Assembly (NCBI GenBank): GCA_016707705.1
Contig: JADJHD010000004.1
Span: forward strand, 24,960-88,959
Origin: Bacteroidales bacterium
GTDB lineage: Bacteria; Bacteroidota; Bacteroidia; Bacteroidales; UBA4417
Reading direction: 5' to 3'
Length of the DNA stretch: 64,000 nucleotides
Part shown: positions 1 to 64,000 of the stretch, piece by piece
Layout: each line of letters starts with the position of its first letter
Position numbering within the stretch: position 1 is the stretch's first letter
Translations under genes and position numbers: made by a program
The notes under the pieces: generated by a model
Told to the model about the DNA's origin: nothing
Database searches by the model: none
The model's input: only the letters and a program-made list of their open reading frames with translations

Positions 1-2
1 TA

Positions 3-431
3 GGATCACTATTAGTCTCATTATTCATTACTCAACAAGTAATTCTCGTAGTATTACTAATATTTGTTGTATTCTCCATTTTTGTTCTGCTTTTATCAAA
101 ATATAATAAACCAGTAATACTAGTTAAGATTGATTACGCTGCTGAACTCATCATTTTCCTTTCGATAATTTACGGATGGAAAAGGAAAACAACTAAAATT
201 CCATTCCAAGAAATTAAAATAATCAACAGACCAAGGTTATTATTCAAATCATACAATGAGGTCCTAGAAATAAGGCATGAAAAAAAACTCAAAATTGTAA
301 TTCCTAGGAATTCAAAATCCAACTCAAGACTGATTGATCAGTTCTTAAATGAAATAAAATTACTTGAGGAGCTCAACAAGGTTAAAAATGAACAAATTAA
401 CATTAATATGAAGAATAAGCACCTGGCCTAA
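3..431 (+). CDS. hypothetical membrane protein, 5' end outside window
   Basis: Frame open from window edge to TAA 429-431 (143 codons without stop in AT-rich DNA); hydrophobic stretches (LLVSLFITQQVILVVLLIFVVFSIFVLLL, AELIIFLSIIYGW) then Lys/Asn-rich tail; absent from ORF track because it has no start in the window. Confidence 0.45.
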   Translation, partial: GSLLVSLFITQQVILVVLLIFVVFSIFVLLLSKYNKPVILVKIDYAAELIIFLSIIYGWKRKTTKIPFQEIKIINRPRLLFKSYNEVLEIRHEKKLKIVIPRNSKSNSRLIDQFLNEIKLLEELNKVKNEQININMKNKHLA

Positions 432-1021
432 CACAGGTAGCTGTTGCACAACCCTTAAAAACTAAATTGTTTAAACTTATAAAGTAGAAAACTGCGCAAG
501 AATTTGGTGTATTTTCAAAAGTTGGTCATTCTGCATTACTGCTTATCATAAAATTTCTTATACGAAAACAGGTTTGAAATAAACTAAAAACAGGTTTAAA
601 ACCGATGCTTTTATTACTTTTTGATCAAGTAGCAGAGCCTGTGAAACTGATTCAACCTTAGTTGACTTAAACCTTAGGTATTTATTAAGATTATTGTGTG
701 TAAACTCCCCCCAAAATAGTACAGTTTAGAACTAGACAGAAAAAAAGTTTAAACTTGTGTTATTATGAAGAAAAACACATTTAAACTAATGCATTCATGA
801 TTTAATTTCTCTGCAGATCTATTTCCAATTCTGACATCCAGGTAATTTATTCGTCGCAATCAGGTGATGATTCCGGAAAATTTCGGCCACCCTCGTTCAT
901 GCCGCATTAAGATAATTCCAAGTCAGGTAATTTTATTTTTTTCAGTATCCTGTAAGGGTAAAACCCTTTTCAATTGTCTTATATACAGATTATCTACATT
1001 CATCATATTAAACCTAATCCT

Positions 1022-1669
1022 ATGAAATCCTCAAATCTTTCCAGCCTCAAATTATTTCAATTTCCAGCTTACCTGTTTATCGTATTGTTTGTCCTTTCGT
1101 TTGCCTCCTGTGAAAAGGAAGAATCGTCAGAAATCAAATACGGTTTGCAGTTCAGTGATATCAGCTATTTCCCAGGGAAAGATATTGCCTTGACTTTTAC
1201 CGTAGTCCCGAATGTCGACAGGAGTCCCTTTTCCATTAAATGGTATGAGCCCTCAGCATTAACCGGACTTGGTCCATTTACCATGAATATCAGCAGCGAT
1301 TTGTCCCTTGATTTTGAACTGACTGATGCAGGCAACAAAACTGAACGCTTTACCTACAAGGTTTTGGCTGATACAATCGACTCCCTTAAGTATGACTATC
1401 GGAATCGGTACATCGGACAATACAACTGCGATGTGACTTACAGTTACCAGGGCGAGTACCAGTATTTCAAGGATACACTCACCGTCACGAAAAGTGAAGA
1501 GTTCGGAGTCCTGAGGATTAACAACGCCGGCATGATCTATAATGAACCTGGTAGTTTCTATGCCTATCATGCAGGAGCAAGTTTCAGGAACGACAGTATC
1601 TTCTATTCAACAAGCGGTCCGCTGGGTGCTTATTACACATACACCTATATTGGTGCTAAGATGAAATAG
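1022..1669 (+). CDS. hypothetical lipoprotein
   Basis: ORF 974-1669; internal ATG at 1022 gives signal peptide MKSSNLSSLKLFQFPAYLFIVLFVLSFASC with lipobox Cys; no family recognised. Confidence 0.6.
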   Translation: MKSSNLSSLKLFQFPAYLFIVLFVLSFASCEKEESSEIKYGLQFSDISYFPGKDIALTFTVVPNVDRSPFSIKWYEPSALTGLGPFTMNISSDLSLDFELTDAGNKTERFTYKVLADTIDSLKYDYRNRYIGQYNCDVTYSYQGEYQYFKDTLTVTKSEEFGVLRINNAGMIYNEPGSFYAYHAGASFRNDSIFYSTSGPLGAYYTYTYIGAKMK

Positions 1670-1812
1670 TTTTTAAGAGGATATTGGCTTATTCTGATCT
1701 CAAATTTGAAAAATTGATTGGTAATAAAATATTTGGACATATTTTGATGTTCATATGTTGGAGTCTTGCAGAAATCAAGATCATTCAATTTTAGAAATGT
1801 TTCTTTCAGAAT

Positions 1813-2985
1813 ATGGCCAATCCTTGCAACCTGCCGTTTCAGTTGTCCCGGGTCTCATACCGACAATTTCTGCTGATAGCAATCCTTTCCTTATTCGGAT
1901 TATCCGTCTCTGCTCAGGAAATCAAGGCAAAGAAGCAATATCCATGCATTTCATTCAATTATGCTTATGGGAATATTATTCCTACTACCGATTTTGTGAA
2001 GGGGGATAATCTTGTTGGCCATTCACTCGATCACTACCGCTCCATCTCGATAAAGGCTCTCTGGCAAAACCCCGGTTACCGCGATTGGCAGAAGATCTAT
2101 CGTGCTCCTTACTACGGTGCTGGCTTTACAATGAGTGAATTCTTCGATCAGGAAGAGATAGGACGGCCTGTTTCGGTGTATGGGATACTTGGAATCCCCG
2201 TAGTTCGCTGGAAGCATTTCGATATCTATTCCGAATTTCAGTATGGGATGGCCTTCAATTGGGAACACTACGATTCGGTCAGCAATCCCAAGAATCTTGT
2301 AATCGGCGGCGGAATGACCGTTCACCTTAATATCGGTTTCAATGCTTTTTACCATCTTGGCAAGCACCTCGACCTGGGTGCAGGAATCAGCTTCATACAC
2401 TTCTCCAACGGTGGTTTTGAACGTCCCAACCGGGGATTCAATATCTATGCTCCCTCTGCTGAACTGAAATACAGAATCGGAGGCCGCCCTGACCTGAAAT
2501 CAGTCAGACTGAAAGGCAGAATCAATCGTTCCAATGATCTCTATTTTATGCTTGGGTATGGCGACCACCAGCTGAATGAGCATGAACTCGACAGCAATTA
2601 TTTCGCTATCATTGGTTTGAGTGCCATATATTTCAATCAGCTATCCAATGCTTTCCGTCTGGGTGCCGGTACCGATCTCAATTACTGGATGGGTTTAACT
2701 GCTCTACCCGATGGCAGAATGGGCCCCCGCAATTTCAAAAATCTGACTGTTGGACTGATCCTGCAACCTGAATTCGCTATTGGAAAACTTACCCTTGTTG
2801 GCGGCGTTGGCATTTATGCAGTTCACCTAAACTACGGTAATTTCAAGCAAACCTACCAGCGGCTTGGGGTACGTTATGATTTCTACCATAATTACTCCAT
2901 CGGTGTTAATGTGCGTGCCATCAATTTTATGCTTGCTGAGTTTATGGAGTTTAATCTTGGGTACAGGCTACGAAGGTTGAAGTGA
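1813..2985 (+). CDS. outer-membrane acyloxyacyl hydrolase / PagL-like lipid A deacylase family protein (tentative)
   Basis: 390 aa, signal peptide ending SVSAQE, beta-barrel-like alternating pattern, motif ISFIHFSNGGFERPNRGFN resembling the HxSNG...PN motif of PagL-family proteins (recalled, not searched). Confidence 0.45.
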   Translation: MANPCNLPFQLSRVSYRQFLLIAILSLFGLSVSAQEIKAKKQYPCISFNYAYGNIIPTTDFVKGDNLVGHSLDHYRSISIKALWQNPGYRDWQKIYRAPYYGAGFTMSEFFDQEEIGRPVSVYGILGIPVVRWKHFDIYSEFQYGMAFNWEHYDSVSNPKNLVIGGGMTVHLNIGFNAFYHLGKHLDLGAGISFIHFSNGGFERPNRGFNIYAPSAELKYRIGGRPDLKSVRLKGRINRSNDLYFMLGYGDHQLNEHELDSNYFAIIGLSAIYFNQLSNAFRLGAGTDLNYWMGLTALPDGRMGPRNFKNLTVGLILQPEFAIGKLTLVGGVGIYAVHLNYGNFKQTYQRLGVRYDFYHNYSIGVNVRAINFMLAEFMEFNLGYRLRRLK

Positions 2986-3199
2986 TTGCGGGTTTCGGAT
3001 TGCGGGTTTCGGAATTTTGAATATGGGTGTTTGCCCGCTGGTGGTCGGATAAAAAGGACTGAATTGTTCAATGACCAAATCCGTGTAGATCTGTGTTTCC
3101 AGTGTCATCAGTGTTCTATATTGTGCTACTTGCAAAATTTAGAACCACTAAGGCACTAAGGGCACTAAGAGACACTAAGAACTAAACTGCTAACAACTA
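2984..3199. repeat. intergenic modular repeat locus L1 (tandem 14-mers, degenerate hairpin, GCTACTTGCAA block, ACTAAG stutter)
   Basis: GATTGCGGGTTTCG x2 at 2984-3011; TTGCCCGCTGGTGGTCGGAT 3031-3050; GTGTCATCAGTGTTCTA...GCTACTTGCAA...TAGAAC 3102-3145; ACTAAG/ACTAAC words 3147-3199. Confidence 0.8.
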
Positions 3200-4573
3200 A
3201 AGCAGCTGCGTGATCATGCCGGGAATAAGTCCGAGGGCGAACTGGGCGAGGCAGAGGAGAACCAGGAAGACTTTCAGCCAGGGATTAAGGCCGATAACAA
3301 TTTGTCCGCCCTCCTTGAAGAACATGGAAATAACAGGCTTCAAATAGAACGCCAGACTGATTGCAGAACCAAGAATAGCAATGATAACCAGGTAAAGATG
3401 TCCGCTTTCCAGCGTTGAGGAAAACAAGGCAAATTTCCCCATAAAACCTGCCAAAGGCGGAATACCTGTCAATGAAAGCATGGAAATAGCCAGCGTAATG
3501 GCAATCAGTGGATTCCTTCTTGCCAGTCCCTGATAATGCTCCATCTTGTCATCATAGATAAAATCCTTTACCAGCATCAGCACTACAAAAGCGGCATAGG
3601 TAGAAAGAGAATAGGCTGCCAGATAAAGCAGTACTGCACCCATTGAAGTTGCATTTGACGCTACGAGAGCCATCAGCAGGTAACCAGTATGTGCAATACC
3701 CGAATAAGCCAGGAGTCGCTTGAAAGTGCGTTGATACAATGCAGTGACATTAGCCAGAATAATGGTGGCAGCTGAAAGAATCACCACTGTGGTGCTCCAG
3801 AAGGGCTGTATTGCCATGAAACTATGGTTGAAGAGGCGGAATATAGCTGCAACGCCAGCCACCTTTACAACAGTCGCCATGAAGGAGGTGATAACTGTGG
3901 GAGCACCCTGATAAACATCCGGAACCCAGAAATGAAAAGGAACGGCTGCAACCTTGAACACTAATCCGATAAGCGTGAGCAGCATTCCTGCATAGAACAT
4001 CTTCGGCAAATCGTTCGCATGAGAAGTGGCATAAAGTCCGATGGCTTCCAGGTTAAAGGAGCCGGCGGAACCATAAAGCAGAGCAATTCCGAAAAGTAGA
4101 AATCCTGAAGCGAAGGAGCCCATCAGGAAGTATTTCATGGATGCTTCCTTGGCGAGGTTATCAAATTTCTTGCTTCCAGCCAGAACGTACATCGAAATGG
4201 AAAGTGTTTCAATCCCGATAAACAGCATGGAAAGATTGGAGAAGGAGGTCATCAGCGTTCCCCCGATAAGGGAGAAGATCATCAGGATATAGACATCATC
4301 CAGCGGTTTTACAACATTTCTGAAGTAATGTCCGGCAATAAGCACCACCAGCATGGCCATTACAATGAGAATGGTGTTGAAGGCAACTGCATAATTATCA
4401 ACGAACATCATTTCGTTGTAATAATGCCTGTAGGTGTTCCAATCGTTGATATTCAGTGCCAGTGCAACTGCCATTCCGGTCACCAGCACGGGAACTATCC
4501 ATTTATATTTATGCCAGGCTCCGATCAGCATGGTGATGATCGCTAGTACCGACAATGCAATTAATGTGGCCAT
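3197..4573 (-). CDS. nuoN: NADH-quinone oxidoreductase subunit N
   Basis: 458-aa polytopic antiporter-like protein, last gene of nuoA-N order, ND2/NuoN-like sequence. Confidence 0.9.
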   Translation of the reverse strand: MATLIALSVLAIITMLIGAWHKYKWIVPVLVTGMAVALALNINDWNTYRHYYNEMMFVDNYAVAFNTILIVMAMLVVLIAGHYFRNVVKPLDDVYILMIFSLIGGTLMTSFSNLSMLFIGIETLSISMYVLAGSKKFDNLAKEASMKYFLMGSFASGFLLFGIALLYGSAGSFNLEAIGLYATSHANDLPKMFYAGMLLTLIGLVFKVAAVPFHFWVPDVYQGAPTVITSFMATVVKVAGVAAIFRLFNHSFMAIQPFWSTTVVILSAATIILANVTALYQRTFKRLLAYSGIAHTGYLLMALVASNATSMGAVLLYLAAYSLSTYAAFVVLMLVKDFIYDDKMEHYQGLARRNPLIAITLAISMLSLTGIPPLAGFMGKFALFSSTLESGHLYLVIIAILGSAISLAFYLKPVISMFFKEGGQIVIGLNPWLKVFLVLLCLAQFALGLIPGMITQLL

Positions 4574-4595
4574 GTTTGTTCAGTTTCTTGTTTTC

Positions 4596-6041
4596 CTAAC
4601 GCCCGATTAGTTGCAGCAGGGCAGGTTCAGCTATATGCAGAAAGGTGGACGGATATATTCCAATCCAGAAAATCATGATTACAAGCGGCGATAAAATGAG
4701 TATCTCCCTTGTACTTAAATCCTTGAATTCGGCAAGGTTATCGCCCGGTTTACCGAACATTACCCTTTGATTCATCCAGAGCAGGTAAATTGCCGTGAAT
4801 ATGATGGTAAGTCCTGCAATCACTGCTACCCACGCCTTATATTCGAAAAGTCCCAGCAAAAGCAGGAACTCTCCTACAAATCCATTAGTGAGGGGAAGTG
4901 CTACAGTGCCAAGGATGATTATCATAAAGAAAGCCGCCATAATGGGTGCCTTGGTGGCAATTCCACCCATATCGGAGATATTCTTGGATTTCAGCCTTAC
5001 ATGCAGCATTTCAATCATAGCGAAGAGACCAACCACATTGATACCATGCGATATCATCTGAAGTGTGCCTCCCTGTAATCCCTGAATATTCAATGTTAGA
5101 ACCCCGGCAGTAATGAGTCCGACGTGGGCAATGGAGGCATAGGCCACCATTTTCTTCAGATTATCCTGCTTTATGGCAATAATGGAGGCATAAACAATAC
5201 CTGTAACGCTCAGTAATATGGCAAGCCAGCCCCATTCGGCCAGTGCATCCGGACAAAGCGGAATAAGAAGTCGCAGAATGCCATAGATTCCCATTTTCAG
5301 CATGATACCGGCAAGCAGCATGCTACCCTGATAAGGTGCAATGTCGTAGGTATCGGGTTGCCAGGTATGGAAAGGAAATACCGGAATCTTAATGGCAAAT
5401 GCCAGGAAGAAGGCTGCAAATACCCAGGTCTGCATTTCATTGCTCATGCTCACCGCATAGAGTGCATCAAAACTGAAGGAGTGCGGCGCAGGAGTAGCAA
5501 GGTAGAGCATAATCAGGGCCACCAGCATGAAAAGGCTGCCCAGCAGGGTGTATACAAAGAATTTAAAGGTGATTTTAATCTTGTCGGTGCTGCCCCAGAG
5601 TCCGCAGATAAAGTAAATCGGAATCAGTGCAAGCTCCCAGGAAATGTAGAACATCAGTCCGTCGCGGGCAGTAAACACTCCGAGCAGCGCAAGTTCCATC
5701 AGCAGTATCAGTGCATAGAAAACATGCGGACGCCGGTAGGTTTTCCTGAAGGCTGAAAGCACGATCAGCGGACTCAGGAAGGTGGTGAGCAGCAGCAGAA
5801 GCAGGCTGATTCCATCCAGTCCGAAACTGAAGGTTATTCCCATTTCTCCCAGCAAGATGTACTTAAAACCTGAGTTATACAATGAGGGAGTGGCCGCAAT
5901 GAATACTGACAACAGGAAACTCAGGATGGAGGTAGCCAGTGCAATCCACTTTGCCCTTCCGGGTTGCGGACTTACCAGGCTCAGCACAGCCCCGAGAAAA
6001 GTAACAATAAGGATAACAATCAATATCATGCGACAAATCAA
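4596..6041 (-). CDS. nuoM: NADH-quinone oxidoreductase subunit M
   Basis: 481-aa antiporter-like membrane protein (ND4-like), between nuoL and nuoN. Confidence 0.9.
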   Translation of the reverse strand: MICRMILIVILIVTFLGAVLSLVSPQPGRAKWIALATSILSFLLSVFIAATPSLYNSGFKYILLGEMGITFSFGLDGISLLLLLLTTFLSPLIVLSAFRKTYRRPHVFYALILLMELALLGVFTARDGLMFYISWELALIPIYFICGLWGSTDKIKITFKFFVYTLLGSLFMLVALIMLYLATPAPHSFSFDALYAVSMSNEMQTWVFAAFFLAFAIKIPVFPFHTWQPDTYDIAPYQGSMLLAGIMLKMGIYGILRLLIPLCPDALAEWGWLAILLSVTGIVYASIIAIKQDNLKKMVAYASIAHVGLITAGVLTLNIQGLQGGTLQMISHGINVVGLFAMIEMLHVRLKSKNISDMGGIATKAPIMAAFFMIIILGTVALPLTNGFVGEFLLLLGLFEYKAWVAVIAGLTIIFTAIYLLWMNQRVMFGKPGDNLAEFKDLSTREILILSPLVIMIFWIGIYPSTFLHIAEPALLQLIGR

Positions 6042-7924
6042 ATTACCAGGTTAAAGAAGAGAATCAGAATAATGCCGATTACCATCATGAAGAGATAGAA
6101 GCCGGTATTTCCGGTTTGCAGCAGCCGGAAGGTGTTCCCGGCCCGGATTACCGTATTCCCAATTCCATTGACAAAGCCATCTATAATTTTGACTTCCAGT
6201 ATCTTGTGGAACTGTGTTGAAAGCCAGAGTCCGGGTTTTACAAAAAGGGAATCATAAATCTCATCGATGTAGTACTTTCTGCTCAATACTCCCGCAAATC
6301 CTGTTGGTTCTGTCATTTCGGCTTCGGTAGACTGTTTCCTGCCAAACTTGTTATAAGCCAGGTAGATGGCTGTTAAAGTAAGCGCGATGGTTACAATCAG
6401 CAGCATCCATTCCGGAGCATGCACCTCTTCGGTCACTTGCGGGTGGAAACTGAAAACAGGTGCAAGGAATTTCTCAAGCTGCATTTCTCCTCCAAACAGA
6501 TGCGGAATGCCAATAAAGCCTCCAAATGCCGCCAGCACTGCAAGTATCATCAGGGGAACTGTCATCACCCTTGGCGATTCATGCAGATGTTCGTCCTGTT
6601 CCTTTGTCCCCCTGAATTTACCGGTGAAGGTGAGAAAGAACAACCGGAACATATAGAATGCGGTGAGCAGAGCACCGGCAAGAGCCAGTCCCCACATCAG
6701 CGGACTGAATTCAAATACTTTCAGCAGGATCTCATCCTTTGAAAAGAATCCTGATAGGGGTGGAATTCCGGCAATGGCAAGGGTTGCAATCAGAAAAGTG
6801 AAATAGGTGATTTTCATTTTTCCCGATAGCCCACCCATCTTTCGGATATCCTGTTCGCCGCCCATGGCATGGATAACACTTCCGGCACCGAGGAACAGCA
6901 GGGCCTTGAAGAATGCATGGGTTGTGAGGTGGAATACTGCACCTGTGAATGAACCTACTCCCAGCGCGAGGAACATATACCCCAGTTGGCTGATGGTTGA
7001 ATAGGCAAGGACTTTCTTGATATCGTTCTGGTATAATGCTATGCTTGCCGCAAGCAGGGCAGTTGCCAGTCCCGTGATTGCTATCAGCTGCAAACTGAAT
7101 GGAGCCAGCACATAAAGCACATTGCATCTGGCTACCATATAAACGCCTGCTGTAACCATGGTTGCAGCATGAATAAGCGCTGAAACCGGCGTTGGACCTG
7201 CCATGGCATCAGGCAACCATGTGAATAGGGGAATCTGGGCGCTTTTACCAACAGCACCAATAAAAAGGAAGAGTGTAATTGCAACGATTGTTGGATCACC
7301 GATGGAGAATGCTTTTGCCTTTTCGAAAACAACTGCATATTCAAGGCTACCGAAAGCTTTGAATATCATGAACATTCCAATGAGAAAGCCCAGGTCGCCT
7401 ATGCGGTTCATGATGAAAGCCTTCTTGGCGGCATTGTTGTTTTCATGGTCCCTGAACCAGAATCCGATGAGCAGATAGGAGCAGAGTCCCACACCTTCCC
7501 AGCCAATAAACATCACCACGAAATTGGAAGCCATTACCAGCACCAGCATTGAGAACATAAAGAGGTTCATGTAGCTGAAGAACCGGGTTTGTCCTTCATC
7601 ATGCTTCATGTATCCCATTGAATAGAGGTGAATCAGGAAACCGACACCTGTGACAACGAGCAGCATCAGGCTACTTAATGGATCAACAGAGAAGGAGAAG
7701 CCAATATTAAGGGTTCCGACCTTCATCCACTCAAAAAGCAGGGTGTTCAATGAACCGCCGGTGGAGCGGATTTCAAAAAATACAATCAGGGAAAGTAAAA
7801 ACGACAGCAGGACGGCCATACTGGCTATGCCTCCTGCCAATTGTCCGCGTATCCTCCTGAAGCCCAATCCTGTCACCAGGAAGCCCAGAAGGGGGAAGAA
7901 CGGTATTAGCCAGAATGCTTGCAT
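6038..7924 (-). CDS. nuoL: NADH-quinone oxidoreductase subunit L
   Basis: ND5-like antiporter subunit with long C-terminal extension; likely start MQAFWLIPFFPLLGFL at 7924 (ORF extends to 7984); 4-nt overlap with nuoM. Confidence 0.9.
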   Translation of the reverse strand: MQAFWLIPFFPLLGFLVTGLGFRRIRGQLAGGIASMAVLLSFLLSLIVFFEIRSTGGSLNTLLFEWMKVGTLNIGFSFSVDPLSSLMLLVVTGVGFLIHLYSMGYMKHDEGQTRFFSYMNLFMFSMLVLVMASNFVVMFIGWEGVGLCSYLLIGFWFRDHENNNAAKKAFIMNRIGDLGFLIGMFMIFKAFGSLEYAVVFEKAKAFSIGDPTIVAITLFLFIGAVGKSAQIPLFTWLPDAMAGPTPVSALIHAATMVTAGVYMVARCNVLYVLAPFSLQLIAITGLATALLAASIALYQNDIKKVLAYSTISQLGYMFLALGVGSFTGAVFHLTTHAFFKALLFLGAGSVIHAMGGEQDIRKMGGLSGKMKITYFTFLIATLAIAGIPPLSGFFSKDEILLKVFEFSPLMWGLALAGALLTAFYMFRLFFLTFTGKFRGTKEQDEHLHESPRVMTVPLMILAVLAAFGGFIGIPHLFGGEMQLEKFLAPVFSFHPQVTEEVHAPEWMLLIVTIALTLTAIYLAYNKFGRKQSTEAEMTEPTGFAGVLSRKYYIDEIYDSLFVKPGLWLSTQFHKILEVKIIDGFVNGIGNTVIRAGNTFRLLQTGNTGFYLFMMVIGIILILFFNLVI

Positions 7925-8004
7925 CAATGTGTAAAAATGTTTTATCTGCGTTTGATCTGTATTATCTCCTGAATTCTTTACCAATCATGACAAATGAATG
8001 CCAA

Positions 8005-8313
8005 TTACCATTTGAGGCGGTTCAGCAGGTGAATATCCACTGAATGGGTGTACCTGTAAACCATTACCAGGATCGCCAGTCCAATGGCAACCTCGGCTGC
8101 TGCAACCACCATGATAAAGAACACGAAAACCTGTCCGGCCGGGTCATTCATATAGATGGAAAATGCGGCGAGCAGCAGGTTAATGGAGTTCAGCATTAAT
8201 TCCACCGACATGAAAATTGCAAGCGCATTCCTTTTTACGAGAACTCCAACGACCCCTATCACGAAGAGCAGGGTGCAGAATATCAGGTAATCGGTTATTG
8301 TAATTGGAGACAT
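8005..8313 (-). CDS. nuoK: NADH-quinone oxidoreductase subunit K
   Basis: ~100-aa three-helix ND4L-like protein; start MSPITITDYLIF at 8313 inside longer ORF 8005-8370. Confidence 0.9.
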   Translation of the reverse strand: MSPITITDYLIFCTLLFVIGVVGVLVKRNALAIFMSVELMLNSINLLLAAFSIYMNDPAGQVFVFFIMVVAAAEVAIGLAILVMVYRYTHSVDIHLLNRLKW

Positions 8314-8370
8314 GATTATGTGTTTGTATTTTGAAAGCTTTAGAGGATTATAAAGTATATTGTATTGCAA

Positions 8371-8407
8371 TTCAAGAATCCAGAAGTCAGGATTCAGAAG
8401 TCAGAAT
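8371..8407. repeat. 3' inverted stutter arm of the four-helix-bundle cassette (CAGAAT word family)
   Basis: TTCAAGAATCCAGAAGTCAGGATTCAGAAGTCAGAAT; imperfect inverted partner at 8753-8786; encodes last codons and stop of the ORF. Confidence 0.65.
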
Positions 8408-8752
8408 GGCTTGACTATATGCTTCTAATAATTTGCTCACTTCTTCTAACTTTTGTTTCAGCCCAGTATTATCGCCATATTTCAAATCTTGAGCCAGTAT
8501 CAGATAATACCTGCATTCTTCAAGGGATCCTTGTGCTATATTCATAAATCGCAATTTGTCATTCTTCCCTTTCTTCTTGAATCCCTCAGCAATATTAGCA
8601 GGAACAGATATAATTGCTCTTCGCAATTGAGAAGTTAATCCAAACATTTCATTCTTTGGGAATGTACCACTATATTCATAGGTCAATAAGACCAACTGAT
8701 GTGACTTCTGCCATACAAATAAATCTAAAAAACTTTTTGCAGGTTTATTCAT
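8387..8752 (-). CDS. four-helix-bundle protein (23S rRNA intervening-sequence protein family, Avd-like)
   Basis: 121 aa from MNKPAKSFLDLFVWQKSHQL...; motifs LTSQLRRAIISVPANIAEG and GSLEECRYYLILAQDL typical of PF05635/TIGR02436 (recalled); lies between nuoJ and nuoK, co-oriented. Confidence 0.85.
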   Translation of the reverse strand: MNKPAKSFLDLFVWQKSHQLVLLTYEYSGTFPKNEMFGLTSQLRRAIISVPANIAEGFKKKGKNDKLRFMNIAQGSLEECRYYLILAQDLKYGDNTGLKQKLEEVSKLLEAYSQAILTSES

Positions 8753-8786
8753 ATTCTGGCTTCTTGGATTCTGAATTCTGAATTCA
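8753..8786. repeat. 5' inverted stutter arm of the four-helix-bundle cassette
   Basis: Plus strand ATTCTGGCTTCTTGGATTCTGAATTCTGAATTC; sense strand GAATTCAGAATTCAGAATCCAAGAAGCCAGAAT abutting the ATG; terminal AGAAGYCAGAAT matches the other arm 11/12. Confidence 0.65.
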
Positions 8787-8832
8787 TTTTGCTTTAACAT
8801 TACTCATAATTGAGAGAAATTTAAACAGTCTC

Positions 8833-9324
8833 TTAATCTTTTTTACCCAGCAAAACCGCTCCAACCATTGCTGAAAGGAATAGAATGGAGGAAACCTCAA
8901 AGGGGAGCAGGAAATCATTGTAAAGCACTTTCCCAAGGTTTTTTACCAGTCCGATCTGCGTGGTAGTGGGGTCAGTGGTCATTACCATGTCAGTTTGCTT
9001 GAGAACACCTACAAGTGTGAGCATCAGCAGTCCGCCTGCCACAACGGCGCCAAGTTGCACCAGTGCAGGTTTTCGGAATTCAGATTCATTGTTGAGGTTC
9101 AGCAGCATCACGGTAAACAGGAACAGCACCATGATGGCACCGGCATAAACTATGATGTGCACTACCGCCAGAAACTGCGCATTCAGAAGTATGTAGTGAC
9201 CTGCTATGCAAAACATGGCAAGGGTCAGGTACAGAACGTTGTGCACAGGTTTCCTGGAAATGACTACCATCAATGCCGAATACAAAGCCAGGATGCAAAG
9301 GAAATAAAACAGGTAAACCTTCAT
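8833..9324 (-). CDS. nuoJ: NADH-quinone oxidoreductase subunit J
   Basis: 163-aa ND6-like membrane protein in operon order. Confidence 0.85.
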   Translation of the reverse strand: MKVYLFYFLCILALYSALMVVISRKPVHNVLYLTLAMFCIAGHYILLNAQFLAVVHIIVYAGAIMVLFLFTVMLLNLNNESEFRKPALVQLGAVVAGGLLMLTLVGVLKQTDMVMTTDPTTTQIGLVKNLGKVLYNDFLLPFEVSSILFLSAMVGAVLLGKKD

Positions 9325-9357
9325 TCAGTAAGGATTCTTGATCGTTAATATCGTTGG

Positions 9358-9942
9358 TTAATCATTATGCTTTCTATTCTTCTCTTTTTTGAATGCCAGC
9401 ACTGCAGGAGTCTGACGTTTTGAAATATCAATGGGTTTATCAATGGGTTCAACAAGCATATCCTTGCCATAGATGAACCTGTCGCGAAGGAAATCGGATT
9501 TTACAATTTCAGTGGTCAGGAATATGGATTCCTTGGGGCAAGCTTCTTCACACAATCCACAGAATATGCATCGAAGCATATTGATTTCATACTTTTCAGC
9601 ATACTTTTCTTCCCTGTACAGATGCTCCTCTCCAGCCTTTCTTTCTGCAGCCACCATGGTTATGGCTTCGGCCGGACAGGCAACGGCACAGAGTCCGCAG
9701 GCGGTGCATCTTTCCCTTCCCTGATCATCGCGTTTCAATACATGCCTGCCACGGTAGATATCCGAGAATTCTCTTTTCGTCTCAGGATAGCGGATCGTAG
9801 CTTTTCGTTTCAGCAGGTGCTTCAGCGTAATTACCATTCCCTTGAAGATGGCAGGCAAATAGAGTCTCTCAACGAAGGAAAGTTTCTTGTCGGAAACTAC
9901 CTTCGAACGGCCACTCAGGGATTGTACGTTGCTATTGTCCAT
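9358..9942 (-). CDS. nuoI: NADH-quinone oxidoreductase subunit I
   Basis: Two 4Fe-4S ferredoxin motifs CTACGLCAVACP and CIFCGLCEEACP. Confidence 0.9.
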   Translation of the reverse strand: MDNSNVQSLSGRSKVVSDKKLSFVERLYLPAIFKGMVITLKHLLKRKATIRYPETKREFSDIYRGRHVLKRDDQGRERCTACGLCAVACPAEAITMVAAERKAGEEHLYREEKYAEKYEINMLRCIFCGLCEEACPKESIFLTTEIVKSDFLRDRFIYGKDMLVEPIDKPIDISKRQTPAVLAFKKEKNRKHND

Positions 9943-9972
9943 TGTTTATATCTTACGGTCTGTGGTCGGTTA

Positions 9973-10998
9973 TTAATTTAGTAACCTGACTATCAAGCCG
10001 GTAATCACCATATTGAATATTGCAAGCGGGATCAGTTTTTTCCAGCCGAGTCCCATGAGCTGATCATAGCGGAAACGTGGCAATGTCCAGCGAATCCACA
10101 TAAAGACGAATCCAAAAAAGGTAATCTTGATGAAAAATACTACCATCCCGACTATGGTCAGCATATTTGCTGATAGTCCGAGGCTGTCTTCAAACGGAAA
10201 ATGGTATCCTCCAAAATAAAGGGCGGAGATGATGGCAGCCGAGATAAACATATTGATGTATTCGGCAAAGAGGTAGAATCCAAGTTTCATGGAACTGTAC
10301 TCAGTATGATAACCTCCAACCAGCTCGGTTTCGCATTCAGGCAGGTCGAAAGGGGCACGGTTGCATTCCGCAAGCGCACAGATCAGGAAAATAATAAATC
10401 CCAGTGGCTGATACCATACATTCCAGTTGAAGCCTTTCTGCTGATCAACGATTTCCTGAAGGCTCAGGGTTCCCGACATCATAATCACTGCGATAATCGA
10501 TAATCCCATTGCCAGTTCATAGCTGATCATCTGCGAAGCGGCCCTGATCGCACCAAGAAGCGCATATTTATTGTTGGAAGCCCAGCCTCCGATCATAATT
10601 CCGTATACGCCAACTGATACAACAGCAAAAACATAGAGTATTCCAATATTCACATCGGCGACCTGCACCCTGTAGGTTTGTCCGTTAATGGTAAGACTGT
10701 CACCCCAGGGGATCACTGCACTGGTGAGCAGGGCTACAAGCATTGTAATGGATGGACCCAGGATGTACAGGAATTTGTTGGCTGAGGCAGGCATAAACTC
10801 TTCCTTGAAGAAAAGCTTAACCCCATCAGCGAGAGGCTGAAGCAATCCAAAAGGGCCGGCCCTGTCGGGTCCCAGCCTGTCCTGGAAGAATGCTGCCAGT
10901 TTCCTCTCAGCAAGAGTGGAATACATGGCTACCAGCAGGCTGATAAGCATGATGGAAAGGGCAAGTACGGTCTTGTATATGATAAACTGTTGATCCAT
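9973..10998 (-). CDS. nuoH: NADH-quinone oxidoreductase subunit H
   Basis: 341-aa ND1-like polytopic protein, operon order. Confidence 0.9.
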   Translation of the reverse strand: MDQQFIIYKTVLALSIMLISLLVAMYSTLAERKLAAFFQDRLGPDRAGPFGLLQPLADGVKLFFKEEFMPASANKFLYILGPSITMLVALLTSAVIPWGDSLTINGQTYRVQVADVNIGILYVFAVVSVGVYGIMIGGWASNNKYALLGAIRAASQMISYELAMGLSIIAVIMMSGTLSLQEIVDQQKGFNWNVWYQPLGFIIFLICALAECNRAPFDLPECETELVGGYHTEYSSMKLGFYLFAEYINMFISAAIISALYFGGYHFPFEDSLGLSANMLTIVGMVVFFIKITFFGFVFMWIRWTLPRFRYDQLMGLGWKKLIPLAIFNMVITGLIVRLLN

Positions 10999-11041
10999 AT
11001 TGTTTTATCAGTTTGGGTTGCCAGCCGGCAATCCATGGTAT

Positions 11042-12010
11042 TTATTCCGGGGCTTCAGTTTTTTCCTCCAATGGTTTAATGATGGAGGGTTTCTTGGATT
11101 TCTCGTAATGATTTGCCGAGATCACACTGTTCCTTTCAATATGCCTAGGGCCTTCAATGGTCCAGTCTGACTTGTTTTTCTTTTCAAAACGGCATTCGTC
11201 GCAGATGAATTCCTCCACCTCTCCATAAGTGTCCTTTCGGGCTGTTACCCTGTAAATCTCATTTCCAAACATCCAGGCAGTTACTTTCCCTGAACAACTT
11301 GGACAATTCCGGTGCGCGTTCATAGGATTCAGGAACCAAACCCTGCTTTTGAAGCGGAAGGTCTTATCCGTGAGGGCTCCAACGGGACAAACATCAATCA
11401 CGTTTCCGGAGAAATTGCTGTTTATGGATTCATTGATAAGGGTGCTGATTTCAGCGGTATCGCCTCTGTACATCACTCCGTGAACGCGTTTGCCTGCAAT
11501 CTGATCGGCAGTATAAACGCAACGGTAGCAAAGGATGCAGCGGTTCATATGGAGTTTGATCTTATCCCCGATATCTACGATGTCAAATTCCCTTTTCTCT
11601 TCTACATAGCGGGTTTCTTCCATGCCATGCTTAAAACTCAGATCCTGAAGATCGCACTCCCCGGCCTGGTCGCAAACCGGACAATCGAGGGGGTGATTGA
11701 TAAGCAGGAACTCAACAATGGCCTTGCGGGCTTCAATTACTTCAGGAGAGGTGATGTTCTGAACCACCATTCCATCCTGAACGGGTGTACTGCAGGAGGC
11801 TACCAGCTTGGGCATTGGCCTTGGGTCGGCAGCAGATCCCTGAGCCACTTTTACGAGGCAGGTCCGGCATTTTCCACCGGAACCCTTCAGTTTTGAATAG
11901 TAGCACATGGCAGGTGGAACCACTTCGCCCCCAATCTGACGTGCAGCCTGGAGAATGGTTGTGCCCGGTTCTACTTCAACTGTTATATTATCGATGGTTA
12001 CCTTAAACAT
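11042..12010 (-). CDS. nuoG: NADH-quinone oxidoreductase subunit G, short form (2Fe-2S/4Fe-4S N-terminal module only)
   Basis: MFKVTIDNITVEV start at 12010 (ATGTTTAA overlap with nuoF stop); Cys motifs CPVCDQAGEC, CILCYRCV; lacks molybdopterin-like C-terminal domain. Confidence 0.8.
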   Translation of the reverse strand: MFKVTIDNITVEVEPGTTILQAARQIGGEVVPPAMCYYSKLKGSGGKCRTCLVKVAQGSAADPRPMPKLVASCSTPVQDGMVVQNITSPEVIEARKAIVEFLLINHPLDCPVCDQAGECDLQDLSFKHGMEETRYVEEKREFDIVDIGDKIKLHMNRCILCYRCVYTADQIAGKRVHGVMYRGDTAEISTLINESINSNFSGNVIDVCPVGALTDKTFRFKSRVWFLNPMNAHRNCPSCSGKVTAWMFGNEIYRVTARKDTYGEVEEFICDECRFEKKNKSDWTIEGPRHIERNSVISANHYEKSKKPSIIKPLEEKTEAPE

Positions 12011-13349
12011 GTACCTGTGAATGTTTTGCAAATGAGATATGCCGCGGATTGCTCACCAATGCGGGATTGTTAACGTGAAATTCAAATTCTTCCCTGAAAT
12101 GCCTGATGGCACTGGCAACCGGCCAGGCGGCGGCATCTCCGAGCGGACAAATGGTATTGCCTTCAATTTTGGCTGCTATGCTGACCAGCAGGTCAATATC
12201 TTCCTGACGGCCATGTCCTGATTCAATCCTGTGAAGCACTTTCTCCATCCATCCGGTTCCTTCGCGGCAGGGAGAACATTGTCCGCAGCTTTCATGATGG
12301 TAGAACCTGGAAAGATTCCATGTAGAGCGGACCATGCAGGCATCCTCATCAAATACAATGAATCCGCCTGATCCAAGCATGGAACCTGTTGCAAAGCCGC
12401 CATCAGCAAGGGACTCATAACTCATAAGCCTGGGCTCGCCGGATGCAGTGCGGCAGACAAGAGATGCAGGTAGAACCGGAACTGATGATCCACCGGGGAT
12501 AACAGCTTTAAGTTCCTTTCCATTCTTGATGCCTCCGCAATATTCAGCAGAGTAAAGAAATTCTTCAACCGGAAGTCCGAGTTCAATTTCGTACACTCCC
12601 GGATTATTGATGTTTCCGCAGGCAGAAATAAGCTTGGTGCCGGTGCTTCGTCCGATGCCGATCTTCACATATTCCATTCCACCCATGGCAAGAATGGGAA
12701 CTATGGAAGCAAGGGTTTCAACGTTATTCACAACGGTCGGACAGCCATAAAGTCCCTTTACAGCAGGGAAAGGAGGCTTGATGCGGGGATTTCCACGCTT
12801 GCCTTCCAATGATTCGAGCAGGGCCGTCTCTTCTCCGCAAATGTAGGCTCCGGCTCCGGAATGCACATAAATTTCCAGTGAGTATCCGGTACCCAGAATA
12901 TCTTTTCCGAGGAAACCCTTCTTGCGGGTTTCGGAGATGGCTTTTTCAAGGATGCCGATGATGTATTTGAATTCGCCCCTTACATAAATGAAGGTTGTAT
13001 TGCTTCCGAGAGCGTAGCTTGAAAGAATCAGTCCTTCGATGAGCAGGTACGGATTCCGTTCCATCAGGAAGCGGTCCTTAAAAGTTCCGGGCTCACTTTC
13101 ATCTGCATTGCAGACCAGGTATCTCGGATTATTGCTTTTCCTATCCAGAAAGCTCCATTTCAATCCTGTTGGGAATCCCGCTCCACCGCGTCCCCTTAAT
13201 CCGGAAATGCGGACTTCTTCGGTTACCTCATCAGGTTTCATGCTGCGCAATGCACGCTCAACGGTGCTGAAACCGCCTTCGGCCCGGTACCCATCAAAGG
13301 TATTGATGCCCGGGATGTCGATCTTTTCTAACAGAATTTTTCGGCCCAT
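12003..13349 (-). CDS. nuoF: NADH-quinone oxidoreductase subunit F
   Basis: FMN/NADH site GAGAYICGEETALLESLEG and 4Fe-4S motif ESCGQCSPCREG. Confidence 0.92.
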   Translation of the reverse strand: MGRKILLEKIDIPGINTFDGYRAEGGFSTVERALRSMKPDEVTEEVRISGLRGRGGAGFPTGLKWSFLDRKSNNPRYLVCNADESEPGTFKDRFLMERNPYLLIEGLILSSYALGSNTTFIYVRGEFKYIIGILEKAISETRKKGFLGKDILGTGYSLEIYVHSGAGAYICGEETALLESLEGKRGNPRIKPPFPAVKGLYGCPTVVNNVETLASIVPILAMGGMEYVKIGIGRSTGTKLISACGNINNPGVYEIELGLPVEEFLYSAEYCGGIKNGKELKAVIPGGSSVPVLPASLVCRTASGEPRLMSYESLADGGFATGSMLGSGGFIVFDEDACMVRSTWNLSRFYHHESCGQCSPCREGTGWMEKVLHRIESGHGRQEDIDLLVSIAAKIEGNTICPLGDAAAWPVASAIRHFREEFEFHVNNPALVSNPRHISFAKHSQVHV

Positions 13350-13906
13350 TTCAGTTTCCCGTCTTTTTCAGTTTCAGCATTCTTTTTAAGATCATTCAGA
13401 AGTTCGTCAACCTTTTCGAGGCTGAGATTTTCATGGAATTCAGTATTCACCTGAAGTACAGGAGCACTTCCGCAGGCACCCAGGCATTCCACCGACTGCA
13501 CGGTAATGAGTCCGTCAGCAGTTGTTTCGCCATCCTGCACTCCCAGTCTGGAACAAATGCGGTCCAAAATGTCTTCTCCTCCGCAGATAGCACAAGGGGC
13601 GGTACGGCAGACTTCAATCAGGTATTTCCCCGTCTTTTCCAGCCTGAACTGGGTATAGAAAGTTGCCACTTCGTACACTTCCACTGGTTGAACCTGCAAC
13701 ATTTCAGCTACAAAATCCATCACATCTACCCTGAGATGGCCACCGGATTCTTCCTGTGCGATATGCAGTATCGGAAGAAGCGCAGATTTCTGCCTGCCTT
13801 CGGGGTAACGGGCAATCAGCTGGCGGAATTTCTCCATAATCGCAGGACTGAATTCCACCGGGAGGTTGTCGCGTTCAAAAATCCTATGTTGTATTCTTAA
13901 TCCCAT
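13328..13906 (-). CDS. nuoE: NADH-quinone oxidoreductase subunit E
   Basis: Thioredoxin-like 2Fe-2S protein, CRTAPCAICGG and CLGACGSAPV motifs. Confidence 0.9.
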   Translation of the reverse strand: MGLRIQHRIFERDNLPVEFSPAIMEKFRQLIARYPEGRQKSALLPILHIAQEESGGHLRVDVMDFVAEMLQVQPVEVYEVATFYTQFRLEKTGKYLIEVCRTAPCAICGGEDILDRICSRLGVQDGETTADGLITVQSVECLGACGSAPVLQVNTEFHENLSLEKVDELLNDLKKNAETEKDGKLKWAEKFC

Positions 13907-13949
13907 TTAGTTGCTATGCAGTACTTTAAGGTTCAATTCATTTAGGAGA

Positions 13950-15164
13950 CTATGCATCCAGTTCACCGGCAATTACATTCATGCTGCTCATGGTTAGGAT
14001 GGCATCGGAGAGGACTCCACCCGTTATCATTTCAGGATAAGCCTGATAATAGATGAATCCGGGTCTGCGGAAATGCAGTCTGTAAGGAGTTCTGCCACCA
14101 TCGCTGATCAGGTAGAATCCAAGTTCCCCGTTACCACCTTCTACGGCATGGTAAACTTCGCCAACAGGAGGGTTTATTTCTCCCATAACTATTTTGAAAT
14201 GCCATATCAGGGATTCCATTTTGCTGTATACCAGTTGTTTTGGGGGGAGATATACTTCGGGAACATCAGCATGGTAAGGCCCTTCAGGCAGATTGTTCAT
14301 GGCATCCTTAACCAGTTGTATGCTCTGCCAGAGTTCCTCCTGCCTAACACAGAAACGGTCGTAGGTATCACCCTGTGTGCCGATGGGAATGTCAAATTTG
14401 AAATCCTCGTAAGAAGAATAGGGGTTTGCCACCCTTACATCGTAATCAACACCGGCTGCCCTGAGGTTAGGACCGGTAAATCCGTAGTTCAGTGCTCTTT
14501 CGGCACTGATGGGGCCAACACCAATGGTGCGGTCCATGAATATGCGGTTTCTTTTCAGCAGCTTTTCAAATTCCCTGAGTACTGAGGGGAGATGGTCAAG
14601 CAGTTCCTTGAGCTTCTTCATTGCGGTGGGAGAGAAATCTCTCTCGAATCCACCGATGCGGCCCATATTTGTGGTTAGCCTGGCACCTGAAACCTCTTCG
14701 TAAATCTCATAAATTCGTTCCCGCTCCTGAAATACATATACAAATCCGGTGAGGGCGCCGCTGTCCACACCAATAACGCTGTTACATACAAGGTGGTCAG
14801 CAATTCGGGCCAGTTCCATCAGGATGATTCTCAGATAGTCAACGCGCTTAGGTGTTTTGATCCCAAAGAGTTTCTCAACAGTCATGATCCAGCCCAGATT
14901 ATTAATAGGGGAGGAGCAGTAATTGAGTCGATCGGTGATGGTGGTAATCTGGTTATAGGGCCTGTGTTCAGCAAGCTTTTCGAAGGCGCGATGGATATAT
15001 CCGATGGTTTGTTCGGCTTCCACTACAATTTCACCATCCATCTTCAAAACATTCTGGAAGATGCCATGGGTGGCAGGATGGGTCGGTCCCAGGTTTAGGG
15101 TGCTGTATTTTCCGGGTTCGTTGCTCCCTGTGCCAACTGACTGTTTAAGTTGTTCGTTCTTCAT
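13950..15164 (-). CDS. nuoD: NADH-quinone oxidoreductase subunit D
   Basis: 404-aa 49-kDa subunit homolog (LNLGPTHPATHG N-terminal motif). Confidence 0.92.
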   Translation of the reverse strand: MKNEQLKQSVGTGSNEPGKYSTLNLGPTHPATHGIFQNVLKMDGEIVVEAEQTIGYIHRAFEKLAEHRPYNQITTITDRLNYCSSPINNLGWIMTVEKLFGIKTPKRVDYLRIILMELARIADHLVCNSVIGVDSGALTGFVYVFQERERIYEIYEEVSGARLTTNMGRIGGFERDFSPTAMKKLKELLDHLPSVLREFEKLLKRNRIFMDRTIGVGPISAERALNYGFTGPNLRAAGVDYDVRVANPYSSYEDFKFDIPIGTQGDTYDRFCVRQEELWQSIQLVKDAMNNLPEGPYHADVPEVYLPPKQLVYSKMESLIWHFKIVMGEINPPVGEVYHAVEGGNGELGFYLISDGGRTPYRLHFRRPGFIYYQAYPEMITGGVLSDAILTMSSMNVIAGELDA

Positions 15165-15166
15165 AC

Positions 15167-15670
15167 CTATGCTTCCCTCCCAAAAAAGCGGTTATCCTTA
15201 TCTTCCCTTGTAGGATCTTCAAGAGGATATTCTTTCCTGAGGGGGAAGTAATCAAGGTATTCTACATTCAGAATCCTGATCAGGTTGGGGTGTCCGGTGA
15301 AAGTAATTCCATAGAAATCGTAAGTTTCACGCTCCATCCAGTTGGCAGCGGAAAAAAGATCGGAAACAGTATCTATTGCAGGATTTTCAGCAGTCAGGTA
15401 AGTCTTGATTCTGATCCTGTGGTTTGCTCTCATATTGTGGAGGTGATAAACCACTGCAAAGGGCAGGGATTCATCAGGATAATGTACGCCGCAAAGATCC
15501 GTGAGGAAAGTATATCCCATGGAAGGTGTATCCTTCAGAAAGGAAAGGATTTCATGAAGTTTGGATGCCTCAACGGTAAGGGTAAGCATATCATGAAGCA
15601 CTTCTTCCTTCAGCAATCCTTCGCCAGCCTGGTTTCTGACAGCTTGTGCTATTTCCGTGTTTCCAGTCAT
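15167..15670 (-). CDS. nuoC: NADH-quinone oxidoreductase subunit C
   Basis: 167-aa 30-kDa subunit homolog (ANWMERETYDFYGI motif). Confidence 0.9.
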   Translation of the reverse strand: MTGNTEIAQAVRNQAGEGLLKEEVLHDMLTLTVEASKLHEILSFLKDTPSMGYTFLTDLCGVHYPDESLPFAVVYHLHNMRANHRIRIKTYLTAENPAIDTVSDLFSAANWMERETYDFYGITFTGHPNLIRILNVEYLDYFPLRKEYPLEDPTREDKDNRFFGREA

Positions 15671-15681
15671 TTCCTGATTAA

Positions 15682-16233
15682 CTATCTGATTCCGTAGCTT
15701 GAAAGTAAGTTTCTGTATTCGTCGGAGTAGCGCCTTCTCAAAGGTTCATTTGCTACCAGTTCCTGTATTTTCATAAATCCGTCAATAATCTGTTCAGGAC
15801 GTGGCGGGCAACCCGGCACGTAAACATCAACGGGCACAATCCTGTCGATGCCCTGAAGTACGCTGTAGGTGTCGAAGATTCCACCGCTTGAAGCACAGGC
15901 TCCAACGGCGATTACCCAACGGGGCTCAGCCATCTGCTCATATACCTGATGGACTACCGGAGCCATTTTTTTGGCTATGGTTCCCATAACCATGAGCAGA
16001 TCAGCCTGTCTGGGTGAAAAACTGAGTCGTTCTGATCCAAATCTGGCCAGATCATAATGTGCACCCATGGTTGCCATAAATTCAATGCCGCAGCATGATG
16101 TGGCAAAGGGGAGAGGCCATATGGAATTGCTTCGTGCAAGGCCGATTACCTTGTCGAAGCTTGTGGCAAACAATCCCGGAGAAGTATATCCTTCAGGGGG
16201 ATCAACTTTATTGTAGGATGCTTTTTGGTTCAT
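15682..16233 (-). CDS. nuoB: NADH-quinone oxidoreductase subunit B
   Basis: PSST-type motifs [24 protein letters not shown]. Confidence 0.92.
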
Positions 16234-16254
16234 GTCAGATTGTGTGTGTCCTGC

Positions 16255-16635
16255 TTATTCCCACTCAAGGGCTTTCTTCCGTAACAGGTAAAAAAAACCT
16301 ACCAGGAAAACACCGAGAAACAAGAGCATACTCAGGAATCCATTCCAGTCTCCATTCTTGAAATCAACTGCAAAAGGGTAGAAGAAAATCACTTCTACAT
16401 CGAAAAGTACGAAAAGTATGGCTATGAGAAAATATTTTACTGAGAAGGGAAATCTTGCATTTCCTTTGATCTCGATGCCGCATTCGAAGTTCTCTTCCTT
16501 ATGCAGGGTTCTGATCTTCTTTCTTTTTCCCCCAATATAATGTGACAGGGCCATTGTTGTGACCACAAATCCAAGAGCCACAATGGTTTGTATTAAAACG
16601 GGCAAGTAGTCGTCCGGTAAATGGAGAGCATTCAT
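16255..16635 (-). CDS. nuoA: NADH-quinone oxidoreductase subunit A
   Basis: 126-aa ND3-like protein, first gene of the operon. Confidence 0.9.
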   Translation of the reverse strand: MNALHLPDDYLPVLIQTIVALGFVVTTMALSHYIGGKRKKIRTLHKEENFECGIEIKGNARFPFSVKYFLIAILFVLFDVEVIFFYPFAVDFKNGDWNGFLSMLLFLGVFLVGFFYLLRKKALEWE

Positions 16636-16919
16636 TCGGAAATTCCTTCAGCTATTTATAGTTATTTACTCTGTTGTTTTTCGTTTTCCAAGTTATTACG
16701 GTCATTTGGCAGCATTTGCGGGCGTTCCCTGACCGGTAAGACATGAATAACGATTATTTCTATTGTTTGTTCGATAACAATAATACAAAATATTGAGATT
16801 ATCTACATTATTGATAGCAATATCTTCAGCAATAGGGTATTATTGACCTCGAATTATTCCAAATCCCTGGTAGAGGCTCTGATTTATCCAGACTTTTTTC
16901 CCTTGAAACCGGCTGTTTT

Positions 16920-18168
16920 TTAAATGGCAGGTATAAGTTTCAGGATTTTTCCGGTTGCACCTTTTCGCTGTTCAACAAAAGCCTTGCTTATGGATGAAGT
17001 TGAGGACAGAAATCCGGGATCATCACTGAATTTCCGGAGGATTCGCTCAAGCTCATTATAATTATGAATACTGTAAGCTCCCTTAGCTTCAACAAGATCT
17101 ACGGCTTCCTGAAACTTATGGTAAATGGGGCCGAAAATGACCGGCATCCCATATACTGCTGGCTCAAGAATATTATGAATCCCCGCGCCGAAGCCTCCTC
17201 CAATATATGCTACTTGTCCGTACCTGTATACCTGTGAAAGAATTCCAACAGCATCGATTATCAGAATATCAGCATTTCCGGCCTTTTCTAGACTTCCTTC
17301 CGAATACCTGCAAGCCTTCATCCCGGAAGTGTTTATCAGGTTCCGGATTGCATCATCATGTATTTCATGGGGAACAAGTATCAGTTTGAACTTGCCAGGG
17401 TTTTCACTCACAAAGCGAATCAGCAATTTCTCATCTTCAGGCCAGCTGCTGCCGGCAACCAAAACCAACTTCTCCTTGCAGAATGCCTGAACCATAGGGA
17501 TTTCCCTCTTCTCGGATGCAATGGCTACAACCCTGTCGAAACGAGTGTCCCCGCTTATTGTTGCATTCGTTATACCAACAAATTCAAGCAGTTCAAGTGA
17601 GTTTTCGTTCTGAACGAAGATATGTGTAAATCCCTTGAGTATATTCCTTGTCCAGTCGCCATACCATTTGAAGAAGTGCTGGTCGGCCCTGAAAATTGCA
17701 GATACGAGGTAATGTGGGATGCCTCTTTCCTGTAAAAGGTTCAGATAATTGAACCAGAATTCATACTTCAAAAATTACTGCATCAGGTTTTACCAGATCG
17801 ATGAAGGTCCGGGCATTGGCAGGAGTATCGAGGGGCATGTAGCAGACCAGATCTGCAACATTGTAGTTTTTTCGGTGTTCATATCCTGAGGGACTGAAGA
17901 AAGTTAGGATAATGAAGTGATCCGGATGTTCCTTTTTCCAGGCTTCGATGAGGGGACGACCTTGTTCAAATTCCCCGAGGGAGGCGCAATGAAACCATAT
18001 GGTCTTTTTCCCGCCCTGTTTACCCCGGCGCAATTCAAGTTCCCTGCGGATAAACTCAATGATGCCTTTTCTCCCATCTCTCCAGAGTTGGGCTTTCGGA
18101 TTGAAAAGCGCTGCTGTACGGATCAGCAAGCCGTAAACATGAATCCCGAAAGAATAAAAAAGGTTCAT
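16920..18168 (-). pseudogene. waaA: 3-deoxy-D-manno-octulosonic acid (Kdo) transferase, interrupted by a 1-nt frameshift at a homopolymer
   Basis: N-terminal ORF 17761-18168 (WFHCASLGEFEQGRPLIEAWK...) and C-terminal ORF 16920-17771 (KYEFWFNYL...GGSFG-like region) are consecutive parts of KdtA/WaaA in offset frames; switch at A5 run 17770-17774. Confidence 0.8.
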
Positions 18169-18195
18169 GATAAAAATTAGGTAAGATTCCGCGGC

Positions 18196-18981
18196 TTAAT
18201 AATAATAGTATTCCCTGCCTGTCTTTTTGTAGAAAGGTATTATCCAGCCCACTTTAATGCCCGAAAGCATATCGAAACGATGTTCGTTTGGTTTCATATG
18301 ATCAGCAAAGTAATAGGCCCTTCTCGACTGTGTCCATGCCTGCACAAACTCAAGTCCTGCAAAGCAGTTGATGCGCTTGTTGTCGTCGAGATACTGGTAT
18401 CCGATAAATTCAGTGATGCCGGCACCGTTGCAGAGGCGGTCGTAGCCTTTTTTGTATTCAGTCCTGAGCGGAGGAGTATTGTTTTGGGAAACATCGATCC
18501 TGATTTTATGCTGAAGCATTCCGGCACCCACCATAACCAGCCATCCTGAATTGGGATTTGACTTTTGAGTGGCAAACAGTTTTCCGGCTTTTGCCCAGGC
18601 TGTGAATCCCCTTTCAGTCATTGCCAGATTGGAATAGATCCCTTCTGCACTGATAACATGTCCGTCCTCGGTCGTTATCCATGAGGTGCTTCCATTCAGA
18701 ACAGCACCACGGTCTTTAATATTTGGACCAAACAGGTAGTTGCCCTCAATGCTGAACACCCAGCGTTTTTTTGTCATATGCTTGAACCCTGCCCCTATGG
18801 TATGAGAAAGGCCATAACGGTCCTGCATATCAGCTGATGGCAGGTCCATAGCATAGGTTGCATAGATGCTATTCAGGACAAGACTGTCATTCATGCTGAC
18901 CTGGGCATTCAGGCTGCCACTGAACAGGATGATAAATAGGGAGGGCAAGAGAAATGCCAGTGTAGATTTGCGGGAAGCCAT
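18196..18981 (-). CDS. hypothetical secreted / outer-membrane protein
   Basis: Signal peptide MASRKSTLAFLLPSLFIILFSGSLNAQ, beta-rich sequence ending in aromatic residues (YYYY); no family recognised. Confidence 0.5.
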   Translation of the reverse strand: MASRKSTLAFLLPSLFIILFSGSLNAQVSMNDSLVLNSIYATYAMDLPSADMQDRYGLSHTIGAGFKHMTKKRWVFSIEGNYLFGPNIKDRGAVLNGSTSWITTEDGHVISAEGIYSNLAMTERGFTAWAKAGKLFATQKSNPNSGWLVMVGAGMLQHKIRIDVSQNNTPPLRTEYKKGYDRLCNGAGITEFIGYQYLDDNKRINCFAGLEFVQAWTQSRRAYYFADHMKPNEHRFDMLSGIKVGWIIPFYKKTGREYYYY

Positions 18982-19255
18982 ATCCTGAGAGTGAAATCAG
19001 TCCAACTGTTATTAGCTGCAAAGATACAATATTCATCTGGGCTGCCTTGACTTGTAAAGGTGAAACTTAGTTAAAAAATCGAGTCTGTTTAGTTTATTCT
19101 TCATTATCGGATTGGAATGAAAAAAGGATTTTTCACTGCAGATTTTCTTACCGGATTTGCAGTATTGGTGATATTTCAGCAACAATTGAAGCATGGATTA
19201 GCTTTTTTTAAGAAAGAGTTAATCTGGCTGTCCGGGGTAGCGAAGTCGTAATTTG

Positions 19256-19263
19256 TATCTTTG
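19256..19263 (+). promoter_or_regulatory. candidate Bacteroidota -7 promoter box TATCTTTG upstream of the aminotransferase gene
   Basis: Matches TAnnTTTG consensus, 30 nt upstream of ATG 19293. Confidence 0.3.
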
Positions 19264-19292
19264 TCACATTATATTTCTAATTTATTTGATGT

Positions 19293-20423
19293 ATGCGCAA
19301 GATATCCATGGTTGACCTTAAGGCTCAGTATGAAAAGATTAAGCCAGGCGTTGATGCAGCCATAAATGAGGTCATCAGTTCAACATCCTTTATCAATGGT
19401 CCAGTTGTGAAGGAATTTCAGGCAGACCTAGAAAAATACCTTGGGGTAAAGCATGTTATCCCCTGCGGAAACGGCACTGATGCACTACAGGTGGCCATGA
19501 TGGCTCTTGGACTCAAACCCGGTGATGAGGTGATTGCACCTTCATTTACCTTCATCGCAACCGCTGAGGTGATTGCCTTGCTGGGACTTACTCCTGTTCT
19601 TGTGGAAGTTGACCCGCATACCTTCAATATTGATCCTGCTGCTGTTGAGAAAGCAATCACTCCAAAAACCAGGGCGATTGTACCTGTGCATCTTTTCGGA
19701 CAATCGGCTGATATGGATGCCCTGATGGCAATTGCAGAAAAGCATAATCTCTATATCATTGAGGATGCATGTCAGGCAATCGGAGCTGATTACCTTTTTG
19801 CTGATGGCAGCACCAAAAAGGTTGGAACTATCGGTCACGTTGGTTGTACCTCGTTCTTCCCTTCGAAGAATCTGGGATGCTATGGCGATGGTGGAGCTAT
19901 CTTTACTCAGGATGATGAATTGGCTAAAAAGCTGCGTTCAGTTGTGAATCATGGAATGACCGTAAGATATTATCATGACGATATTGGTGTTAACAGCAGG
20001 CTCGACAGCATTCAGGCTGCAGTGCTTAAAGTGAAACTGCCACATCTTGATGAATATGCTGCTGCCCGAAGGAAAGCCGCCGCCGCATACGATCAGGCTT
20101 TCGGAAATCACCCTAAACTGCAGGTCCCTGTGCGTTTTGACCGTTCCAACCATGTTTTTCATCAATATACTTTGCTTCTGAACGGTGTTGACCGTGCCGG
20201 ACTCATTGAATTCCTGAATTCAAGAGAAATCCCTGCAATGGTATATTATCCGGTTCCCATCCATCTTCAAAAGGCATACCTCGATCCTCGCTACAAACCC
20301 GGCGACTTCCCTGTTACAGAAGATCTGTCAAAAAAGGTTATTTCCCTTCCGATGCATACCGAACTCGAGGATGAGCAACTAAGTTTAATCACTTCCTCGG
20401 TTCTGGAATACCTCAATCGCTAA
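19293..20423 (+). CDS. DegT/DnrJ/EryC1/StrS-family PLP-dependent sugar aminotransferase
   Basis: 376 aa, typical N-terminus (DLKAQY...GPVVKEFQ...CGNGTDAL) and SFFPSKNLG lysine motif. Confidence 0.85.
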   Translation: MRKISMVDLKAQYEKIKPGVDAAINEVISSTSFINGPVVKEFQADLEKYLGVKHVIPCGNGTDALQVAMMALGLKPGDEVIAPSFTFIATAEVIALLGLTPVLVEVDPHTFNIDPAAVEKAITPKTRAIVPVHLFGQSADMDALMAIAEKHNLYIIEDACQAIGADYLFADGSTKKVGTIGHVGCTSFFPSKNLGCYGDGGAIFTQDDELAKKLRSVVNHGMTVRYYHDDIGVNSRLDSIQAAVLKVKLPHLDEYAAARRKAAAAYDQAFGNHPKLQVPVRFDRSNHVFHQYTLLLNGVDRAGLIEFLNSREIPAMVYYPVPIHLQKAYLDPRYKPGDFPVTEDLSKKVISLPMHTELEDEQLSLITSSVLEYLNR

Positions 20424-20456
20424 TCTGAATCAACTTCATACAATAATCCCACTCTC

Positions 20457-21044
20457 ATGAGCAACAACGAACAGGAATATTTTGCCCATCCATCCGCAAT
20501 CATTGACGAAGGCTGCAACATTGGAAAAGGAACCAAGATCTGGCATTTTACCCATATCATGAGTAATTGCACCATAGGCGAGAACTGCAACTTCGGACAG
20601 AATGTCGTGGTATCACCTGGTGTGGTGCTGGGAAAGAATGTGAAGGTTCAGAACAATGTTTCCATCTACACAGGTGTAATTTGTGAAGATGATGTGTTCC
20701 TCGGTCCCTCCATGGTTTTCACCAATGTGATTAATCCGCGCTCGGCTGTAAACCGCAAGAGTGAATATGCACAGACAATAGTCAGACATGGAGCGTCGAT
20801 TGGTGCCAATGCAACCATTGTATGCGGACATGAAATCGGTGCTTTCAGTTTTATTGGTGCTGGTGCAGTGGTAACGAAGGAAGTTCCTGCCTATGCACTT
20901 GTAGTTGGGAATCCTGCCCGGCAGACCGGTTGGATGAGTGAATACGGCCATAGGCTGAAGTTTGATGCTGAAGGGATTGCAAAATGCCCCGAAAGCGGAG
21001 AGACCTACCGTTTAGCTGATGGAAAAGTAAGCAAGGAAGCTTAA
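20457..21044 (+). CDS. left-handed beta-helix (hexapeptide) sugar N-acetyltransferase, WbpD-like
   Basis: Hexapeptide repeats throughout; adjacent to DegT aminotransferase. Confidence 0.75.
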
Positions 21045-21340
21045 TTATCCAGTTCAAAACCAGCTGTCTGCATGATATTTTCGTCCATTCCCGGGCAACT
21101 GCTGACACTTCATCATCCTATATTTTTTTGGGAATTTCAATTTACTGCCAGTTCTGCATATTACCATTGGTCAATAGGTTAATAAATTATTGACAAGTAC
21201 TTCGTAATTAGCTCAAAATGGATGGTGCTCAGAATCCTGAAAAGTAAAAACAGTACAAACCGGTTTTTAGAAAGTCCAAATAATTACCAGCAATCATCAA
21301 GACATTATCCACCTGAATTAATAAAGACAAAAATTAAAAA

Positions 21341-22366
21341 ATGAAAAAAATATTGGTTACCGGGGGCACCGGTTATATCGGATCACATACTGTTGTTGAA
21401 TTGCAAAGAAAGGGGTATGAGGTTCTGATTGTGGATAATCTCTCAAATTCGAGGCTGGATGTACTTGATAATATTGAAACTATCTCAGGCATAAGACCTG
21501 CTTTCGAGCAACTGGACCTTGCAGATGGAAAACTTACCGCAGAATTCTTCCAAAGGAATCCCAGTCTGGATGGAGTTATTCATTTTGCTGCCTTCAAGGC
21601 TGTTGGACAATCAGTGGCAGATCCTCTGATGTACTACAGGAACAATCTTTATTCCCTAGTAAATGTGTTGCAGGGAATGAAGGATAATAATATTCAGAAC
21701 CTTGTATTTTCTTCCTCCTGCACGGTTTATGGACAGCCAGAGCAATTGCCCGTGAATGAAAAGGCTCCTATTCAGAAAGCCTGGTCGCCTTACGGCAATA
21801 CGAAGCAGATGAGTGAGGAAATTATAGAGTTTACTGTGAAAAGCTGCGATGTAAAAGCTATTGCCCTACGGTATTTTAATCCCATAGGCGCACATGAATC
21901 AGCATTGATTGGTGAATTGCCACTTGGGACACCTAATAACCTTATGCCTTTCGTTACCCAGACTGCCATTGGAATCAGGGAATGCCTCTCCGTTTTTGGC
22001 GGTGATTACGATACACCTGATGGCACTGCCGTCCGCGATTATATTCATGTGGTTGATATCGCCCAGGCACATGTTGTTGCTGTTGAGCGTATGCTTGGTG
22101 ACAAGGGAAAATCAAATTTTGAGATCTTCAACCTTGGAACCGGCAATGGCTTATCTGTGCTTGAGGTGATCAATTCATTTGAAAAGACGAGTGGACAAAA
22201 GCTGAATTACAAGATCGTTGACAGAAGATCAGGTGATGTTGAAAAGGTTTGGGCTGATACTACTTTCGCCAACCAGGAACTCGGATGGAAAGCCCTCAAG
22301 GGATTGGATGAAATGACTCTTTCTGCCTGGAAATGGGAGTTGAGATTGGCGGAAATAAAGAAGTAA
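21341..22366 (+). CDS. galE: UDP-glucose 4-epimerase
   Basis: GGTGYIGSH Rossmann motif, YGNTK catalytic motif, RYFNPIGAH. Confidence 0.88.
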   Translation: MKKILVTGGTGYIGSHTVVELQRKGYEVLIVDNLSNSRLDVLDNIETISGIRPAFEQLDLADGKLTAEFFQRNPSLDGVIHFAAFKAVGQSVADPLMYYRNNLYSLVNVLQGMKDNNIQNLVFSSSCTVYGQPEQLPVNEKAPIQKAWSPYGNTKQMSEEIIEFTVKSCDVKAIALRYFNPIGAHESALIGELPLGTPNNLMPFVTQTAIGIRECLSVFGGDYDTPDGTAVRDYIHVVDIAQAHVVAVERMLGDKGKSNFEIFNLGTGNGLSVLEVINSFEKTSGQKLNYKIVDRRSGDVEKVWADTTFANQELGWKALKGLDEMTLSAWKWELRLAEIKK

Positions 22367-22714
22367 TTTGGAGATGTGGGGATGCGCAGCGTAGCGGAGT
22401 CCGCCGGCTGGCGGATGAGGATGTGAGGATGCGCAGCGTAGCGGAGTCCGCCGGCTGGCGGATGGAGATGTGGGGATGCGCGCGGCGGCTGGCGGATGGG
22501 GATGTGAGGGAATCTAGAATAGATGAATCAGTGAAAATCAGTTGAATCTGCGTCATCTGTGTTCTATTTTTGGCTACTTGCACAATCAACCTCTGAACCC
22601 CAAATTCCAAAAATTCAAAACTAACAACTAAACTACTAACAACTAAACTACTAACAACTAAACTACTAACAACTATCAACCCCCAATAGACCAAGGAAAT
22701 AACAAACAAGCAAT
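22367..22714. repeat. intergenic modular repeat locus L3 (47-bp units x2.6, GCTACTTGCA block, 15-mer x3.7)
   Basis: Units start 22381, 22428, 22475 with hairpins TCCGCCGGCTGGCGGA at 22400 and 22447; M2 block 22550-22587; CTAACAACTAAACTA x3 perfect (22621-22665) plus partial copy to 22675. Confidence 0.88.
22541..22572 (+). promoter_or_regulatory. candidate promoter inside repeat L3 (GTTG -33-like, TATTTTTG -7 box)
   Basis: TATTTTTG at 22565-22572 fits TAnnTTTG; TTG 20 nt upstream; 143 nt upstream of rfbB ATG. Confidence 0.3.
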
Positions 22715-23767
22715 ATGAAAAGCATACTCATCACCGGCGGTGCCGGATTTATCGGATCACATCTTGTCCGACTGTTCGTCAACAAGTATCCGAACTACAA
22801 AATCATCAACCTTGATAAGCTCACCTATGCAGGGAATCTTGCTAATCTGAAGGATATCGAGGATAAGCCGAACTACGAATTTGTGAAAGCCGATATCGTG
22901 GATGAGGATACGATAATGGCCATCTTTGATGCCTATCGTTTTGATGGTGTTATCCATCTGGCAGCTGAAAGCCATGTTGACCGCTCCATTTCAAATCCCA
23001 AGGAATTCATCATGACCAATATCGTGGGAACGGTAAATCTGTTGAATGCAGCAAGAAGTATATGGAAGGATGACTTCAACGGGAAGAAGTTCTATCATAT
23101 TTCAACGGATGAGGTTTATGGTTCATTAGGGGATGAAGGTAAATTCCTTGAAACTACGCCTTATGATCCGCGTTCACCCTACTCCGCATCAAAGGCAAGC
23201 AGCGACCATCTGGTGAGGGCTTACAATCATACATTCGGATTACCGGTGGTGATTTCAAATTGCTCAAATAATTACGGTCCTTTCCAGTTCCCGGAAAAGC
23301 TCATTCCTTTATGCATTAATAATATCCGTCATGGAAGACCTCTGCCTGTTTATGGTTCAGGGACTAATGTCCGCGACTGGCTGTATGTTGAAGATCATGC
23401 AAAAGCAATTGACCTGATTTTCCATGAAGGGAAAATGGGCGATACTTACAATATTGGGGGCAGCAACGAATGGGCCAACCTTGATCTGGTAAAGAAACTC
23501 TGTGAGATCATGGACCACAAAATGGGCAAACACCCCGGCACTTCCGAGCAACTGATTACCTTCGTGAAGGACCGCGCCGGACATGATTTCAGGTATGCAA
23601 TCGACTCCTCCAAATTGCAGAACGAACTTGGATGGAAGCCTGAAGTTAAATTTGCCGAAGGTTTTGAAAAAACAGTTGAATGGTACCTCTCAAACAAAGC
23701 CTGGCTTGATGATGTAACTACCGGGAATTACACAAAATATTACGAAGGAATGTATAAAAATCGCTAA
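22715..23767 (+). CDS. rfbB: dTDP-glucose 4,6-dehydratase
   Basis: GGAGFIGSH, YSASKASSDHL, classic RfbB sequence over 350 aa. Confidence 0.9.
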   Translation: MKSILITGGAGFIGSHLVRLFVNKYPNYKIINLDKLTYAGNLANLKDIEDKPNYEFVKADIVDEDTIMAIFDAYRFDGVIHLAAESHVDRSISNPKEFIMTNIVGTVNLLNAARSIWKDDFNGKKFYHISTDEVYGSLGDEGKFLETTPYDPRSPYSASKASSDHLVRAYNHTFGLPVVISNCSNNYGPFQFPEKLIPLCINNIRHGRPLPVYGSGTNVRDWLYVEDHAKAIDLIFHEGKMGDTYNIGGSNEWANLDLVKKLCEIMDHKMGKHPGTSEQLITFVKDRAGHDFRYAIDSSKLQNELGWKPEVKFAEGFEKTVEWYLSNKAWLDDVTTGNYTKYYEGMYKNR

Positions 23768-23934
23768 AATTCATTGTTTTGGCGCATTTTGATAGATTTG
23801 TCAAATAATGTTGGTAAAAGTCTGGATTCTCCTTAAGGAAATGCAGGATTTCTTTCTAACTTTATTTATAGTATTAAGAAAATTGCATATTTGAAGATTC
23901 AGTCTTTAGGTATGCAATTTATAAATCGGGGCAT

Positions 23935-25719
23935 ATGGAAGATCATCTTATTCAAATGTTTAGAAATCGTGCTGCAAGATATGGCAATAAGGTGGCATTT
24001 CGCACCCGTGATAAATCTTCAGGTCAATATAAGGATTATACCTGGAATCACGGACTTAGAGCTGTAAACTCCATTGCGAAGAGTCTCCTGGCATTTAGTC
24101 ACGGACCGGGCTGCATGATTGGAATTTTTAGTGATAACCGTCCGGAATGGACGTTCGCTGATCTTGCAATATTATCGGTAGGCGGAGTTGTTGTACCATT
24201 TTTTGGCACAGCCTCAAAGCAGCAGGTAAAGTACATGGTTGATGAAACAGCCATGGAACTTATTTTTGTCGGCAATGATGAACAGCTTGAAAAGGGTATG
24301 TGGTTGCTCGAAAACTGTGATACCCTGGATACCATTGTGCTCATGCCCTCTGTGCAGTCCACTGTCCAATCAGAGTATATTATTCGCTGGGATGACTTTA
24401 TAAAATTGGGCGAAAGCAGGGAGTTTGCGATTAAGCTGGAGGAATCGGTTAAGGCGATAAAAGACGATCAGCTTGCCACATTGCTTTATACCTCCGGCAC
24501 AACCGGTGAACCCAAAGGCGTTATGCTGGCTCATGAAAATTTCATGAACTGCCTGCAAATACATGATAAGAGGCTCAAAGTCGGCAATGATGATATCTCT
24601 CTCTGTTTCCTGCCTTTAAGCCATGTTTTTGAACGCTCCTGGACTTACTACATGATTCACCGGGGTGCTGTTAATGTCTACCTCGAAAATCCCAGGGAAG
24701 TTATCAACGAATTAAGTCTGGCAAAGCCGACCCTGATGTGTGCTGTTCCGAGGTTCTTTGAAAAGACCTATAACGGAATTCGCGCTGAAGAAGCCAAATG
24801 GCCGTCAGCAAAGAGAAAACTTTTCGATTGGACCATAAGTATCGGGCATAGGGTATCAGAGTATAGAAGCAGAAGTGCAGCCCTGCCAATTGGACTGAAA
24901 ATTAGCTGGACCATTGCCGATAAACTTGTCCTGAAGAAATTGCGTTCAGTTTTTGGAGGCAATATTCGTAGTATGCCATGTTCGGGAGCTGCCATCAGGC
25001 CTGAGTTGCTGCGATTCTTTCACGCTGCAGGAATCTTTGTGAATTACGGATATGGTGCATCCGAAACTACAGCTACCGTTTCTTGCTTTAAGCACGATCA
25101 GTATGAATTTGGATCATGTGGCACGATAATGCCAGACGTGAATGTAAAAATTAGTGAGCAGGGTGAAATTCTGGTGAAAGGTGCCACCATCTTCAAAGGA
25201 TATTACAAGAAGCCCGAATTAACTTCCACAGTGCTCAAAAATGGATGGTACCATACGGGTGATAAGGGTGATTTCACCTTGCAGGGTAACCTGATTATGG
25301 AGGACCGGATCAATGACCTTTTCAAGACTTCCGGAGGTAAATATGTTTCACCTCAGAAAATAGAACTGCTTATCGGACAGGATCCATACGTGGAACAGGT
25401 AGTGGTAATTGGTGATAACCAGAAGTTTATCTCAGCAATTATTGTCCCCTCCATGGCCGCATTGACTCAGAAATTTGATGAAACTATGCTGGCTGGCCAT
25501 AAGGAAATAATTGAAGATGAGAATGTTGTAAACTTTTTTCTGGAGAGGTTAGCCAGTTTGCAGCAGGAACTAACTCCATTTGAAAGAGTGGTTAAGTTTG
25601 TGTTGCTCAAGGAACTTTTCAGCGTTGAAAACGACGCCCTTACAAGTACACTGAAGGTAAAGCGCAAGGCTGTTGCCCGCAGTTATGCTCACCTTATTGA
25701 AGCCTTATACAAGGAATAG
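23935..25719 (+). CDS. long-chain fatty acid--CoA ligase (AMP-dependent synthetase)
   Basis: AMP-binding motif LYTSGTTGEPKGVML, 594 aa FadD/FACS-like. Confidence 0.85.
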   Translation: MEDHLIQMFRNRAARYGNKVAFRTRDKSSGQYKDYTWNHGLRAVNSIAKSLLAFSHGPGCMIGIFSDNRPEWTFADLAILSVGGVVVPFFGTASKQQVKYMVDETAMELIFVGNDEQLEKGMWLLENCDTLDTIVLMPSVQSTVQSEYIIRWDDFIKLGESREFAIKLEESVKAIKDDQLATLLYTSGTTGEPKGVMLAHENFMNCLQIHDKRLKVGNDDISLCFLPLSHVFERSWTYYMIHRGAVNVYLENPREVINELSLAKPTLMCAVPRFFEKTYNGIRAEEAKWPSAKRKLFDWTISIGHRVSEYRSRSAALPIGLKISWTIADKLVLKKLRSVFGGNIRSMPCSGAAIRPELLRFFHAAGIFVNYGYGASETTATVSCFKHDQYEFGSCGTIMPDVNVKISEQGEILVKGATIFKGYYKKPELTSTVLKNGWYHTGDKGDFTLQGNLIMEDRINDLFKTSGGKYVSPQKIELLIGQDPYVEQVVVIGDNQKFISAIIVPSMAALTQKFDETMLAGHKEIIEDENVVNFFLERLASLQQELTPFERVVKFVLLKELFSVENDALTSTLKVKRKAVARSYAHLIEALYKE

Positions 25720-25759
25720 GATTGCGGCTTGTTTCAAGCTCTTATCAATTCAGACTTTT

Positions 25760-26641
25760 CTACTTTACCTGAACCGGACGCGTTAGTTTCCAGCGCCGGT
25801 GTGACCAAAGCCAGTTTCCCGGATTTTTGTGGATGACTTCTTCCAGTTTAGCTGCATATCTGGAGGTGATTTCCCCATCGGGAAGCTCAAGTGGGGATTC
25901 AGCAAGGACTGATATTTCCAGTGTATAATACCCTCTCTTTACTCTTTGAACATCACCATACAGAACAGGTGCATCCAGATGCCTGGCATATTTCTCTGGT
26001 CCATGCAGAAAAGCAGTCTCGCGTCCCAGGAAGTTTACCCAGTATGATTTTCGGGCATTTGTCGGACTTTGATCAGCAGCCATAATATATACAGATGGCG
26101 TTTTACTGTTGCGTTCAAATACAAAACCTGTCTTATAGATAGAGGCAAGCTGTGTGCCAAACTTTGACCGGCTTTTCTGAACAAACTTATCGATATGCTT
26201 ATTGGTCAAAGGCTTGTAGAATGCTACAATCGGATGTGATGTGAATAATCCGGGGGATAAACTACCCCATTCCCAATTATTGAAATGAGTGGGTACGGCG
26301 ATAATGGACTTGCCTTCATTGAGGTATTTGTCGATGAGCTCAGGATTGACAATAAAATGCCTTTTTCTAACCTGAGCGGGAGTCATGGTGAAAGCCTTGA
26401 TTCCTTCAACCATTACATCTGCAAGATTAACATAAGCCGACTTCACGAGCTTTCTAAACTCCTCATTACTTAATTCCGGGAAACAGCTGCGAAGGTTTTC
26501 CTCTATCACCTTTTTTCGGTAACCAACAACATCCTGGAGTATAAAACGAATCAGGTCTGAGAACAGGTAAAGCAGGGGGAAAGGAATAATGCCAATCAGA
26601 AAAACGAAAGCGACAAATATTATGGTGATAAGAATGTTCAT
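25760..26641 (-). CDS. LpxL/HtrB-family lipid A (Kdo2-lipid IVA) late acyltransferase
   Basis: N-terminal TM helix, HFNNWEWG (HxxxxE/D acyltransferase motif), 293 aa. Confidence 0.7.
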   Translation of the reverse strand: MNILITIIFVAFVFLIGIIPFPLLYLFSDLIRFILQDVVGYRKKVIEENLRSCFPELSNEEFRKLVKSAYVNLADVMVEGIKAFTMTPAQVRKRHFIVNPELIDKYLNEGKSIIAVPTHFNNWEWGSLSPGLFTSHPIVAFYKPLTNKHIDKFVQKSRSKFGTQLASIYKTGFVFERNSKTPSVYIMAADQSPTNARKSYWVNFLGRETAFLHGPEKYARHLDAPVLYGDVQRVKRGYYTLEISVLAESPLELPDGEITSRYAAKLEEVIHKNPGNWLWSHRRWKLTRPVQVK

Positions 26642-26859
26642 GTATGTTTTAACGTTTGAGGCTGCAAAAGTATTGAATTACTGAATGTAAGGCGGCATCC
26701 ATTCTTTCTGCGATTCCCTTCTGAGCTCCATGCATTGATAATTGTTAATATTTTTGGGCGAAAATGCTGGAAATGATAAGGCTTTGCAGTAATTTTGAGA
26801 ATTGCAAACTGTTTTCGAAACATTCTTTTATTTCTTCTTTATTCCTAAAACATTAAAAT

Positions 26860-27858
26860 ATGAATTATTCAGCTGACGAAACACGTTATGACAGGAAGAT
26901 TTATCGCCGCTGCGGTGAAAGTGGTATCCAACTGCCGGCCATTTCATTAGGATTATGGCATAATTTCGGACATATTGACGATTATCAGAATTCACGTTCC
27001 ATAGCTTTAAGAGCCTTTGATCTTGGTATTACCCATTTTGACCTCGCAAATAACTATGGACCTCCTCCTGGTTCTGCGGAAGAAAATTTTGGTAGAATGA
27101 TGCGTGAAGACCTCCGTAAATACAGGGATGAAATGATTATTTCAACCAAAGCCGGATACCTGATGTGGCCTGGCCCATATGGTGATGGCGGGTCCAGGAA
27201 GTATCTCATTGCCAGTCTTGATCAAAGTCTGAAGCGAATGGGATTGGATTATGTTGATATTTTCTATCACCATCGTCCTGATTCTACCACTCCCATTGAC
27301 GAGACAATGTCAACCCTGAGTCACATTGTTAGAAGTGGTAAGGCCCTTTATATCGGACTTTCCAATTATACCCCTGATCTCACCCGCCAGGCTGCTATTA
27401 TGTTGAAGAAGATGGGAACTCCCTGTCTTATTCATCAGCCTCGTTATAATATGCTGGATCGATGGGCGGAAAATGGCTTGCTGCAGGTTCTGGAGAATGA
27501 GAGGATTGGTTGCATTGCATATTCCCCGCTTGCACAGGGACTGCTTACTAACCGTTACCAGAACGGAATTCCGGCGGATTCGAGAGCTTCCAAACCTCAT
27601 GGGTTCCTGAAGGAGGATAGAGTGGAGGAAACTCTTCCAATTATCAGAAAACTTGAAGAAATTGCACAATCGCGTGGACAGAGCCTGGCACAGATGGCTC
27701 TTGTTTGGATTCTCAGAGACCCTGTTGTCTCCTCAGTATTGATTGGAGCCAGCTCAGTTGGTCAACTGGAAGATTCATTCAACGCGCTCAACAATAAGAA
27801 CTTCCGTTCAGATGAACTTGAGCGAATCGATAAGATTCTGAAGGCTAAATACAAATAG
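26860..27858 (+). CDS. yghZ: aldo/keto reductase, L-glyceraldehyde 3-phosphate reductase-like
   Basis: Colinear similarity to E. coli YghZ recalled (YRRCGESGIQLPAISLGLWHNFG, THFDLANNYGPPPGSAE, SRKYLIASLDQSLKRMGLDYVDIFYHHRPD). Confidence 0.85.
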   Translation: MNYSADETRYDRKIYRRCGESGIQLPAISLGLWHNFGHIDDYQNSRSIALRAFDLGITHFDLANNYGPPPGSAEENFGRMMREDLRKYRDEMIISTKAGYLMWPGPYGDGGSRKYLIASLDQSLKRMGLDYVDIFYHHRPDSTTPIDETMSTLSHIVRSGKALYIGLSNYTPDLTRQAAIMLKKMGTPCLIHQPRYNMLDRWAENGLLQVLENERIGCIAYSPLAQGLLTNRYQNGIPADSRASKPHGFLKEDRVEETLPIIRKLEEIAQSRGQSLAQMALVWILRDPVVSSVLIGASSVGQLEDSFNALNNKNFRSDELERIDKILKAKYK

Positions 27859-27878
27859 CGATATTCAGACTCAGGCAC

Positions 27879-28745
27879 TCATTGCTTCAACTTCGGGGCT
27901 ATCTTTTTGACCAGTCCCTGGAGAACTGTTCCCGGACCCACTTCCACAAAAGTTGCGGCGCCGTCAGCAACCATATTCTGGGCAGTCTGAGTCCAGCGAA
28001 CCGGTGAAGTCAGCTGGGATACAAGGTTTGCCTTAATCTGGGCAGGATCAGTGAATGGCTTTGCGTTAACGTTCTGGTATATCGGACAAACAGGTTGGTT
28101 GAAATGTGTGGCTTCTATGGCAGCAGCAAGTTCAACGCGTGCAGGTTCCATAAGGGGTGAATGGAATGCTCCTCCTACCTTGAGGGGTAGTGCCCTCTTT
28201 GCACCGGCTTCCTTAAGCTTTTCACAGGCTATTTCTATTCCCTTGAATGAACCGGAAATCACCAATTGTCCGGGACTATTATAATTAGCCGGAACTACAA
28301 CTTCGTCAATTTCCCTTAGCACTTCTTCAACTTTGGCATCTTCAAGACCAAGGATAGCTGCCATGGTTGAAGGTTCAGCTTCGCATGCTTTTTGCATAGC
28401 CATTGCCCTGGCATATACCAAACGGAGACCGTCCTCAAATGACAAAGCTTTATTGGCTACCAGCGCAGAGAATTCTCCAAGTGAATGTCCTGCAACCATA
28501 TCAGGTTTGAAGGATTCGCCCAAAGTAGCGGCCAGAATAACAGAATGGAGGAAAATTGCCGGCTGGGTAACCCTTGTCTGGCGAAGGTCCTCGTCAGTGC
28601 CTGCAAACATCAGGTCAGTAATGCGGAAACCCAGAATTTCATTGGCTTTCTCAAACATTTCTTTAGCGATGGGGTGGTTCTCATAAAGGTCCTTACCCAT
28701 TCCTACAAACTGGGCACCCTGCCCTGGGAATACATATGCTTTCAT
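27879..28745 (-). CDS. fabD: malonyl CoA-ACP transacylase
   Basis: FPGQGAQ, GHSLGE active-site motif, 288 aa. Confidence 0.92.
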   Translation of the reverse strand: MKAYVFPGQGAQFVGMGKDLYENHPIAKEMFEKANEILGFRITDLMFAGTDEDLRQTRVTQPAIFLHSVILAATLGESFKPDMVAGHSLGEFSALVANKALSFEDGLRLVYARAMAMQKACEAEPSTMAAILGLEDAKVEEVLREIDEVVVPANYNSPGQLVISGSFKGIEIACEKLKEAGAKRALPLKVGGAFHSPLMEPARVELAAAIEATHFNQPVCPIYQNVNAKPFTDPAQIKANLVSQLTSPVRWTQTAQNMVADGAATFVEVGPGTVLQGLVKKIAPKLKQ

Positions 28746-28772
28746 GTGGTAGTGCTTGGTTTATTTCGGCTG

Positions 28773-28780
28773 CAAAAATA
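28773..28780 (-). promoter_or_regulatory. candidate -7 promoter box TATTTTTG for fabD
   Basis: Complement of CAAAAATA; fits TAnnTTTG, 28 nt upstream of fabD ATG (28745). Confidence 0.35.
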
Positions 28781-28820
28781 ATAAATCCCGCGAGATGTTG
28801 CCGGATGATGGTGTCTCAAT

Positions 28821-29495
28821 GTTCGGGGTTCGAGATTCAGGGTTCAAAAGGGTAGATTCCTGCAAGTAGGAGTTGTTAGTTGGGTTTTGTGTTGATTGGA
28901 AGACTTGGGTGAACTCGGAAATTTGTGCCTTGGGTGTTGTTAGTTGTTAGTGGCTCAGGGGTTGAGATGTGGCACTTTCCCTTTTGTCTTTTGTCCGCCA
29001 GCTGGCGGATTGTCTTTTCTCTTTATCCTTTTGTCTTTAGCCTTTTATCTTTTGTCTTTTGCCTTTTGTCTTTGTCCTTTTGTCTTTTGTCTTTTTCCGC
29101 CATCTAGCGGATTGCCTTTTCTCTTTATCCTTTTGTCTTTTGTCTTTTGCCTTTTATCTTTTGTCTTTGTCCTTTTGTCTTTAGCCTTTTATCTTTTGTC
29201 TTTGTCCTTTTGTCTTTAGCCTTTTATCTTTTGTCTTTGTCCTTTTGTCTTTAGCCTTTTGTCTTTTGTCTTTGTCCTTAGAGTTGATTGTTTGCACTCG
29301 GTTTGTCTAACGATGGTCAGGCAATGGTCATTCGATAGTCATTCAATAGTTATGCAAAATTCACACAATTGTTATATGAAGAATCAGCGAAAATCAATCT
29401 GAAGCCAGCGAATCCGCGTAAATCGGCGAGAAACCTTTCGTCTTTTGCACTTTTTACCATTTCCTTCTGTCTTTTGTCATTTGCCTTTTTCTCAA
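28821..29495. repeat. intergenic modular repeat locus L4 (largest; ~300-bp CTTTTGTC stutter with hairpins 102 bp apart, plus M4/M5 blocks)
   Basis: Hairpins TCCGCCAGCTGGCGGA 28994-29009 and TCCGCCATCTAGCGGA 29096-29111; pyrimidine stutter 28977-29278; GTCAGGCAATGGTCATTCG 29316-29334; ATCAGCGAAAATC...GCGTAAATCGGCGAGAAACC 29383-29435. Confidence 0.88.
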
Positions 29496-29569
29496 CAGAC
29501 TGAGGGCATGGATTGATTTTGATAGCGTAAATGAATGTTAATAAAGAATTGAATGTCTTATTTGGGGGC

Positions 29570-29595
29570 AAAAAAAAAGCCGGACGAGCCGGCTT
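29570..29595 (-). terminator. rho-independent terminator of the BI-1 family gene
   Basis: Stem AAGCCGG/CCGGCTT (7 bp, loop 5 nt) followed on the minus strand by a U9 run (A9 at 29570-29578 on plus strand); 22 nt after stop. Confidence 0.7.
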
Positions 29596-29616
29596 GGATT
29601 AAAATATCATTTAAGA

Positions 29617-30366
29617 TTAGTTCCTTTTGCCCAGGAAACGGAGCAGGAAGAGGAACAGGTTAATGAAATCAAGGTAAAGTGAAAGAGCACCCATGATGGC
29701 ATACTTGCGGGTTGATTCCTGTCCGGCAATCATTTCGCTTCCCAGATTCTTGAGTTTCTGAACATCATATGCTGTGAGTCCGGTGAAAACAAGAACGCCG
29801 ATGAACGAAATGATATACTGCATTGAATCACTCTTCAGGAAGAAATTGATCAGGCTGGCGATAATAATTCCAACCAGTCCCATCATCATAATGCTTCCGA
29901 ACTTGGTAAGGTCAGTCTTGGTAGTATATCCGGCAACAGCCATCACTCCAAAGGTGAGTGAGGTAACGCCAAAGGTTACTGCTATAGATCCAATGCTATA
30001 AACCAGGAAGATGAAGCTTAAACTTACACCAACCAGGAATGCGTACACTATAAAAAGAAGGGACAGGGCAGTAGGACTGAGTTTCTGGAAACGGAACGAC
30101 ATAAGCATTACAAATCCCAGGGGTGCCAGCATAACAATCCATCCAAAAATGGAGAGTCCGGTTTCGGTAACCAACAGACTCAGGAATGCCGGAGACTGAG
30201 CAACCAGGAATGCGGTTACGGCTGTGAGAGCCAGGGCAATGAACATCCATGTAAAAACCCCGCTCATAAAAGTGCGTACCATGCTCTGATCGCGTACGGT
30301 CACATCGGGAAGGGTGTTGTATTGATTTTCGTTATACATGCTTATTGATTTATTGGTTCGCTGCAA
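29617..30366 (-). CDS. Bax inhibitor-1/YccA family membrane protein
   Basis: 249 aa, seven hydrophobic segments, typical C-terminal LYLDFINLFLFLLRFLG. Confidence 0.8.
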   Translation of the reverse strand: MQRTNKSISMYNENQYNTLPDVTVRDQSMVRTFMSGVFTWMFIALALTAVTAFLVAQSPAFLSLLVTETGLSIFGWIVMLAPLGFVMLMSFRFQKLSPTALSLLFIVYAFLVGVSLSFIFLVYSIGSIAVTFGVTSLTFGVMAVAGYTTKTDLTKFGSIMMMGLVGIIIASLINFFLKSDSMQYIISFIGVLVFTGLTAYDVQKLKNLGSEMIAGQESTRKYAIMGALSLYLDFINLFLFLLRFLGKRN

Positions 30367-30396
30367 AATTAATGATTATTCTCTTCAAAATTTGGC

Positions 30397-31074
30397 TTAG
30401 TGCAGTCTTGAGCCTATCAGGTGAATGAATTCAGCACGAGTCTTGTCAACCAGAAATGCCCCCGTAAAGTCGGAGGTGGTGGTCACAGAATTCTGCTTCT
30501 GTATTCCCCTCATGCTCATGCACATATGCTGAGCTTCGATTACTACTGCAACACCAAGTGGTTTCAATGTATTGTAAATGCAATCCTTGATCTGGGTAGT
30601 CAGCCTTTCCTGCACCTGCAACCTGCGGGCGAAGGCATCCACAACCCTGGGAATTTTGCTAAGGCCTACAATATGCCCGTTCGGGATATAGGCAACATGT
30701 GCCTTTCCGAAGAATGGAATCATATGGTGCTCACACATCGAATAAAGCTCAATATCCTTCACAATAACCATCTGCTTGTAGTCTTCGCTGAACATTGCTG
30801 ATCTCAGGATTTCCTCCGGATCAAGGTCGTAACCATGGGTAAGGTACTGCATGGCTTTGGCTACCCTTTCCGGGGTTTTCTGCAAGCCTTCCCTATCAGG
30901 GTTTTCACCGATCAGTTTCAGGATTTCCTTGTAATGAACTGCAAGTTCATCAATGGTTTTTATATTGTACAGATCTCTCTTTTCATATCCGTCCTGCCTT
31001 GGGTAGTCATCCATCATATTTTCAATCATCATGTCTTTTACTATTTCACTGCTCATGAGGTAGTTTTTTTGCAA
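30397..31074 (-). CDS. folE: GTP cyclohydrolase I
   Basis: FolE type 1 motifs ([24 protein letters not shown]). Confidence 0.9.
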
Positions 31075-31156
31075 TTGTTGGCTATTGATTCAGTAAAATT
31101 TTTGTCTGTGTCAATAGCTGAATTCGTTTGATTTCTTGTTCAGAAAGGAGTTAAAG

Positions 31157-31573
31157 CTATTCCTCTCCCAGGTATTCAACAAAATTATTTTCGGTTTCAT
31201 ATAACTGCACTTTAAAAAGTGCTGCCCCTAATTGGTCAATTGGAGTTTTCAATTCATTCCATATTCCGATTGCCAGATTCTCAGTCGAGGCAAGCTTTCC
31301 CTTCATGAAATCCACCTCCACATTTATGTTTCGATGGTCAAGCTTCTCTATCACAAATTGATTGATGATTTCGCTGAGGTCCTTGAGATTAACCAGAAAA
31401 CCGGTTGCCGGATCAACTTCACCCTTAACAGTCACGAAAAGGGTGTAATTATGTCCATGCCAGTTGGGATTGGAGCATTTACCGAAAACCTCAAGATTGC
31501 GGGAATCAGAGTAATCCTCCCTGAACAGTCGGTGTGCTGCATTGAATCTCTCCCTGCGGGTGATATAAATCAT
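31157..31573 (-). CDS. queD: 6-carboxytetrahydropterin synthase / 6-pyruvoyl-tetrahydropterin synthase
   Basis: 138 aa, FNAAHRL...HGHNY motifs; adjacent to folE. Confidence 0.85.
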   Translation of the reverse strand: MIYITRRERFNAAHRLFREDYSDSRNLEVFGKCSNPNWHGHNYTLFVTVKGEVDPATGFLVNLKDLSEIINQFVIEKLDHRNINVEVDFMKGKLASTENLAIGIWNELKTPIDQLGAALFKVQLYETENNFVEYLGEE

Positions 31574-31705
31574 GCTGATCTGGTTGAATATTGAAAAACT
31601 TGTGAATTTGAAGGTATGTTTAATCTTCAGCTTTGTTCATTAAACAAGCGGAAGGGCTTTTGGTTTGAGCAACTGCTTAATTTTCCAGCAGTATGCCCCC
31701 ATGTC

Positions 31706-32086
31706 CTACCTGACCTTATTGAATTTTAGTAAAGCAGTAATTTCAAGTAATGTATACGCCAGATATAAAACAAACATGGTAATTACAAAGCGTATTGCAT
31801 CAGACTTGTGCAGGTAAACATATACAGCCACAACTGTCAGCATCACGAGCAATTTGATGACTGTAGCAGCCATAAAGGTGTTGGTGAACTTGTTGAATTT
31901 GCCTTTGCTGGCATTAATCAGCAAATAGTAGATCAGGAAGGTGCTGATAATAAAGAAGCTGAGAAGCCATGGCAGAGCTGGCGTAATCATATGAGGAGCC
32001 AGAGTATTCACTGCAAAAGCGATAATTACCAATGCAAGGCTGAGAATTGCCAGGTTTATGGAAAACCTGAATAATGAAGATTTCAT
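31706..32086 (-). CDS. hypothetical membrane protein
   Basis: 126 aa, four hydrophobic helices; no family recognised. Confidence 0.5.
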   Translation of the reverse strand: MKSSLFRFSINLAILSLALVIIAFAVNTLAPHMITPALPWLLSFFIISTFLIYYLLINASKGKFNKFTNTFMAATVIKLLVMLTVVAVYVYLHKSDAIRFVITMFVLYLAYTLLEITALLKFNKVR

Positions 32087-32092
32087 GGAATT

Positions 32093-32338
32093 TTATTTGC
32101 GGATCAGGTCCTTGATGGCTGAATAGATTGCAATTGCAACCGAAAGAATTGAGAGTATCAGTGTAAAGACTGGAAACCTGAGTTGCAGCCATTGATCGAG
32201 TTTTAGCCCTCCAAAGACACCGACACCAATTATAGCAAACATCTGGAATGCCAGATTCGTGTATCTGGCATAGCCATTGAAGGGTTTCCCTTTATCTTCA
32301 GGCGCTGATTGATTCGGCCTGGTAGCTGATTTTTTCAT
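32093..32338 (-). CDS. AtpZ/AtpI-like small membrane protein (tentative)
   Basis: 81 aa, two TM helices after a charged N-terminus, resembles putative F0F1-ATPase subunit family; no atp genes nearby. Confidence 0.4.
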   Translation of the reverse strand: MKKSATRPNQSAPEDKGKPFNGYARYTNLAFQMFAIIGVGVFGGLKLDQWLQLRFPVFTLILSILSVAIAIYSAIKDLIRK

Positions 32339-32690
32339 TTACCGCTTCATGGTTACCCATTGTACAGGCTCCTGTAAATATGGCTCCTGGCTCAATAGCA
32401 AGCTTATTGGTGAGAATGTCACCACTGACTACAGCACTGGCTTTTAAACTCAGTAATTCATAAACGGTTAGATGGGCTTTAACTTCTCCTGAAATGTCGG
32501 CATTCTGGCATATGATCTCGCCTTCAACCCTGCCGGTAGAGCCTACGACCACCTTGCCACTTGATCGTATTGTTCCCTTTAAAGTACCGTCAATTCGAAA
32601 ATCACCATTCGACTGGATATCTCCGGTAATATCAGTTCCACTTCCAATCAGATTCACAGAGGGGGTTTCAGGCATAGTAGTTTTGGACAT
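32298..32690 (-). CDS. bactofilin (polymer-forming cytoskeletal protein)
   Basis: Repetitive beta-helix pattern GxxxIxGxL (GDIQSNGDFRIDGTLKGTIRSSGKVVVGSTGRVEGEI). Confidence 0.8.
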   Translation of the reverse strand: MSKTTMPETPSVNLIGSGTDITGDIQSNGDFRIDGTLKGTIRSSGKVVVGSTGRVEGEIICQNADISGEVKAHLTVYELLSLKASAVVSGDILTNKLAIEPGAIFTGACTMGNHEAVNEKISYQAESISA

Positions 32691-32949
32691 AAGCTCCCGT
32701 TTTCTAGTTCAAGTATTCTGAATCGCAATGCATAACCCTGATATTGCAGATCAAGTTATCTCGTTGCTGGTATCTGTCGGGTTTCGCAAAATGAAATAAC
32801 AACGATATAAAGCAAAAATACGGCTTAATCTATGAAAATTACAACTTCCCCTCAGGAATTTTTATTCCCTGAAGGGTGCAATTCTCATAAAGTAAGTATT
32901 AATGCTGACACAGCATTACGATGAACCCACCAATCCTGAATCCTCAGAA

Positions 32950-35670
32950 TTATTTTATGTAGTTTTTCTTGAAGAAGCGGATATACCCGTCGTATTTCTT
33001 TTCACGATAGAAAATGGGGTAGTTCTCCATTGAGATGACGAAATGCTTGAATTCCCCTTCTTTCAGCGGAGCCATTACATAATCGTCGGTACTGATGAAA
33101 TTGAAGAAATTCATTGCAGATTGTCCGTTCCTGAAACTGCTAATTGTTATCATCTGCCAGCCTCCGTCCAACAGGATTGCATTCACCGACAGGTTATCAT
33201 TCCTGAAGTTCTTGGAGATAAAATCGGAGATGCGAATCTTGGTTGCACTCACATTTACAAACTGCTCATTGAGCATCATTATGTAGAAATGAGTAACGGA
33301 AGGATTGTATTTGTATACCAATGGAACGGCAGAGTCATTGTCGGCTGTAATTGGTGAAATAGCGCTGCCTGCAGCACCGGGATCCTTTGATGGATCAGTG
33401 CTTCCAGCTTGTGCAACAGTTGCAGACTGCCCCTTTCCATACTTGCGGATGAGATCCTGTGCCAATGGGGTTACAGTGCTCGTCGGGTAGGTTTTCACCA
33501 GCTGACTAAGCATCACGGTCATGGTATCGGCATTCTCAAGTTTGCCAAGTGACAGAGCCCTCAGGTATTCAAACTTGGGAAGAAGTTCCTTTTCCTTGTA
33601 TGTTGAAATGGCTTCATTGCTGTAAAGCAGAACCATTCTGTACTGTCCGCGGTTAAAGGCGGTGTAGGTCTCTTCATACAGCGTATTAACCCTGTTTTTC
33701 TTCGCCAGCAGTTCCTTGTTATAATCGGGATTCTCAATTATTCTTGCATAATCACTATCGGCGAAGCCGGAAAGTATCTTAGCCTTGTAGTTATTTACAA
33801 GATTTTCATCCGGTATATCCTTACCCATCAGGTAGAGTTGGAAGTAAACTCGCAATGCATTACTGTTGTCGGGGAATCTGCTCAGTAGCTCTTCAAAAGA
33901 GGCAACTGATTTTGGAATATCCTTCAAACCGTCCTTATAAATATATCCCAGGTTCAGCAAGGCATCAGCAATCTTTTTATTGGAAGCTTCAATGGCTTCA
34001 GGTGATTTTGGAATAAGCTGCATGTAGGACTTTGGATCTTTCGGGTCAATTGCCACAGCACCCTTTACACCACCAGTGCCTACAGAGTCGCCTGCAGCAC
34101 CTGCAGTCCCATCCTCTTCATCTGCTGAAAATGTAACTACTGCCCGTTTGTTTGAGAGTCTCCAGTTGTCCTCAAGCTTTCGCCGGCCCCATTTTCTCAT
34201 AAATTCTGAATACCCCATACTTATGGCTGAAGGGTTGTTGAAGTACCAGCCTCCACCGCCTCCTGTGATATCCATGTTTCGTTCTCCAGCCCTCATGTTC
34301 TGATTACTCATGGCCATGGCAATGTCAAGTTGCTGTTGTTGTTCAGCTTCAACGCGTTCACGTTCCTTTCGGTTGTATTCATCCACCAGCTTTTGAATCA
34401 TAGCCGCAAGCTCAGCTTCCGGCAACCTTCCGAGTTTCTGCATACTATCTTCATATTGCACAACCCTCAGGTTGATAACCAGATCGGATAGAGTCTGGGT
34501 GCGGGTGCTGATCAGATCATAATTGGGATAATCAGTGGGCATCGACTGTAAAGTGGTATCATAGTAGGCACTTGCATCCTCATAAAGTTCCCTTTTAAAG
34601 CATAATTCTGCCATTTGCAATGAGGAAGTGGTCTTCTGGAAGTCATTGGTGCTGCTGTTGGCAACTGAAAGCCTCAGATATTGCATGGTGAGGGTATCGT
34701 TCTTGTCCAGCGACGAAAGTTCAGCCAATGCATAGTAAACCTGATCGAGGAAGTCCTTGTTTTTGGCATCCTTTGCCATGCGCTTCAACTGCTTTTCAAG
34801 GTCGCCCTTGTTTCCCGACTTAATATCAAAAGCCTTGGCCATATTGATTCTGGCATTGAAAGCCATTTCAAATGAGGAGGGGCCTTTGGTGACCTTTGTA
34901 TAGTATTCAGTAGCAGCAGCAAAATTCTTCTCCTGCTGACTTATCTGGGCCAGTATATAGTAGATCCGCATTTTAAGCTTGCGGTCAGCAGTCATCGTCA
35001 GCCCCTGAAGGAGATTGGTCTTTGCAAGATTAAAATTTCCATTCAGGATGTAGAAATCTGCATAGATAAGCGGAATTTCACGCTTGATGGAGAAGGGAAC
35101 CCTGTTCTTAGCCATGATGGCATCAAACTCTTCGATCTGGGTAACTACTTCATCATATTTCTTTTGTTGCAGACTGGTCCTGATAAGCCATAACCTTGCC
35201 TGGTATTCGGCAGGATGATCGGCATACTGTTTTGTGATGAATTCAAAGGTGCGCCTGGCAGAAACATAATCCTGCTTGTAAAATTGAGCCTTACCAATAA
35301 GCATGTAGCAATCATCGACCCAGCGGTTGTATTCAACTTTTTTGAAGAACAGAGAGTGCTTCTGAACTGCAAGGCCTGATTTTTCAATTGCCCTGTCCAT
35401 CGCTGATGAAATCTTTCTCGACTCTTCAAGTGTACCGTAATTGTGTACAAGTAAAATCTTGTTATAGTTATCCCTCAACTGCTTATTGAGGTCAGCTACA
35501 CCGCTTTTGAAACTTTCATTGGCATTCCAGTATATATTGTAATGGGTTGTCAGGTTATGATAAACCCTGCGTGTGAAGGTGTTTTTCTTGGTTGAACAGG
35601 CAATAACAAAAAGCATTATTGCCGGCAGTGCCAGAAAGAAGAATGATGACGAATTGAATCGCAGTTTCAA
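32950..35670 (-). CDS. TPR-repeat lipoprotein, T9SS PorW/SprE-like
   Basis: 906 aa; lipoprotein signal (VIACSTKKNTF), N-terminus RRVYHNLTTHYNIYWNA resembles SprE/PorW (recalled); TPR-like repeats. Confidence 0.55.
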   Translation of the reverse strand: MKLRFNSSSFFFLALPAIMLFVIACSTKKNTFTRRVYHNLTTHYNIYWNANESFKSGVADLNKQLRDNYNKILLVHNYGTLEESRKISSAMDRAIEKSGLAVQKHSLFFKKVEYNRWVDDCYMLIGKAQFYKQDYVSARRTFEFITKQYADHPAEYQARLWLIRTSLQQKKYDEVVTQIEEFDAIMAKNRVPFSIKREIPLIYADFYILNGNFNLAKTNLLQGLTMTADRKLKMRIYYILAQISQQEKNFAAATEYYTKVTKGPSSFEMAFNARINMAKAFDIKSGNKGDLEKQLKRMAKDAKNKDFLDQVYYALAELSSLDKNDTLTMQYLRLSVANSSTNDFQKTTSSLQMAELCFKRELYEDASAYYDTTLQSMPTDYPNYDLISTRTQTLSDLVINLRVVQYEDSMQKLGRLPEAELAAMIQKLVDEYNRKERERVEAEQQQQLDIAMAMSNQNMRAGERNMDITGGGGGWYFNNPSAISMGYSEFMRKWGRRKLEDNWRLSNKRAVVTFSADEEDGTAGAAGDSVGTGGVKGAVAIDPKDPKSYMQLIPKSPEAIEASNKKIADALLNLGYIYKDGLKDIPKSVASFEELLSRFPDNSNALRVYFQLYLMGKDIPDENLVNNYKAKILSGFADSDYARIIENPDYNKELLAKKNRVNTLYEETYTAFNRGQYRMVLLYSNEAISTYKEKELLPKFEYLRALSLGKLENADTMTVMLSQLVKTYPTSTVTPLAQDLIRKYGKGQSATVAQAGSTDPSKDPGAAGSAISPITADNDSAVPLVYKYNPSVTHFYIMMLNEQFVNVSATKIRISDFISKNFRNDNLSVNAILLDGGWQMITISSFRNGQSAMNFFNFISTDDYVMAPLKEGEFKHFVISMENYPIFYREKKYDGYIRFFKKNYIK

Positions 35671-35974
35671 AGGCGGTTGGTTTAATCTTGAATAATTGCA
35701 GTAGAGCCAGTAAGATAACTCAAAGTGTGCAAAAATATTTTATTTTTTCCAAAGTGTTGCCATCTATATTTCTGCCTGACAATAATCTTTCACAGAAGCA
35801 CATGGAATTTAGGCAATATGAATGAATAAGCATCCGTTTTTCTCTGAAAATCTAATTCAAATGCTTGTTTCGTTAATTAATCCTAAATGATTCCGATTGT
35901 AATCATTTGGTTTCTCTGCATTGACCTGCTTTTTTCAGATATTTGCATTAATTAAGAAATGCTTGGGTCCCGAT

Positions 35975-36871
35975 ATGAGCCGATTTAAAATTGAAGGTGA
36001 AAAGGTCTGGCAGCTGCTTCTGCAGCGCTTAAGGGATAAGTACAGGCTGGTTATTCTGAATGAGGAGAGCTTTGAGGAGCGGCTTTCATTCAGGCTTTCA
36101 CGGCTCAATGTGTTTGTAGTTATCGGACTCATGTCGATCGTGCTGGTACTGATTACTACCTATATTATCGCATTTACACCCCTCAAGGAATATATCCCCG
36201 GTTATACTGATGTTACCATGCAGCGCAGAATCTACGAATTGCAGCTGCGGGCCGACAGTGTTCAAAGGGTTCTCAATTCTAATGAATCATACCTGAATGA
36301 CCTGCGCAAGGTACTTGGTGGTGAAGACCTGACTGCAAAAAGGGAATTGCCTGTGGATACCACAAATGTCAAGGACTATAAAAATATTAGCGATAAAAGA
36401 TCCAAAGCTGACTCTATGATGCGTGCCGACTATGAGAACAGAAGCCGGTACAATCTTTTCCGCTCTGAAGGCAACGTTCAGGGACAATCAACACAAGTGC
36501 GCAATTTGTTTTTCTACTCTCCGCTCAAGGGGATTATTACCAGCAAGTATGATGCACAGTCTGCCCATTACGGAATAGATATCGTAGCAGGAAAGGATGA
36601 TGCGATTAAGGCCATTCAGGATGGAACCGTGATTTTTGCCGGCTGGACGGTTGAAACGGGATATGTGATTGCCTTGCAGCATCCCGGGAACATAGTTTCA
36701 GTTTACAAGCACAATTCCGTCCTCCTTAAGAAACAGGGAAGCATTGTCAGGGCGGGTGAAAGCATTGCCATTATCGGAGAATCCGGAGAACTCAGCACAG
36801 GTCCCCATCTTCACCTTGAGATCTGGATCAATGGAAATCCTGTTAACCCAATGGATTATATAGTTTTCTAA
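35975..36871 (+). CDS. M23-family metallopeptidase
   Basis: Start MSRFKIEG at 35975; N-terminal TM anchor; C-terminal LytM motifs HYGIDI, GPHLHLEIWINGNPVNP. Confidence 0.82.
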   Translation: MSRFKIEGEKVWQLLLQRLRDKYRLVILNEESFEERLSFRLSRLNVFVVIGLMSIVLVLITTYIIAFTPLKEYIPGYTDVTMQRRIYELQLRADSVQRVLNSNESYLNDLRKVLGGEDLTAKRELPVDTTNVKDYKNISDKRSKADSMMRADYENRSRYNLFRSEGNVQGQSTQVRNLFFYSPLKGIITSKYDAQSAHYGIDIVAGKDDAIKAIQDGTVIFAGWTVETGYVIALQHPGNIVSVYKHNSVLLKKQGSIVRAGESIAIIGESGELSTGPHLHLEIWINGNPVNPMDYIVF

Positions 36872-36977
36872 GTAAAGAGTTTCCTGTATACTTCTTCTAT
36901 GAAATTAAAGCTGCTTGTTGCATCAACTCACTCACTGACTTAGCTTATAAATTGAATCTGAACATATTAATACCTGA

Positions 36978-38144
36978 ATTCTGAAACGTCGCATCGCCAT
37001 ACTCGGTTCTACAGGCTCTATCGGGACACAAGCCCTGGAGGTTATTCGTGAACACCCAAAGGAACTGGATGTAGAAGTCCTGACCGCTCATTCAAATGCT
37101 GCCCTGTTGATCAGGCAGGCGCTTGAATTCAAGCCCAATGTTGTAGTGATTGGTAAGGAGAGCATGTATGAAAGGGTAAAGGAAGCTCTTGACCCTTTCG
37201 ATATCAAGGTGTATGCAGGTGCAGAAGCCATTGAGCAGGTTGTTGAAATGGGAACCGTTGATGTGGTTCTGGTTGCCCTGGTTGGGTTCTCAGGACTGAA
37301 GCCTACACTGAGTGCCATAGAAGCCGGAAAGCCTATTGCTCTTGCCAACAAGGAAACTATGGTGGTTGCAGGTGAGCTGGTTACCAAAAGAGCGAAGGAG
37401 AAGGGAGTTAATATTTATCCGGTGGATTCAGAGCATTCTGCCATTTTTCAATGCCTTGCCGGCGAATTCCACAATCCTGTTGAGAAAATAATACTTACAG
37501 CTTCAGGTGGTCCCTTCCGCGGAATGGACAAAACCGCACTTGCGAATGTATCCCGTGAGCAGGCATTGAATCACCCAAACTGGAAGATGGGCTGCAAGGT
37601 CACAATTGACTCTGCAACCATGATGAACAAAGGCCTTGAGGTTATTGAAGCCAAATGGCTTTTCGGACTGGATCCATCCCGAATAGAGGTAATAGTTCAT
37701 CCCCAGAGTATTATTCATTCATTGGTGCAATTTGCCGATGGTTCATTGAAGGCACAAATGGGCTTGCCCGATATGCGGCTTCCCATTCAGTATGCACTGA
37801 CATATCCTGACAGGCTTGTATCTTCCTTTCCGAGGTTTAATTTCACTGATTATCCTCAGCTTACGTTTCAAAAACCTGACCCTGAGAGTTTCAGGTGTCT
37901 GGCTCTTGCCTACCTTGCCATGGAAAAAGGAGGGAATATCCCTTGCATCATGAATGCTGCCGATGAAATTGCAGTTCATGCTTTCCTGCGCGATGAAATA
38001 AGTTTCCTTCAAATACCCGAGCTGATTGAACAATGCATGAACGAAGCAGTTTTTATTAAGAATCCCACTTATGAAAACCTGCTGGAATCGGATTTAGCCG
38101 CCCGAAATCTGGCTGAAGAGATCGTTCGTAAAATGAAAGCTTGA
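36978..38144 (+). CDS. dxr: 1-deoxy-D-xylulose 5-phosphate reductoisomerase (non-canonical start codon)
   Basis: In-frame N-terminal extension of ORF 37107-38144 encodes (I)LKRRIAILGSTGSIGTQALEV, the conserved NADPH-binding start of Dxr; TGA at 36975-36977 closes the frame. Confidence 0.85.
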   Translation: MLKRRIAILGSTGSIGTQALEVIREHPKELDVEVLTAHSNAALLIRQALEFKPNVVVIGKESMYERVKEALDPFDIKVYAGAEAIEQVVEMGTVDVVLVALVGFSGLKPTLSAIEAGKPIALANKETMVVAGELVTKRAKEKGVNIYPVDSEHSAIFQCLAGEFHNPVEKIILTASGGPFRGMDKTALANVSREQALNHPNWKMGCKVTIDSATMMNKGLEVIEAKWLFGLDPSRIEVIVHPQSIIHSLVQFADGSLKAQMGLPDMRLPIQYALTYPDRLVSSFPRFNFTDYPQLTFQKPDPESFRCLALAYLAMEKGGNIPCIMNAADEIAVHAFLRDEISFLQIPELIEQCMNEAVFIKNPTYENLLESDLAARNLAEEIVRKMKA

Positions 38145-38258
38145 TACTCGTACCTTTGTCGGCTAAAAATTATCAGCCTCTGCTTCTGGTTTCTGTGTAG
38201 AAGAAAAAGCAAATCAAACAGATTAAACAGTTCATTCAATCAATAGTAAATACAGTTC

Positions 38259-39584
38259 ATGGTTATTCTTGTAAAAGCTGCGCAATTATTACTCAGTCTT
38301 TCAATACTGGTCATCTTTCATGAGTTTGGGCATTATATTGCTGCCAAAATCTTTAAGACCCGCGTCGAAAAGTTCTATCTCTTCTTTGATCCATGGTTCT
38401 CGCTGTTCAAGTTCAAGAAAGGCGAAACTGAATACGGTATAGGCTGGCTTCCATTGGGAGGCTATGTTAAAATTTCCGGGATGATTGATGAATCCATGGA
38501 TAAGGAGCAACTTAAACTGCCACCCCAGCCATTCGAATTCCGTGCTAAGCCGGCATGGCAGCGCTTGATTATCATGCTTGGAGGTGTTACCGTCAATATT
38601 CTTCTGGCCATTGGAATTTACATTATTACCCTTGCCGCATGGGGAGAAGAATATCTTCCAACCACTGAGGTTAAGTATGGTATTACAGTTGACTCGCTCG
38701 GACAGCAGCTAGGCCTCAGGAATGGGGACAAGATTCTCACCGTTGACAATGCCGTTGTTGAGGACTTCTTCAAGATTCCCGGACGCATCATCCTCGAGAA
38801 TGCCAAAAGCATTCAGATTGAAAGGGATGGACAGAAAATGGATATTCAGGTTCCGGCAGGATTCCTCTCGAAGCTGATAAAGCATCAGTCACCAGACTTT
38901 ATTTCAGTAAGGATTCCCTTTGAAGTAGCTGACTTTGCCAAGAGTTCGATAGCACCTGCTGCAGGAATCAAGGTTGGAGATAAAATCATTGGACTTAATG
39001 ATGAATCCACTCCCTATTTTGATCAGTTCAGGTCTTCACTTATAAACAAGAAAAATCAAGATGTTACTGTTGTTGCCCTTCGTGGCAGCGATACCGTAAG
39101 GATGCAGGTTAAAGTTCCTGCAGAAGGCTTGTTGGGCATTGCGCCGAAACCTCCCATTGATTATTTTACCTTCAAGGAAAGGCATTACAATATCATTGAA
39201 GCTGTCCCGGCCGGAATTCACAAAGCCTACAAGGGTGTTGGCAATTACCTGAAACAGCTGAAGCTCATTTTCTCCCCTGAAGTTAAGGCATATGAATCTG
39301 TAGGTGGATTTATTACCATCGGTAAGATTTTTCCTTCTACATGGGATTGGGAAGCTTTCTGGGGACTTACTGCCTTCCTCTCAATCATGCTTGCCATCCT
39401 GAACGTACTTCCTATTCCGGCACTGGATGGCGGACATGTGCTGTTCCTGCTCTTCGAGATAATTACCGGCCGCAAGCCCAGTGACAAGTTCCTGGAGTAT
39501 GCGCAAATAGTGGGTATGGTCCTTCTTTTCGGACTGCTCATTTTTGCCAATGGAAATGATATAATAAAACTGTTCAGGAATTGA
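38259..39584 (+). CDS. rseP: RIP metalloprotease RseP (site-2 protease, M50)
   Basis: HEFGHY zinc motif, PDZ region, C-terminal LPIPALDGGH motif. Confidence 0.88.
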   Translation: MVILVKAAQLLLSLSILVIFHEFGHYIAAKIFKTRVEKFYLFFDPWFSLFKFKKGETEYGIGWLPLGGYVKISGMIDESMDKEQLKLPPQPFEFRAKPAWQRLIIMLGGVTVNILLAIGIYIITLAAWGEEYLPTTEVKYGITVDSLGQQLGLRNGDKILTVDNAVVEDFFKIPGRIILENAKSIQIERDGQKMDIQVPAGFLSKLIKHQSPDFISVRIPFEVADFAKSSIAPAAGIKVGDKIIGLNDESTPYFDQFRSSLINKKNQDVTVVALRGSDTVRMQVKVPAEGLLGIAPKPPIDYFTFKERHYNIIEAVPAGIHKAYKGVGNYLKQLKLIFSPEVKAYESVGGFITIGKIFPSTWDWEAFWGLTAFLSIMLAILNVLPIPALDGGHVLFLLFEIITGRKPSDKFLEYAQIVGMVLLFGLLIFANGNDIIKLFRN

Positions 39585-39617
39585 TGCCTTATAATTTGAT
39601 AAGCAGTTTCAATTGCT

Positions 39618-39655
39618 AAAAAAAAGGCCCGGAAAATTCTCCCGGGCCTTTTTTC
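39618..39655. terminator. bidirectional rho-independent terminator between rseP and the MoxR gene
   Basis: Stem AAGGCCCGG/CCGGGCCTT (9 bp, 39624-39632 and 39642-39650) flanked by an A-run upstream and T-run downstream. Confidence 0.75.
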
Positions 39656-39671
39656 ATATATCTGTTTAAGC

Positions 39672-40646
39672 TTATTTGAGCAGTTCCTTTACAATAAGTT
39701 CTTCCTTGATTCCTTCAGCTTCTGCCTTGTAGTTTCTTACGATTCGATGACGGAGGATAGCTGTTGAAACTGCCATTACGTCTTCGATATCAGGTGAATA
39801 CTTTCCATTGACGGCAGCATGGCATTTAGCTCCCAGGATGAGATATTGCGAGGCACGCGGACCAGCACCCCAGGTAAGGTAGTTATTCGCCCATGGATGA
39901 GCTGAAGCAGTTCCGGGCCTGGTTTTGGATGCCAGATTCACAGCATACTGATATACATTGTCGGCAACAGGGATGCGGCGGATGAGTTCCTGGAAATAGG
40001 TGATTTCATCAGCTTCCAGAATAACATTCACATCGGCAGAGTAATTTGCAGTAGTGGTTTTTACCACGCGAATCTCTTCCTCAAAAGAAGGATAATCGAG
40101 CCATATATTAAACATAAAGCGGTCGAGCTGAGCTTCAGGCAGGGGATAGGTTCCTTCCTGCTCGATAGGGTTCTGTGTTGCAAGAACAAAGAAAGGCTCC
40201 TGAAGCTTATGGCTTATACCGGCAACAGTAACAGCCTTTTCCTGCATTGCCTCCAAAAGGGCACTTTGGGTTTTGGGCGGAGTTCTGTTAATCTCATCAG
40301 CAAGGATGATATTGGCGAACACAGGGCCCTTAATGAATTTAAAATGGCGGTTCTCGTCGAGGATTTCAGTTCCGATGATATCACTTGGCATCAGGTCAGG
40401 TGTAAACTGAATCCTGCTGTAGGATAGTCCGAGCGCCTTTGAAATCGTATTTACGAGCAAGGTTTTGGCCAGTCCGGGAACACCAACAAGCAAGCCGTGG
40501 CCCTTGCTGAAAATGGCAATAAGAACATTCTTTACAACCTCATCCTGCCCTACTATTACTTTCCCGATCTCGGAACGCAGCGCATTGTATTTTACAACAA
40601 AAGCATCCAGTGCTTCTGTGTCTGATTTATATGGTGTCATTGGCAT
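39672..40646 (-). CDS. MoxR-family AAA+ ATPase
   Basis: Walker A GVPGLAKT, Walker B ILADEINR, 324 aa typical MoxR. Confidence 0.88.
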   Translation of the reverse strand: MPMTPYKSDTEALDAFVVKYNALRSEIGKVIVGQDEVVKNVLIAIFSKGHGLLVGVPGLAKTLLVNTISKALGLSYSRIQFTPDLMPSDIIGTEILDENRHFKFIKGPVFANIILADEINRTPPKTQSALLEAMQEKAVTVAGISHKLQEPFFVLATQNPIEQEGTYPLPEAQLDRFMFNIWLDYPSFEEEIRVVKTTTANYSADVNVILEADEITYFQELIRRIPVADNVYQYAVNLASKTRPGTASAHPWANNYLTWGAGPRASQYLILGAKCHAAVNGKYSPDIEDVMAVSTAILRHRIVRNYKAEAEGIKEELIVKELLK

Positions 40647-40673
40647 CGCCTGTTTAATAATTAATAAAAGATG

Positions 40674-42038
40674 CTATTTAACTGCAGTGCCATCCAGGTT
40701 CCAGTCGTAACGCAGTTCGCAGTCCTTGAAACGGTCATTTATACGGATATAGGCTGTTTTAGCCTTTTCTTCTATCCATTTGCCCATTGCGGCTTCCTTC
40801 TTTTTATTGAGAGCCCATTCCTGAATCTTGTCGTAATCATCCTTGATATTGGCCCTGTGCGGATCGGTGCGCAGTTTGAGGTATAGAAGCCTGTAAGCCT
40901 GAGTGCCATCTTCGGTAGCAAAGGGTACAGCCCTTGAGGTTTCACCAACCTTCAGCTTGTCAATTGTGAAAAATACCTTTGGGTCAAGTTCATCAGCAGG
41001 CCAGCGGGTATTTCCGCTATTAGTGTTTTGCATCAGGCCTCCATTTACTTTCCCCGGATCGTCGCTGAATTTCTTGACTGCCTGCTCAAAAGTGATGGAA
41101 TCAAGCCTGATCAGGTCGGATATACTGTCGAGCTTGCTGCTGGCAACTACCAAATCAGTAGGAGAAACTTTAGGGACAATCAGGATATGTCGGGCATTGA
41201 CATATTCACCTTTTCTTTCAATCAACTGAAGAATATGATAACCGGCTTTGGTTTTGATGATTTCCGAAACATCGCCCTTGTTCTTGAGGTTGAAGGCGGC
41301 AGCTTCAAATTCGGGATACATGGTTCCACGTCCGAAGAGTCCAAGTTCACCTCCCTTGGCTGCGGAACCTGGGTCTTCGGAGTACAGAATTGCCAGTGTG
41401 GCAAACTTCTCACCTTTCAGAACCCTGTCGCGGAGGTTGCTGATCTTTTCCCTTGAAAGGCTCAGCTCTTCATTGCTTACCGGTGGCTGCTTAACAATTT
41501 GTCCTATTTCATACTCAGTAGGAATGATGGGTACGCTGTCGGGAGGCAACTGGGCAAAATAGGCTTTGATTTCTGAAGGAGTAACCTTGATGCTTTCGGT
41601 AATCTTCCCCTGCATCTGAGCAGCCAGCATTTCCTGGCGCAAAGGCTCCTTGAGTTCAGCCTTGAATTCAACTACAGATTTGTCATAGAAGCTTTCAAGT
41701 TTTTCCTGTGATCCGAATTGCTGGATATAATAGCGCAAACGGCGGTCAAGTTCCGAATCCACCTGATCATCACCAACCACAAGACTGTCAATCTCTGACT
41801 GGTATAAGAGGAGCTTTTGAAACATCAGGTCCTCAAATATCCTGCAGCGCATCTCCACAGGGTCACCTGCACCACCCTGGGCACGCATTTGCTGGTATTG
41901 ATTTTCAACATCCGACCAGAGTATTGGATGTCCACCTATCACTGCTACAATTTCATCCACAATCTTATCCTGTGCTTTCACATGGTTAAGGGTGGCAGTA
42001 AGCAGTAATATAAGGCTAAACAGGATGATCTTTCTCAT
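40674..42038 (-). CDS. SurA-like periplasmic peptidylprolyl isomerase (parvulin domain)
   Basis: Signal peptide, SurA N-like domain and PpiC motif (GGELGLFGRGTMYPEFE...TKAGYHILQL). Confidence 0.75.
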   Translation of the reverse strand: MRKIILFSLILLLTATLNHVKAQDKIVDEIVAVIGGHPILWSDVENQYQQMRAQGGAGDPVEMRCRIFEDLMFQKLLLYQSEIDSLVVGDDQVDSELDRRLRYYIQQFGSQEKLESFYDKSVVEFKAELKEPLRQEMLAAQMQGKITESIKVTPSEIKAYFAQLPPDSVPIIPTEYEIGQIVKQPPVSNEELSLSREKISNLRDRVLKGEKFATLAILYSEDPGSAAKGGELGLFGRGTMYPEFEAAAFNLKNKGDVSEIIKTKAGYHILQLIERKGEYVNARHILIVPKVSPTDLVVASSKLDSISDLIRLDSITFEQAVKKFSDDPGKVNGGLMQNTNSGNTRWPADELDPKVFFTIDKLKVGETSRAVPFATEDGTQAYRLLYLKLRTDPHRANIKDDYDKIQEWALNKKKEAAMGKWIEEKAKTAYIRINDRFKDCELRYDWNLDGTAVK

Positions 42039-42049
42039 GCGGACGTTTA

Positions 42050-42907
42050 TTAGTATGAATAGATTTCAAAATTCTTTTTTCCCAAAGCAGCTTTGTACAG
42101 ATCTTCTTCCATTCCGGAAATAAGGCCTGATTTGCGCTTGTTCAGCAGGATTGCCCTGATGTTGGCAATTTCAAAACTCAAAGGGGATATGCTTTCTTTT
42201 ACTTTATATTCCTTAACTCTGACGAAATACCGAAAGGTTGAGTCCTCAGTTTCGAAATAAGGGTTCTTTCCAAGAAACTCAAGCTGGTCAGTTACTTTAA
42301 CCGGAACTTTACCGGCAAGTTCTGCAAACGAAATCCAGCCCTGTTCATCAAGTTGAAAGACTGCTGCATGCTGCTGACATAATTCTGTGAGCTTTTCAAC
42401 ATCAGCTGGTTTATCACTCTTAATCAGCTGCCTGAATTTGGGTGCAAGAGGGGTATTGCGGCTTACAGAAACATAGGAAGCCCTGAGGATATTCTCATGC
42501 AGCAGGAAGTTCGCCTGATTCTGATTGTAGTAATCCTCAATTTCCTTCATGCTCAGTGTTGTATCCAGCTTTTGCCTGATCAGTTCTGATTCATACTGGA
42601 AGATTACAAGTGAATTGCGATACTGCTGAACTTGTTTTTCGAAATTCATCTGCTCATCACTCAGGTTTGATTCTGCCTGATGAAGCAGCAATTCCTGCTT
42701 GATCCAGTTGTTGATATAGCTCTTGGTGATATCTATACTATCCTTGCTGCTGGTTCCTGAAGGCACCAATCCCTGCATGTCGCTGGTATAGAGATATTTC
42801 TCATACACCCGGGCAATGGGTTTTCCTTTTTTGCCCGACTCCCCAAAATACTTGCAGGAGGTAAGCGCAAAAGTCAGGATTGCAAGAAACAGAACAGATT
42901 TCATCAT
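42050..42907 (-). CDS. hypothetical periplasmic lipoprotein in chaperone operon
   Basis: Lipobox LTSC; no catalytic motif recognised; between two PPIase genes, 4-nt overlap with upstream gene. Confidence 0.45.
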   Translation of the reverse strand: MMKSVLFLAILTFALTSCKYFGESGKKGKPIARVYEKYLYTSDMQGLVPSGTSSKDSIDITKSYINNWIKQELLLHQAESNLSDEQMNFEKQVQQYRNSLVIFQYESELIRQKLDTTLSMKEIEDYYNQNQANFLLHENILRASYVSVSRNTPLAPKFRQLIKSDKPADVEKLTELCQQHAAVFQLDEQGWISFAELAGKVPVKVTDQLEFLGKNPYFETEDSTFRYFVRVKEYKVKESISPLSFEIANIRAILLNKRKSGLISGMEEDLYKAALGKKNFEIYSY

Positions 42908-44898
42908 TGTTTTTCAAACAGACTGGAAAATATATCTTTCTTTACTTCCACCTCGTACTTGGCACGAAGTTCAGCAATCCATTCCTTCTCCAGAAAATTC
43001 TGATAATCGGCAGTAATAATTCCCCTTGCTTCGTGCAATTCCTTAGGTTCGGGCTGCACAAGTCGGTGAATTACCACAAGGGTGTTTTTGCCGGCTTTAG
43101 TCATGAAAGGTCCGTAGGTTCCGGCTTTCCACTCCAAACTATCGACTACCATGTTTTCACCGCGAAGGAATTTCTTATGCTCGATGCTGATTTTCTGGAT
43201 AGTATCCTGATTTATGGCAGCGAGAATCTGTGCATCGCTCAACCCTTTCTTGACCATTTTCTTCAATCCCTTGACAACACCGGGGTCATTGATGGTTATA
43301 ATGGAAGCATCCAGTCGCTGTTCCCACATATAGTTATTCCTGTTCTTAACATAGAACTGCTGAAGTCCAACAGTATCCTTAACGGCCTTGGTCCAGACCT
43401 TTTTATCGGTAAGATCGAACAACAGGATGCCATCATGATATTCAGTCATCAAGGCCTTGAAATCAGGATACTTGTTTTCGAGCTGACTATCAGCATACTT
43501 CATTACTGCATCATCAACAAATTCCTTGTATTGTGAGTTTAGAAATGCAGGTATATCCTTTTTGGCGCCCTTACGCTGGGCCGCTGCCAGATATTTTGCG
43601 AATTCGGGTTGGGTATAGGTGCGGGTCCCAATTGTAAACATCGGTTTGGTAAGAGCATCAGCTTGCTGAACTTTCCAGGATGCATTGAAAATTGAATCGG
43701 TCACAATGCTGTTAAACTCCTGGAGGCTGGATGGGTCTTCCCTGAAGCCATATTCACCCTTGGTTAAATTAAGAAATGACTCTTTGGAAATATTAACCCT
43801 GTCGTTCTTGGCAATCTTCTGCCTGATTTCTTCCTTTTCATCGTCAAAGGATCCTATCGGCTTGCGATCGTTCAGCTTTACGATATGCCATCCGAAACTG
43901 GTCTGGAAAGGTTCTGAGTAATCTCCGGTCTTCTTAAGTTTATTGATGGTTTGAATGAACTCAGGAAGCATTCGGTTAACGCCGAACCAGGGCAGTACTC
44001 CACCCTTATCAGAAGAGCTCTTGTCGTCGGAGAATTTCTTTGCTACTGCACCAAAGTCATTGCCATTGCGGAGCATTGTATAAGCCAGATTTGCTGAATC
44101 TGCTACCTTGAGGGAGTCGTCAAGGGTACCGTTTTTGGGAAAGATCAGGATGATGTGTGCAATCTGAACCTTACCCATTGCAGGGAGTTTATCGGTGAGT
44201 TTGATGAGGTGGTAGCCGAAATCGGTGCGGATAGGCATGCTGATGTCGCCAACTTTCATATTGTATGCGGCATTTTCGAAGCCATATACCATGTCGAAGG
44301 CTGTGAAATAACCAAGATCGCCCTGATTGCCGGGAATGGTCTTGCCTTCAGCCGTTCTGCTATGTGCGGAAGGATCATCAGATTCAGTTGATGCGAGCTT
44401 TCCAAAATCTTCACCTTTCAATACTCTCTTTCTGATTTGCATGATTTTATTCCAGGCAGCAAGAGTGTCGGCGGCAGAGGCAAACCTGTCAACCTTAACC
44501 AGGATATGGCTGCCCCTAACATCTGAAAGCTTTCTGGTAAATGCTTCCTGAATCAATGCATCGGTAGCCTTGTTATTGGTAAGGTATGGCTGAGTAAGTT
44601 GCTTGCGGTAGGAAGACAGTTCATCAATGAAAGTTTTGATGGTGTCCATGCCAAGGGTTTTGGCTTCCCTGACTTTTAACCTGAAATTGATATAAAGGTC
44701 GAGATACTCTTCAAGGGACTGACGATCCATTGCTTCTCCCTTTGGATTATTCTTCTGATATACTTTCAGGAACTCTCCCCGGGTAATTGATTCATCAGCA
44801 ACCTTAAGCATAACCGGGTCATTACTCTGGGCCTTCACTGACTGAATAAGGCTAATAAACACCAGGAGCATTAAGGAAATGGATAATCTCTGTTTCAT
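42904..44898 (-). CDS. PpiD/SurA-like peptidylprolyl isomerase with two parvulin domains
   Basis: 664 aa, signal peptide, motifs DLGYFTAFDMVYGFENA...DFGYHLIKL and GVLPWFGVNRMLPEF...SFGWHIVKL. Confidence 0.72.
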   Translation of the reverse strand: MKQRLSISLMLLVFISLIQSVKAQSNDPVMLKVADESITRGEFLKVYQKNNPKGEAMDRQSLEEYLDLYINFRLKVREAKTLGMDTIKTFIDELSSYRKQLTQPYLTNNKATDALIQEAFTRKLSDVRGSHILVKVDRFASAADTLAAWNKIMQIRKRVLKGEDFGKLASTESDDPSAHSRTAEGKTIPGNQGDLGYFTAFDMVYGFENAAYNMKVGDISMPIRTDFGYHLIKLTDKLPAMGKVQIAHIILIFPKNGTLDDSLKVADSANLAYTMLRNGNDFGAVAKKFSDDKSSSDKGGVLPWFGVNRMLPEFIQTINKLKKTGDYSEPFQTSFGWHIVKLNDRKPIGSFDDEKEEIRQKIAKNDRVNISKESFLNLTKGEYGFREDPSSLQEFNSIVTDSIFNASWKVQQADALTKPMFTIGTRTYTQPEFAKYLAAAQRKGAKKDIPAFLNSQYKEFVDDAVMKYADSQLENKYPDFKALMTEYHDGILLFDLTDKKVWTKAVKDTVGLQQFYVKNRNNYMWEQRLDASIITINDPGVVKGLKKMVKKGLSDAQILAAINQDTIQKISIEHKKFLRGENMVVDSLEWKAGTYGPFMTKAGKNTLVVIHRLVQPEPKELHEARGIITADYQNFLEKEWIAELRAKYEVEVKKDIFSSLFEKQ

Positions 44899-44999
44899 TT
44901 GTTTGGGTATTTCAAATTGACATCCTGCTCTGGCATTGCCATTGAGACAGGCTGGAGGGTTAAAAAATGGGTTTCTGTTACTCTGGTTTCTGGGGCACT

Positions 45000-46469
45000 T
45001 TATCTACTGTAATTCGGGGCTTCACTGGTGATAGTGATATCATGCGGATGGCTTTCTATAACGCCGGCAGAGGTTACCTTTATAAACCTGGCTTTTTGGA
45101 GGGATTCAATATTCATGGAACCTGTATAGCCCATACCGGCACGAAGTCCTCCAACCATTTGATGGATTACTTCCGAAAGAGTTCCCTTATAAGGTACCCT
45201 GCCTACAATGCCTTCGGGCACGAGTTTTTTGATATCATCTTCAGCATCCTGGAAATAACGGTCCTTTGAGCCTTTCTGCATGGCTTCGATGGAGCCCATT
45301 CCACGGTAAGTCTTGTACTTGCGGCCTTCGTAAATAATGGTTTCTCCTGGTGATTCTTCAACTCCTGCGAACAGTGAACCAGCCATAATGCTGGATGCTC
45401 CTGCTGCAAGGGCTTTCACGATATCACCGGTGTAACGGATACCGCCATCGGCTATTACTGGAATTCCCGTGCCTTTGAGAGCGGTCGAAACGTTATAGAT
45501 GGCAGACAACTGAGGAACCCCGATTCCGGCAATAATACGTGTGGTGCAGATTGAACCGGGACCTATTCCTACCTTAACAGCGTCGGCACCTGCATTGGCA
45601 AGAGCAATAGCAGCTTCAGCAGTGGCAATATTTCCGATAATCACTTCCAGATCCGGGAATCTGCTCTTAACAAGGCGGGCAGTTTCGATAACTCCCCTGG
45701 AATGTCCATGGGCGGTGTCGATAACGATAGCATCAACTGAATTCTTTACCAGTTCGGCAACTCTTTCGAGTACATCACCGGTAACGCCTACTGCTGCAGC
45801 AACCCTTAATCTTCCCCTCTCATCCTTGCAGGCGTTTGGCCTAGCCTTGATCTTGATAATATCCTTGTAGGTGATGAGTCCAACCAGTCTGTAGTTCTTA
45901 TCGACAACAGGCAGTTTTTCAATCTTATACTGCTGCAGGATGTCAGCAGCTTTCTCGAAATCAGTGAATTCAGTGGTAGTAATGAGGTTCTCCCTGGTCA
46001 TGACCTCATTGATGGGCCTTGAAGGATTGCGTTCAAACCTCAGGTCGCGGTTGGTAATTATCCCCACAAGCTTACCATCGTTGTTCACGATTGGAATACC
46101 ACCAATCTTGAATTCCCTCATGATTTTGTGGGCATCCTCAACCAATGCGTCTTCCTTAAGGGTGATAGGTTCAACGATCATACCGTTTTCGGCACGTTTA
46201 ACCTTGTACACCTCATTGCCCTGATCCTCGATGCTCATATTCTTGTGCATCACCCCAATTCCGCCCTCCTGAGCCATGGCAATTGCCATAGTACTTCCGG
46301 TGACTGTATCCATCGCTGCAGATACAATCGGAATATTCATTCTAATCTTTCGGGTGAGCAGGGAAGAGATGTCAACATCGCGTGGCAAAACTTCGGAATA
46401 TGCCGGGACGAGAAGCACGTCATCGTAGGTCAATCCTTCGCCGGCAAATTTTTGATCATCAGTAAACAT
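45000..46469 (-). CDS. guaB: IMP dehydrogenase
   Basis: 489 aa, CBS pair, active-site [11 protein letters not shown]. Confidence 0.93.
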
Positions 46470-46702
46470 AGACCTTTATTTGAAGATGCAAATTTATTAA
46501 ATTTAACTAAAGGCTTTATTAAAAAATGTTAAGCCTTTATTACTGTAAAGGGTATTGACAAATAAATTTTATTTGTTGGAATATATATATTGAATTCGAT
46601 TTTGAAACTTCTGACTGAAGCAACCTTTGAATTCAGGTACAGTTGCATTATTTGGTCCCGGATTTTTAACCTTATTTCCCGGGTAGTGAGGCATGTTTTT
46701 AC

Positions 46703-48802
46703 CTATTGAACGAGTGTCACCAATCCTCGTTTTTCGAATGTTTCTCCATTGAAGGATGCATATGAAATGCGGTACATGTAAACATCCATCGGGGCTATGC
46801 TTCCTTTAATATAACCATCCCAGCCATTACCAAGGTCAGAGGTTTCGAAGATCATCTGGCCCCATTTATTGTATATCTGCATTGTAAAACTACCAGGCTG
46901 CACAAAAGCCTGAACAGGGCGGAAGCGGTTATTTAATCCTGTCGGATTGAAGGCATTTGGCATATAGAGCACCGGTTCTCTTAAGGCGCAGGCTGTATTT
47001 GAATTTGAGAATGCGCCTGAAGCTACCGGGTTTCCGGCATTTTCAATTGCCTTGATGTAGTAGCAGGCCTGTGCCGAGGGTTGAAGTGCATTCAGATTGT
47101 CAGTATACTCATAGGGGGGAGCAACAATGGAGGTTAGCGGACCAACAGGGTCGGGACTGCCATTTACAAGCCTGTAGATTTCATATTGCTCTACACCCTC
47201 TTCCCAGGTGGAATAGTCATTCCAGCTCAGCATGTTTATACTGTTGCCTGAAAGTGTGCACGTCAGCAAGATGGACCGTGCAATATTTGTTGAATATTTT
47301 GATACCTGGTTGCAGCTGTCCACCATGGTGAGACGGTAATAATAACTCTGACTGTGAACATCTGCAGTTTCATCGGTAAAGCTGTATTGCTGCGGCAGGT
47401 AGGTGTTACCTGTAGCCGCCAAGGTGTCAACTGCAGCAAAAGGACCAGCAGGTGAATCCGAGCGTTCAAGCAAGAGCGTCTGTACCCTGTCGGCGGGAGA
47501 ATAGTAATATTTTACCTCAACCGACTCATCATTTATTACTGATGCCTGAATAATGTAGATTGAATCTGGCTTGACAGGTCCATGGTAGGTTTTGATTTTC
47601 AGACAGGAGGTGGAACTACCTTCTCCTGTCAGGCTGAAGGCCCTAACGAAATATGTATAGGTATTTCCATTGATGAATTCCCAGGAATCCGTGTAGGCAT
47701 TTACAGAAGTGGCAACTGTATCAATTGCAATGGGTGGATCGTTGTTTTCCTGACGGTAGATGTAGTAACCTCCCATTCCTCCCGGCATATTCTCATAGGA
47801 ATTCCAGTCGAGCTGCACCTTGCTTTCGCAGGGATCAATGTCACTCACATTGAGCAGGATGTTGTGGGGTGAAACGGCATGGTATATATTGGCACTGCCG
47901 TTATTGCAGCCATCTGTGGAGACAATGGCATAATAGTATTCCTTATTGTCGAAACAGGGATTTGCAAGGATGTCAATATATTGATTGATCCCATTCGGAA
48001 CCCATCCAATGGAATCAAAGATGCCTGTTCCTGTGATGGAACGGTAAATCTTGTAGCCAATTACATCCGGAGTGGGACTGCTGCTCCATCCTAAAATAAC
48101 AGAACTTGTAAGAGTCCCTGAAGGATCCTGATAAATGCTTACTGTATCAGCCACAGGCGGTTCTGGTTGTCCCTGATCACTGAATATCCCTGTAGCATCG
48201 TTTGAAATGGATGAGCAGCCTGTACTCAGCGGATATTGATCAAAACGAATCCTGTAGTGCACTGTCGTAGGACTGCAAAAAGGAGCAGTGAGGGTGTCAT
48301 AATACGTAAAGCTGATGCTGTGACTGGTATATTGAATGGTGTCCAAAAGATTCCAGAAAGGAGCCTCATAGCGTTCAATGTAATAGGTTCCGTTTAGGGA
48401 GGTATGAATAGGATTCCAGTCCAGTTTTGCCACACCCGGATTGGCTGTTGTAACAACCAACCTGATTGAGGAAATGGGATGCCCGTAGGGTGATACAGTC
48501 AGGGGGTGAAAAATCACTTCGACATTGAAACGGTTAACCCGGCCATCGGTTCCGGTAATGGGGTAGGTGTCTTCCGGACCGGTGGGAATGACATTGAAGG
48601 AACCTGACAGGAATCCGGATGCATCGCTGTAATTGACTTCGTAGAAAGTAACCTGTGTAAAATCGGTAGGATGAGTCGTAACTTTAATAACTCCTGTTGC
48701 TGAATCCACCGAAACGCAATAGTAATCCTGGGCCGAGATGCTGAAGGTGCAAATGGTCAACAATGCCAGAATAATTATATAGCGGGCTTTTTTGAAAGGC
48801 AT
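46703..48802 (-). CDS. T9SS type B sorting (gliding-motility-associated C-terminal) domain cargo protein
   Basis: Signal peptide; Ig/FN3-like repeats; C-terminus MPNAFNPTG...NRFRP...IYNKWGQMIFE...GWDGY typical of TIGR04131-type CTD (recalled). Confidence 0.7.
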   Translation of the reverse strand: MPFKKARYIIILALLTICTFSISAQDYYCVSVDSATGVIKVTTHPTDFTQVTFYEVNYSDASGFLSGSFNVIPTGPEDTYPITGTDGRVNRFNVEVIFHPLTVSPYGHPISSIRLVVTTANPGVAKLDWNPIHTSLNGTYYIERYEAPFWNLLDTIQYTSHSISFTYYDTLTAPFCSPTTVHYRIRFDQYPLSTGCSSISNDATGIFSDQGQPEPPVADTVSIYQDPSGTLTSSVILGWSSSPTPDVIGYKIYRSITGTGIFDSIGWVPNGINQYIDILANPCFDNKEYYYAIVSTDGCNNGSANIYHAVSPHNILLNVSDIDPCESKVQLDWNSYENMPGGMGGYYIYRQENNDPPIAIDTVATSVNAYTDSWEFINGNTYTYFVRAFSLTGEGSSTSCLKIKTYHGPVKPDSIYIIQASVINDESVEVKYYYSPADRVQTLLLERSDSPAGPFAAVDTLAATGNTYLPQQYSFTDETADVHSQSYYYRLTMVDSCNQVSKYSTNIARSILLTCTLSGNSINMLSWNDYSTWEEGVEQYEIYRLVNGSPDPVGPLTSIVAPPYEYTDNLNALQPSAQACYYIKAIENAGNPVASGAFSNSNTACALREPVLYMPNAFNPTGLNNRFRPVQAFVQPGSFTMQIYNKWGQMIFETSDLGNGWDGYIKGSIAPMDVYMYRISYASFNGETFEKRGLVTLVQ

Positions 48803-48882
48803 TCCGGGTTAGACTTTACTACAGTTTACTAACGCAATTTGAGATAAAAAAGTATATGTCAAATGATTGAAAGCGGCCAATG

Positions 48883-50190
48883 CTAAATGCTCAGACTTGC
48901 CTCCAGTTCAGGATTGCCGACCACCAGTCGGAACATCTGATCGGGATTCAGGTATTTTTCTGCCAATGCCCTCAAACTCTCACTGCTTATACCCTGAATG
49001 GTTTCCAGCATTGAGTAATGGAAGGAGCTGTCGAGGCCGTGCTCCATAACATCCCTGTATACATCAGCCATTGCAAAGGGTCCATCTATTCCTCTCAGGA
49101 ATGAGCCCAGCAGGTAGTTCCTTACAAGGGTTAGTTCCTTCTCACCGGCTCTTTCTTCTGCTAACCTTAGCAGTTCAAGGCGGATTTGTGCAATGGCATC
49201 AACGGTTACATCTGAGCCAACTTCACAGGAAATGAAGAAGTATCCTCCATGTTTCAGAGGAATGGCTGCGGAACCAATTCCATAGGTGTAGCCCTTATCC
49301 TCCCTGAGGTTGTTCATTAATCTTGAGCCAAAATACCCGCCCAGCAATGTATTCAGAACCATAATTCCCTGATAGTCGGGATGGGACCTGTTGAACAGTG
49401 GCAATCCCATGCGGATGGCCGACTGCACGGCATCTGGCTTTGGATGGAAATGTGTTCTTTTTTCAGCAGTCTTAACCTCATGAACGATTTCCCGGTATTC
49501 ACCTTTTACCCATGAGTCACCACCGAAACTGCGTTCCAGACTATTTTTAAGTTCCGGATCAATTTTTCCGGCAACCATGATAATGCAATTGGAAGCGTGA
49601 TAATGACTTGAATGGAAGTCGCGGAGATGCGAAACCTGAATTTTATCGATATCTTCGGTAATCATGTAATTGCCGTAGGGGTGGCTCTTACCGAACAATA
49701 ATGAGTTGAATCGGGTTCTGGCAATGTAATTAACCTTTTGAAGATTAACCTCCAGCATCTGCCTTTGCTTACCTGAAAATGTAAGGAATTCCTGTTCGGG
49801 GAAAGCGGCTTCCTTTACTATTTCCATTAGCAGTGGAAGAGTGTTTTGCAGATGTTTGTTAAGGGTGTAAAGGCTTACATAGGCATTATCCTTCTCGGCT
49901 GTGGTTTCAAGATGCGCGCCATAGAAGTCCAGCTGGTCGGATATTCTTGCTGAGCTGTTATGCTTACTGCCTTCGCGCAACATCATATTGGTGGCAAGTG
50001 CAACGAAGTTATTCGCCTGAAACCAGCTTCCGGCCCTGAATATCAATTCAATCCTTACCAGTTCCTGCGTTCCTGCATCAAACTCTACTACCTTGATTCC
50101 ATTGGATAGGTAATAAATATCCGGCTCCTTAAGATTCCAGTTCTCAATGGATTGGCCCTTTGGTTCTATTTTTCGGTTTATTGTCTGCAT
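48883..50190 (-). CDS. M16-family peptidase, non-catalytic partner (no HxxEH)
   Basis: Insulinase fold-like sequence, lacks zinc motif; directly downstream of the catalytic M16 gene. Confidence 0.72.
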   Translation of the reverse strand: MQTINRKIEPKGQSIENWNLKEPDIYYLSNGIKVVEFDAGTQELVRIELIFRAGSWFQANNFVALATNMMLREGSKHNSSARISDQLDFYGAHLETTAEKDNAYVSLYTLNKHLQNTLPLLMEIVKEAAFPEQEFLTFSGKQRQMLEVNLQKVNYIARTRFNSLLFGKSHPYGNYMITEDIDKIQVSHLRDFHSSHYHASNCIIMVAGKIDPELKNSLERSFGGDSWVKGEYREIVHEVKTAEKRTHFHPKPDAVQSAIRMGLPLFNRSHPDYQGIMVLNTLLGGYFGSRLMNNLREDKGYTYGIGSAAIPLKHGGYFFISCEVGSDVTVDAIAQIRLELLRLAEERAGEKELTLVRNYLLGSFLRGIDGPFAMADVYRDVMEHGLDSSFHYSMLETIQGISSESLRALAEKYLNPDQMFRLVVGNPELEASLSI

Positions 50191-50272
50191 TTCAGTTAAT
50201 TTCTCGGTCCTTGCATCTTGATCTTTGCCTGATAATACCGGATTAGTTTCGTTCCGGCTGTAATCCTCTTTT

Positions 50273-51511
50273 TCAGGATTCTGCCTTGTAATACAATGTC
50301 GAACTGTTTTCCTGCCTGAGGATGCTGGCAGCCTGAGCCCTGATTTCTTCAGCAGTTACCTTCTGATATTGATCTATGAGCGTATTGATAAGGTCAGCAT
50401 TGCCGAGCAATTCATAGTAGGCCAGGTTCATGGCCTTGTCGAGCACCCTCATTTCCCCGAAAGCCATTAATGACTCCATGCGGTTTTTAACCTTGGTGAG
50501 TTCAGTATCGCTGGCAGGTTCGGTCCTGACTTTTTCAAGTTCCTCTTCAATGGCGGCTTCAGCAGTTTCAAAACTGCAACCTTTCATGAGTTTCCCTGTT
50601 ACGACAAAAAGGCCGTCGTCAATATCCCCGGTTATGTAGGCATTGATGTCGCTGAAAAGCCTTTTCTTTTTCACTAATTCCTGATAAAGCCTTCCCGACT
50701 GTCCGGCTGAAAGTATGTCCGAAATCAAATCAGTTGCATAAAATTCAGGAGCATTTCTCGAACACATATGCCATGCCTTGTATATGGCGTCAAACGGGAC
50801 TTTTCTTTCCACCGTGAGCGATCGGGCTTCAGTTTGCACAGGCTCCCTGGGCAGATTTCGAACATAGTCCTCGCCTTTATGTATGGAGCCAAACCATTTC
50901 TCTGAGAGTTCAACTATCTGCTGAGTATCAACATTTCCGGCAACCACCAGAATGGCATTTCCGGGGTTATAGAATTTATTGTAGAACGCTTTTACCTCTT
51001 CCATGCTTGCCTGTTCGATATGGGCAGGCTCCTTTCCAATAGTAGGCCACTGATAGGGATGAACCTTGTAAGCCAATGGCCGAAGCAGCAGCCAGGCGTC
51101 GCCGTAAGGCTGATTCAGGTAGTTCTGGCGGAATTCCTCAACAACCACATTCCTTTGAACATCAAAGCTCTTCTTTGAGAATGCCAGGTTCAGCATGCGA
51201 TCTGATTCAAGCCAGAATGCAGTTTCCAGATTCACCAACGGCAGGGTAAGGTAGTAATTGGTGATATCATTATTTGTGAATGCATTGTTCTCTCCACCAA
51301 CACGTTGCAGAGGTTCATCGTACTTTGGGATATTTACTGAGCCGCCAAACATCAGATGCTCAAATAAATGAGCAAAACCGGTACGTTCAGGACTTTCATC
51401 CCTTGAGCCTACATTATAGAGAATATTCATGGCTACCAGCGGAGTTGAGCTGTCCTGGTGGACAATCAGTTTAAGTCCGTTCGATAGGGTAAAGCGTTCA
51501 TATGAAATCAT
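50273..51511 (-). CDS. M16-family zinc peptidase (pitrilysin/insulinase-like)
   Basis: Inverted zinc motif HLFEH (GFAHLFEHLMFGGS). Confidence 0.82.
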   Translation of the reverse strand: MISYERFTLSNGLKLIVHQDSSTPLVAMNILYNVGSRDESPERTGFAHLFEHLMFGGSVNIPKYDEPLQRVGGENNAFTNNDITNYYLTLPLVNLETAFWLESDRMLNLAFSKKSFDVQRNVVVEEFRQNYLNQPYGDAWLLLRPLAYKVHPYQWPTIGKEPAHIEQASMEEVKAFYNKFYNPGNAILVVAGNVDTQQIVELSEKWFGSIHKGEDYVRNLPREPVQTEARSLTVERKVPFDAIYKAWHMCSRNAPEFYATDLISDILSAGQSGRLYQELVKKKRLFSDINAYITGDIDDGLFVVTGKLMKGCSFETAEAAIEEELEKVRTEPASDTELTKVKNRMESLMAFGEMRVLDKAMNLAYYELLGNADLINTLIDQYQKVTAEEIRAQAASILRQENSSTLYYKAES

Positions 51512-51742
51512 AGTGTAGTTCCTTCTGCTATTTTGAAATCCGTCTGCAAGTGATTAATTAGGCATTTTCTATACTAATATAACCCGAACAGACTGCTTCT
51601 GTTTTTGGAATCAGTAATGCTTGCAAAAATAATCCATTTAAAGCATCCTGAATTAAGGCATTTGTTCTAATTACCAACATCTGAAGTGCAGTATTCACTT
51701 GGTAATTCTATCCGAAACTTTAATCTCTTTATGGGTTCAATT

Positions 51743-51904
51743 CCCCGCAGCTTGCTGCGAGATATTCTTATTTTAGTTGTTTGGTGAATACAGAATTCAG
51801 GAGTCAGAATTTGAAAATTTGGTTGTTATTCTGTCCGCCTGGGCGGATGGCTTCTGTCCGCCAGCCGGCGGATGAATTCTGATACCCCGCTGCTTGCGGC
51901 GGGG
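51743..51904. repeat. intergenic modular repeat locus L5 (two hairpins between inverted CAGAATTC words, two extra palindromes)
   Basis: CGCAGC-TT-GCTGCG 51746-51759; CAGAATTCAGGAGTCAGAAT 51791-51810; TCCGCCTGGGCGGA 51834-51847; TCCGCCAGCCGGCGGA 51857-51872; TGAATTCTGA 51873-51882; CCCCGC-N8-GCGGGG 51885-51904. Confidence 0.75.
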
Positions 51905-52045
51905 TCCTTCATTGTTTGCTTGTGGTAAAGTCTAAAGCCGGAATCATGGATGAATCCGACTATTGTTGAAAGATGTATGATGGGAAAAGCCTGATAAAGC
52001 CCTATTTTTGTGAACAGACATATAGAGAACTGTCCAGCCATTCCT

Positions 52046-54769
52046 ATGAAAATATTAAGCCTCTTTTTTGCTCTTTTTCTTATTCAGTCTGCCTTTTCAC
52101 AGTCACCCGGATTCCTGATCCAGTCGCCGGCCGGAAGCAGGTACACCTTTATCAACAGGCAGGGTGAAACGGTACTCCCCAATGGCAGGATTATTACACC
52201 TATGGGCAAATGCATTACAGTAGCCCCGCATCCCTACGGACTGGCACTTAGTCAGGACGGAAGCCTTGCAGTAACAGCCAATTCCGGAATTCAGCCGCTA
52301 TCAATCAGCATACTTAGAAATCTTGCCTCAGAAAATCCAGAAGTGCTTCAGGTACCTCCCGGTCCATCAACGGATGATGGAGTTCTTGCTTCCGTGTTTA
52401 TGGGACTGGCGGTTTCACCTGATAATTCAAGGATCTATGTAGCCGGAGGACAGGAAAACAAGGTTTTTATCTTCGATGCATCTGACGGGAAAAAACTTGG
52501 AGCCATTGATTGCTCTTTCAAGGATTCAACGAATGATTTTACCCATGGCTACCTCGGTGATATGGCAATGAACCATGATGGCAGCCTCCTTTTTGTGGTT
52601 GACCAGATTGGTTTCAGACTTGCAATAATTGATTTAAAGGAAGGTAAGCTGATTTCAAATGTGATGGTTGGTATGTATCCTTTCGGAATTTGTCTGTCGC
52701 CGGATGAGAAAACAGCCTATGTTGCCAATGTGGGCATGTACAAATACAGTCTTATAAAACGCAAGCAGAAAGGGGAGTGGAAAAACGGAAGCATCGATTT
52801 CCCGGCTTTTGCCTATGATTCAGAGGAAGCGGAAGAGGGAATCAGAAATGACAGTCTGCAAATCCCCGGTCTCGGACCAATCAATACCGATGAATCATTT
52901 TCAGTTTGGGCGGTCCGATTGAGCAACCTTAAAAAGCCCAGGGTGATTGGAAAAGTCAAAACCGGAACCCTTGTAGGCCAGATGGTGGAAGGCTTTCCTG
53001 CAGTTGGAGGATCGAGTCCCAATTCATTGGTTTCAGCAGGGAAATATGTCTTTATAAGCAATGGTAACAACGACAATGTTACTGTGTTAGACCTGAAGAA
53101 AAAGAAGATAGTGAAGCAGATTCCCCTTTCCCCTGATTCACGCATCAGCAGGCTCAGGGGGATAATTCCTTTTGGACTTGCTGCTTCACCTGATGGAAGT
53201 CGCGTTTATGTTGCTGAATCCGGACTGAATGCAGTAGCAATTATTGATGTGGAGAAGCTTGAAGTTATCGGGCATCTGCCAACTGCATGGTTTCCAGCTA
53301 AGCTAAGGGTGAGTCCGGATGGGAAGAAACTCTACGTGGCAAATGCAAAGGGATTTGGCAGTGGTCCGAACGGGGGAGCGGGTTATACTCCCGGACCGGA
53401 AGGGACTTACATTGGCAGCATTATGAAAGGCAATGTTGAAATTATCGAGATCCCTGCTGATGCAGAACTGAAGAAGCACACGGAAGCAGTGGTCAGGAAT
53501 AATTTCAAATTTACAGAATTAAGCCAGGCCGCGGGAAATGAAAGGAATCCGATCCCGCTTTATCCTTCAGAGTATAATTCACCGATCAGGCATATTGTAT
53601 TTATTTCGAAGGAAAACAGAACTTATGATGAGATATTCGGACAGTTGAAAAATGGCAAGGGCGATTCAACTCTGGCCAGGTATGGGCGGAATGTGAGTTT
53701 CACAAATCACGATAAGAGCAAAAGAGTAGAGAATGCAGATGTGATGCCAAATCATCTGGCATTGGCGAAGCGATTTGGCTACAGCGATAATTTCTATGTG
53801 GATTCAGATGTTTCAGCTGATGGTCATCGCTGGTTGGTGAACACCTATCCCAATGAATGGGTTGAATCCACAACACCGGCTAATTATGGAGGAAACAGGG
53901 AGTATCGGGAGGGTTCCAGGGCGCCGGGCAACCTTGGCATAAATGGAGCTGCGGGTGCGATTTATCCGGAAGACTACAATGAAGCCGGTTCCATGTGGGA
54001 TCATCTGGAAAGGCATAATATCTCTTATTTCAATTTTGGATTCAGCGTAATGTTTGAACCTGCCGATTATCAGGATTCGTATAAATATGGAGGCGTAAAG
54101 CAAGTAGCCAATTTTCCATTGCCTGCTAGTCTGTTTACCCATAGTTCAAGACTATATCCTACCTATAATACTGCTATTCCTGATCAGTTCAGGGTGGATA
54201 TGTTCAAGCAGGAATTTGAGGAAAAATGGGGCGCGGGCAAGGATTCGCTTCCTTCGATGCTGACAGTGATTATTCCCAACGACCATGGTGCAGGTGAGCG
54301 TCCCGAAGCCGGTTATCCATTCAGGGAGAGCTATATGGCTGATAATGACCTGGCAGTTGGCAGAATTGTTGAATACCTGTCACATTCCCCATATTGGAAA
54401 GAGATGCTGATTGTCATCACCGAAGATGATGCCCAGAACGGTGTTGACCATGTGGATGCCCATCGCTCAGTGCTGATGGTTATTTCGCCCTATGTTAAAA
54501 GGGATTATGCAAGCCATGTTCATTATAGTTTTGGAAGTATCTTCAAGACTTACTGGAATCTGCTTGGAGTCCCCTATTTGAATCAATACGACGCCGGGGC
54601 CAACGATTTGAGCGACTTTTTCACTGCTACTCCTGATTTTACCCCTATGATGCCCTGCCTGTTGATGCCAGATTCTTCGATCCGCAAAAAGCACTTGATC
54701 CCCTGGATGAGAAATTCAATTGGGAACAGCTTCACAAAGGTCCCGAGCTGGACAATCCCAAGGATATGA
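52046..54769 (+). CDS. beta-propeller (YncE/YVTN-like) + phosphoesterase (PLC/AcpA-family) fusion protein; C-terminal frameshift suspected
   Basis: Signal peptide MKILSLFFALFLIQSAFSQ from 52046; YVTN-like repeats (RIYVAGG, TAYVANVG, RVYVAESG, KLYVANAKG); phosphoesterase part (RHIVFISKENRTYDEIFG, ITEDDAQNGVDHVDAHRS); alternative frame continues to 54819. Confidence 0.7.
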   Translation: MKILSLFFALFLIQSAFSQSPGFLIQSPAGSRYTFINRQGETVLPNGRIITPMGKCITVAPHPYGLALSQDGSLAVTANSGIQPLSISILRNLASENPEVLQVPPGPSTDDGVLASVFMGLAVSPDNSRIYVAGGQENKVFIFDASDGKKLGAIDCSFKDSTNDFTHGYLGDMAMNHDGSLLFVVDQIGFRLAIIDLKEGKLISNVMVGMYPFGICLSPDEKTAYVANVGMYKYSLIKRKQKGEWKNGSIDFPAFAYDSEEAEEGIRNDSLQIPGLGPINTDESFSVWAVRLSNLKKPRVIGKVKTGTLVGQMVEGFPAVGGSSPNSLVSAGKYVFISNGNNDNVTVLDLKKKKIVKQIPLSPDSRISRLRGIIPFGLAASPDGSRVYVAESGLNAVAIIDVEKLEVIGHLPTAWFPAKLRVSPDGKKLYVANAKGFGSGPNGGAGYTPGPEGTYIGSIMKGNVEIIEIPADAELKKHTEAVVRNNFKFTELSQAAGNERNPIPLYPSEYNSPIRHIVFISKENRTYDEIFGQLKNGKGDSTLARYGRNVSFTNHDKSKRVENADVMPNHLALAKRFGYSDNFYVDSDVSADGHRWLVNTYPNEWVESTTPANYGGNREYREGSRAPGNLGINGAAGAIYPEDYNEAGSMWDHLERHNISYFNFGFSVMFEPADYQDSYKYGGVKQVANFPLPASLFTHSSRLYPTYNTAIPDQFRVDMFKQEFEEKWGAGKDSLPSMLTVIIPNDHGAGERPEAGYPFRESYMADNDLAVGRIVEYLSHSPYWKEMLIVITEDDAQNGVDHVDAHRSVLMVISPYVKRDYASHVHYSFGSIFKTYWNLLGVPYLNQYDAGANDLSDFFTATPDFTPMMPCLLMPDSSIRKKHLIPWMRNSIGNSFTKVPSWTIPRI

Positions 54770-54820
54770 TTCGTGAAAGCAAAGAGCAGGAAGAATGGCG
54801 CAAGGAAGGACAGAAGTAGA

Positions 54821-55225
54821 AGGGGTAAAAAAGGAAAGACAAAAGGAGAAAGACAAAAGGAAAAAGACAAAAGACAAAAGGGGGAAAGGATAAAGGGAAA
54901 AATATTGAAAGATAAAAGGCTAAAGTGGGGAGTTGGTGGTGAAGGGGTAGTCAGACAATGGTCATGCGTTGGTTCTGCAGCATCTCTGCGAAAATCCTTT
55001 GTTTTATCTGCGTAAATCTGCGAGAAACCCTTTTGCTACTTGCAAGAATTAGAAAACAGATCCGCATATGGCTGTCAAATTCTCCAATTTTCAAATTTTC
55101 ATCCGCCAGCCGGCGGACTCCGCTTCGCTGCGCATCCTCATCCGCCAGCCGGCGGACTCCGCTTCGCTGCGCATCCTCATCCGCCAGCCGGCGGACTCCG
55201 CTTCGCTACGCATCCTCACATCTTC
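54821..55225. repeat. intergenic modular repeat locus L6 (purine stutter, M4, M5, M2, 39-bp array)
   Basis: AAAGACAAAAGG-type stutter 54826-54925; GTCAGACAATGGTCATGCG 54950-54968; 54982-55030 M5; GCTACTTGCAAGAATTAGAAAACAGATCCGC 55035-55065. Confidence 0.88.
55101..55217. repeat. tandem array, 3 x 39 bp (ATCCGCCAGCCGGCGGACTCCGCTTCGCTGCGCATCCTC)
   Basis: Units start 55101, 55140, 55179; units 1-2 identical, unit 3 one substitution. Confidence 0.95.
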
Positions 55226-56150
55226 TTAATGTGAATCTATCCCATTCAGCATCAAAATACTATGCCTGAGTGTAGGGGTAATTTCAGCACAGTATTCATT
55301 CACAGCTTTCACGCTGCCGGGGAGGGTGTAAATAAGGGTTTTATCCGTGACGCCTGCAACGGCTCTTGAGATCAGGGCATTGGGTTTGATACTGCCGTAT
55401 TTGAAGCGGATCAGTTCCATGATTCCGGGGATTTCCTTTTGCAGCATGGGTTTTATAACATCCACGGTGAAATCTTTAGGACCGATGCCAGTGCCGCCAG
55501 TGGTAAAGATGAAATCAGCACCTGCATTTACGAATCCGGCAACCAATGATTCAAGAGCTTCCGGGTCATCCGGGATCAGGGTGTTTTTCGATGTTGTATT
55601 TCCATCCGGTTGTATCAAAGTATTCTGCAAGCAATTCACTGATTCTTGGGCCGGACTTATCCTCGTACTCACCGCGACTGGCGCGATCGCTGAGGGTAAT
55701 GACTTGAATATTAAAGACTTTTGGGGTAAAGATGAAGCTATCCCCGGCTTTGACCTTACCGTTTTTCAGGACTCTGGCAAATATTCCTTCCTTGGGCATC
55801 ACGCAGTTGCCGACCTCCTTAAAAATTGCGCATGAAGTGCCATGGCATTCCTTGCCGATCTGGGTGACTTCCAATTCTATCTCTCCAATGCTGATTCTAT
55901 CGAGGGGCTGTGTATTCCAGAGTTCAAGTCCTTCGGTGGTGATGTTCTCCGCGAACTCACCATACCTGATCTGTCTGCCTGCCTGATGTTCAAACTTTGC
56001 AATGCTTTCAACAGCCAGCAAACTCACCTGCCGGTGCCATTCACCTGAATGAGCATCGCCTTCACATCCTATTTCGGTAAGTGAGATAAATTCAACAGGC
56101 TGCTTTATTGTGCCTTTCTTCTGTGAGATATTTACGGATACTATCTTCAT
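55226..56150 (-). pseudogene. mogA: MOSC domain - MogA/MoaB molybdopterin adenylyltransferase fusion, interrupted by 1-nt frameshift at a homopolymer
   Basis: ORF 55566-56150 = MOSC plus MogA N-terminus (ITLSDRASRGEYEDKSGP); ORF 55226-55672 = rest of MogA (FTTGGTGIGPKDFT); switch at T5 run 55584-55588. Confidence 0.75.
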
Positions 56151-56760
56151 GGTTGCTTTTGTTCAGGGTTCGAAGTTAATAAAGGGAAGCTCCCTGCAAG
56201 GAGGAGTTGTTAGTTGTTGGTTGTTAGTTGTTAGTAGCGAGTGCTCGGTTTTCGATTTTCTAATTTTACCCAGTCTTCTTTCTCCGTGGCTCTCTGTGTC
56301 CGCCGCGGCGGATCAGTGCCTACGTGGTTCTTAAATATGCTACTAGCAAAAATTAGAACACAGATGACACGGATTATTAGGATTAGCACGGATCTGGTAA
56401 TTGTAAATTTCAATCCATTTTCACATTATCACATTATCACATCTCCACATCTTCACATCTCCACATCTTCACATCCCTATCCGCCAGCCGGCGGACTCCG
56501 CTTCGCTTCGCATCTCCATCCGCCAGCCGGCGGACTCCGCTTCGCTTCGCATCTCCATCCGCCAGCCGGCGGACTCCGCTTCGCTTCGCATCTCCATCCG
56601 CCAGCCGGCGGACTCCGCTTCGCTTCGCATCTCCATCCGCCAGCCGGCGGACTCCGCTTCGCTTCGCATTCTCACATACCCGCATTTTCAAATTATCAAA
56701 TTATCACATTTTCACATCTCCACATCTTCACATCCCCACTTCTCCACATCTCCACATCAT
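56151..56760. repeat. intergenic modular repeat locus L7 (TTAGT stutter, hairpin, M2, CACATC stutter, 39-bp array)
   Basis: GTTGTTAGTTGTTGGTTGTTAGTTGTTAG 56207-56236; TCCGCCGCGGCGGA 56299-56312; GCTACTAGCAAAAATTAGAACACAGATGACAC 56339-56370; CACATTATC/CACATCTCC words 56422-56477 and 56673-56758. Confidence 0.9.
56479..56673. repeat. tandem array, 5 x 39 bp (ATCCGCCAGCCGGCGGACTCCGCTTCGCTTCGCATCTCC)
   Basis: Units start 56479, 56518, 56557, 56596, 56635; first four identical, fifth diverges in its last bases. Confidence 0.95.
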
Positions 56761-57210
56761 TTATCTTGATTTAATAAACTTCACTCCCTCAACAATGTAA
56801 AAAATTGCTGAAGCAAGAAGCGACAATCCAAGCGAGATGAAGAATGTGCCTTTATAGAGTTCAGGTATTATGCTCCATTTGTTTACAAAGATACCCATGG
56901 TGATCATGATCGACATCAGAAAATAACCCTTGACATCAAAGAATCCGAAGATACAGGGCCTCTCATATTTGTTTTTAATGATTCGGTTCACATAGCGCAT
57001 GCTGACCTTGCGAAACACCAGCAGGAAAAAAGGGATAAATCCCAGCAGTCCGATGAGGTAGTTTGTCCAGTGATGAAGTGCGTGATGTTCAATCATATCG
57101 ATACCCAGCTTCAGGATGCGATAGGCAGCAAAGGACCATATGGCAGCTCCCAGAACAATCAGTACGATTTTTGGAGCACCTGGCTTGTACTTATGAGAGA
57201 GTTTAGTCAT
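56761..57210 (-). CDS. hypothetical four-helix membrane protein
   Basis: 149 aa, four hydrophobic segments; 8-nt overlap with upstream PrsW-like gene. Confidence 0.5.
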   Translation of the reverse strand: MTKLSHKYKPGAPKIVLIVLGAAIWSFAAYRILKLGIDMIEHHALHHWTNYLIGLLGFIPFFLLVFRKVSMRYVNRIIKNKYERPCIFGFFDVKGYFLMSIMITMGIFVNKWSIIPELYKGTFFISLGLSLLASAIFYIVEGVKFIKSR

Positions 57211-57904
57211 TTTGGATTGTTCCTGGAGGTGGGGGAGGTGTTTGTCGGAAAATTGATGAATCGCTATGCTGTTTCATTCGCTTGAGACCAATTCGCCACA
57301 TGTAAATGAGGAGAGGCACAAAGCAGAATATCAGTAATGGCTGTCCTGAAAGCACCAGGAAATCATAGGTCCCGTGAAAAAACCAGGGAATGGTAAGCGC
57401 TTTCCAAAGGAATTCACTTTTGCGTTCAGGATTGAATTTGGCAAGACCTAGATAATACCCCATCATCACTCCAAACAAGGTATGAGCTGGAACTGCGGTA
57501 ATAGCACGAAGAAATCCAACCTGATAGGAACCTTCAAAAACGTAGAAAATATTCTCAATGGCAGCAAAACCCAAAGAGACCGCTACAGCATAAACGATAC
57601 CGTCATATTTCTCATTGAAATTCTTGTTTCGCCAGAAAAGAAAATAAACTGTAGCGAATTTGAACAACTCCTCAGTGCCACCAGCCACAACATATCCTTC
57701 ATATGCAGCCTTTATCAGGCCACCTATTCCTCCTGCTGCTGCCATCAGTCCCCTTTCAATGATTGCTACCGGAAAAATGATAATCCCGCCTACCAGCAAT
57801 CCCCGAAGCAGCAAGCCAATCGGTTCCTTTTCATACTTATCACGGAAGTAAATGTAAGCCAGCAAAATAAATACAGGTGCCAGGGAGAGAAAGAGTAATG
57901 TCAT
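57203..57904 (-). CDS. PrsW-family intramembrane protease
   Basis: 233 aa polytopic; N-terminus LAPVFILLAYIYFRDKYEKEP and GGTEELFKF, HTLFG, HGTYDF motifs typical of PrsW family (recalled). Confidence 0.7.
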   Translation of the reverse strand: MTLLFLSLAPVFILLAYIYFRDKYEKEPIGLLLRGLLVGGIIIFPVAIIERGLMAAAGGIGGLIKAAYEGYVVAGGTEELFKFATVYFLFWRNKNFNEKYDGIVYAVAVSLGFAAIENIFYVFEGSYQVGFLRAITAVPAHTLFGVMMGYYLGLAKFNPERKSEFLWKALTIPWFFHGTYDFLVLSGQPLLIFCFVPLLIYMWRIGLKRMKQHSDSSIFRQTPPPPPGTIQND

Positions 57905-58146
57905 TTTTGCTATTGCGGATTTCTGATTTCTGGTTTCGGATTGCGGATTGCGGATTTAAAGTTGCGAATTGCTCGAATTGGTGATTTTGGATATGAGTGT
58001 TCAAGGTTTGTGGAAAGCACTTTTGTCTTTTGTCCTTTTTCCGCCAGCTGGCGGATTATCTTTTGTCTTTGTCCTTTTATCTTTTGTCTTTTGTCTTTGT
58101 CCTTTTATCTTTTGTCTTTGTCCTTTTATCTTTTGTCTTTTTAATT
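57905..58146. repeat. intergenic modular repeat locus L8 (GGATTGCGG stutter, hairpin, CTTTTGTC stutter)
   Basis: GCGGATTTCTGATTTCTGGTTTCGGATTGCGGATTGCGGATTT 57915-57957; TCCGCCAGCTGGCGGA 58040-58055; stutter 58019-58146. Confidence 0.88.
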
Positions 58147-58593
58147 TTATCTTTTTACCTTCTCCACCAACCTCACCCTTTCTACCACCATCCCCTTATC
58201 CACAGCCTTACACATATCATACACTGTGAGAAGTGCCACGGAAACAGCGGTCAGGGCTTCCATTTCAACACCGGTTTGTCCGATGCAATGAACCTCGCTT
58301 CTTGCAATCACGCCATTCTCAAGCAGTTCAAGCTTGACATCAACCTTAGTCAGCAGAAGGTTATGACAGAGCGGAATCAGGCTTGCCGTTTGCTTAGCAG
58401 CCTGTATTCCTGCAATCTGAGCAACAGTGAGCACATCACCCTTCTTCATATTGTTATCCTTCACCAGCTGAATGGTTTCCGGCGCAAGCAGAATTGTTCC
58501 TTCAGCCTTGGCTATCCGTAGCTGTGAGGGCTTATCACCCACATCCACCATGTTTGCCTTTCCTTCAGAATCGGTATGTGTTAACTTTGACAT
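58147..58593 (-). CDS. moaC: cyclic pyranopterin monophosphate synthase MoaC (C-terminus apparently shortened)
   Basis: 148 aa; [37 protein letters not shown] motifs. Confidence 0.87.
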
Positions 58594-58653
58594 TCTGCAG
58601 TGATTAGTTGTGTTTTATTTGAAGCCTGACTTTCGTGAAGTACAGGTCGTTTC

Positions 58654-59454
58654 TTATCCTCCGATATTGTAAAATTCCCCGGTGCTATTGATGGTTCCAC
58701 AGGCAGGTTTATTCTCCAGTGCCAGTTCAATTGCTTTTCTTGCCCCCAGCTGCCTGACATTATACTCCAGGTCATTGAAAAGGCAGGGCTTTACCATTCC
58801 GTTGGCAGTAAGCCTGAGCCGGTTGCATCGGGCACAATCACCGCCACTACCTCCATGAACCACATAAAATTCGCCATTTTCGAGGTCCATTTCACGAATG
58901 TATCTTATCTGAAGATTATTCTTACGGCAATACTCAGCAACCTGCCTGGCCTGAAGTTCATCTGGCGACTGCCTGATCACACAGTTTATCTTTATAGGGT
59001 CTAACCCGGCATTTCTGGCTGCTTCAATTCCTTTCATCACCTTCAGAACATCGCCTCCTCGGGTGATTTTTCTGAATTGTTCGGGGTCAACCGAATCAAG
59101 ACTGATATTCACTCTTTGCAAACCTGCTTCCTTCAGTGGAAGGGCAAATTCCTCCAGCAGAATTCCATTGGTCGTCATGCTCAGGTCCAGTATTCCCGGG
59201 ACTTCAGCAATCATCCTGACAAGGGATACAATGCCTTTTCGCACCAGTGGTTCGCCTCCGGTTATACGCACCTTGTCAACCCCAATGCTGACCGCGTGCC
59301 TGACCACTTCCAGAATCTCTTCAAAGCTCAGGATATCCGCATGGCTGATCATAGTGATTCCTTCTGCCGGCATGCAGTATTCGCAGCGGAGGTTGCAACG
59401 GTCGGTGACCGAGATGCGGAGGTAATTAATATGCCGGTTATAGGAATCGAACAT
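58654..59454 (-). CDS. moaA: GTP 3',8-cyclase MoaA (radical SAM), short form
   Basis: CNLRCEYC radical-SAM motif, C-terminal cluster CARCNRLRLTANGMVKPC, terminal GG. Confidence 0.87.
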   Translation of the reverse strand: MFDSYNRHINYLRISVTDRCNLRCEYCMPAEGITMISHADILSFEEILEVVRHAVSIGVDKVRITGGEPLVRKGIVSLVRMIAEVPGILDLSMTTNGILLEEFALPLKEAGLQRVNISLDSVDPEQFRKITRGGDVLKVMKGIEAARNAGLDPIKINCVIRQSPDELQARQVAEYCRKNNLQIRYIREMDLENGEFYVVHGGSGGDCARCNRLRLTANGMVKPCLFNDLEYNVRQLGARKAIELALENKPACGTINSTGEFYNIGG

Positions 59455-60634
59455 CCACTAAAGTTCCTTTCTTGATTTCATTAACTCCCAGCTCAACTGA
59501 TATGATTCCATCGGCATGAATATAGGAATGGATATGTGCTGAACCATGATATTCAACCCTCCCAATTTCCCCGTTTGTCTGGAGGACTACAGGAATAAAG
59601 GCTTTACGATCAGTACGCTTGCGCTGATAATCGAAACCCAGCGGCAGCTGATATGTTCTTTCTGAATCCAGATTGCCTCTCATTACATTCATCAGGTGCC
59701 TTACCATGAGTTCAAACTGTACAAAGCTGGAAACAGGATTTCCGGGAAGAGCAAACAGGTATTTCTCATTTCTGCAGGCAAATATGCTGGGTTTCCCCGG
59801 CTGGACTGCAAGAGAGCGGAACCTGATATCAAAACCGGCATTTTTAAGGACAGCTGGAACGAAATCAAAATCACCAACCGAAATACCTCCGGTTAAGATT
59901 GTTATATGATTTTCGGCAACGGCTTTTTCAATGAGAGCCAATGTGTCTTCTTCATTATCGATGGCAATGCCGTAATATTTGGGAATACAACCGGCCTTCT
60001 GAGCTTGCCCGATCAGTTGCCATGCATTGCTGTTGCGGATTTGTGCTGCCCCGGGAACCTGATGCGGCTCAACAAGTTCATCACCCGTTGTAATAATTCC
60101 AAGACTGAACTTTTCATACACCAGCGGCTCAGATGCACCAACTGAAGCCAAAACTGCAATTTCCTGTGGTTTGAGCAATGTCCCTTTGTCGAGAACTTTA
60201 TTGCCTTTCACAATATCTTCAGCCTTGTAGCAAATGTTTGCTGCTGATTTTGCTCCGGTAAACCTGATCAGATTGGTTGAGATGGTTTCCACATCTTCAA
60301 TCATAATAACCATATCAGCACCTTCGGGTAACTTTCCACCTGTCATCAGTTTCGAGCATTCACCTGAACCAATGATGAACTGAGCTTCTTTACCAGCAGC
60401 AATAATTTCCAATACCTTCATCTCTTTTTCCAGGTCTTCCCTGCGGCAGGCATATCCATCCACTGCTGATTTATCGAACGGTGGCATATCCATGTCCGAG
60501 AAAATATCTTCCGCCAATACCTTGCCCAGGCATTCGGTTAGGGATACCTTTTTAGTCGACATAGGTCTGGCTGCTTGTTCAATGAGTGCGAGGGCTTCTT
60601 CGAATCGGATCATTGTGTTTTTGAAAGTGGACAA
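59438..60634 (-). CDS. moeA: molybdopterin molybdenumtransferase MoeA
   Basis: 398 aa, MoeA domains (ITTGDELV, ILTGGISVGDFDF, LPGNPVS). Confidence 0.87.
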   Translation of the reverse strand: MSTFKNTMIRFEEALALIEQAARPMSTKKVSLTECLGKVLAEDIFSDMDMPPFDKSAVDGYACRREDLEKEMKVLEIIAAGKEAQFIIGSGECSKLMTGGKLPEGADMVIMIEDVETISTNLIRFTGAKSAANICYKAEDIVKGNKVLDKGTLLKPQEIAVLASVGASEPLVYEKFSLGIITTGDELVEPHQVPGAAQIRNSNAWQLIGQAQKAGCIPKYYGIAIDNEEDTLALIEKAVAENHITILTGGISVGDFDFVPAVLKNAGFDIRFRSLAVQPGKPSIFACRNEKYLFALPGNPVSSFVQFELMVRHLMNVMRGNLDSERTYQLPLGFDYQRKRTDRKAFIPVVLQTNGEIGRVEYHGSAHIHSYIHADGIISVELGVNEIKKGTLVDVRFL

Positions 60635-60916
60635 AGATAATCATAAGCCAATGAACATAATTGATTCACATTTTCAAATTGATGAGAAGTATAACTGCTT
60701 ATCCATTAGAAATTTAATCTGCATTTCCATTATTCTGAATTCATAAATATGGATTGTTTCAGATAATAGAACTGCCTGATACTTCATCATCCACCAGCCT
60801 ATTTATTGCAGTTTTTCTGATTTTCATTATCTTTGAGGTAAATGCTGCAAGTAAGAGGGATTTCATGATAGTACTCTTGATTTGACCTGAATCTGAAAAA
60901 GCTTCATAAAGAAAAA

Positions 60917-61414
60917 ATGAAAATCAGACTACGTCCCTGGAGCATGGACGATCTTCTCAGCCTGGTGAAATATGGTGACAATCCGAAAATCTTTCGGAAT
61001 ATGTCGGATGGGTTCCCATTTCCATATACTGAAGCCAAAGCCAGAATTTATATTGAAAAAGTCAGCAACGATTTGCCGCTTAAAGCATTTGCAATAGATT
61101 TGAATGGAGAAGCGATTGGCAGCATTGGAATTCACATTCAATCTGATATTCATCGCCGGAATGCAGAACTGGGCTATTGGATAGGAGAGCCATTCTGGGG
61201 AAAGGGGGTTATTACTCAGGCAATTCAGGATATTGTTAGATACTCATTCCTGAATTTCGAGATAGACAGGATTTTTGCCCGTCCTTTCAGCTCCAATCCA
61301 GCTTCTCACCATGCTCTTGAAAAGGCTGGATTTATTCTGGAAGCCAAATTCAACGGCACATTGATAAAGAATGGAGAAATTCTGGATGAATACATTTATG
61401 CGATCCGGCGATAA
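60917..61414 (+). CDS. GNAT-family N-acetyltransferase (RimJ/RimL-like)
   Basis: 165 aa; LGYWIGEPFWGKGV and NPASHHALEKAGF motifs. Confidence 0.8.
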   Translation: MKIRLRPWSMDDLLSLVKYGDNPKIFRNMSDGFPFPYTEAKARIYIEKVSNDLPLKAFAIDLNGEAIGSIGIHIQSDIHRRNAELGYWIGEPFWGKGVITQAIQDIVRYSFLNFEIDRIFARPFSSNPASHHALEKAGFILEAKFNGTLIKNGEILDEYIYAIRR

Positions 61415-61460
61415 TCCTGATGATAATTTACTCTGAGTCCTCACCTTAAACTCTTGAACC

Positions 61461-62090
61461 ATGAAACGTTTCCTCTTCACAGTAATCATCCTGCTCGGAT
61501 TTCTAAGTCTGAAAGCGCAGATCAGAGGTGTAACAGAATTCGGTGAATCAATAATGCTTTATGATGATGGTACCTGGGAATACATTTCAGATAGCATCGA
61601 AACAGCTGAGATACCTGTAAATGCTACTCCCTATTTCAAAAGCAAAGCCTCTACATTTTTATACAAAAGCGAAAAACTGAATATCGGATTATATAGTGAC
61701 CCGGCGAAATGGGTTCTGGAGGAAAAAAATGATGCTGATGTTGCAGAGTTCACCTTCAGGATGAAAAATGAGGACTTATATGCGATGATTATCAACGAAA
61801 AATTGGATGTTAGTCTTGAAAATATGCGTGAGATCGCCCTTATGAATGGTAGGACAGTAGCTCCCGACCTGGTTCTGGAAGCTCAGGAGATGAGGACGGT
61901 TAACGGAATGCAGGTGCTTATGCTGCAAATGACAGGAACTATTCAGGGAATGAAGTTTAAGTACTATAATTACTACTACACCAGTCCTGAAGGAGCAACC
62001 CAATTCCTGACCTACTGCAGTGAGAATATGTTTCCAACGTATAAAAACGACATGGAAGTCCTGCTGAATGGACTTGTAGTGCCTAAATAA
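61461..62090 (+). CDS. hypothetical secreted protein
   Basis: Signal peptide MKRFLFTVIILLGFLSLKAQ; no family recognised. Confidence 0.5.
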   Translation: MKRFLFTVIILLGFLSLKAQIRGVTEFGESIMLYDDGTWEYISDSIETAEIPVNATPYFKSKASTFLYKSEKLNIGLYSDPAKWVLEEKNDADVAEFTFRMKNEDLYAMIINEKLDVSLENMREIALMNGRTVAPDLVLEAQEMRTVNGMQVLMLQMTGTIQGMKFKYYNYYYTSPEGATQFLTYCSENMFPTYKNDMEVLLNGLVVPK

Positions 62091-62096
62091 ATCTGA

Positions 62097-63359
62097 CTAT
62101 TTTATTGAATCGAACCAGAGTATGCTGCTGATTCCCCAAGGAATCAGTCCGCTTTCATGGGTCGCACCCGGAATTGGATTCAGTGAGACTTTTGAAGAAC
62201 TGACGCCGAGTGAAAGGAATGCGTTGTACATTATATCCGACTGTACAGGCGGTACATTCAAATCAGAAGTTCCATGATAGAACCTTATGGTTGCTGAAGG
62301 ATTCCATGCCTCCAGACTATTTGCAGCCATGGCCGTCCTGAGAGATGCAAATTCGCTGCCGCTTCCGAGGTTAAGCCTCATGTTTTCGGCAAGCAGCATG
62401 GCAATGGTGTCGTTTAGCTGCTCATTCACCTGGGTATTGGTGAAACTTCCGTCGAAAAGTCCCGGAATCAGGGATGCGTAAGGCTCATTAAAGTAAGTTT
62501 CCAGAGGCTCTGAGATGTCTCCGGCTGTAATTTTGGAATAGATAAAGTAAGGAAGGTAAAGTGGACCCGGGAAGGTCTGCTGCTGAAGCACATAATTCGA
62601 AAGGGCAGGAATATCGTAGGCTCCGGCACCACAGGATGCTGCTTCAACAGGAATACTGTCAGGATAGGAGGTTTCAAGATTCTTTAGAGATGCCAGTGTA
62701 GCCCATCCACCCTGACTGTAACCCATCAGGTAATGTTTGCCATTGCTGCCTGCTTTCACACTAACATCATCAACCAACTCATGTGCAGCCATAATCAGGT
62801 GGCTGACTGCATCATTGGTTGCGGTTTTATCGTAATAGGGGTGGAGCATATTGCTGGAAGATCCGAAACCCGGATAATCGGCAATAGTCACGATATAGCC
62901 ATGGCTGGCCATCATTTCGATTAGTGTATAAAGAGGATCGGCAGGATTAACGGTTGGGGCATTGAACTTATAGGTATTGGTGCCATTCTGGAAGCTCAGA
63001 ATAGGGAAGGACTCATCGGAGGATGGAATGCAAACCAATCCGGATGCAGTAATCGGGTTCCCCTTGAAATTCATTTTATAAGTGACGCTGTATAGGTCGA
63101 ATCCGTACTTTACGTCTGCTACCAGGGTGTCGATCCCCGGATAGGCGGCATTCATGCTGCCCAGCAATATTTTTATAAACGAAGCACTGTAATTATTGAT
63201 TTTTTCAAAATGAACAAGGTAATTCCTGTTAGAGTTTACCGGGTCTTCATTCTTTTGGCATCCTGTAAAGAATAGTGCAGAACTGATCAGCAGAATGGAA
63301 GCAAGAACGGATGCCCTGTTTCTGAATACTTTGGAAGAAATGCGAAGGTTTGGGTTCAT
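62097..63359 (-). CDS. alpha/beta-hydrolase lipoprotein, secretory-lipase-like
   Basis: Lipobox FFTGC; nucleophile elbow GYSQGG; 420 aa. Confidence 0.5.
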   Translation of the reverse strand: MNPNLRISSKVFRNRASVLASILLISSALFFTGCQKNEDPVNSNRNYLVHFEKINNYSASFIKILLGSMNAAYPGIDTLVADVKYGFDLYSVTYKMNFKGNPITASGLVCIPSSDESFPILSFQNGTNTYKFNAPTVNPADPLYTLIEMMASHGYIVTIADYPGFGSSSNMLHPYYDKTATNDAVSHLIMAAHELVDDVSVKAGSNGKHYLMGYSQGGWATLASLKNLETSYPDSIPVEAASCGAGAYDIPALSNYVLQQQTFPGPLYLPYFIYSKITAGDISEPLETYFNEPYASLIPGLFDGSFTNTQVNEQLNDTIAMLLAENMRLNLGSGSEFASLRTAMAANSLEAWNPSATIRFYHGTSDLNVPPVQSDIMYNAFLSLGVSSSKVSLNPIPGATHESGLIPWGISSILWFDSIK

Positions 63360-63776
63360 AGCCGAAAAGTTATCAAGTTATACTGTATTGCTGATTCTCT
63401 TGTACTGTCAGTTCAAAAAAACAATTTCATGCACCAGATTGTTTTATAATAGATGATGATGAAATAGCAACTCAATCTTAAATATGGTGAAGCCAAACAA
63501 AAACCGTATTGAATTTTGCCTGAACTGTTCATCAATAGAATACTTTAAAGATACGCAGTTTAAGTTGATTATTAGGTTGTTGGCTGATAGAACTGATAAG
63601 ATTTAAAAGATGTTTTCGTCTTACACTTCTAAGAAAATGAACAGCCAACATACAATACGGTACAATTAATTTAATGTTTTGCCGTTTCTGAGATACCAAG
63701 CAATTAGCTCACCGAATAACTGACAGAGCATCCCAGGTATGGTGATAATCTGTTTAAAACCCTCAAAACCAAATAT

Positions 63777-64000
63777 ATGAAAATGTTCAAAAAGATCACA
63801 AATTTCTTACCGCTCTTCACATTGGTTCTTGTTACTATGCTGGTTGTTTCCTGCAAGAAGGACAAGGATGAGACTCAGACAGCTCCAGCTCTTCCTCCTC
63901 AGTCAGGCTTTGTGATGAACTTCACCGACTTTTCAAGTGCCGATACCCTCAAGTCAGCTGCCCAGGTTGATACCTATGGCAATTATGGCTACTCCTATCT
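63777..64000 (+). CDS. hypothetical lipoprotein, 3' end outside window
   Basis: ATG 63777; MKMFKKITNFLPLFTLVLVTMLVVSCKKDKDE lipoprotein signal; frame open to window end; absent from ORF track because no stop in window. Confidence 0.5.
   Translation, partial: MKMFKKITNFLPLFTLVLVTMLVVSCKKDKDETQTAPALPPQSGFVMNFTDFSSADTLKSAAQVDTYGNYGYSY

Follow-up and report, generated by a model that had tools for sequence, protein, structure and literature searches.

Repeat arrays, hairpins and a PF05635 cassette at eight gene junctions of a Bacteroidales genome

Eight gene junctions in the window (the whole 64,000-nt stretch of DNA analysed here) hold shared repeat modules, and on balance we regard these loci as a fast-turnover, insertion- and slippage-driven intergenic repeat system common to one Bacteroidia lineage. 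The initial annotation described one repeat family at eight or more junctions; the sharing of modules is borne out, but the loci are not of a uniform kind, as the one between nuoJ and nuoK is a gene cassette.

The modular repeats themselves are real. A regular-expression scan of the window recovered all 13 perfect copies of the hairpin M1 (TCCGCC-N4-GGCGGA) at the reported starts, versus 0.01 expected under a first-order Markov model, as well as the short-loop copies at 51834 and 56299; those at 29096 (TCCGCCATCTAGCGGA) and 3031 are degenerate, as had been described. M1 is a 16-nt GC palindrome located inside stutter arrays, singly or in head-to-tail arrays, with a sole head-to-head pair at locus 5. 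Tandem Repeats Finder (TRF) reported arrays of period 7-8 at every stutter tract previously named, together with 39-nt units (3.1 copies at 55099-55218 and 5.2 at 56467-56669) and 47-nt units (2.3 copies at 22372-22481), the latter being the 39-nt unit plus one additional 8-nt stutter unit. When all 23 intergenic regions were compared with the window (blastn, word size 9), non-local matches were limited to the eight loci, and the coding DNA of the window gave none. Between loci, identity is 86-88% over 32-35 nt for M2 (E 2e-5 to 6e-5), 92% over 24 nt for the end of M5, 93-97% for the 39-mer arrays, and 89% over 36 nt for M6, an additional module named in this analysis (28847-28882 versus 56181-56216). 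The colinearity claimed for M4-M5 is recovered only in part by BLAST, with M4 identical at 17 of 19 positions by eye. According to ORF calls and Pfam all loci are intergenic; their combined length is ~2.7 kb, about one third of the window's non-coding DNA (~8 kb). An origin as assembly artefacts is rejected, since relatives assembled independently (Logan, ENA, JGI and NCBI) contain tracts of the same kinds; exact tract lengths in the window are provisional, because three window genes look frameshifted.

The nuoJ-nuoK unit is a cassette of ~490 nt (8343-8832, minus strand) encoding a four-helix-bundle/23S-IVS protein (Pfam PF05635, E 3.9e-34) and lying between the nuoJ stop at 8833 and the homology-supported nuoK ATG at 8313. 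It is a true insertion, because relatives with 99%, 94% and 87% NuoJ identity have junctions of 18-27 nt (L171, 27 nt; L175, 25 nt; L172-L174, 18 nt) versus 519 nt in the window; L170, also at 99%, has the same insertion as the window. The segments 8371-8407 and 8753-8786, previously taken as junction filler, turn out to be arms of this cassette: the 5' arm (8753-8800, minus strand) is an octamer stutter, GAATTCAGAATTCAGAATCCAAGAAGCCAGAAT, that leads straight to the ATG at 8752, and the 3' arm (8371-8410, minus strand) is its inverted complement and codes for the C-terminal ..AILTSES* of the ORF. The arms pair with each other in both the minimum-free-energy and the centroid fold. TAA occurs at either edge, possibly as a 3-nt target duplication; the putative right end and any such duplication rest on a single comparison of filled and empty sites. 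In another assembly, L089, a copy of this cassette with 93.8% identity over 500 nt begins immediately past the TAA that ends an ABC ATPase gene; the window cassette likewise directly follows a stop codon and points in the same direction as its host operon.

This architecture, overlooked in the initial annotation, is a cross-phylum feature. Cassettes of the same build, with inverted repeat arms on either side of a four-helix-bundle gene, are found in several bacterial phyla: in metagenomes with 37-62% GC, inverted tandem-octamer arms surround most close homologues, they also occur on plasmids of Nostoc punctiforme and Trichormus variabilis, and the 5' arm type of the window cassette is also found upstream of most homologues. 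At least two inverted octamer units per side flank 52 of 82 PF05635 genes versus 3 of 135 control positions; flank complementarity has a median of 16.5 versus 7.5 in controls, and exceeds the control 95th percentile in 61 of 81 genes. Distant paralogues use different dialects, still in inverted pairs. Neighbouring genes are mostly co-oriented (upstream 52/59, downstream 52/65). Stutter away from the cassette is enriched only ~2-fold at IVP-bearing metagenome loci. No DNA-processing activity is known for PF05635.

The remaining loci are composites of the same few parts. Locus 1 comprises, on the plus strand, a GATTGCGGGTTTCG stutter (2984-3018) that matches 57912-57954, an ATCCGTG-type stutter (3079-3101) leading into M2 (3102-3146), and an ACTAAG/ACTAAC stutter (3146-3199), with a weak, degenerate M1-like palindrome at 3031-3050, unassigned to a strand. 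At locus 3 (plus strand), a GGAGATGTG stutter with the 47-nt minisatellite (2.3 copies; 22372-22510) bears M1 with a GGCT loop at 22400 and 22447 and then a third, truncated copy; an ATCNGYG stutter (22527-22549) precedes M2 (22550-22587), and an ACTAAC stutter with a 15-nt super-unit repeated 3.7 times (22609-22682) stops about 30 nt upstream of the rfbB ATG. An exact TAnnTTTG box in this M2 (TATTTTTG, 22563-22570) is a candidate promoter element. Loci 3 and 7 are colinear on the sense strand, in the order stop, GGAGATGTG stutter, M1 array, ATCYGYG, M2, ACTAAC stutter, start. At locus 7, an ACTAAC stutter then M6 (sense; 56164-56245, minus strand) immediately precede the start of the MOSC gene at 56150; beyond them come M7 (CCACGGAG...ACAGAGAG) with a short-loop M1 at 56299-56312 (together 56275-56312, minus strand), M2 (56326-56370) and, also in sense orientation on the minus strand, an ATCCGTG stutter (56369-56398), and CACATCTCC/CACATTAT stutters around the 39-nt minisatellite of 5.2 copies (56412-56761, plus strand).

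Locus 4 (plus strand) contains M6 (28826-28882) with a GTTAGT stutter extending to 28953, which on the sense (minus) strand reads ACTAAC...M6 upstream of fabD; a CTTTTGTC stutter array with a 35-nt super-unit repeated 7.5 times (28977-29281) and M1 embedded at 28994 and 29096; M4 (29316-29334) and M5 (29382-29435); and a second CTTTTGTC-type tract (29436-29495). Locus 6 (plus strand) has a GACAAAAG stutter (54824-54925), the complement of CTTTTGTC, then M4 (54950-54968), M5 (54984-55029), an M2 core (55031-55065) and the 39-nt minisatellite of 3.1 copies, whose M1 has an AGCC loop (55099-55218). Locus 8 (plus strand) combines a GGATTKCGG stutter (57910-57972), read as AATCCGC... on the sense strand and reaching ~10 nt from the prsW ATG, with a CTTTTGTC stutter (58019-58155) in which M1 is embedded at 58040-58055. 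Locus 5 (51743-51905, plus strand) is an ORF-less mini-cassette in which arm-like stutters, 5'-like CAGAATTCAGGAGTCAGAAT (51791-51810) and 3'-like GAATTCTGA (51874-51882), surround two M1 copies (51834 and 51857), with a different hairpin type, CCCCGCNGCTTGCNGCG, on each side of the whole (51743-51761 and 51885-51904); it is analogous to the internally deleted cassette of L083.

The view of the loci as one interrelated non-coding repeat system is supported, and presence/absence and copy-number variation was seen at the junctions compared with relatives. For moaC-prsW the junction length is 242 nt (window), 178 nt (L081 and L082), 83 nt (L083) and 35 nt (L084); for hyp-MOSC it is 610 nt (window), 260 nt (L082), 62 nt (L083) and 30 nt (L084), with differing module content. 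Both vary widely between strains with 97% identical PrsW; relatives at 73% have empty junctions there. Within them, the ACTAAC-M6 part of locus 7 is about 89% conserved in L082, and the loop is AGCT in the orthologous copies of its M7/M1 from L081 and L082; its M2 is diverged in L081 and absent from L082, its 39-mer array is absent from both, and the CTTTTGTC tract of locus 8 is shorter in both. M1 is present or absent within otherwise near-identical cassette arms: L089 has TCCGCCAGCCGGCGGA in place of AATCC in the window 3' arm, and the L170 5' arm has ATCTGCCAGCCGGCGGA in place of a window stutter unit. These "insertions" are not clean, since 5-13 nt are replaced, and they therefore reveal neither direction nor mechanism. 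In L085, M1 lies within the IVP 5' arm, and variants TCCGTC-GGCT-GACGGA and TCCGTC-AATC-GACGGA are altered on both sides of the stem. L084 and L085 carry the dialects CTTTTGTC, GGATTTSGG, CACATCTCC, AAATTKTC and TGACTAG. Relatives with 73% PrsW identity thus have the dialects of the window, as well as M5, at junctions that are not orthologous to those of the window, the strict M5 pattern being found in the window and L084 only (1.9 Mb searched). Stutter amounts to 116 nt per 10 kb in the window, 140 in close relatives and 255 in the 73% relatives, versus 19 at unrelated MoaC control loci; L172-L175 (NuoJ 87-94%) had none in 28 kb, a sample consisting mostly of tightly packed nuo operon. Junction variation, cassette insertion, M1 presence/absence and recurrence at non-orthologous junctions argue against plain local slippage. 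The dialects may have arisen from the arms of the hairpin; the same dialects adjoin different hairpins in relatives.

The insertion- and slippage-driven system that we favour would have four layers: arrays of degenerate units of 7-8 nt, strand-asymmetric and limited to a few dialects, which would expand and contract via slipped-strand mispairing and unequal exchange; M1 within the arrays, gained and lost between near-identical strains and, with an adjacent stutter unit, amplified into 39- or 47-nt minisatellites; a few longer dispersed modules with no significant fold (M2, M4-M5, M6 and M7) that would move with the arrays as composite blocks; and at least one coding unit, the ~490-nt PF05635 cassette between inverted octamer-stutter arms. 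Insertion of cassettes or composite blocks by a putative trans-acting mechanism would seed new junctions, later reshaped by slippage and recombination, and the ORF-less loci would be MITE-like derivatives or relatives of the cassettes. This last link is an analogy, since nhmmer found no trace of an IVP ORF in seven of the eight loci, whose stutters, except at locus 5, are not in a complementary-arm layout. The consistent polarity of the modules would follow if survival were limited to orientations that neither terminate nor occlude the host transcript: M1 with a T-rich stutter behind it (58040, 28993 and 29096) has a terminator-like score only when read antisense to the neighbouring genes. The modules may instead punctuate transcripts, and their orientation is consistent with transcription; yet they are too variable between close strains for tight constraint, no known RNA family was matched in Rfam, and M2 and M4-M5 have no significant fold.

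The suggestion of a REP/BIME-like, possibly mobile family is partly supported, by turnover and cassette insertion; membership in REP/BIME is not supported, and the system is not REP/RAYT. Inverted doublets are not the rule, M1 being single or head-to-tail apart from the one pair at locus 5, and no transposase, RAYT, reverse transcriptase or integrase domain was detected in any window ORF tested. What the repeat system of the window most resembles is IVS-type cassettes, the nuoJ-nuoK unit being a PF05635 cassette of the 23S-IVS type, together with the cyanobacterial heptamer repeats and their small dispersed repeats.

The repeat-bearing intergenic sites (loci 1-8) lie in a Bacteroidia housekeeping region of approximately 44% GC that carries the nuo operon, LPS and sugar-nucleotide genes, fabD, folE, dxr, guaB, and moa/moe genes; its MoaC has a best match of 71% among species-representative genomes (Carboxylicivirga, Prolixibacteraceae, and Bacteroidales MAGs). 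Integrase, reverse-transcriptase, transposase, and RAYT (Y1 transposase) domains are absent from the window ORFs, and the window contains no rRNA. The first 2 kb (1-2000) are markedly lower in GC (0.35 vs about 0.44-0.47 elsewhere) and include a 231-amino-acid ORF without a Pfam match. A Kdo transferase (16920-18168, minus strand) is split into two overlapping ORFs, compared with an intact protein of 418 amino acids in the relative L172; MOSC-MogA (55226-56150, minus strand) forms two ORFs overlapping by 107 nt, compared with a single protein of 307-311 amino acids in relatives L083 and L084; and the match of dxr (36872-38144, plus strand) begins at position 39 of the Pfam profile. These are either pseudogenes or assembly indel errors, and because three window genes look frameshifted, exact tract lengths are provisional. 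The source genome is represented by 64 kb only, and the relatives compared are mostly short metagenome contigs.

The smallest repeat module, M1, is the hairpin TCCGCC-N4-GGCGGA. All 13 perfect copies reported in the initial annotation were recovered by a regex scan, against 0.01 expected under a first-order Markov model of the window; with the short-loop copies at 51834 and 56299, the local density is 15 copies in 64 kb. The loop gives the orientation of a copy, AGCC and GGCT being reverse complements, while AGCT produces a perfect 16-nt palindrome. M1 is always embedded in stutter, the degenerate tandem arrays of 7-8-nt units whose unit types we call dialects, as at 28994, 29096, and 58040, where it is lodged within CTTTTGTC arrays. 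Tandem Repeats Finder detected period 7-8 arrays at every stutter tract of the window and none in coding DNA. It also resolved longer units, of 39 nt at 55099-55218 (3.1 copies) and 56467-56669 (5.2 copies) and of 47 nt at 22372-22481 (2.3 copies), the 47-mer consisting of the 39-mer and one additional 8-nt stutter unit. These units are contiguous and near-identical throughout (92-98% matches); a CRISPR array was rejected, there being no unique spacers between them. A coding reading of the ORFs that span arrays (56241-56774, 22296-22709, and 28944-29219) was likewise rejected: none of them matches Pfam credibly, and close relatives do not have the arrays; the 47-nt unit, moreover, is not a multiple of 3.

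When the 23 intergenic regions were compared with the whole window by blastn, non-local matches were found only among the eight loci, so the proposal that these share modules lying outside coding DNA stands, as does their estimated total of approximately 2.7 kb, about one third of the window's non-coding DNA under our ORF model. Loci 3 (22372-22682, upstream of rfbB) and 7 (between a hypothetical gene and MOSC) are colinear on the sense strand, running from the stop codon through a GGAGATGTG stutter, the M1 minisatellite, an ATCYGYG stutter, M2, and an ACTAAC stutter to the next start; locus 1 shows this order a third time, in weaker form. Locus 7 carries two more shared modules, M7 (CCACGGAG...ACAGAGAG) and M6, the latter found at 28826-28882 and 56164-56216 in copies 89% identical to each other. 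The module M5 is made of ATCNGCG repeats spaced at approximately 10 nt. A canonical intrinsic terminator (29577-29595, minus strand), with a 7-bp GC-rich stem followed by T7, lies approximately 20 nt past the stop of a Bax1-I family gene, placing locus 4 (28826-29495) between two separate transcription units.

Copies of M1 are single or arranged in head-to-tail arrays, with loop orientation uniform in each array. The sole head-to-head pair is in locus 5 (51743-51905), which has the layout of an ORF-less cassette: 5'-arm units, two M1 copies, and 3'-arm units. A second type of GC hairpin, CCCCGCNGCTTGCNGCGNGG, occurs twice, at 51743-51761 and 51885-51904, bracketing this mini-cassette. The initial annotation had likened the family to REP/BIME elements; on that view, a RAYT transposase whose gene lies elsewhere in the genome would have spread M1 as its REP. 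As a short, GC-rich palindrome outside genes, locally dense and varying in presence between strains, M1 would suit this view. At 16 nt, however, it is below typical REP length; inverted doublets, the defining arrangement of REPINs (PMC3116915), are the exception, with 39/47-nt head-to-tail arrays or single copies prevailing; no Y1-transposase domain was found in the window; and confinement to stutter arrays is not a REP feature. Membership in this class was therefore not borne out, and we consider it very unlikely.

Presence/absence and length variation at the junctions, which the initial annotation had proposed as a check, was found between close strains. The moaC-prsW junction (locus 8) measures 242 nt in the window and 178 nt in the strains with a 97% identical PrsW (L081 and L082), and the hyp-MOSC junction measures 610 nt vs 260 nt in close relatives. 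At hyp-MOSC the array of 39-mers is absent from both L081 and L082; L081 keeps a diverged M2, and L082 has none. Approximately 160 nt beside the MOSC start (ACTAAC stutter, M6, and M7) are conserved like coding DNA, at 89%. M2 was also considered as a Bacteroidetes promoter, a reading we set aside, an exact TAnnTTTG box being present in only one of its four copies and the module being dispensable in L082. In relatives at 73% PrsW identity (L083 and L084), both junctions are repeat-free and only 30-83 nt long. Other junctions of these same relatives are full of the same dialects (CTTTTGTC, GGATTTSGG, CACATCTCC, AAATTKTC, and TGACTAG) and also bear GC hairpins and M5, the strict M5 pattern being confined to the window and L084 in the 1.9 Mb searched.

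Stutter occupies 116 nt per 10 kb in the window, 140 in close relatives, and 255 in the 73%-PrsW relatives, compared with 42 away from the cassette in metagenome loci that bear a PF05635 gene and 19 in control loci that are unrelated. No stutter occurs in 28 kb of L172, L173, and L175, a sample that is mostly nuo operon. The stutter-density and hairpin-in-stutter filters were relaxed because stricter versions missed the window's own degenerate tracts. No modules were found in 1.26 Mb of contigs from distant MoaC relatives (at most 71% identity). In the related MAG GCA_963853285.1 (L085, 7860-8800), a 1.6-kb spacer holds three copies of a foldback (MITE-like) unit of approximately 120 nt; CACATCTCC and AAATTKTC stutters, along with several further GC hairpins, alternate with these copies.

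The nuoJ-nuoK gap differs from the other junctions. The tracts at 8371-8407 and 8753-8786 (locus 2), which the initial annotation had grouped with the rest, are indeed repeat tracts; they do not fill a junction in the same way, being the inverted arms of a cassette around an ORF of 121-137 amino acids that matches PF05635 (E 3.9e-34; 117.5 bits vs a cut-off of 33.8), the 23S rRNA intervening-sequence protein/four-helix-bundle family. In the window, 519 nt separate the stop codon of nuoJ from the nuoK start that homology supports. The same gap is 27 nt in L171, whose NuoJ is 99% identical (94.6% at the nucleotide level), 25 nt in L175 (NuoJ 94%), and 18 nt in L172-L174 (NuoJ 87%), whereas L170 (NuoJ 99%) has the cassette at the identical insertion point; the orthologous site is thus filled in the window and L170 and empty in L171 and L172-L175. 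The filled site reads TAA-GAGACTG...CCTC-TAA-AGCTTTC and the empty site TAA-TG(A/C)WTTYA, from which we derive a cassette of approximately 490 nt (8343-8832) beginning directly on the 3' side of the nuoJ stop codon. A TAA stands at both edges of the cassette and may have been duplicated on insertion; the right boundary and the putative target duplication come from one filled/empty comparison, the right end of the copy in the ENA contig L089 being cut off where that contig stops. L089 carries a 93.8% identical cassette, including approximately 50 nt before the 5' arm and approximately 20 nt after the 3' arm, and there too the cassette begins immediately 3' of a TAA stop, that of an ABC ATPase gene.

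Complementarity of the window cassette's flanks scores 16.5, above every positional control (95th percentile 10.5, maximum 14.0). Terminal inverted repeats in the form of inverted stutter arms are found in this cassette and in locus 5 only; the other loci have no complementary ends. An nhmmer search with a DNA profile of the PF05635 ORF found no decayed copy in the other seven loci, and we therefore rejected the notion that all loci are dead cassettes. The sole coding relative of the repeats is the PF05635 gene, which is not a known transposase.

These comparisons bear on a plain explanation, that each junction grew low-complexity DNA independently by slippage in situ, with no element biology. 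Copy numbers of stutter and minisatellite units do vary between loci and strains, and the one-unit difference between the 47- and 39-nt repeats is of the kind expected from slippage. Slippage alone is nevertheless insufficient because the non-repetitive modules (M2, M4-M5, M6, and M7) and whole module orders recur at distant junctions, because the same set of dialects, together with M5, appears at non-orthologous junctions of diverged genomes whose orthologous junctions are empty, and because the nuoJ-nuoK cassette arrived with both arms in a 27-nt stutter-free spacer. As the sole explanation it is contradicted, and we judge it extremely unlikely; as the mechanism of array growth after seeding it is likely.

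A role in the transcript is another alternative. The five co-directional junctions all have G/A-rich or G/T-rich tracts after the stop codon and A/C-rich, G-poor tracts (ACTAAC and AATCCGC) a short way before the next start. Such consistent polarity relative to transcription would be expected if the repeats were selected as transcript-level punctuation, with stutters acting as unstructured leaders or spacers, M1 as a processing, stabilizing, or antisense-terminating signal, and the cassette arms as an RNase III stem, together tuning operon expression. Bacteroidetes mRNAs are not known to use Shine-Dalgarno sequences and favor unstructured, A-rich leaders, which we count in favor of this idea. 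In predicted folds, M1 forms an isolated hairpin of approximately -11 kcal/mol (z -3.4 to -4.2) while the rest of the stutter stays unpaired, and neighboring copies in arrays would be able to pair with each other; M1 with its T-rich stutter (T-run) is flagged as terminator-like solely on the strand antisense to the flanking genes. The cassette arms are predicted to pair around the ORF in both the MFE and the centroid fold of the RNA, and RNase III cuts stems of similar architecture in Coxiella, excising the intervening sequence (IVS) from the transcript (PMC4990558).

Several observations run against punctuation. Junction length and module content differ between strains at 97-99% protein identity, M2 is missing at the orthologous L082 junction, and other relatives with the same gene order have repeat-free junctions of 18-83 nt; this variability between close strains argues against tight constraint. 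The convergent junctions (loci 1 and 6), which need no leader, bear the same modules, and M2 and M4-M5 fold no better than shuffled sequences. A known Rfam family was rejected: the whole window returned zero matches to curated covariance models at the gathering threshold, and at E<=1 the sole match in three locus regions was asX2, at 21.5 bits vs a gathering score of 70. The polarity would allow an RNA-level role, but the data do not demand one, and we regard selected punctuation as unlikely.

Cassettes of the same architecture occur across phyla. Homologues named from Scytonema, Nostoc, Leptolyngbyaceae, Desulfobacterales, and Verrucomicrobiae share 68-72% identity with the cassette protein. 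We examined eighty metagenome loci with close homologues, at 37-62% GC. Upstream of the gene, most have tandem CAGAATTC / CAGGAGTC / CAGAAGTC units reaching into the ATG; downstream, most have the inverted complement of these units, which encodes a C-terminal ..ILNSDS*. At least two octamer units are present on both sides of 52 of 82 PF05635 genes, compared with 3 of 135 control positions. When scored for local complementarity, the flanks reach a median of 16.5 vs 7.5 in controls, with 61 of 81 genes above the control 95th percentile. This score was used in place of the RNAduplex arm energy, which failed to discriminate (-62 kcal/mol for real flanks vs -66 for controls) because long looped duplexes dominate it. 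Seven more distant paralogues, found by HMM search, are associated with other 7-8-nt dialects (e.g., GTGAACG, GTTAGT/ACTAAT, TTAAGT, and TTCGTAA), and the flanks of six exceed the control 95th percentile in complementarity. Neighbors are co-oriented with the PF05635 gene in 52 of 59 cases upstream and 52 of 65 downstream. The same arms flank genes annotated as "four helix bundle protein" on conjugative plasmids of Nostoc punctiforme PCC 73102 (NC_010632.1 15234-15599; L256) and Trichormus variabilis ATCC 29413 (NC_007412.1 60378-60743; L257), both wedged 16-41 nt from co-directional neighbors.

The cassette ORF of L085 is 89% identical to that of the window at the nucleotide level, compared with 66-72% for housekeeping genes of the two genomes, which suggests that the ORF either moved horizontally or is unusually constrained. 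L083, which belongs to the MAG of L085 (GCA_963853285.1), contains an internally deleted PF05635 cassette upstream of moeA (7085-7320, minus strand) that keeps the arms and the first approximately 22 and last approximately 25 nt of the ORF. In two unrelated high-GC metagenome contigs (L098 and L119), a cassette is located at what appears to be the same junction, after a gene ending ..FGEYRP; in L098 it directly precedes a gene starting MKRPIKVLIAKAGLDGHERGA that resembles the B12-binding subunit of methylmalonyl-CoA mutase. The coincidence hints that certain operon junctions are used repeatedly or by inheritance. Viral contigs yielded no close relative of the cassette protein, and their 80 M1 matches were dismissed as chance, being single matches in high-GC contigs (median GC 0.65), none within stutter.

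M1 is also found inside octamer arms in L085 (5' arm), L089, and L170. In the 3' arm of L089, TCCGCCAGCCGGCGGA stands in place of the window's AATCC, the arms otherwise matching, and in the 5' arm of L170, ATCTGCCAGCCGGCGGA replaces one window stutter unit; gain or loss of M1 in these arms entails replacement of 5-13 nt, not a clean insertion. Two variant copies in L085, TCCGTC-GGCT-GACGGA and TCCGTC-AATC-GACGGA, have one stem pair altered on both sides in a stem that is otherwise invariant. In another lineage (L090, L091, and L101), an analogous TCCCGAT-RRCT-ATCGGGA unit occupies the equivalent position in octamer arrays.

The association of arms with one gene family raises the question of whether the arrays are sites bound by a DNA- or RNA-binding protein peculiar to the lineage, perhaps the PF05635 protein, and are kept by selection or spread by that protein. 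Octamer arms accompany the PF05635 ORF across phyla, with the dialect shifting with protein subfamily, and the ATCNGCG repeats of M5 would be in keeping with such a role. Avd, the accessory protein of diversity-generating retroelements (DGRs), reportedly cooperates with their reverse transcriptase. Homology of PF05635 to Avd (PMC10053308) lends some further weight. A DGR itself was rejected for the window, where the cassette's neighbors are nuoJ and nuoK and no RT domain was found. Most stutter loci of the window, however, have no adjacent PF05635 gene, and we think it very unlikely that binding-site arrays account for them.

The best-supported model is one in which junctions would be seeded by insertion of cassettes or composite blocks, the arrays would afterwards be remodeled by slippage and unequal exchange, and only orientations compatible with the host transcript would survive. 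We infer by analogy that the seven loci without the ORF, which apart from locus 5 also have no complementary ends, could be derived from cassettes. More broadly, small intercistronic "foldback" cassettes may form a pan-bacterial class, with PF05635 four-helix-bundle genes as its coding members and with inverted arms of tandem 7-8-nt units whose dialect would track protein subfamily. The classic 23S rRNA intervening sequence would then be only the rRNA-resident special case, and ORF-less derivatives, shed arms, and lodged tiny palindromes would seed the heptamer/octamer-rich intergenic DNA of some Bacteroidota and Cyanobacteria. By acting on its own arms, as RNA or as DNA, the PF05635 protein would promote spread or maintenance; we know of no DNA-processing activity in this family. 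Taken with all its parts jointly, this broader reading is tentative, and we hold it to be possible but somewhat doubtful.

To our knowledge, there is no agreed origin for the intergenic heptamer repeats of Cyanobacteria, Beggiatoaceae, and some Bacteroidetes, and PF05635 ORFs, known in 23S rRNA intervening sequences since the 1990s, have neither a function nor a mobility mechanism assigned to them. The window ties the two together within one lineage: a PF05635 cassette is caught as an insertion polymorphism within an essential operon, and its arms are built from the stutter units of the intergenic repeats around it and bear their palindrome. The Nostoc punctiforme and Trichormus (Anabaena) variabilis strains whose plasmids have the arm architecture are genetically tractable, which opens mobility, RNase III processing, and protein-arm binding to direct experiment. 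In practical terms, the repeat loci break short-read assemblies and spawn spurious ORFs, and they are potential strain markers. In open-access text we found no published link between stutter/hairpin intergenic repeats and PF05635 cassettes with tandem-octamer inverted arms, and literature searches with the arm and M1 sequence strings returned nothing relevant.

Individual features of the system have counterparts elsewhere. The small dispersed repeats (SDR) of Nostoc punctiforme are reportedly very short, hairpin-forming units, typically inside tandem heptamer arrays, for which insertion polymorphism and structure-preserving variants are said to have been described. M1 resembles them as a hairpin unit within heptamer-class repeats that shows insertion polymorphism at otherwise identical sites; it differs in length (16 nt, against a reported 21-27 nt), in its unrelated sequence and phylum, and in also forming head-to-tail minisatellites. 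BrickBuilt of Porphyromonas gingivalis (PMC4596501), compared here by its description, is likewise a strictly intergenic Bacteroidales element with a spacer-less minisatellite (23 nt, vs 39/47 nt in the window) between non-repetitive leader and tail modules, variable copy number, possible partial copies, and promoter-like segments, but it has defined terminal inverted repeats and neither stutter dialects nor an associated gene. REP/BIME/REPIN-RAYT systems (PMC3116915) share with M1 the short, extragenic, GC-rich palindromes, high density, mosaic arrangements, and within-species variation; M1 is set apart by its shorter length, its invariable stutter context, the rarity of inverted doublets, and the absence of a RAYT from the window.

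Heptamer direct repeats (LSSR or STRR) are known from Cyanobacteria, Beggiatoaceae, and some Bacteroidetes (MacGregor 2015, PMC4679880). Like the window loci, they are intergenic tandem units of the 7-nt class, often forward just upstream of start codons, with several heptamers in one spacer, and they are missing from the orthologous spacer of close relatives. The window loci also fit the long simple-sequence repeats of Mrazek (2007), as summarized in PMC4679880, which are mostly intergenic tandem arrays of 5-11-nt units, and they show copy-number and presence variation between close relatives. The window units differ from the published heptamers in sequence (TAACTGA is absent), in being degenerate and organized in 14-35-nt super-units, and in being joined with a palindrome, non-repetitive modules, and a gene cassette. 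That cassette in turn resembles the 23S rRNA IVS with an S23p/PF05635 ORF in Leptospira and Coxiella (PMC4990558) in its size (approximately 430-490 nt), its single PF05635 ORF, a stem that complementary termini are predicted to form around that ORF, and a sporadic distribution, with presence/absence between relatives, that suggests horizontal transfer. Strictly speaking, the cassette does not qualify as a 23S IVS because it lies outside rRNA: the IVS is located in helix 25 or 45 of 23S rRNA and the cassette between nuoJ and nuoK or, elsewhere, other operon genes, and its termini are tandem 8-nt units, variable in number and able to hold an embedded palindrome. The ensemble behaves like a combination of heptamer long simple-sequence repeats, SDR-type mini-elements, a BrickBuilt-like MITE with its minisatellite, and IVS-type PF05635 cassettes.

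Follow-up and report, generated by a model that had tools for sequence, protein, structure and literature searches.

A four-helix-bundle gene between inverted heptamer arrays in a Bacteroidales nuo operon: a probable intervening-sequence-type cassette in a protein-coding transcript

What separates nuoJ from nuoK by 519 nt in this genome, and does the material between them belong to the operon or is it a guest? The window, meaning here the whole stretch of DNA that was analyzed, comprises 64,000 nt of a Bacteroidales bacterium (GCA_016707705.1, contig JADJHD010000004.1, positions 24,960-88,959 of the forward strand). As the original prediction had described, the two genes lie 519 nt apart (gap 8314-8832) and the gap holds a co-oriented 121-aa ORF, which had been assigned to the four-helix-bundle (4HB) family and likened to the ORFs of 23S rRNA intervening sequences (IVSs). 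This protein family was first found within rRNA intervening sequences. IVS elements and the S23p ORF they carry have been on record since 1993, and studies have dealt with no more than a few copies resident in rRNA, some of which are in decay. The features of the locus are given below in window positions; related loci carry L numbers.

8833-9324, minus strand: nuoJ, upstream host gene (PF00499 139.9 bits; NuoJ NCBIfam models match; TAA stop at 8833-8835)
8352-8832, minus strand: whole cassette (leader, 5' arm, ORF, 3' arm, trailer), limits from homology with a second copy, L087; 3' boundary approximate
8789-8832, minus strand: lineage-specific leader GAGACTGTTTAAATTTCTCTCAATTATGAGTAATGTTAAAGCAAAA, common to L087 at a different locus, absent from the 90% relative L001
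8753-8788, minus strand: 5' arm, tandem NCAGRAK-type words (TGAATTCAGAATTCAGAATCCAAGAAGCCAGAAT) ending at the ATG; the same array occupies the same position in most of 79 related loci
8387-8752, minus strand: 121-aa four-helix-bundle (S23p / 23S_rRNA_IVP) ORF, from PF05635, TIGR02436, AF2 model and dN/dS
8371-8407, minus strand: 3' arm, complementary word array (ATTCTGACTTCTGAATCCTGACTTCTGGATTCTTGAA), encoding ILTSES* and extending 16 nt beyond the stop
8353-8370, minus strand: trailer TTGCAATACAATATACTT, common to L087
8314-8351, minus strand: residual nuoJ-nuoK spacer of ~38 nt, about the size of the whole spacer in cassette-free relatives (L088, 34 nt; L089, 33 nt)
8005-8313, minus strand: nuoK, downstream host gene (PF00420 99.7 bits; NF004320 117 bits)

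The predicted bracketing of the ORF by inverted arms was confirmed apart from a one-base slip (the 33-mer quoted for the 5' arm occupies 8753-8785, not 8753-8786). Complementarity was 72% over 25 nt (8369-8393 / 8753-8777) and 94% over 16 nt (8392-8407 / 8768-8783), and the terminal 12 nt matched at 11/12 positions (8396-8407 / 8753-8764), as had been noted. The 3' array covers the final 21 nt of the ORF, so that the arm encodes its last six codons plus the TGA, again as predicted. A search of the gap for sigma-70-like promoters returned one match (8375-8347), within chance expectation, and no terminator-like site was found in the gap.

Assignment of the ORF to PF05635 and TIGR02436 was borne out by HMM scores far above both cut-offs (118 bits against 33.8, and 113.1 bits against 24), and the fold agreed. 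The sequence motifs named in the original prediction are present in the translated ORF. The AF2 model (pLDDT 93.7) has four helices and superposes on 2gsc with TM 0.89 and on 2rld with TM 0.76; a phmmer comparison of the protein with 2gsc gave E = 9e-17. The only Pfam and NCBIfam matches were 4HB families, with no transposase domain in the 121 aa. PADLOC returned no match for the protein and IMG/VR no relative of it, so that neither a defence role nor carriage by phage is supported; PHROGs gave a weak Avd match only (phrog_3206, 25.6 bits). The gene is under strong purifying selection (dN/dS = 0.02-0.25), and ORF length among related elements is steady (119-143 aa, median 121). Judged by these two measures, the cassette protein is functional.

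The cassette had been predicted to be an insertion into the nuo operon, and comparison of nuoJ-nuoK junctions supports this. The closest NuoJ relatives (L088 and L089, 87-88% identity) have spacers of 34 and 33 nt without a cassette, and the spacers of most other relatives measure 5-50 nt; because the closest relatives are without it, the cassette is read as the inserted part. The junction comparison shows that the cassette was inserted in sense orientation directly behind the nuoJ stop; the relatives of this lineage are without it. L086 was discarded as a same-species empty site, since its contig stops 2 nt after the nuoJ stop and permits no inference. Present or past mobility, also part of the original prediction, was corroborated by L087, a cassette 99% identical to that of the window, which shares its leader and trailer and stands after an ABC-ATPase gene on another metagenome contig. 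Homology between the two copies sets in directly behind the upstream stop codon and is gradually lost beyond ...AATATACTT; the boundaries are not fixable to the base, as only 24 nt of the L087 contig remain beyond the trailer. Six close relatives (81-99% identity) occupy six different operons, those at 81-90% lying in polysaccharide, T9SS-substrate, carotenoid and glycosyltransferase operons, and one genome holds two 100%-identical copies with unrelated flanks (L035 and L036). A systematic scan of the 80 loci found no target duplication for the window copy or for the other 78 elements, outside the two loci described below. Taken as a whole, the unit is very probably an inserted, mobile or recently mobile S23p cassette of IVS type.

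For comparison, 80 elements were assembled (the window cassette and 79 loci) from more than 12 phyla. The gene at the 79 loci is 64-90% identical to that of the window and has the same arms. An inverted repeat of at least 20 matched nt in the same geometry was present in 60 of the 80 elements, and an upstream protein ORF was co-oriented in 75 of the 78 for which one could be called (median gap 63 nt). Among elements sandwiched between co-oriented genes, 65 were in sense and 1 was in antisense, an arrangement that speaks for reliance on transcription of the host operon. By this comparison of sequences the arms are a feature of the family. The original prediction was to be given up if the ORF failed the family HMMs, if relatives all carried the gene at this position without arms, or if other copies of the gene lacked them; as most of the 79 loci do carry the same arms, none of these holds. 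In the literature no description was found of the arm words, nor of arms around PF05635 genes outside rRNA.

The arm-arm RNA duplex of the window has a predicted energy of -29.0 kcal/mol, compared with -9.6 +/- 2.9 for shuffled arms, a value reached by 0/300 shuffles, and the MFE fold of the gap RNA pairs the two arms. The sense stem is weak and interrupted (helices of 10, 4, 5 and 6 bp), and the antisense strand of the same arms would pair better (-38.1 kcal/mol). The whole gap RNA was not more stable than its shuffles (z = 0.05), a comparison that is uninformative. Across the 80 elements, own arms paired better than arms from other loci in 63 (p = 1.7e-7), and leader and tail were paired in the MFE folds of 66. 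The tail codons ILNSxS* are constrained as nucleotides, with top-codon shares of.82 (ATT),.78 (CTG),.75 (TCT) and.94 (TCC), compared with ~.4 at equally conserved residues elsewhere. Strand asymmetry was not detected in duplex energies (sense to antisense 44:36, p = 0.22), nor was a G:U bias (G:U against A:C mismatches 74:64, isolated ones 28:21, with 29 transversions in addition). Arm unit number varies strongly among loci and strains. Word number in the two arms was uncorrelated (rho = 0.14) with no register covariation, and word order between arms was no more complementary than permuted order and not mirrored. From the uncorrelated numbers and the non-complementary order, the arms look like one word arrayed in two orientations; they do not look like a helix conserved base by base.

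On balance, we take the unit to be an IVS-type guest cassette, the same kind of unit as the S23p-encoding IVS of 23S rRNA, residing in a protein-coding operon. Having apparently no promoter or terminator of its own, it would depend on read-through transcription from the nuo genes. The arms would then fold into an imperfect stem of ~25-30 bp around the ORF, with the start codon at its inner edge, and RNase III, by analogy with the cleavage demonstrated in the Coxiella IVS, would cut this stem. Such a cut would release a monocistronic RNA of ~430 nt and split the nuo mRNA into nuoA-J and nuoK-N. The 121-aa protein would be made, and, as a homologue of 2gsc and Avd, probably forms a pentameric nucleic-acid-binding ring, whose putative ligand is most plausibly the element's own word arrays. 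That RNase III processes the cassette RNA in the nuo operon is proposed tentatively, as something that could well take place, by analogy with Coxiella; given no G:U bias and no register covariation, RNA processing is plausible and unproven.

Word arrays also occur without the gene. The original prediction had tied a 17-mer of the arm to a 15/17 recurrence at 51794-51810 near gene-less hairpins; the recurrence was verified (2 mismatches), and the site proved to be an ORF-less arm pair.

51783-51880, plus strand: ORF-less arm pair (GGTGAATACAGAATTCAGGAGTCAGAAT, 17-nt loop, then ATTCTG..GCTTCTG..GAATTCTGA)

Two GC mini-hairpins are nested within the pair (51834-51847 and 51857-51872) and a third hairpin follows it (51884-51905); the region folds with z = -3.3. 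Over the window the 17-mer has 5 matches at no more than 3 mismatches (0.33 expected), and triple-heptamer arrays number 4, compared with 0-1 in shuffles. Flanking DNA totalling 390 kb contains 33 further arrays, many as +/- pairs in the local dialect. The window is also rich in heptamer arrays of other words with no 4HB gene nearby.

A rival reading is an element whose arms act mainly as DNA, that is, a small DNA transposon or MITE-like unit in which a transposase would bind the arrays as terminal inverted repeats. The transposase would be supplied in trans or the 4HB protein would assist, and the RNA stem would be a by-product. In one sublineage an outer inverted repeat, GTAACTGCTCAGG...CCTGAGCAGTAAC, marks the exact limits of the homology between L035 and L036; L036 is flanked on both sides by AACCATTA (8/8), L043 by AAACAATGA (9/9), and L046 shows 7/8. 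An outer repeat together with 8-9 bp direct repeats was seen at 2 of 80 loci and in 0 of 5 x 80 mismatched-flank controls; such a combination is a hallmark of transposition at the DNA level. The absence of G:U bias and of strand asymmetry in the arms agrees with such an element, as does the long-standing proposal that IVS inverted repeats are remnants of transposition (PMC4990558). The target duplications, however, were seen only in the sublineage with the extra outer repeat and none was found for the window copy; no transposase lies in or beside the cassettes, whose sole ORF encodes the 4HB protein; the strongly variable number of arm units is unusual for transposase-binding ends; and transposon repeats would have no reason to adjoin the start codon and overlap the stop in every phylum. 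A DNA element of this kind is regarded as rather unlikely. The outer-repeat copies were also considered as true rRNA IVSs and rejected, as Rfam detected no rRNA in 8 loci.

The word itself calls for comment, as pairing would allow any sequence, and yet the word is conserved across phyla (NCAGRAK; GACAGAT in Coxiella; GGGAATC/GGGAGTG in Xanthomonas). The arrays might be binding sites of the encoded pentameric 4HB ring, in the manner of TRAP and its GAG triplets, binding controlling how the protein itself is translated and perhaps how arrays spread or are maintained; the gene would then mark the autonomous copy and ORF-less arrays its non-autonomous partners, as with REP and RAYT. This would account for arms of one element that share lineage dialects while neither mirrored in word order nor matched in unit count, and for ORF-less arrays that use the dialect of the local cassette (e.g. 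CAGTAG/CAGTAT at L059), often right after stop codons. In Xanthomonas such arrays number 186, and 70 of these occur as convergent pairs. Crystals of both 2gsc and 2rld contain five chains, RNA is bound by Avd in the DGR RNP 8ube, and the 4HB protein is conserved like ribosomal proteins (dS saturated between phyla, dN ~0.2). On RNA, however, the word would be presented by one arm only, and the window has heptamer arrays of other words without a nearby 4HB gene. Distant 4HB paralogues and PDDEXK_3 cassettes have inverted arms too, of unrelated words, so that the common denominator may be the inverted repeat and not the word. Arrays serving chiefly as binding sites are rather improbable. Very improbable is an ordinary resident gene (a regulator, a Complex I accessory or a DGR Avd) amid unrelated simple-sequence stutter: although in Nostocales and Pyrinomonadaceae the gene stays at a constant locus from species to species, beside two-component-system genes and under purifying selection, and its fold is Avd-like, it is absent from the nearest nuo operons, its close relatives sit in six unrelated operons, PADLOC is silent, the Avd models are not reached, and arm position and word are conserved across phyla.

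The IVS-type cassette preferred here has consequences beyond this locus. The unit of gene and heptamer arms occurs inside ordinary operons across most bacterial phyla, beyond the rRNA-resident copies, and thousands of operon copies appear intact and under strong purifying selection. These copies show presence/absence polymorphism, recent duplicates and ORF-less derivatives, with target-site duplications in one sublineage, and they offer many natural experiments in tractable hosts (Xanthomonas, Nostoc, Flavobacterium). Culturable carriers include Xanthomonas campestris (accB-XCC0516-accC), Nostoc (REC-4HB-REC) and Flavobacterium columnare (gmk-4HB-nadD). Three separate literatures are linked: those on IVS elements, on heptameric simple repeats and on Avd-like proteins. 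The predicted effect on the host is that RNase III splits polycistronic mRNAs, that of nuo among them, and genes annotated as 'four helix bundle protein' and wedged in operons would be guest elements, not operon members. A wider view, speculative and with a modest chance of being right, sees in S23p/4HB proteins the cognate partners of the heptamer-word arrays in which many bacterial genomes are enriched. There would then be a domain-wide class of selfish elements residing in transcripts, not recognised before, with gene and arms together as its autonomous form and the 23S IVS as the first-seen special case. Hairpins lacking the ORF, the 'G-quadruplex' repeats of Xanthomonas among them, would have derived from it as non-autonomous members. 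By recognising tandem 7-nt words, much as TRAP recognises triplets, the pentameric ring would govern processing, translation or spread.

The cassette shares traits with several known systems. In REP/RAYT systems a protein gene flanked by inverted repeats is accompanied by many ORF-less intergenic hairpins of the same repeats, and the repeats flanking the cassette gene are likewise dispersed as ORF-less hairpins (51783-51880; the 33 arrays). Unlike RAYT, the 4HB protein is not a Y1 (IS200/IS605-type) transposase and is without a known catalytic motif, and the cassette arms, unlike a fixed palindrome, are tandem 7-nt words in variable number. The Correia/NEMIS elements of Neisseria are small inverted-repeat elements that are co-transcribed with their neighbours and cut by RNase III; in contrast to such co-transcribed MITEs, no TA or other fixed target duplication was seen in most cassette copies. 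An integron cassette was rejected, as it would have one attC at the 3' end, whereas here repeats stand on both sides of the ORF, and an integrase is lacking.

The Avd likeness in the original prediction stood at the level of fold. The window protein has the same four-helix bundle as Avd (Foldseek TM 0.75 to 4dwl, also 8ube), and both are probably pentameric nucleic-acid-binding rings. Sequence identity is 9-13%, however, and the Avd HMMs score below cut-off (equivalog NF033474 28.2 vs 80 bits; bAvd, PF22296, 18.9 vs 40). Avd genes, unlike the cassette gene, have no word arrays around them. Among 59 ORFs of the 64-kb window checked for a YxDD motif, none was RT-like; the neighbours are nuo genes, and neither a reverse transcriptase nor a TR/VR pair is evident nearby. 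Identity as a DGR Avd was rejected on the HMM scores and the lack of an RT-like ORF in the window.

Xanthomonas provides a closer parallel. There, XCC0516 (the gene of PDB 2gsc) lies 6 nt after accB, and an array of GGGAATC type overlaps its start (PMC4692102, Suppl. 2), so that a 4HB gene sits inside a housekeeping operon and begins at a heptamer array, like the window cassette. The Xanthomonas arrays are intergenic tandem heptamers, often in convergent pairs, close behind an upstream ORF and between co-oriented genes, and the same is true of the cassette. Rehm et al. (2015) read the GGGAATC arrays as G-quadruplex-forming simple repeats and drew no connection between them and the S23p gene (PMC4692102). 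The G-rich word GGGAATC differs from NCAGRAK, yet the words are related (xxGAATx / xxGAGTx).

The 23S IVS remains the system to which the cassette was first likened. The cassette does not lie in a 23S or 16S rRNA gene, where helix 9, 25 or 45 is typical of an IVS; Rfam found no rRNA in the window nor in 8 related loci scanned, and the host transcript, unlike that of the 23S IVS, is an mRNA (nuoJ-nuoK). The window ORF is intact, with strong purifying selection acting on it, whereas that of Coxiella is in decay and seems not to be translated; the window stem is more interrupted than that of the Coxiella IVS, whose ends pair in a 28-bp stem with RNase III cleavage at the start of the first repeat (PMC4990558), cutting that was demonstrated there and is presumed for the window cassette. 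Against these differences, the 23S IVSs of Leptospira and Coxiella burnetii (helix-45) have an ORF of the same PF05635 family within terminal inverted repeats, and the repeats enclosing the window ORF are likewise able to form a stem. Both are co-oriented with their host transcript and transcribed within it (by presumed read-through in the cassette), and both are sporadically distributed, suggesting horizontal transfer. The likeness is stronger than the original prediction had it: tandem heptamers of NCAGAWN type stand directly before the ATG in 23S IVSs as in the window 5' arm, and in the Coxiella 23S IVS two to three copies of GACAGAT and one GACAGAA, lying in the RNase III-cut stem and in a number that varies among strains, directly precede the S23p ATG (PMC4990558).

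The cassette in the nuo operon was confirmed: an IVS-type S23p cassette resides in an mRNA operon, and its protein is a member of the PF05635 family. The source is an uncultured Bacteroidales (Bacteroidota) bacterium, whose GuaB shares 90-91% identity with proteins from NCBI MAGs. The features of the operon and cassette, in window coordinates, were as follows.

nuoA 16255-16635 to nuoN 3197-4573, minus strand: nuo operon
8833-9324, minus strand: nuoJ (PF00499, 139.9 bits)
8387-8752, minus strand, co-oriented with the nuo genes, inside the nuoJ-nuoK gap: cassette ORF, 121 aa
inner end at 8753, the base preceding the ATG: 5' arm, TGAATTCAGAATTCAGAATCCAAGAAGCCAGAAT
8371-8407: 3' arm, ATTCTGACTTCTGAATCCTGACTTCTGGATTCTTGAA, coding for the last six codons and the stop
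8005-8313, minus strand: nuoK (PF00420, 99.7 bits; NF004320, 117 bits)

The nuoJ-nuoK gap measured 519 nt (8314-8832). The original prediction had placed the ORF in the four-helix-bundle (4HB) family, and the HMM check agreed, with both PF05635 (118 bits, cut-off 33.8) and TIGR02436 (113 bits, cut-off 24) far above their cut-offs. An AlphaFold model of the protein had four helices (pLDDT 93.7) and was superposed on 2gsc (Xanthomonas XCC0516) with TM 0.89 and on 2rld (BT_0352) with TM 0.76; Avd (4dwl) was a more distant match (TM 0.75). The description 'Avd-like' holds for the fold, but the protein is not an Avd, an identity ruled out by two Avd models that scored below cut-off (NF033474, 28 bits, cut-off 80; PF22296, 18.9, cut-off 40). 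Predicted coordinates were correct, except that the 5' arm was off by one base on its outer side. The inverted repeats of the arms were confirmed and lay far above chance; the arm duplex was calculated at -29.0 kcal/mol vs. -9.6 +/- 2.9 for shuffles, and 0/300 shuffles were as stable.

The window's cassette belongs to a widespread population. Close relatives of its protein made up at least 7,998 90%-clusters at E <= 1e-10, and 50% clustering gave 18,528 representatives at E <= 1e-3, 46 of these at E <= 1e-30. Loci were sampled from one-genome-per-species contigs, and the best 80 (63-76% identity to the window protein) included Cyanobacteria, Bacteroidota, Verrucomicrobiota, Nitrospirota, Acidobacteriota, Bacillota, Planctomycetota, Chloroflexota, Chlamydiota, Elusimicrobiota, Deinococcota and other phyla. 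Other copies of the family share the arms: in nearly all loci 7-nt words (TCAGGAG, TCAGAAT and variants) form a 5' array whose inner end is at the ATG or a few bases off, and a complementary 3' array (ATTCTGA, CTCCTGA) begins 21 nt ahead of the stop codon's end and runs beyond it. Across phyla, the arms characterise the gene family. Arm statistics were calculated for 80 elements (the window and 79 loci). An inverted repeat of at least 20 matched nt was present in 60/80, leader and tail paired in the minimum free energy structures of 66/80 (median 29 paired nt), and own arms paired better than those of other loci in 63/80 (p = 1.7e-7). Lineage-specific variants of the word, or dialects, occurred in both arms (e.g. 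CAGTAG, AAGAAG, GGAGACAG, or an 8-nt unit). The conserved C-terminus ILNSxS* is constrained at the nucleotide-sequence level, with top-codon shares of.82 (ATT),.78 (CTG),.75 (TCT) and.94 (TCC), compared with ~.25-.6 for Leu, Ser and Ile columns of equal conservation in the rest of the ORF. Selection on the protein is strongly purifying (dN/dS of 0.02-0.25 for close pairs, with saturated dS between phyla), and ORF length was 119-143 aa (median 121).

Outside Bacteroidota (e.g. L011, L028, L069), in phyla using Shine-Dalgarno sequences, TCAGGAG in the 5' arm puts AGGAG ~8-10 nt upstream of the ATG, and the 3' word CTCCTGA is its complement. Bacteroidota copies, the window's included, mostly have GAAT/AAGAA words without GGAG. 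Tandem xxxCTGA words in the 3' arm give TGA in all three frames.

The cassette is an insertion, recently mobile in the window's lineage. The predicted insertion was borne out by comparison of nuoJ-nuoK junctions: the nearest metagenome nuoJ relatives (87-88% identity) had no cassette and spacers of 34 nt (L088) and 33 nt (L089), the spacer in most other Bacteroidota relatives was 5-50 nt, and in the window ~38 nt are left between cassette end and nuoK. Other assemblies with an identical NuoJ protein had the cassette at the same position, some of them (L084, L085) with a 16-nt GC hairpin in the 5' arm. Mobility, also proposed originally, is supported by L087, from the same sample as L085, where a cassette 99% identical to the window's, with its leader (~45 nt) and trailer (~20 nt), immediately follows the stop codon of an ABC-ATPase gene. 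Relatives at 81-90% protein identity were housed in four more operons, which brings the total to six close relatives in six different operons.

L001: polysaccharide cluster
L157: downstream of a T9SS beta-helix protein gene
L160: within a carotenoid operon
L161: downstream of a glycosyltransferase gene

Signs of decay or rearrangement were present in three copies, namely a nonsense change from TTA to TAA, 13 codons early, between two intact arms (L160:2501-2930), a premature stop with a degraded 3' arm (L161:2501-2962), and extra partial 4HB segments in tandem (L056:3001-3700).

The upstream ORF was co-oriented in 75/78 elements with a callable upstream ORF (median distance 63 nt); 65 elements lay in sense between co-oriented genes and 1 in antisense. 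In the window's gap no terminator-like site was found and the one promoter-like match was at chance level. The cassette therefore acts as a guest without its own promoter in the transcription units of its hosts. A sigma-70-like match (TTGAAT-17-TATAAT, 10/12; 8347-8375, minus strand), located shortly before nuoK in the trailer of the cassette, was within regional chance expectation and not conserved in L087; the Bacteroidota promoter consensus differs from this type. Host genes were diverse (156 neighbours in 92 clusters), with two-component-system genes (receiver-domain and histidine-kinase) over-represented (26/156). Because REC-4HB-REC loci were kept across species in Nostocales (L011, L012, L019, L027, L033, L042, L045, L050, L073) and HK-4HB-REC loci in Pyrinomonadaceae (L029, L048, L053, L055, L071, L074), long vertical retention is suggested at some sites. 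A leader that bears a canonical AAAGGAG Shine-Dalgarno sequence shifts the Pyrinomonadaceae 5' array ~50 nt upstream.

Arm pairs without an ORF, GC mini-hairpins (TCCGCC-N(2-4)-GGCGGA; 15 occurrences in the window) and heptamer arrays of other words were located as follows.

51783-51880: ORF-less arm pair, GAATACAGAATTCAGGAGTCAGAAT, 17-nt loop, then ATTCTG..GCTTCTG..GAATTCTGA
22372-22481, 28994-29009, 51834-51872, 55099-55218, 56299-56312, 56467-56669, 58040-58055: mini-hairpins
29010-29279, 58056-58155, 54834-54873, 22619-22680, 56205-56235, 57912-57957: intergenic heptamer arrays of other words
L010:1488-1573, 4420-4511; L038:4436-4575; L059:1365-1595; L062:152-641, 3894-4203: ORF-less arm pairs near other cassettes

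The pair at 51783-51880 is interrupted by two nested mini-hairpins (TCCGCC-N-GGCGGA), and a third hairpin follows. The same mini-hairpin lies inside cassette arms of other strains, in the 5' arm of L084 and L085 (a 16-nt interruption) and the 3' arm of L087, and adjoins the arm in L001; the predicted tie of the cassette to a wider repeat family is therefore supported. The mini-hairpin resembles a very small, nested insertion element. Tandem mini-hairpin arrays had periods of 39 nt (55099-55218, 3 copies; 56467-56669, 5 copies) or 47 nt (22372-22481). The window is rich in other-word arrays. TTGTCTT forms arrays at 29 kb (~37 units) and 58 kb (14 units), and two of the TTGTCTT arrays flank a mini-hairpin; the remaining array words were the complement AAGACAA, AACTAAC, AGTTGTT and ATTTCGG, and no small ORF associated with these other-word arrays in the window was identified. 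Among the ORF-less pairs near other cassettes, some were tight hairpins directly after a stop codon and others enclosed 100-400 nt of non-coding cargo, the same ~400-nt cargo occurring twice in opposite orientations in L062. Such arrays matched the dialect of the local cassette (e.g. CAGTAG in L059).

In Bacteroidota, unrelated small inserts concentrate in the spacer between nuoJ and nuoK. Small PDDEXK_3 ORFs (PF13366, 'GxxExxY') had the same cassette design with different arms, either CACAAAT(A) x4 upstream and ATTTGTG x5 downstream (L001:590-1080) or a ~30-nt inverted repeat, GGAACGCGGATGACGCAGATTGTTTATGAT (L098:1186-1679), the latter in the nuoJ-nuoK junction of another Bacteroidota lineage. 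Further junctions held a 246-nt insert with AAAATAGGATARGGT 15-mers (L090/L091:1992-2238), G/C-rich inverted-repeat hairpins of 113-149 nt (L097, L102, L112), a 199-aa ORF with a PD-(D/E)XK-like motif (ECDFII...EAKK) and no Pfam match (L106:2004-2647), and a 140-nt insert ending in arm words CATTCTGAACTTCTGAACTTCTC (L151:2082-2222).

Most likely, though unproven, the arms would form a stem in the transcript that RNase III processes. This is supported by the precedent from Coxiella, by the arms' fixed position relative to start and stop codons, and by the sense orientation within transcripts. Distant 4HB paralogues and the PDDEXK_3 cassettes also have ORF-abutting inverted arms of other words, which suggests that the shared requirement is the inverted repeat as such. 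However, sense vs. antisense duplex energies were split 44:36 (p = 0.22), G:U vs. A:C mismatches 74:64 overall and 28:21 when isolated (transversions 29), the word numbers of the two arms were uncorrelated, and the actual word order was not more complementary than permuted order. The window's sense stem is broken (helices of 10, 4, 5 and 6 bp), and better pairing would be expected of its antisense strand. The most fitting description of the arms is a single word arrayed in two orientations, with pairing possible in several registers.

As the arm statistics of the 80 elements gave no RNA-specific signal, there are two less probable alternatives to RNase III processing. The arms may act as element termini in DNA: the identical copies L035 and L036 are bounded exactly by the outer repeat GTAACTGCTCAGG, and exact 8-9 bp direct repeats, resembling target-site duplications, lie outside the outer repeat in L036 and L043. 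Alternatively, they may be putative binding arrays for a ring-shaped 4HB protein, consistent with conservation of the word across phyla and with nearby ORF-less arrays of the same dialect. The extra outer inverted repeat (GTAACTRCTCAGG...CCTGAGYAGTTAC) marks a cross-phylum sublineage (L035:1868-2302, L036:2955-3386, L043, L046, L065, L081) in Verrucomicrobiota, Elusimicrobiota, Deltaproteobacteria, Chlamydiota and Deinococcota; L035 and L036 are 100% identical and from one MAG.

A literature search found no description of arms around non-rRNA PF05635 genes, and the population of mRNA-resident S23p cassettes is apparently undescribed so far. XCC0516, the S23p protein of 2gsc, was the only family member among PDB sequence matches. 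In Xanthomonas campestris, 186 heptameric GGGAATC arrays, 70 as convergent pairs, follow the upstream ORF at a mean distance of 28 nt and were read as G-quadruplex repeats (Rehm et al., 2015; PMC4692102). Array #15 of the supplementary table lies 6 nt after accB and overlaps the XCC0516 start codon, a link to the S23p gene that the authors did not draw (PMC4692102). In the Coxiella 23S rRNA IVS, 2-3 tandem GACAGAT and a GACAGAA directly precede the S23p ATG, heptamer number differs among strains, and the termini form a 28-bp stem inside which RNase III cuts, where the first repeat begins (Warrier et al., 2016; PMC4990558). The cassette shares this architecture, and its word is almost identical, in keeping with the original prediction of an IVS-like cassette in a polycistronic mRNA; it works like a 23S rRNA IVS, yet differs in location, lying in an mRNA operon between nuoJ and nuoK.
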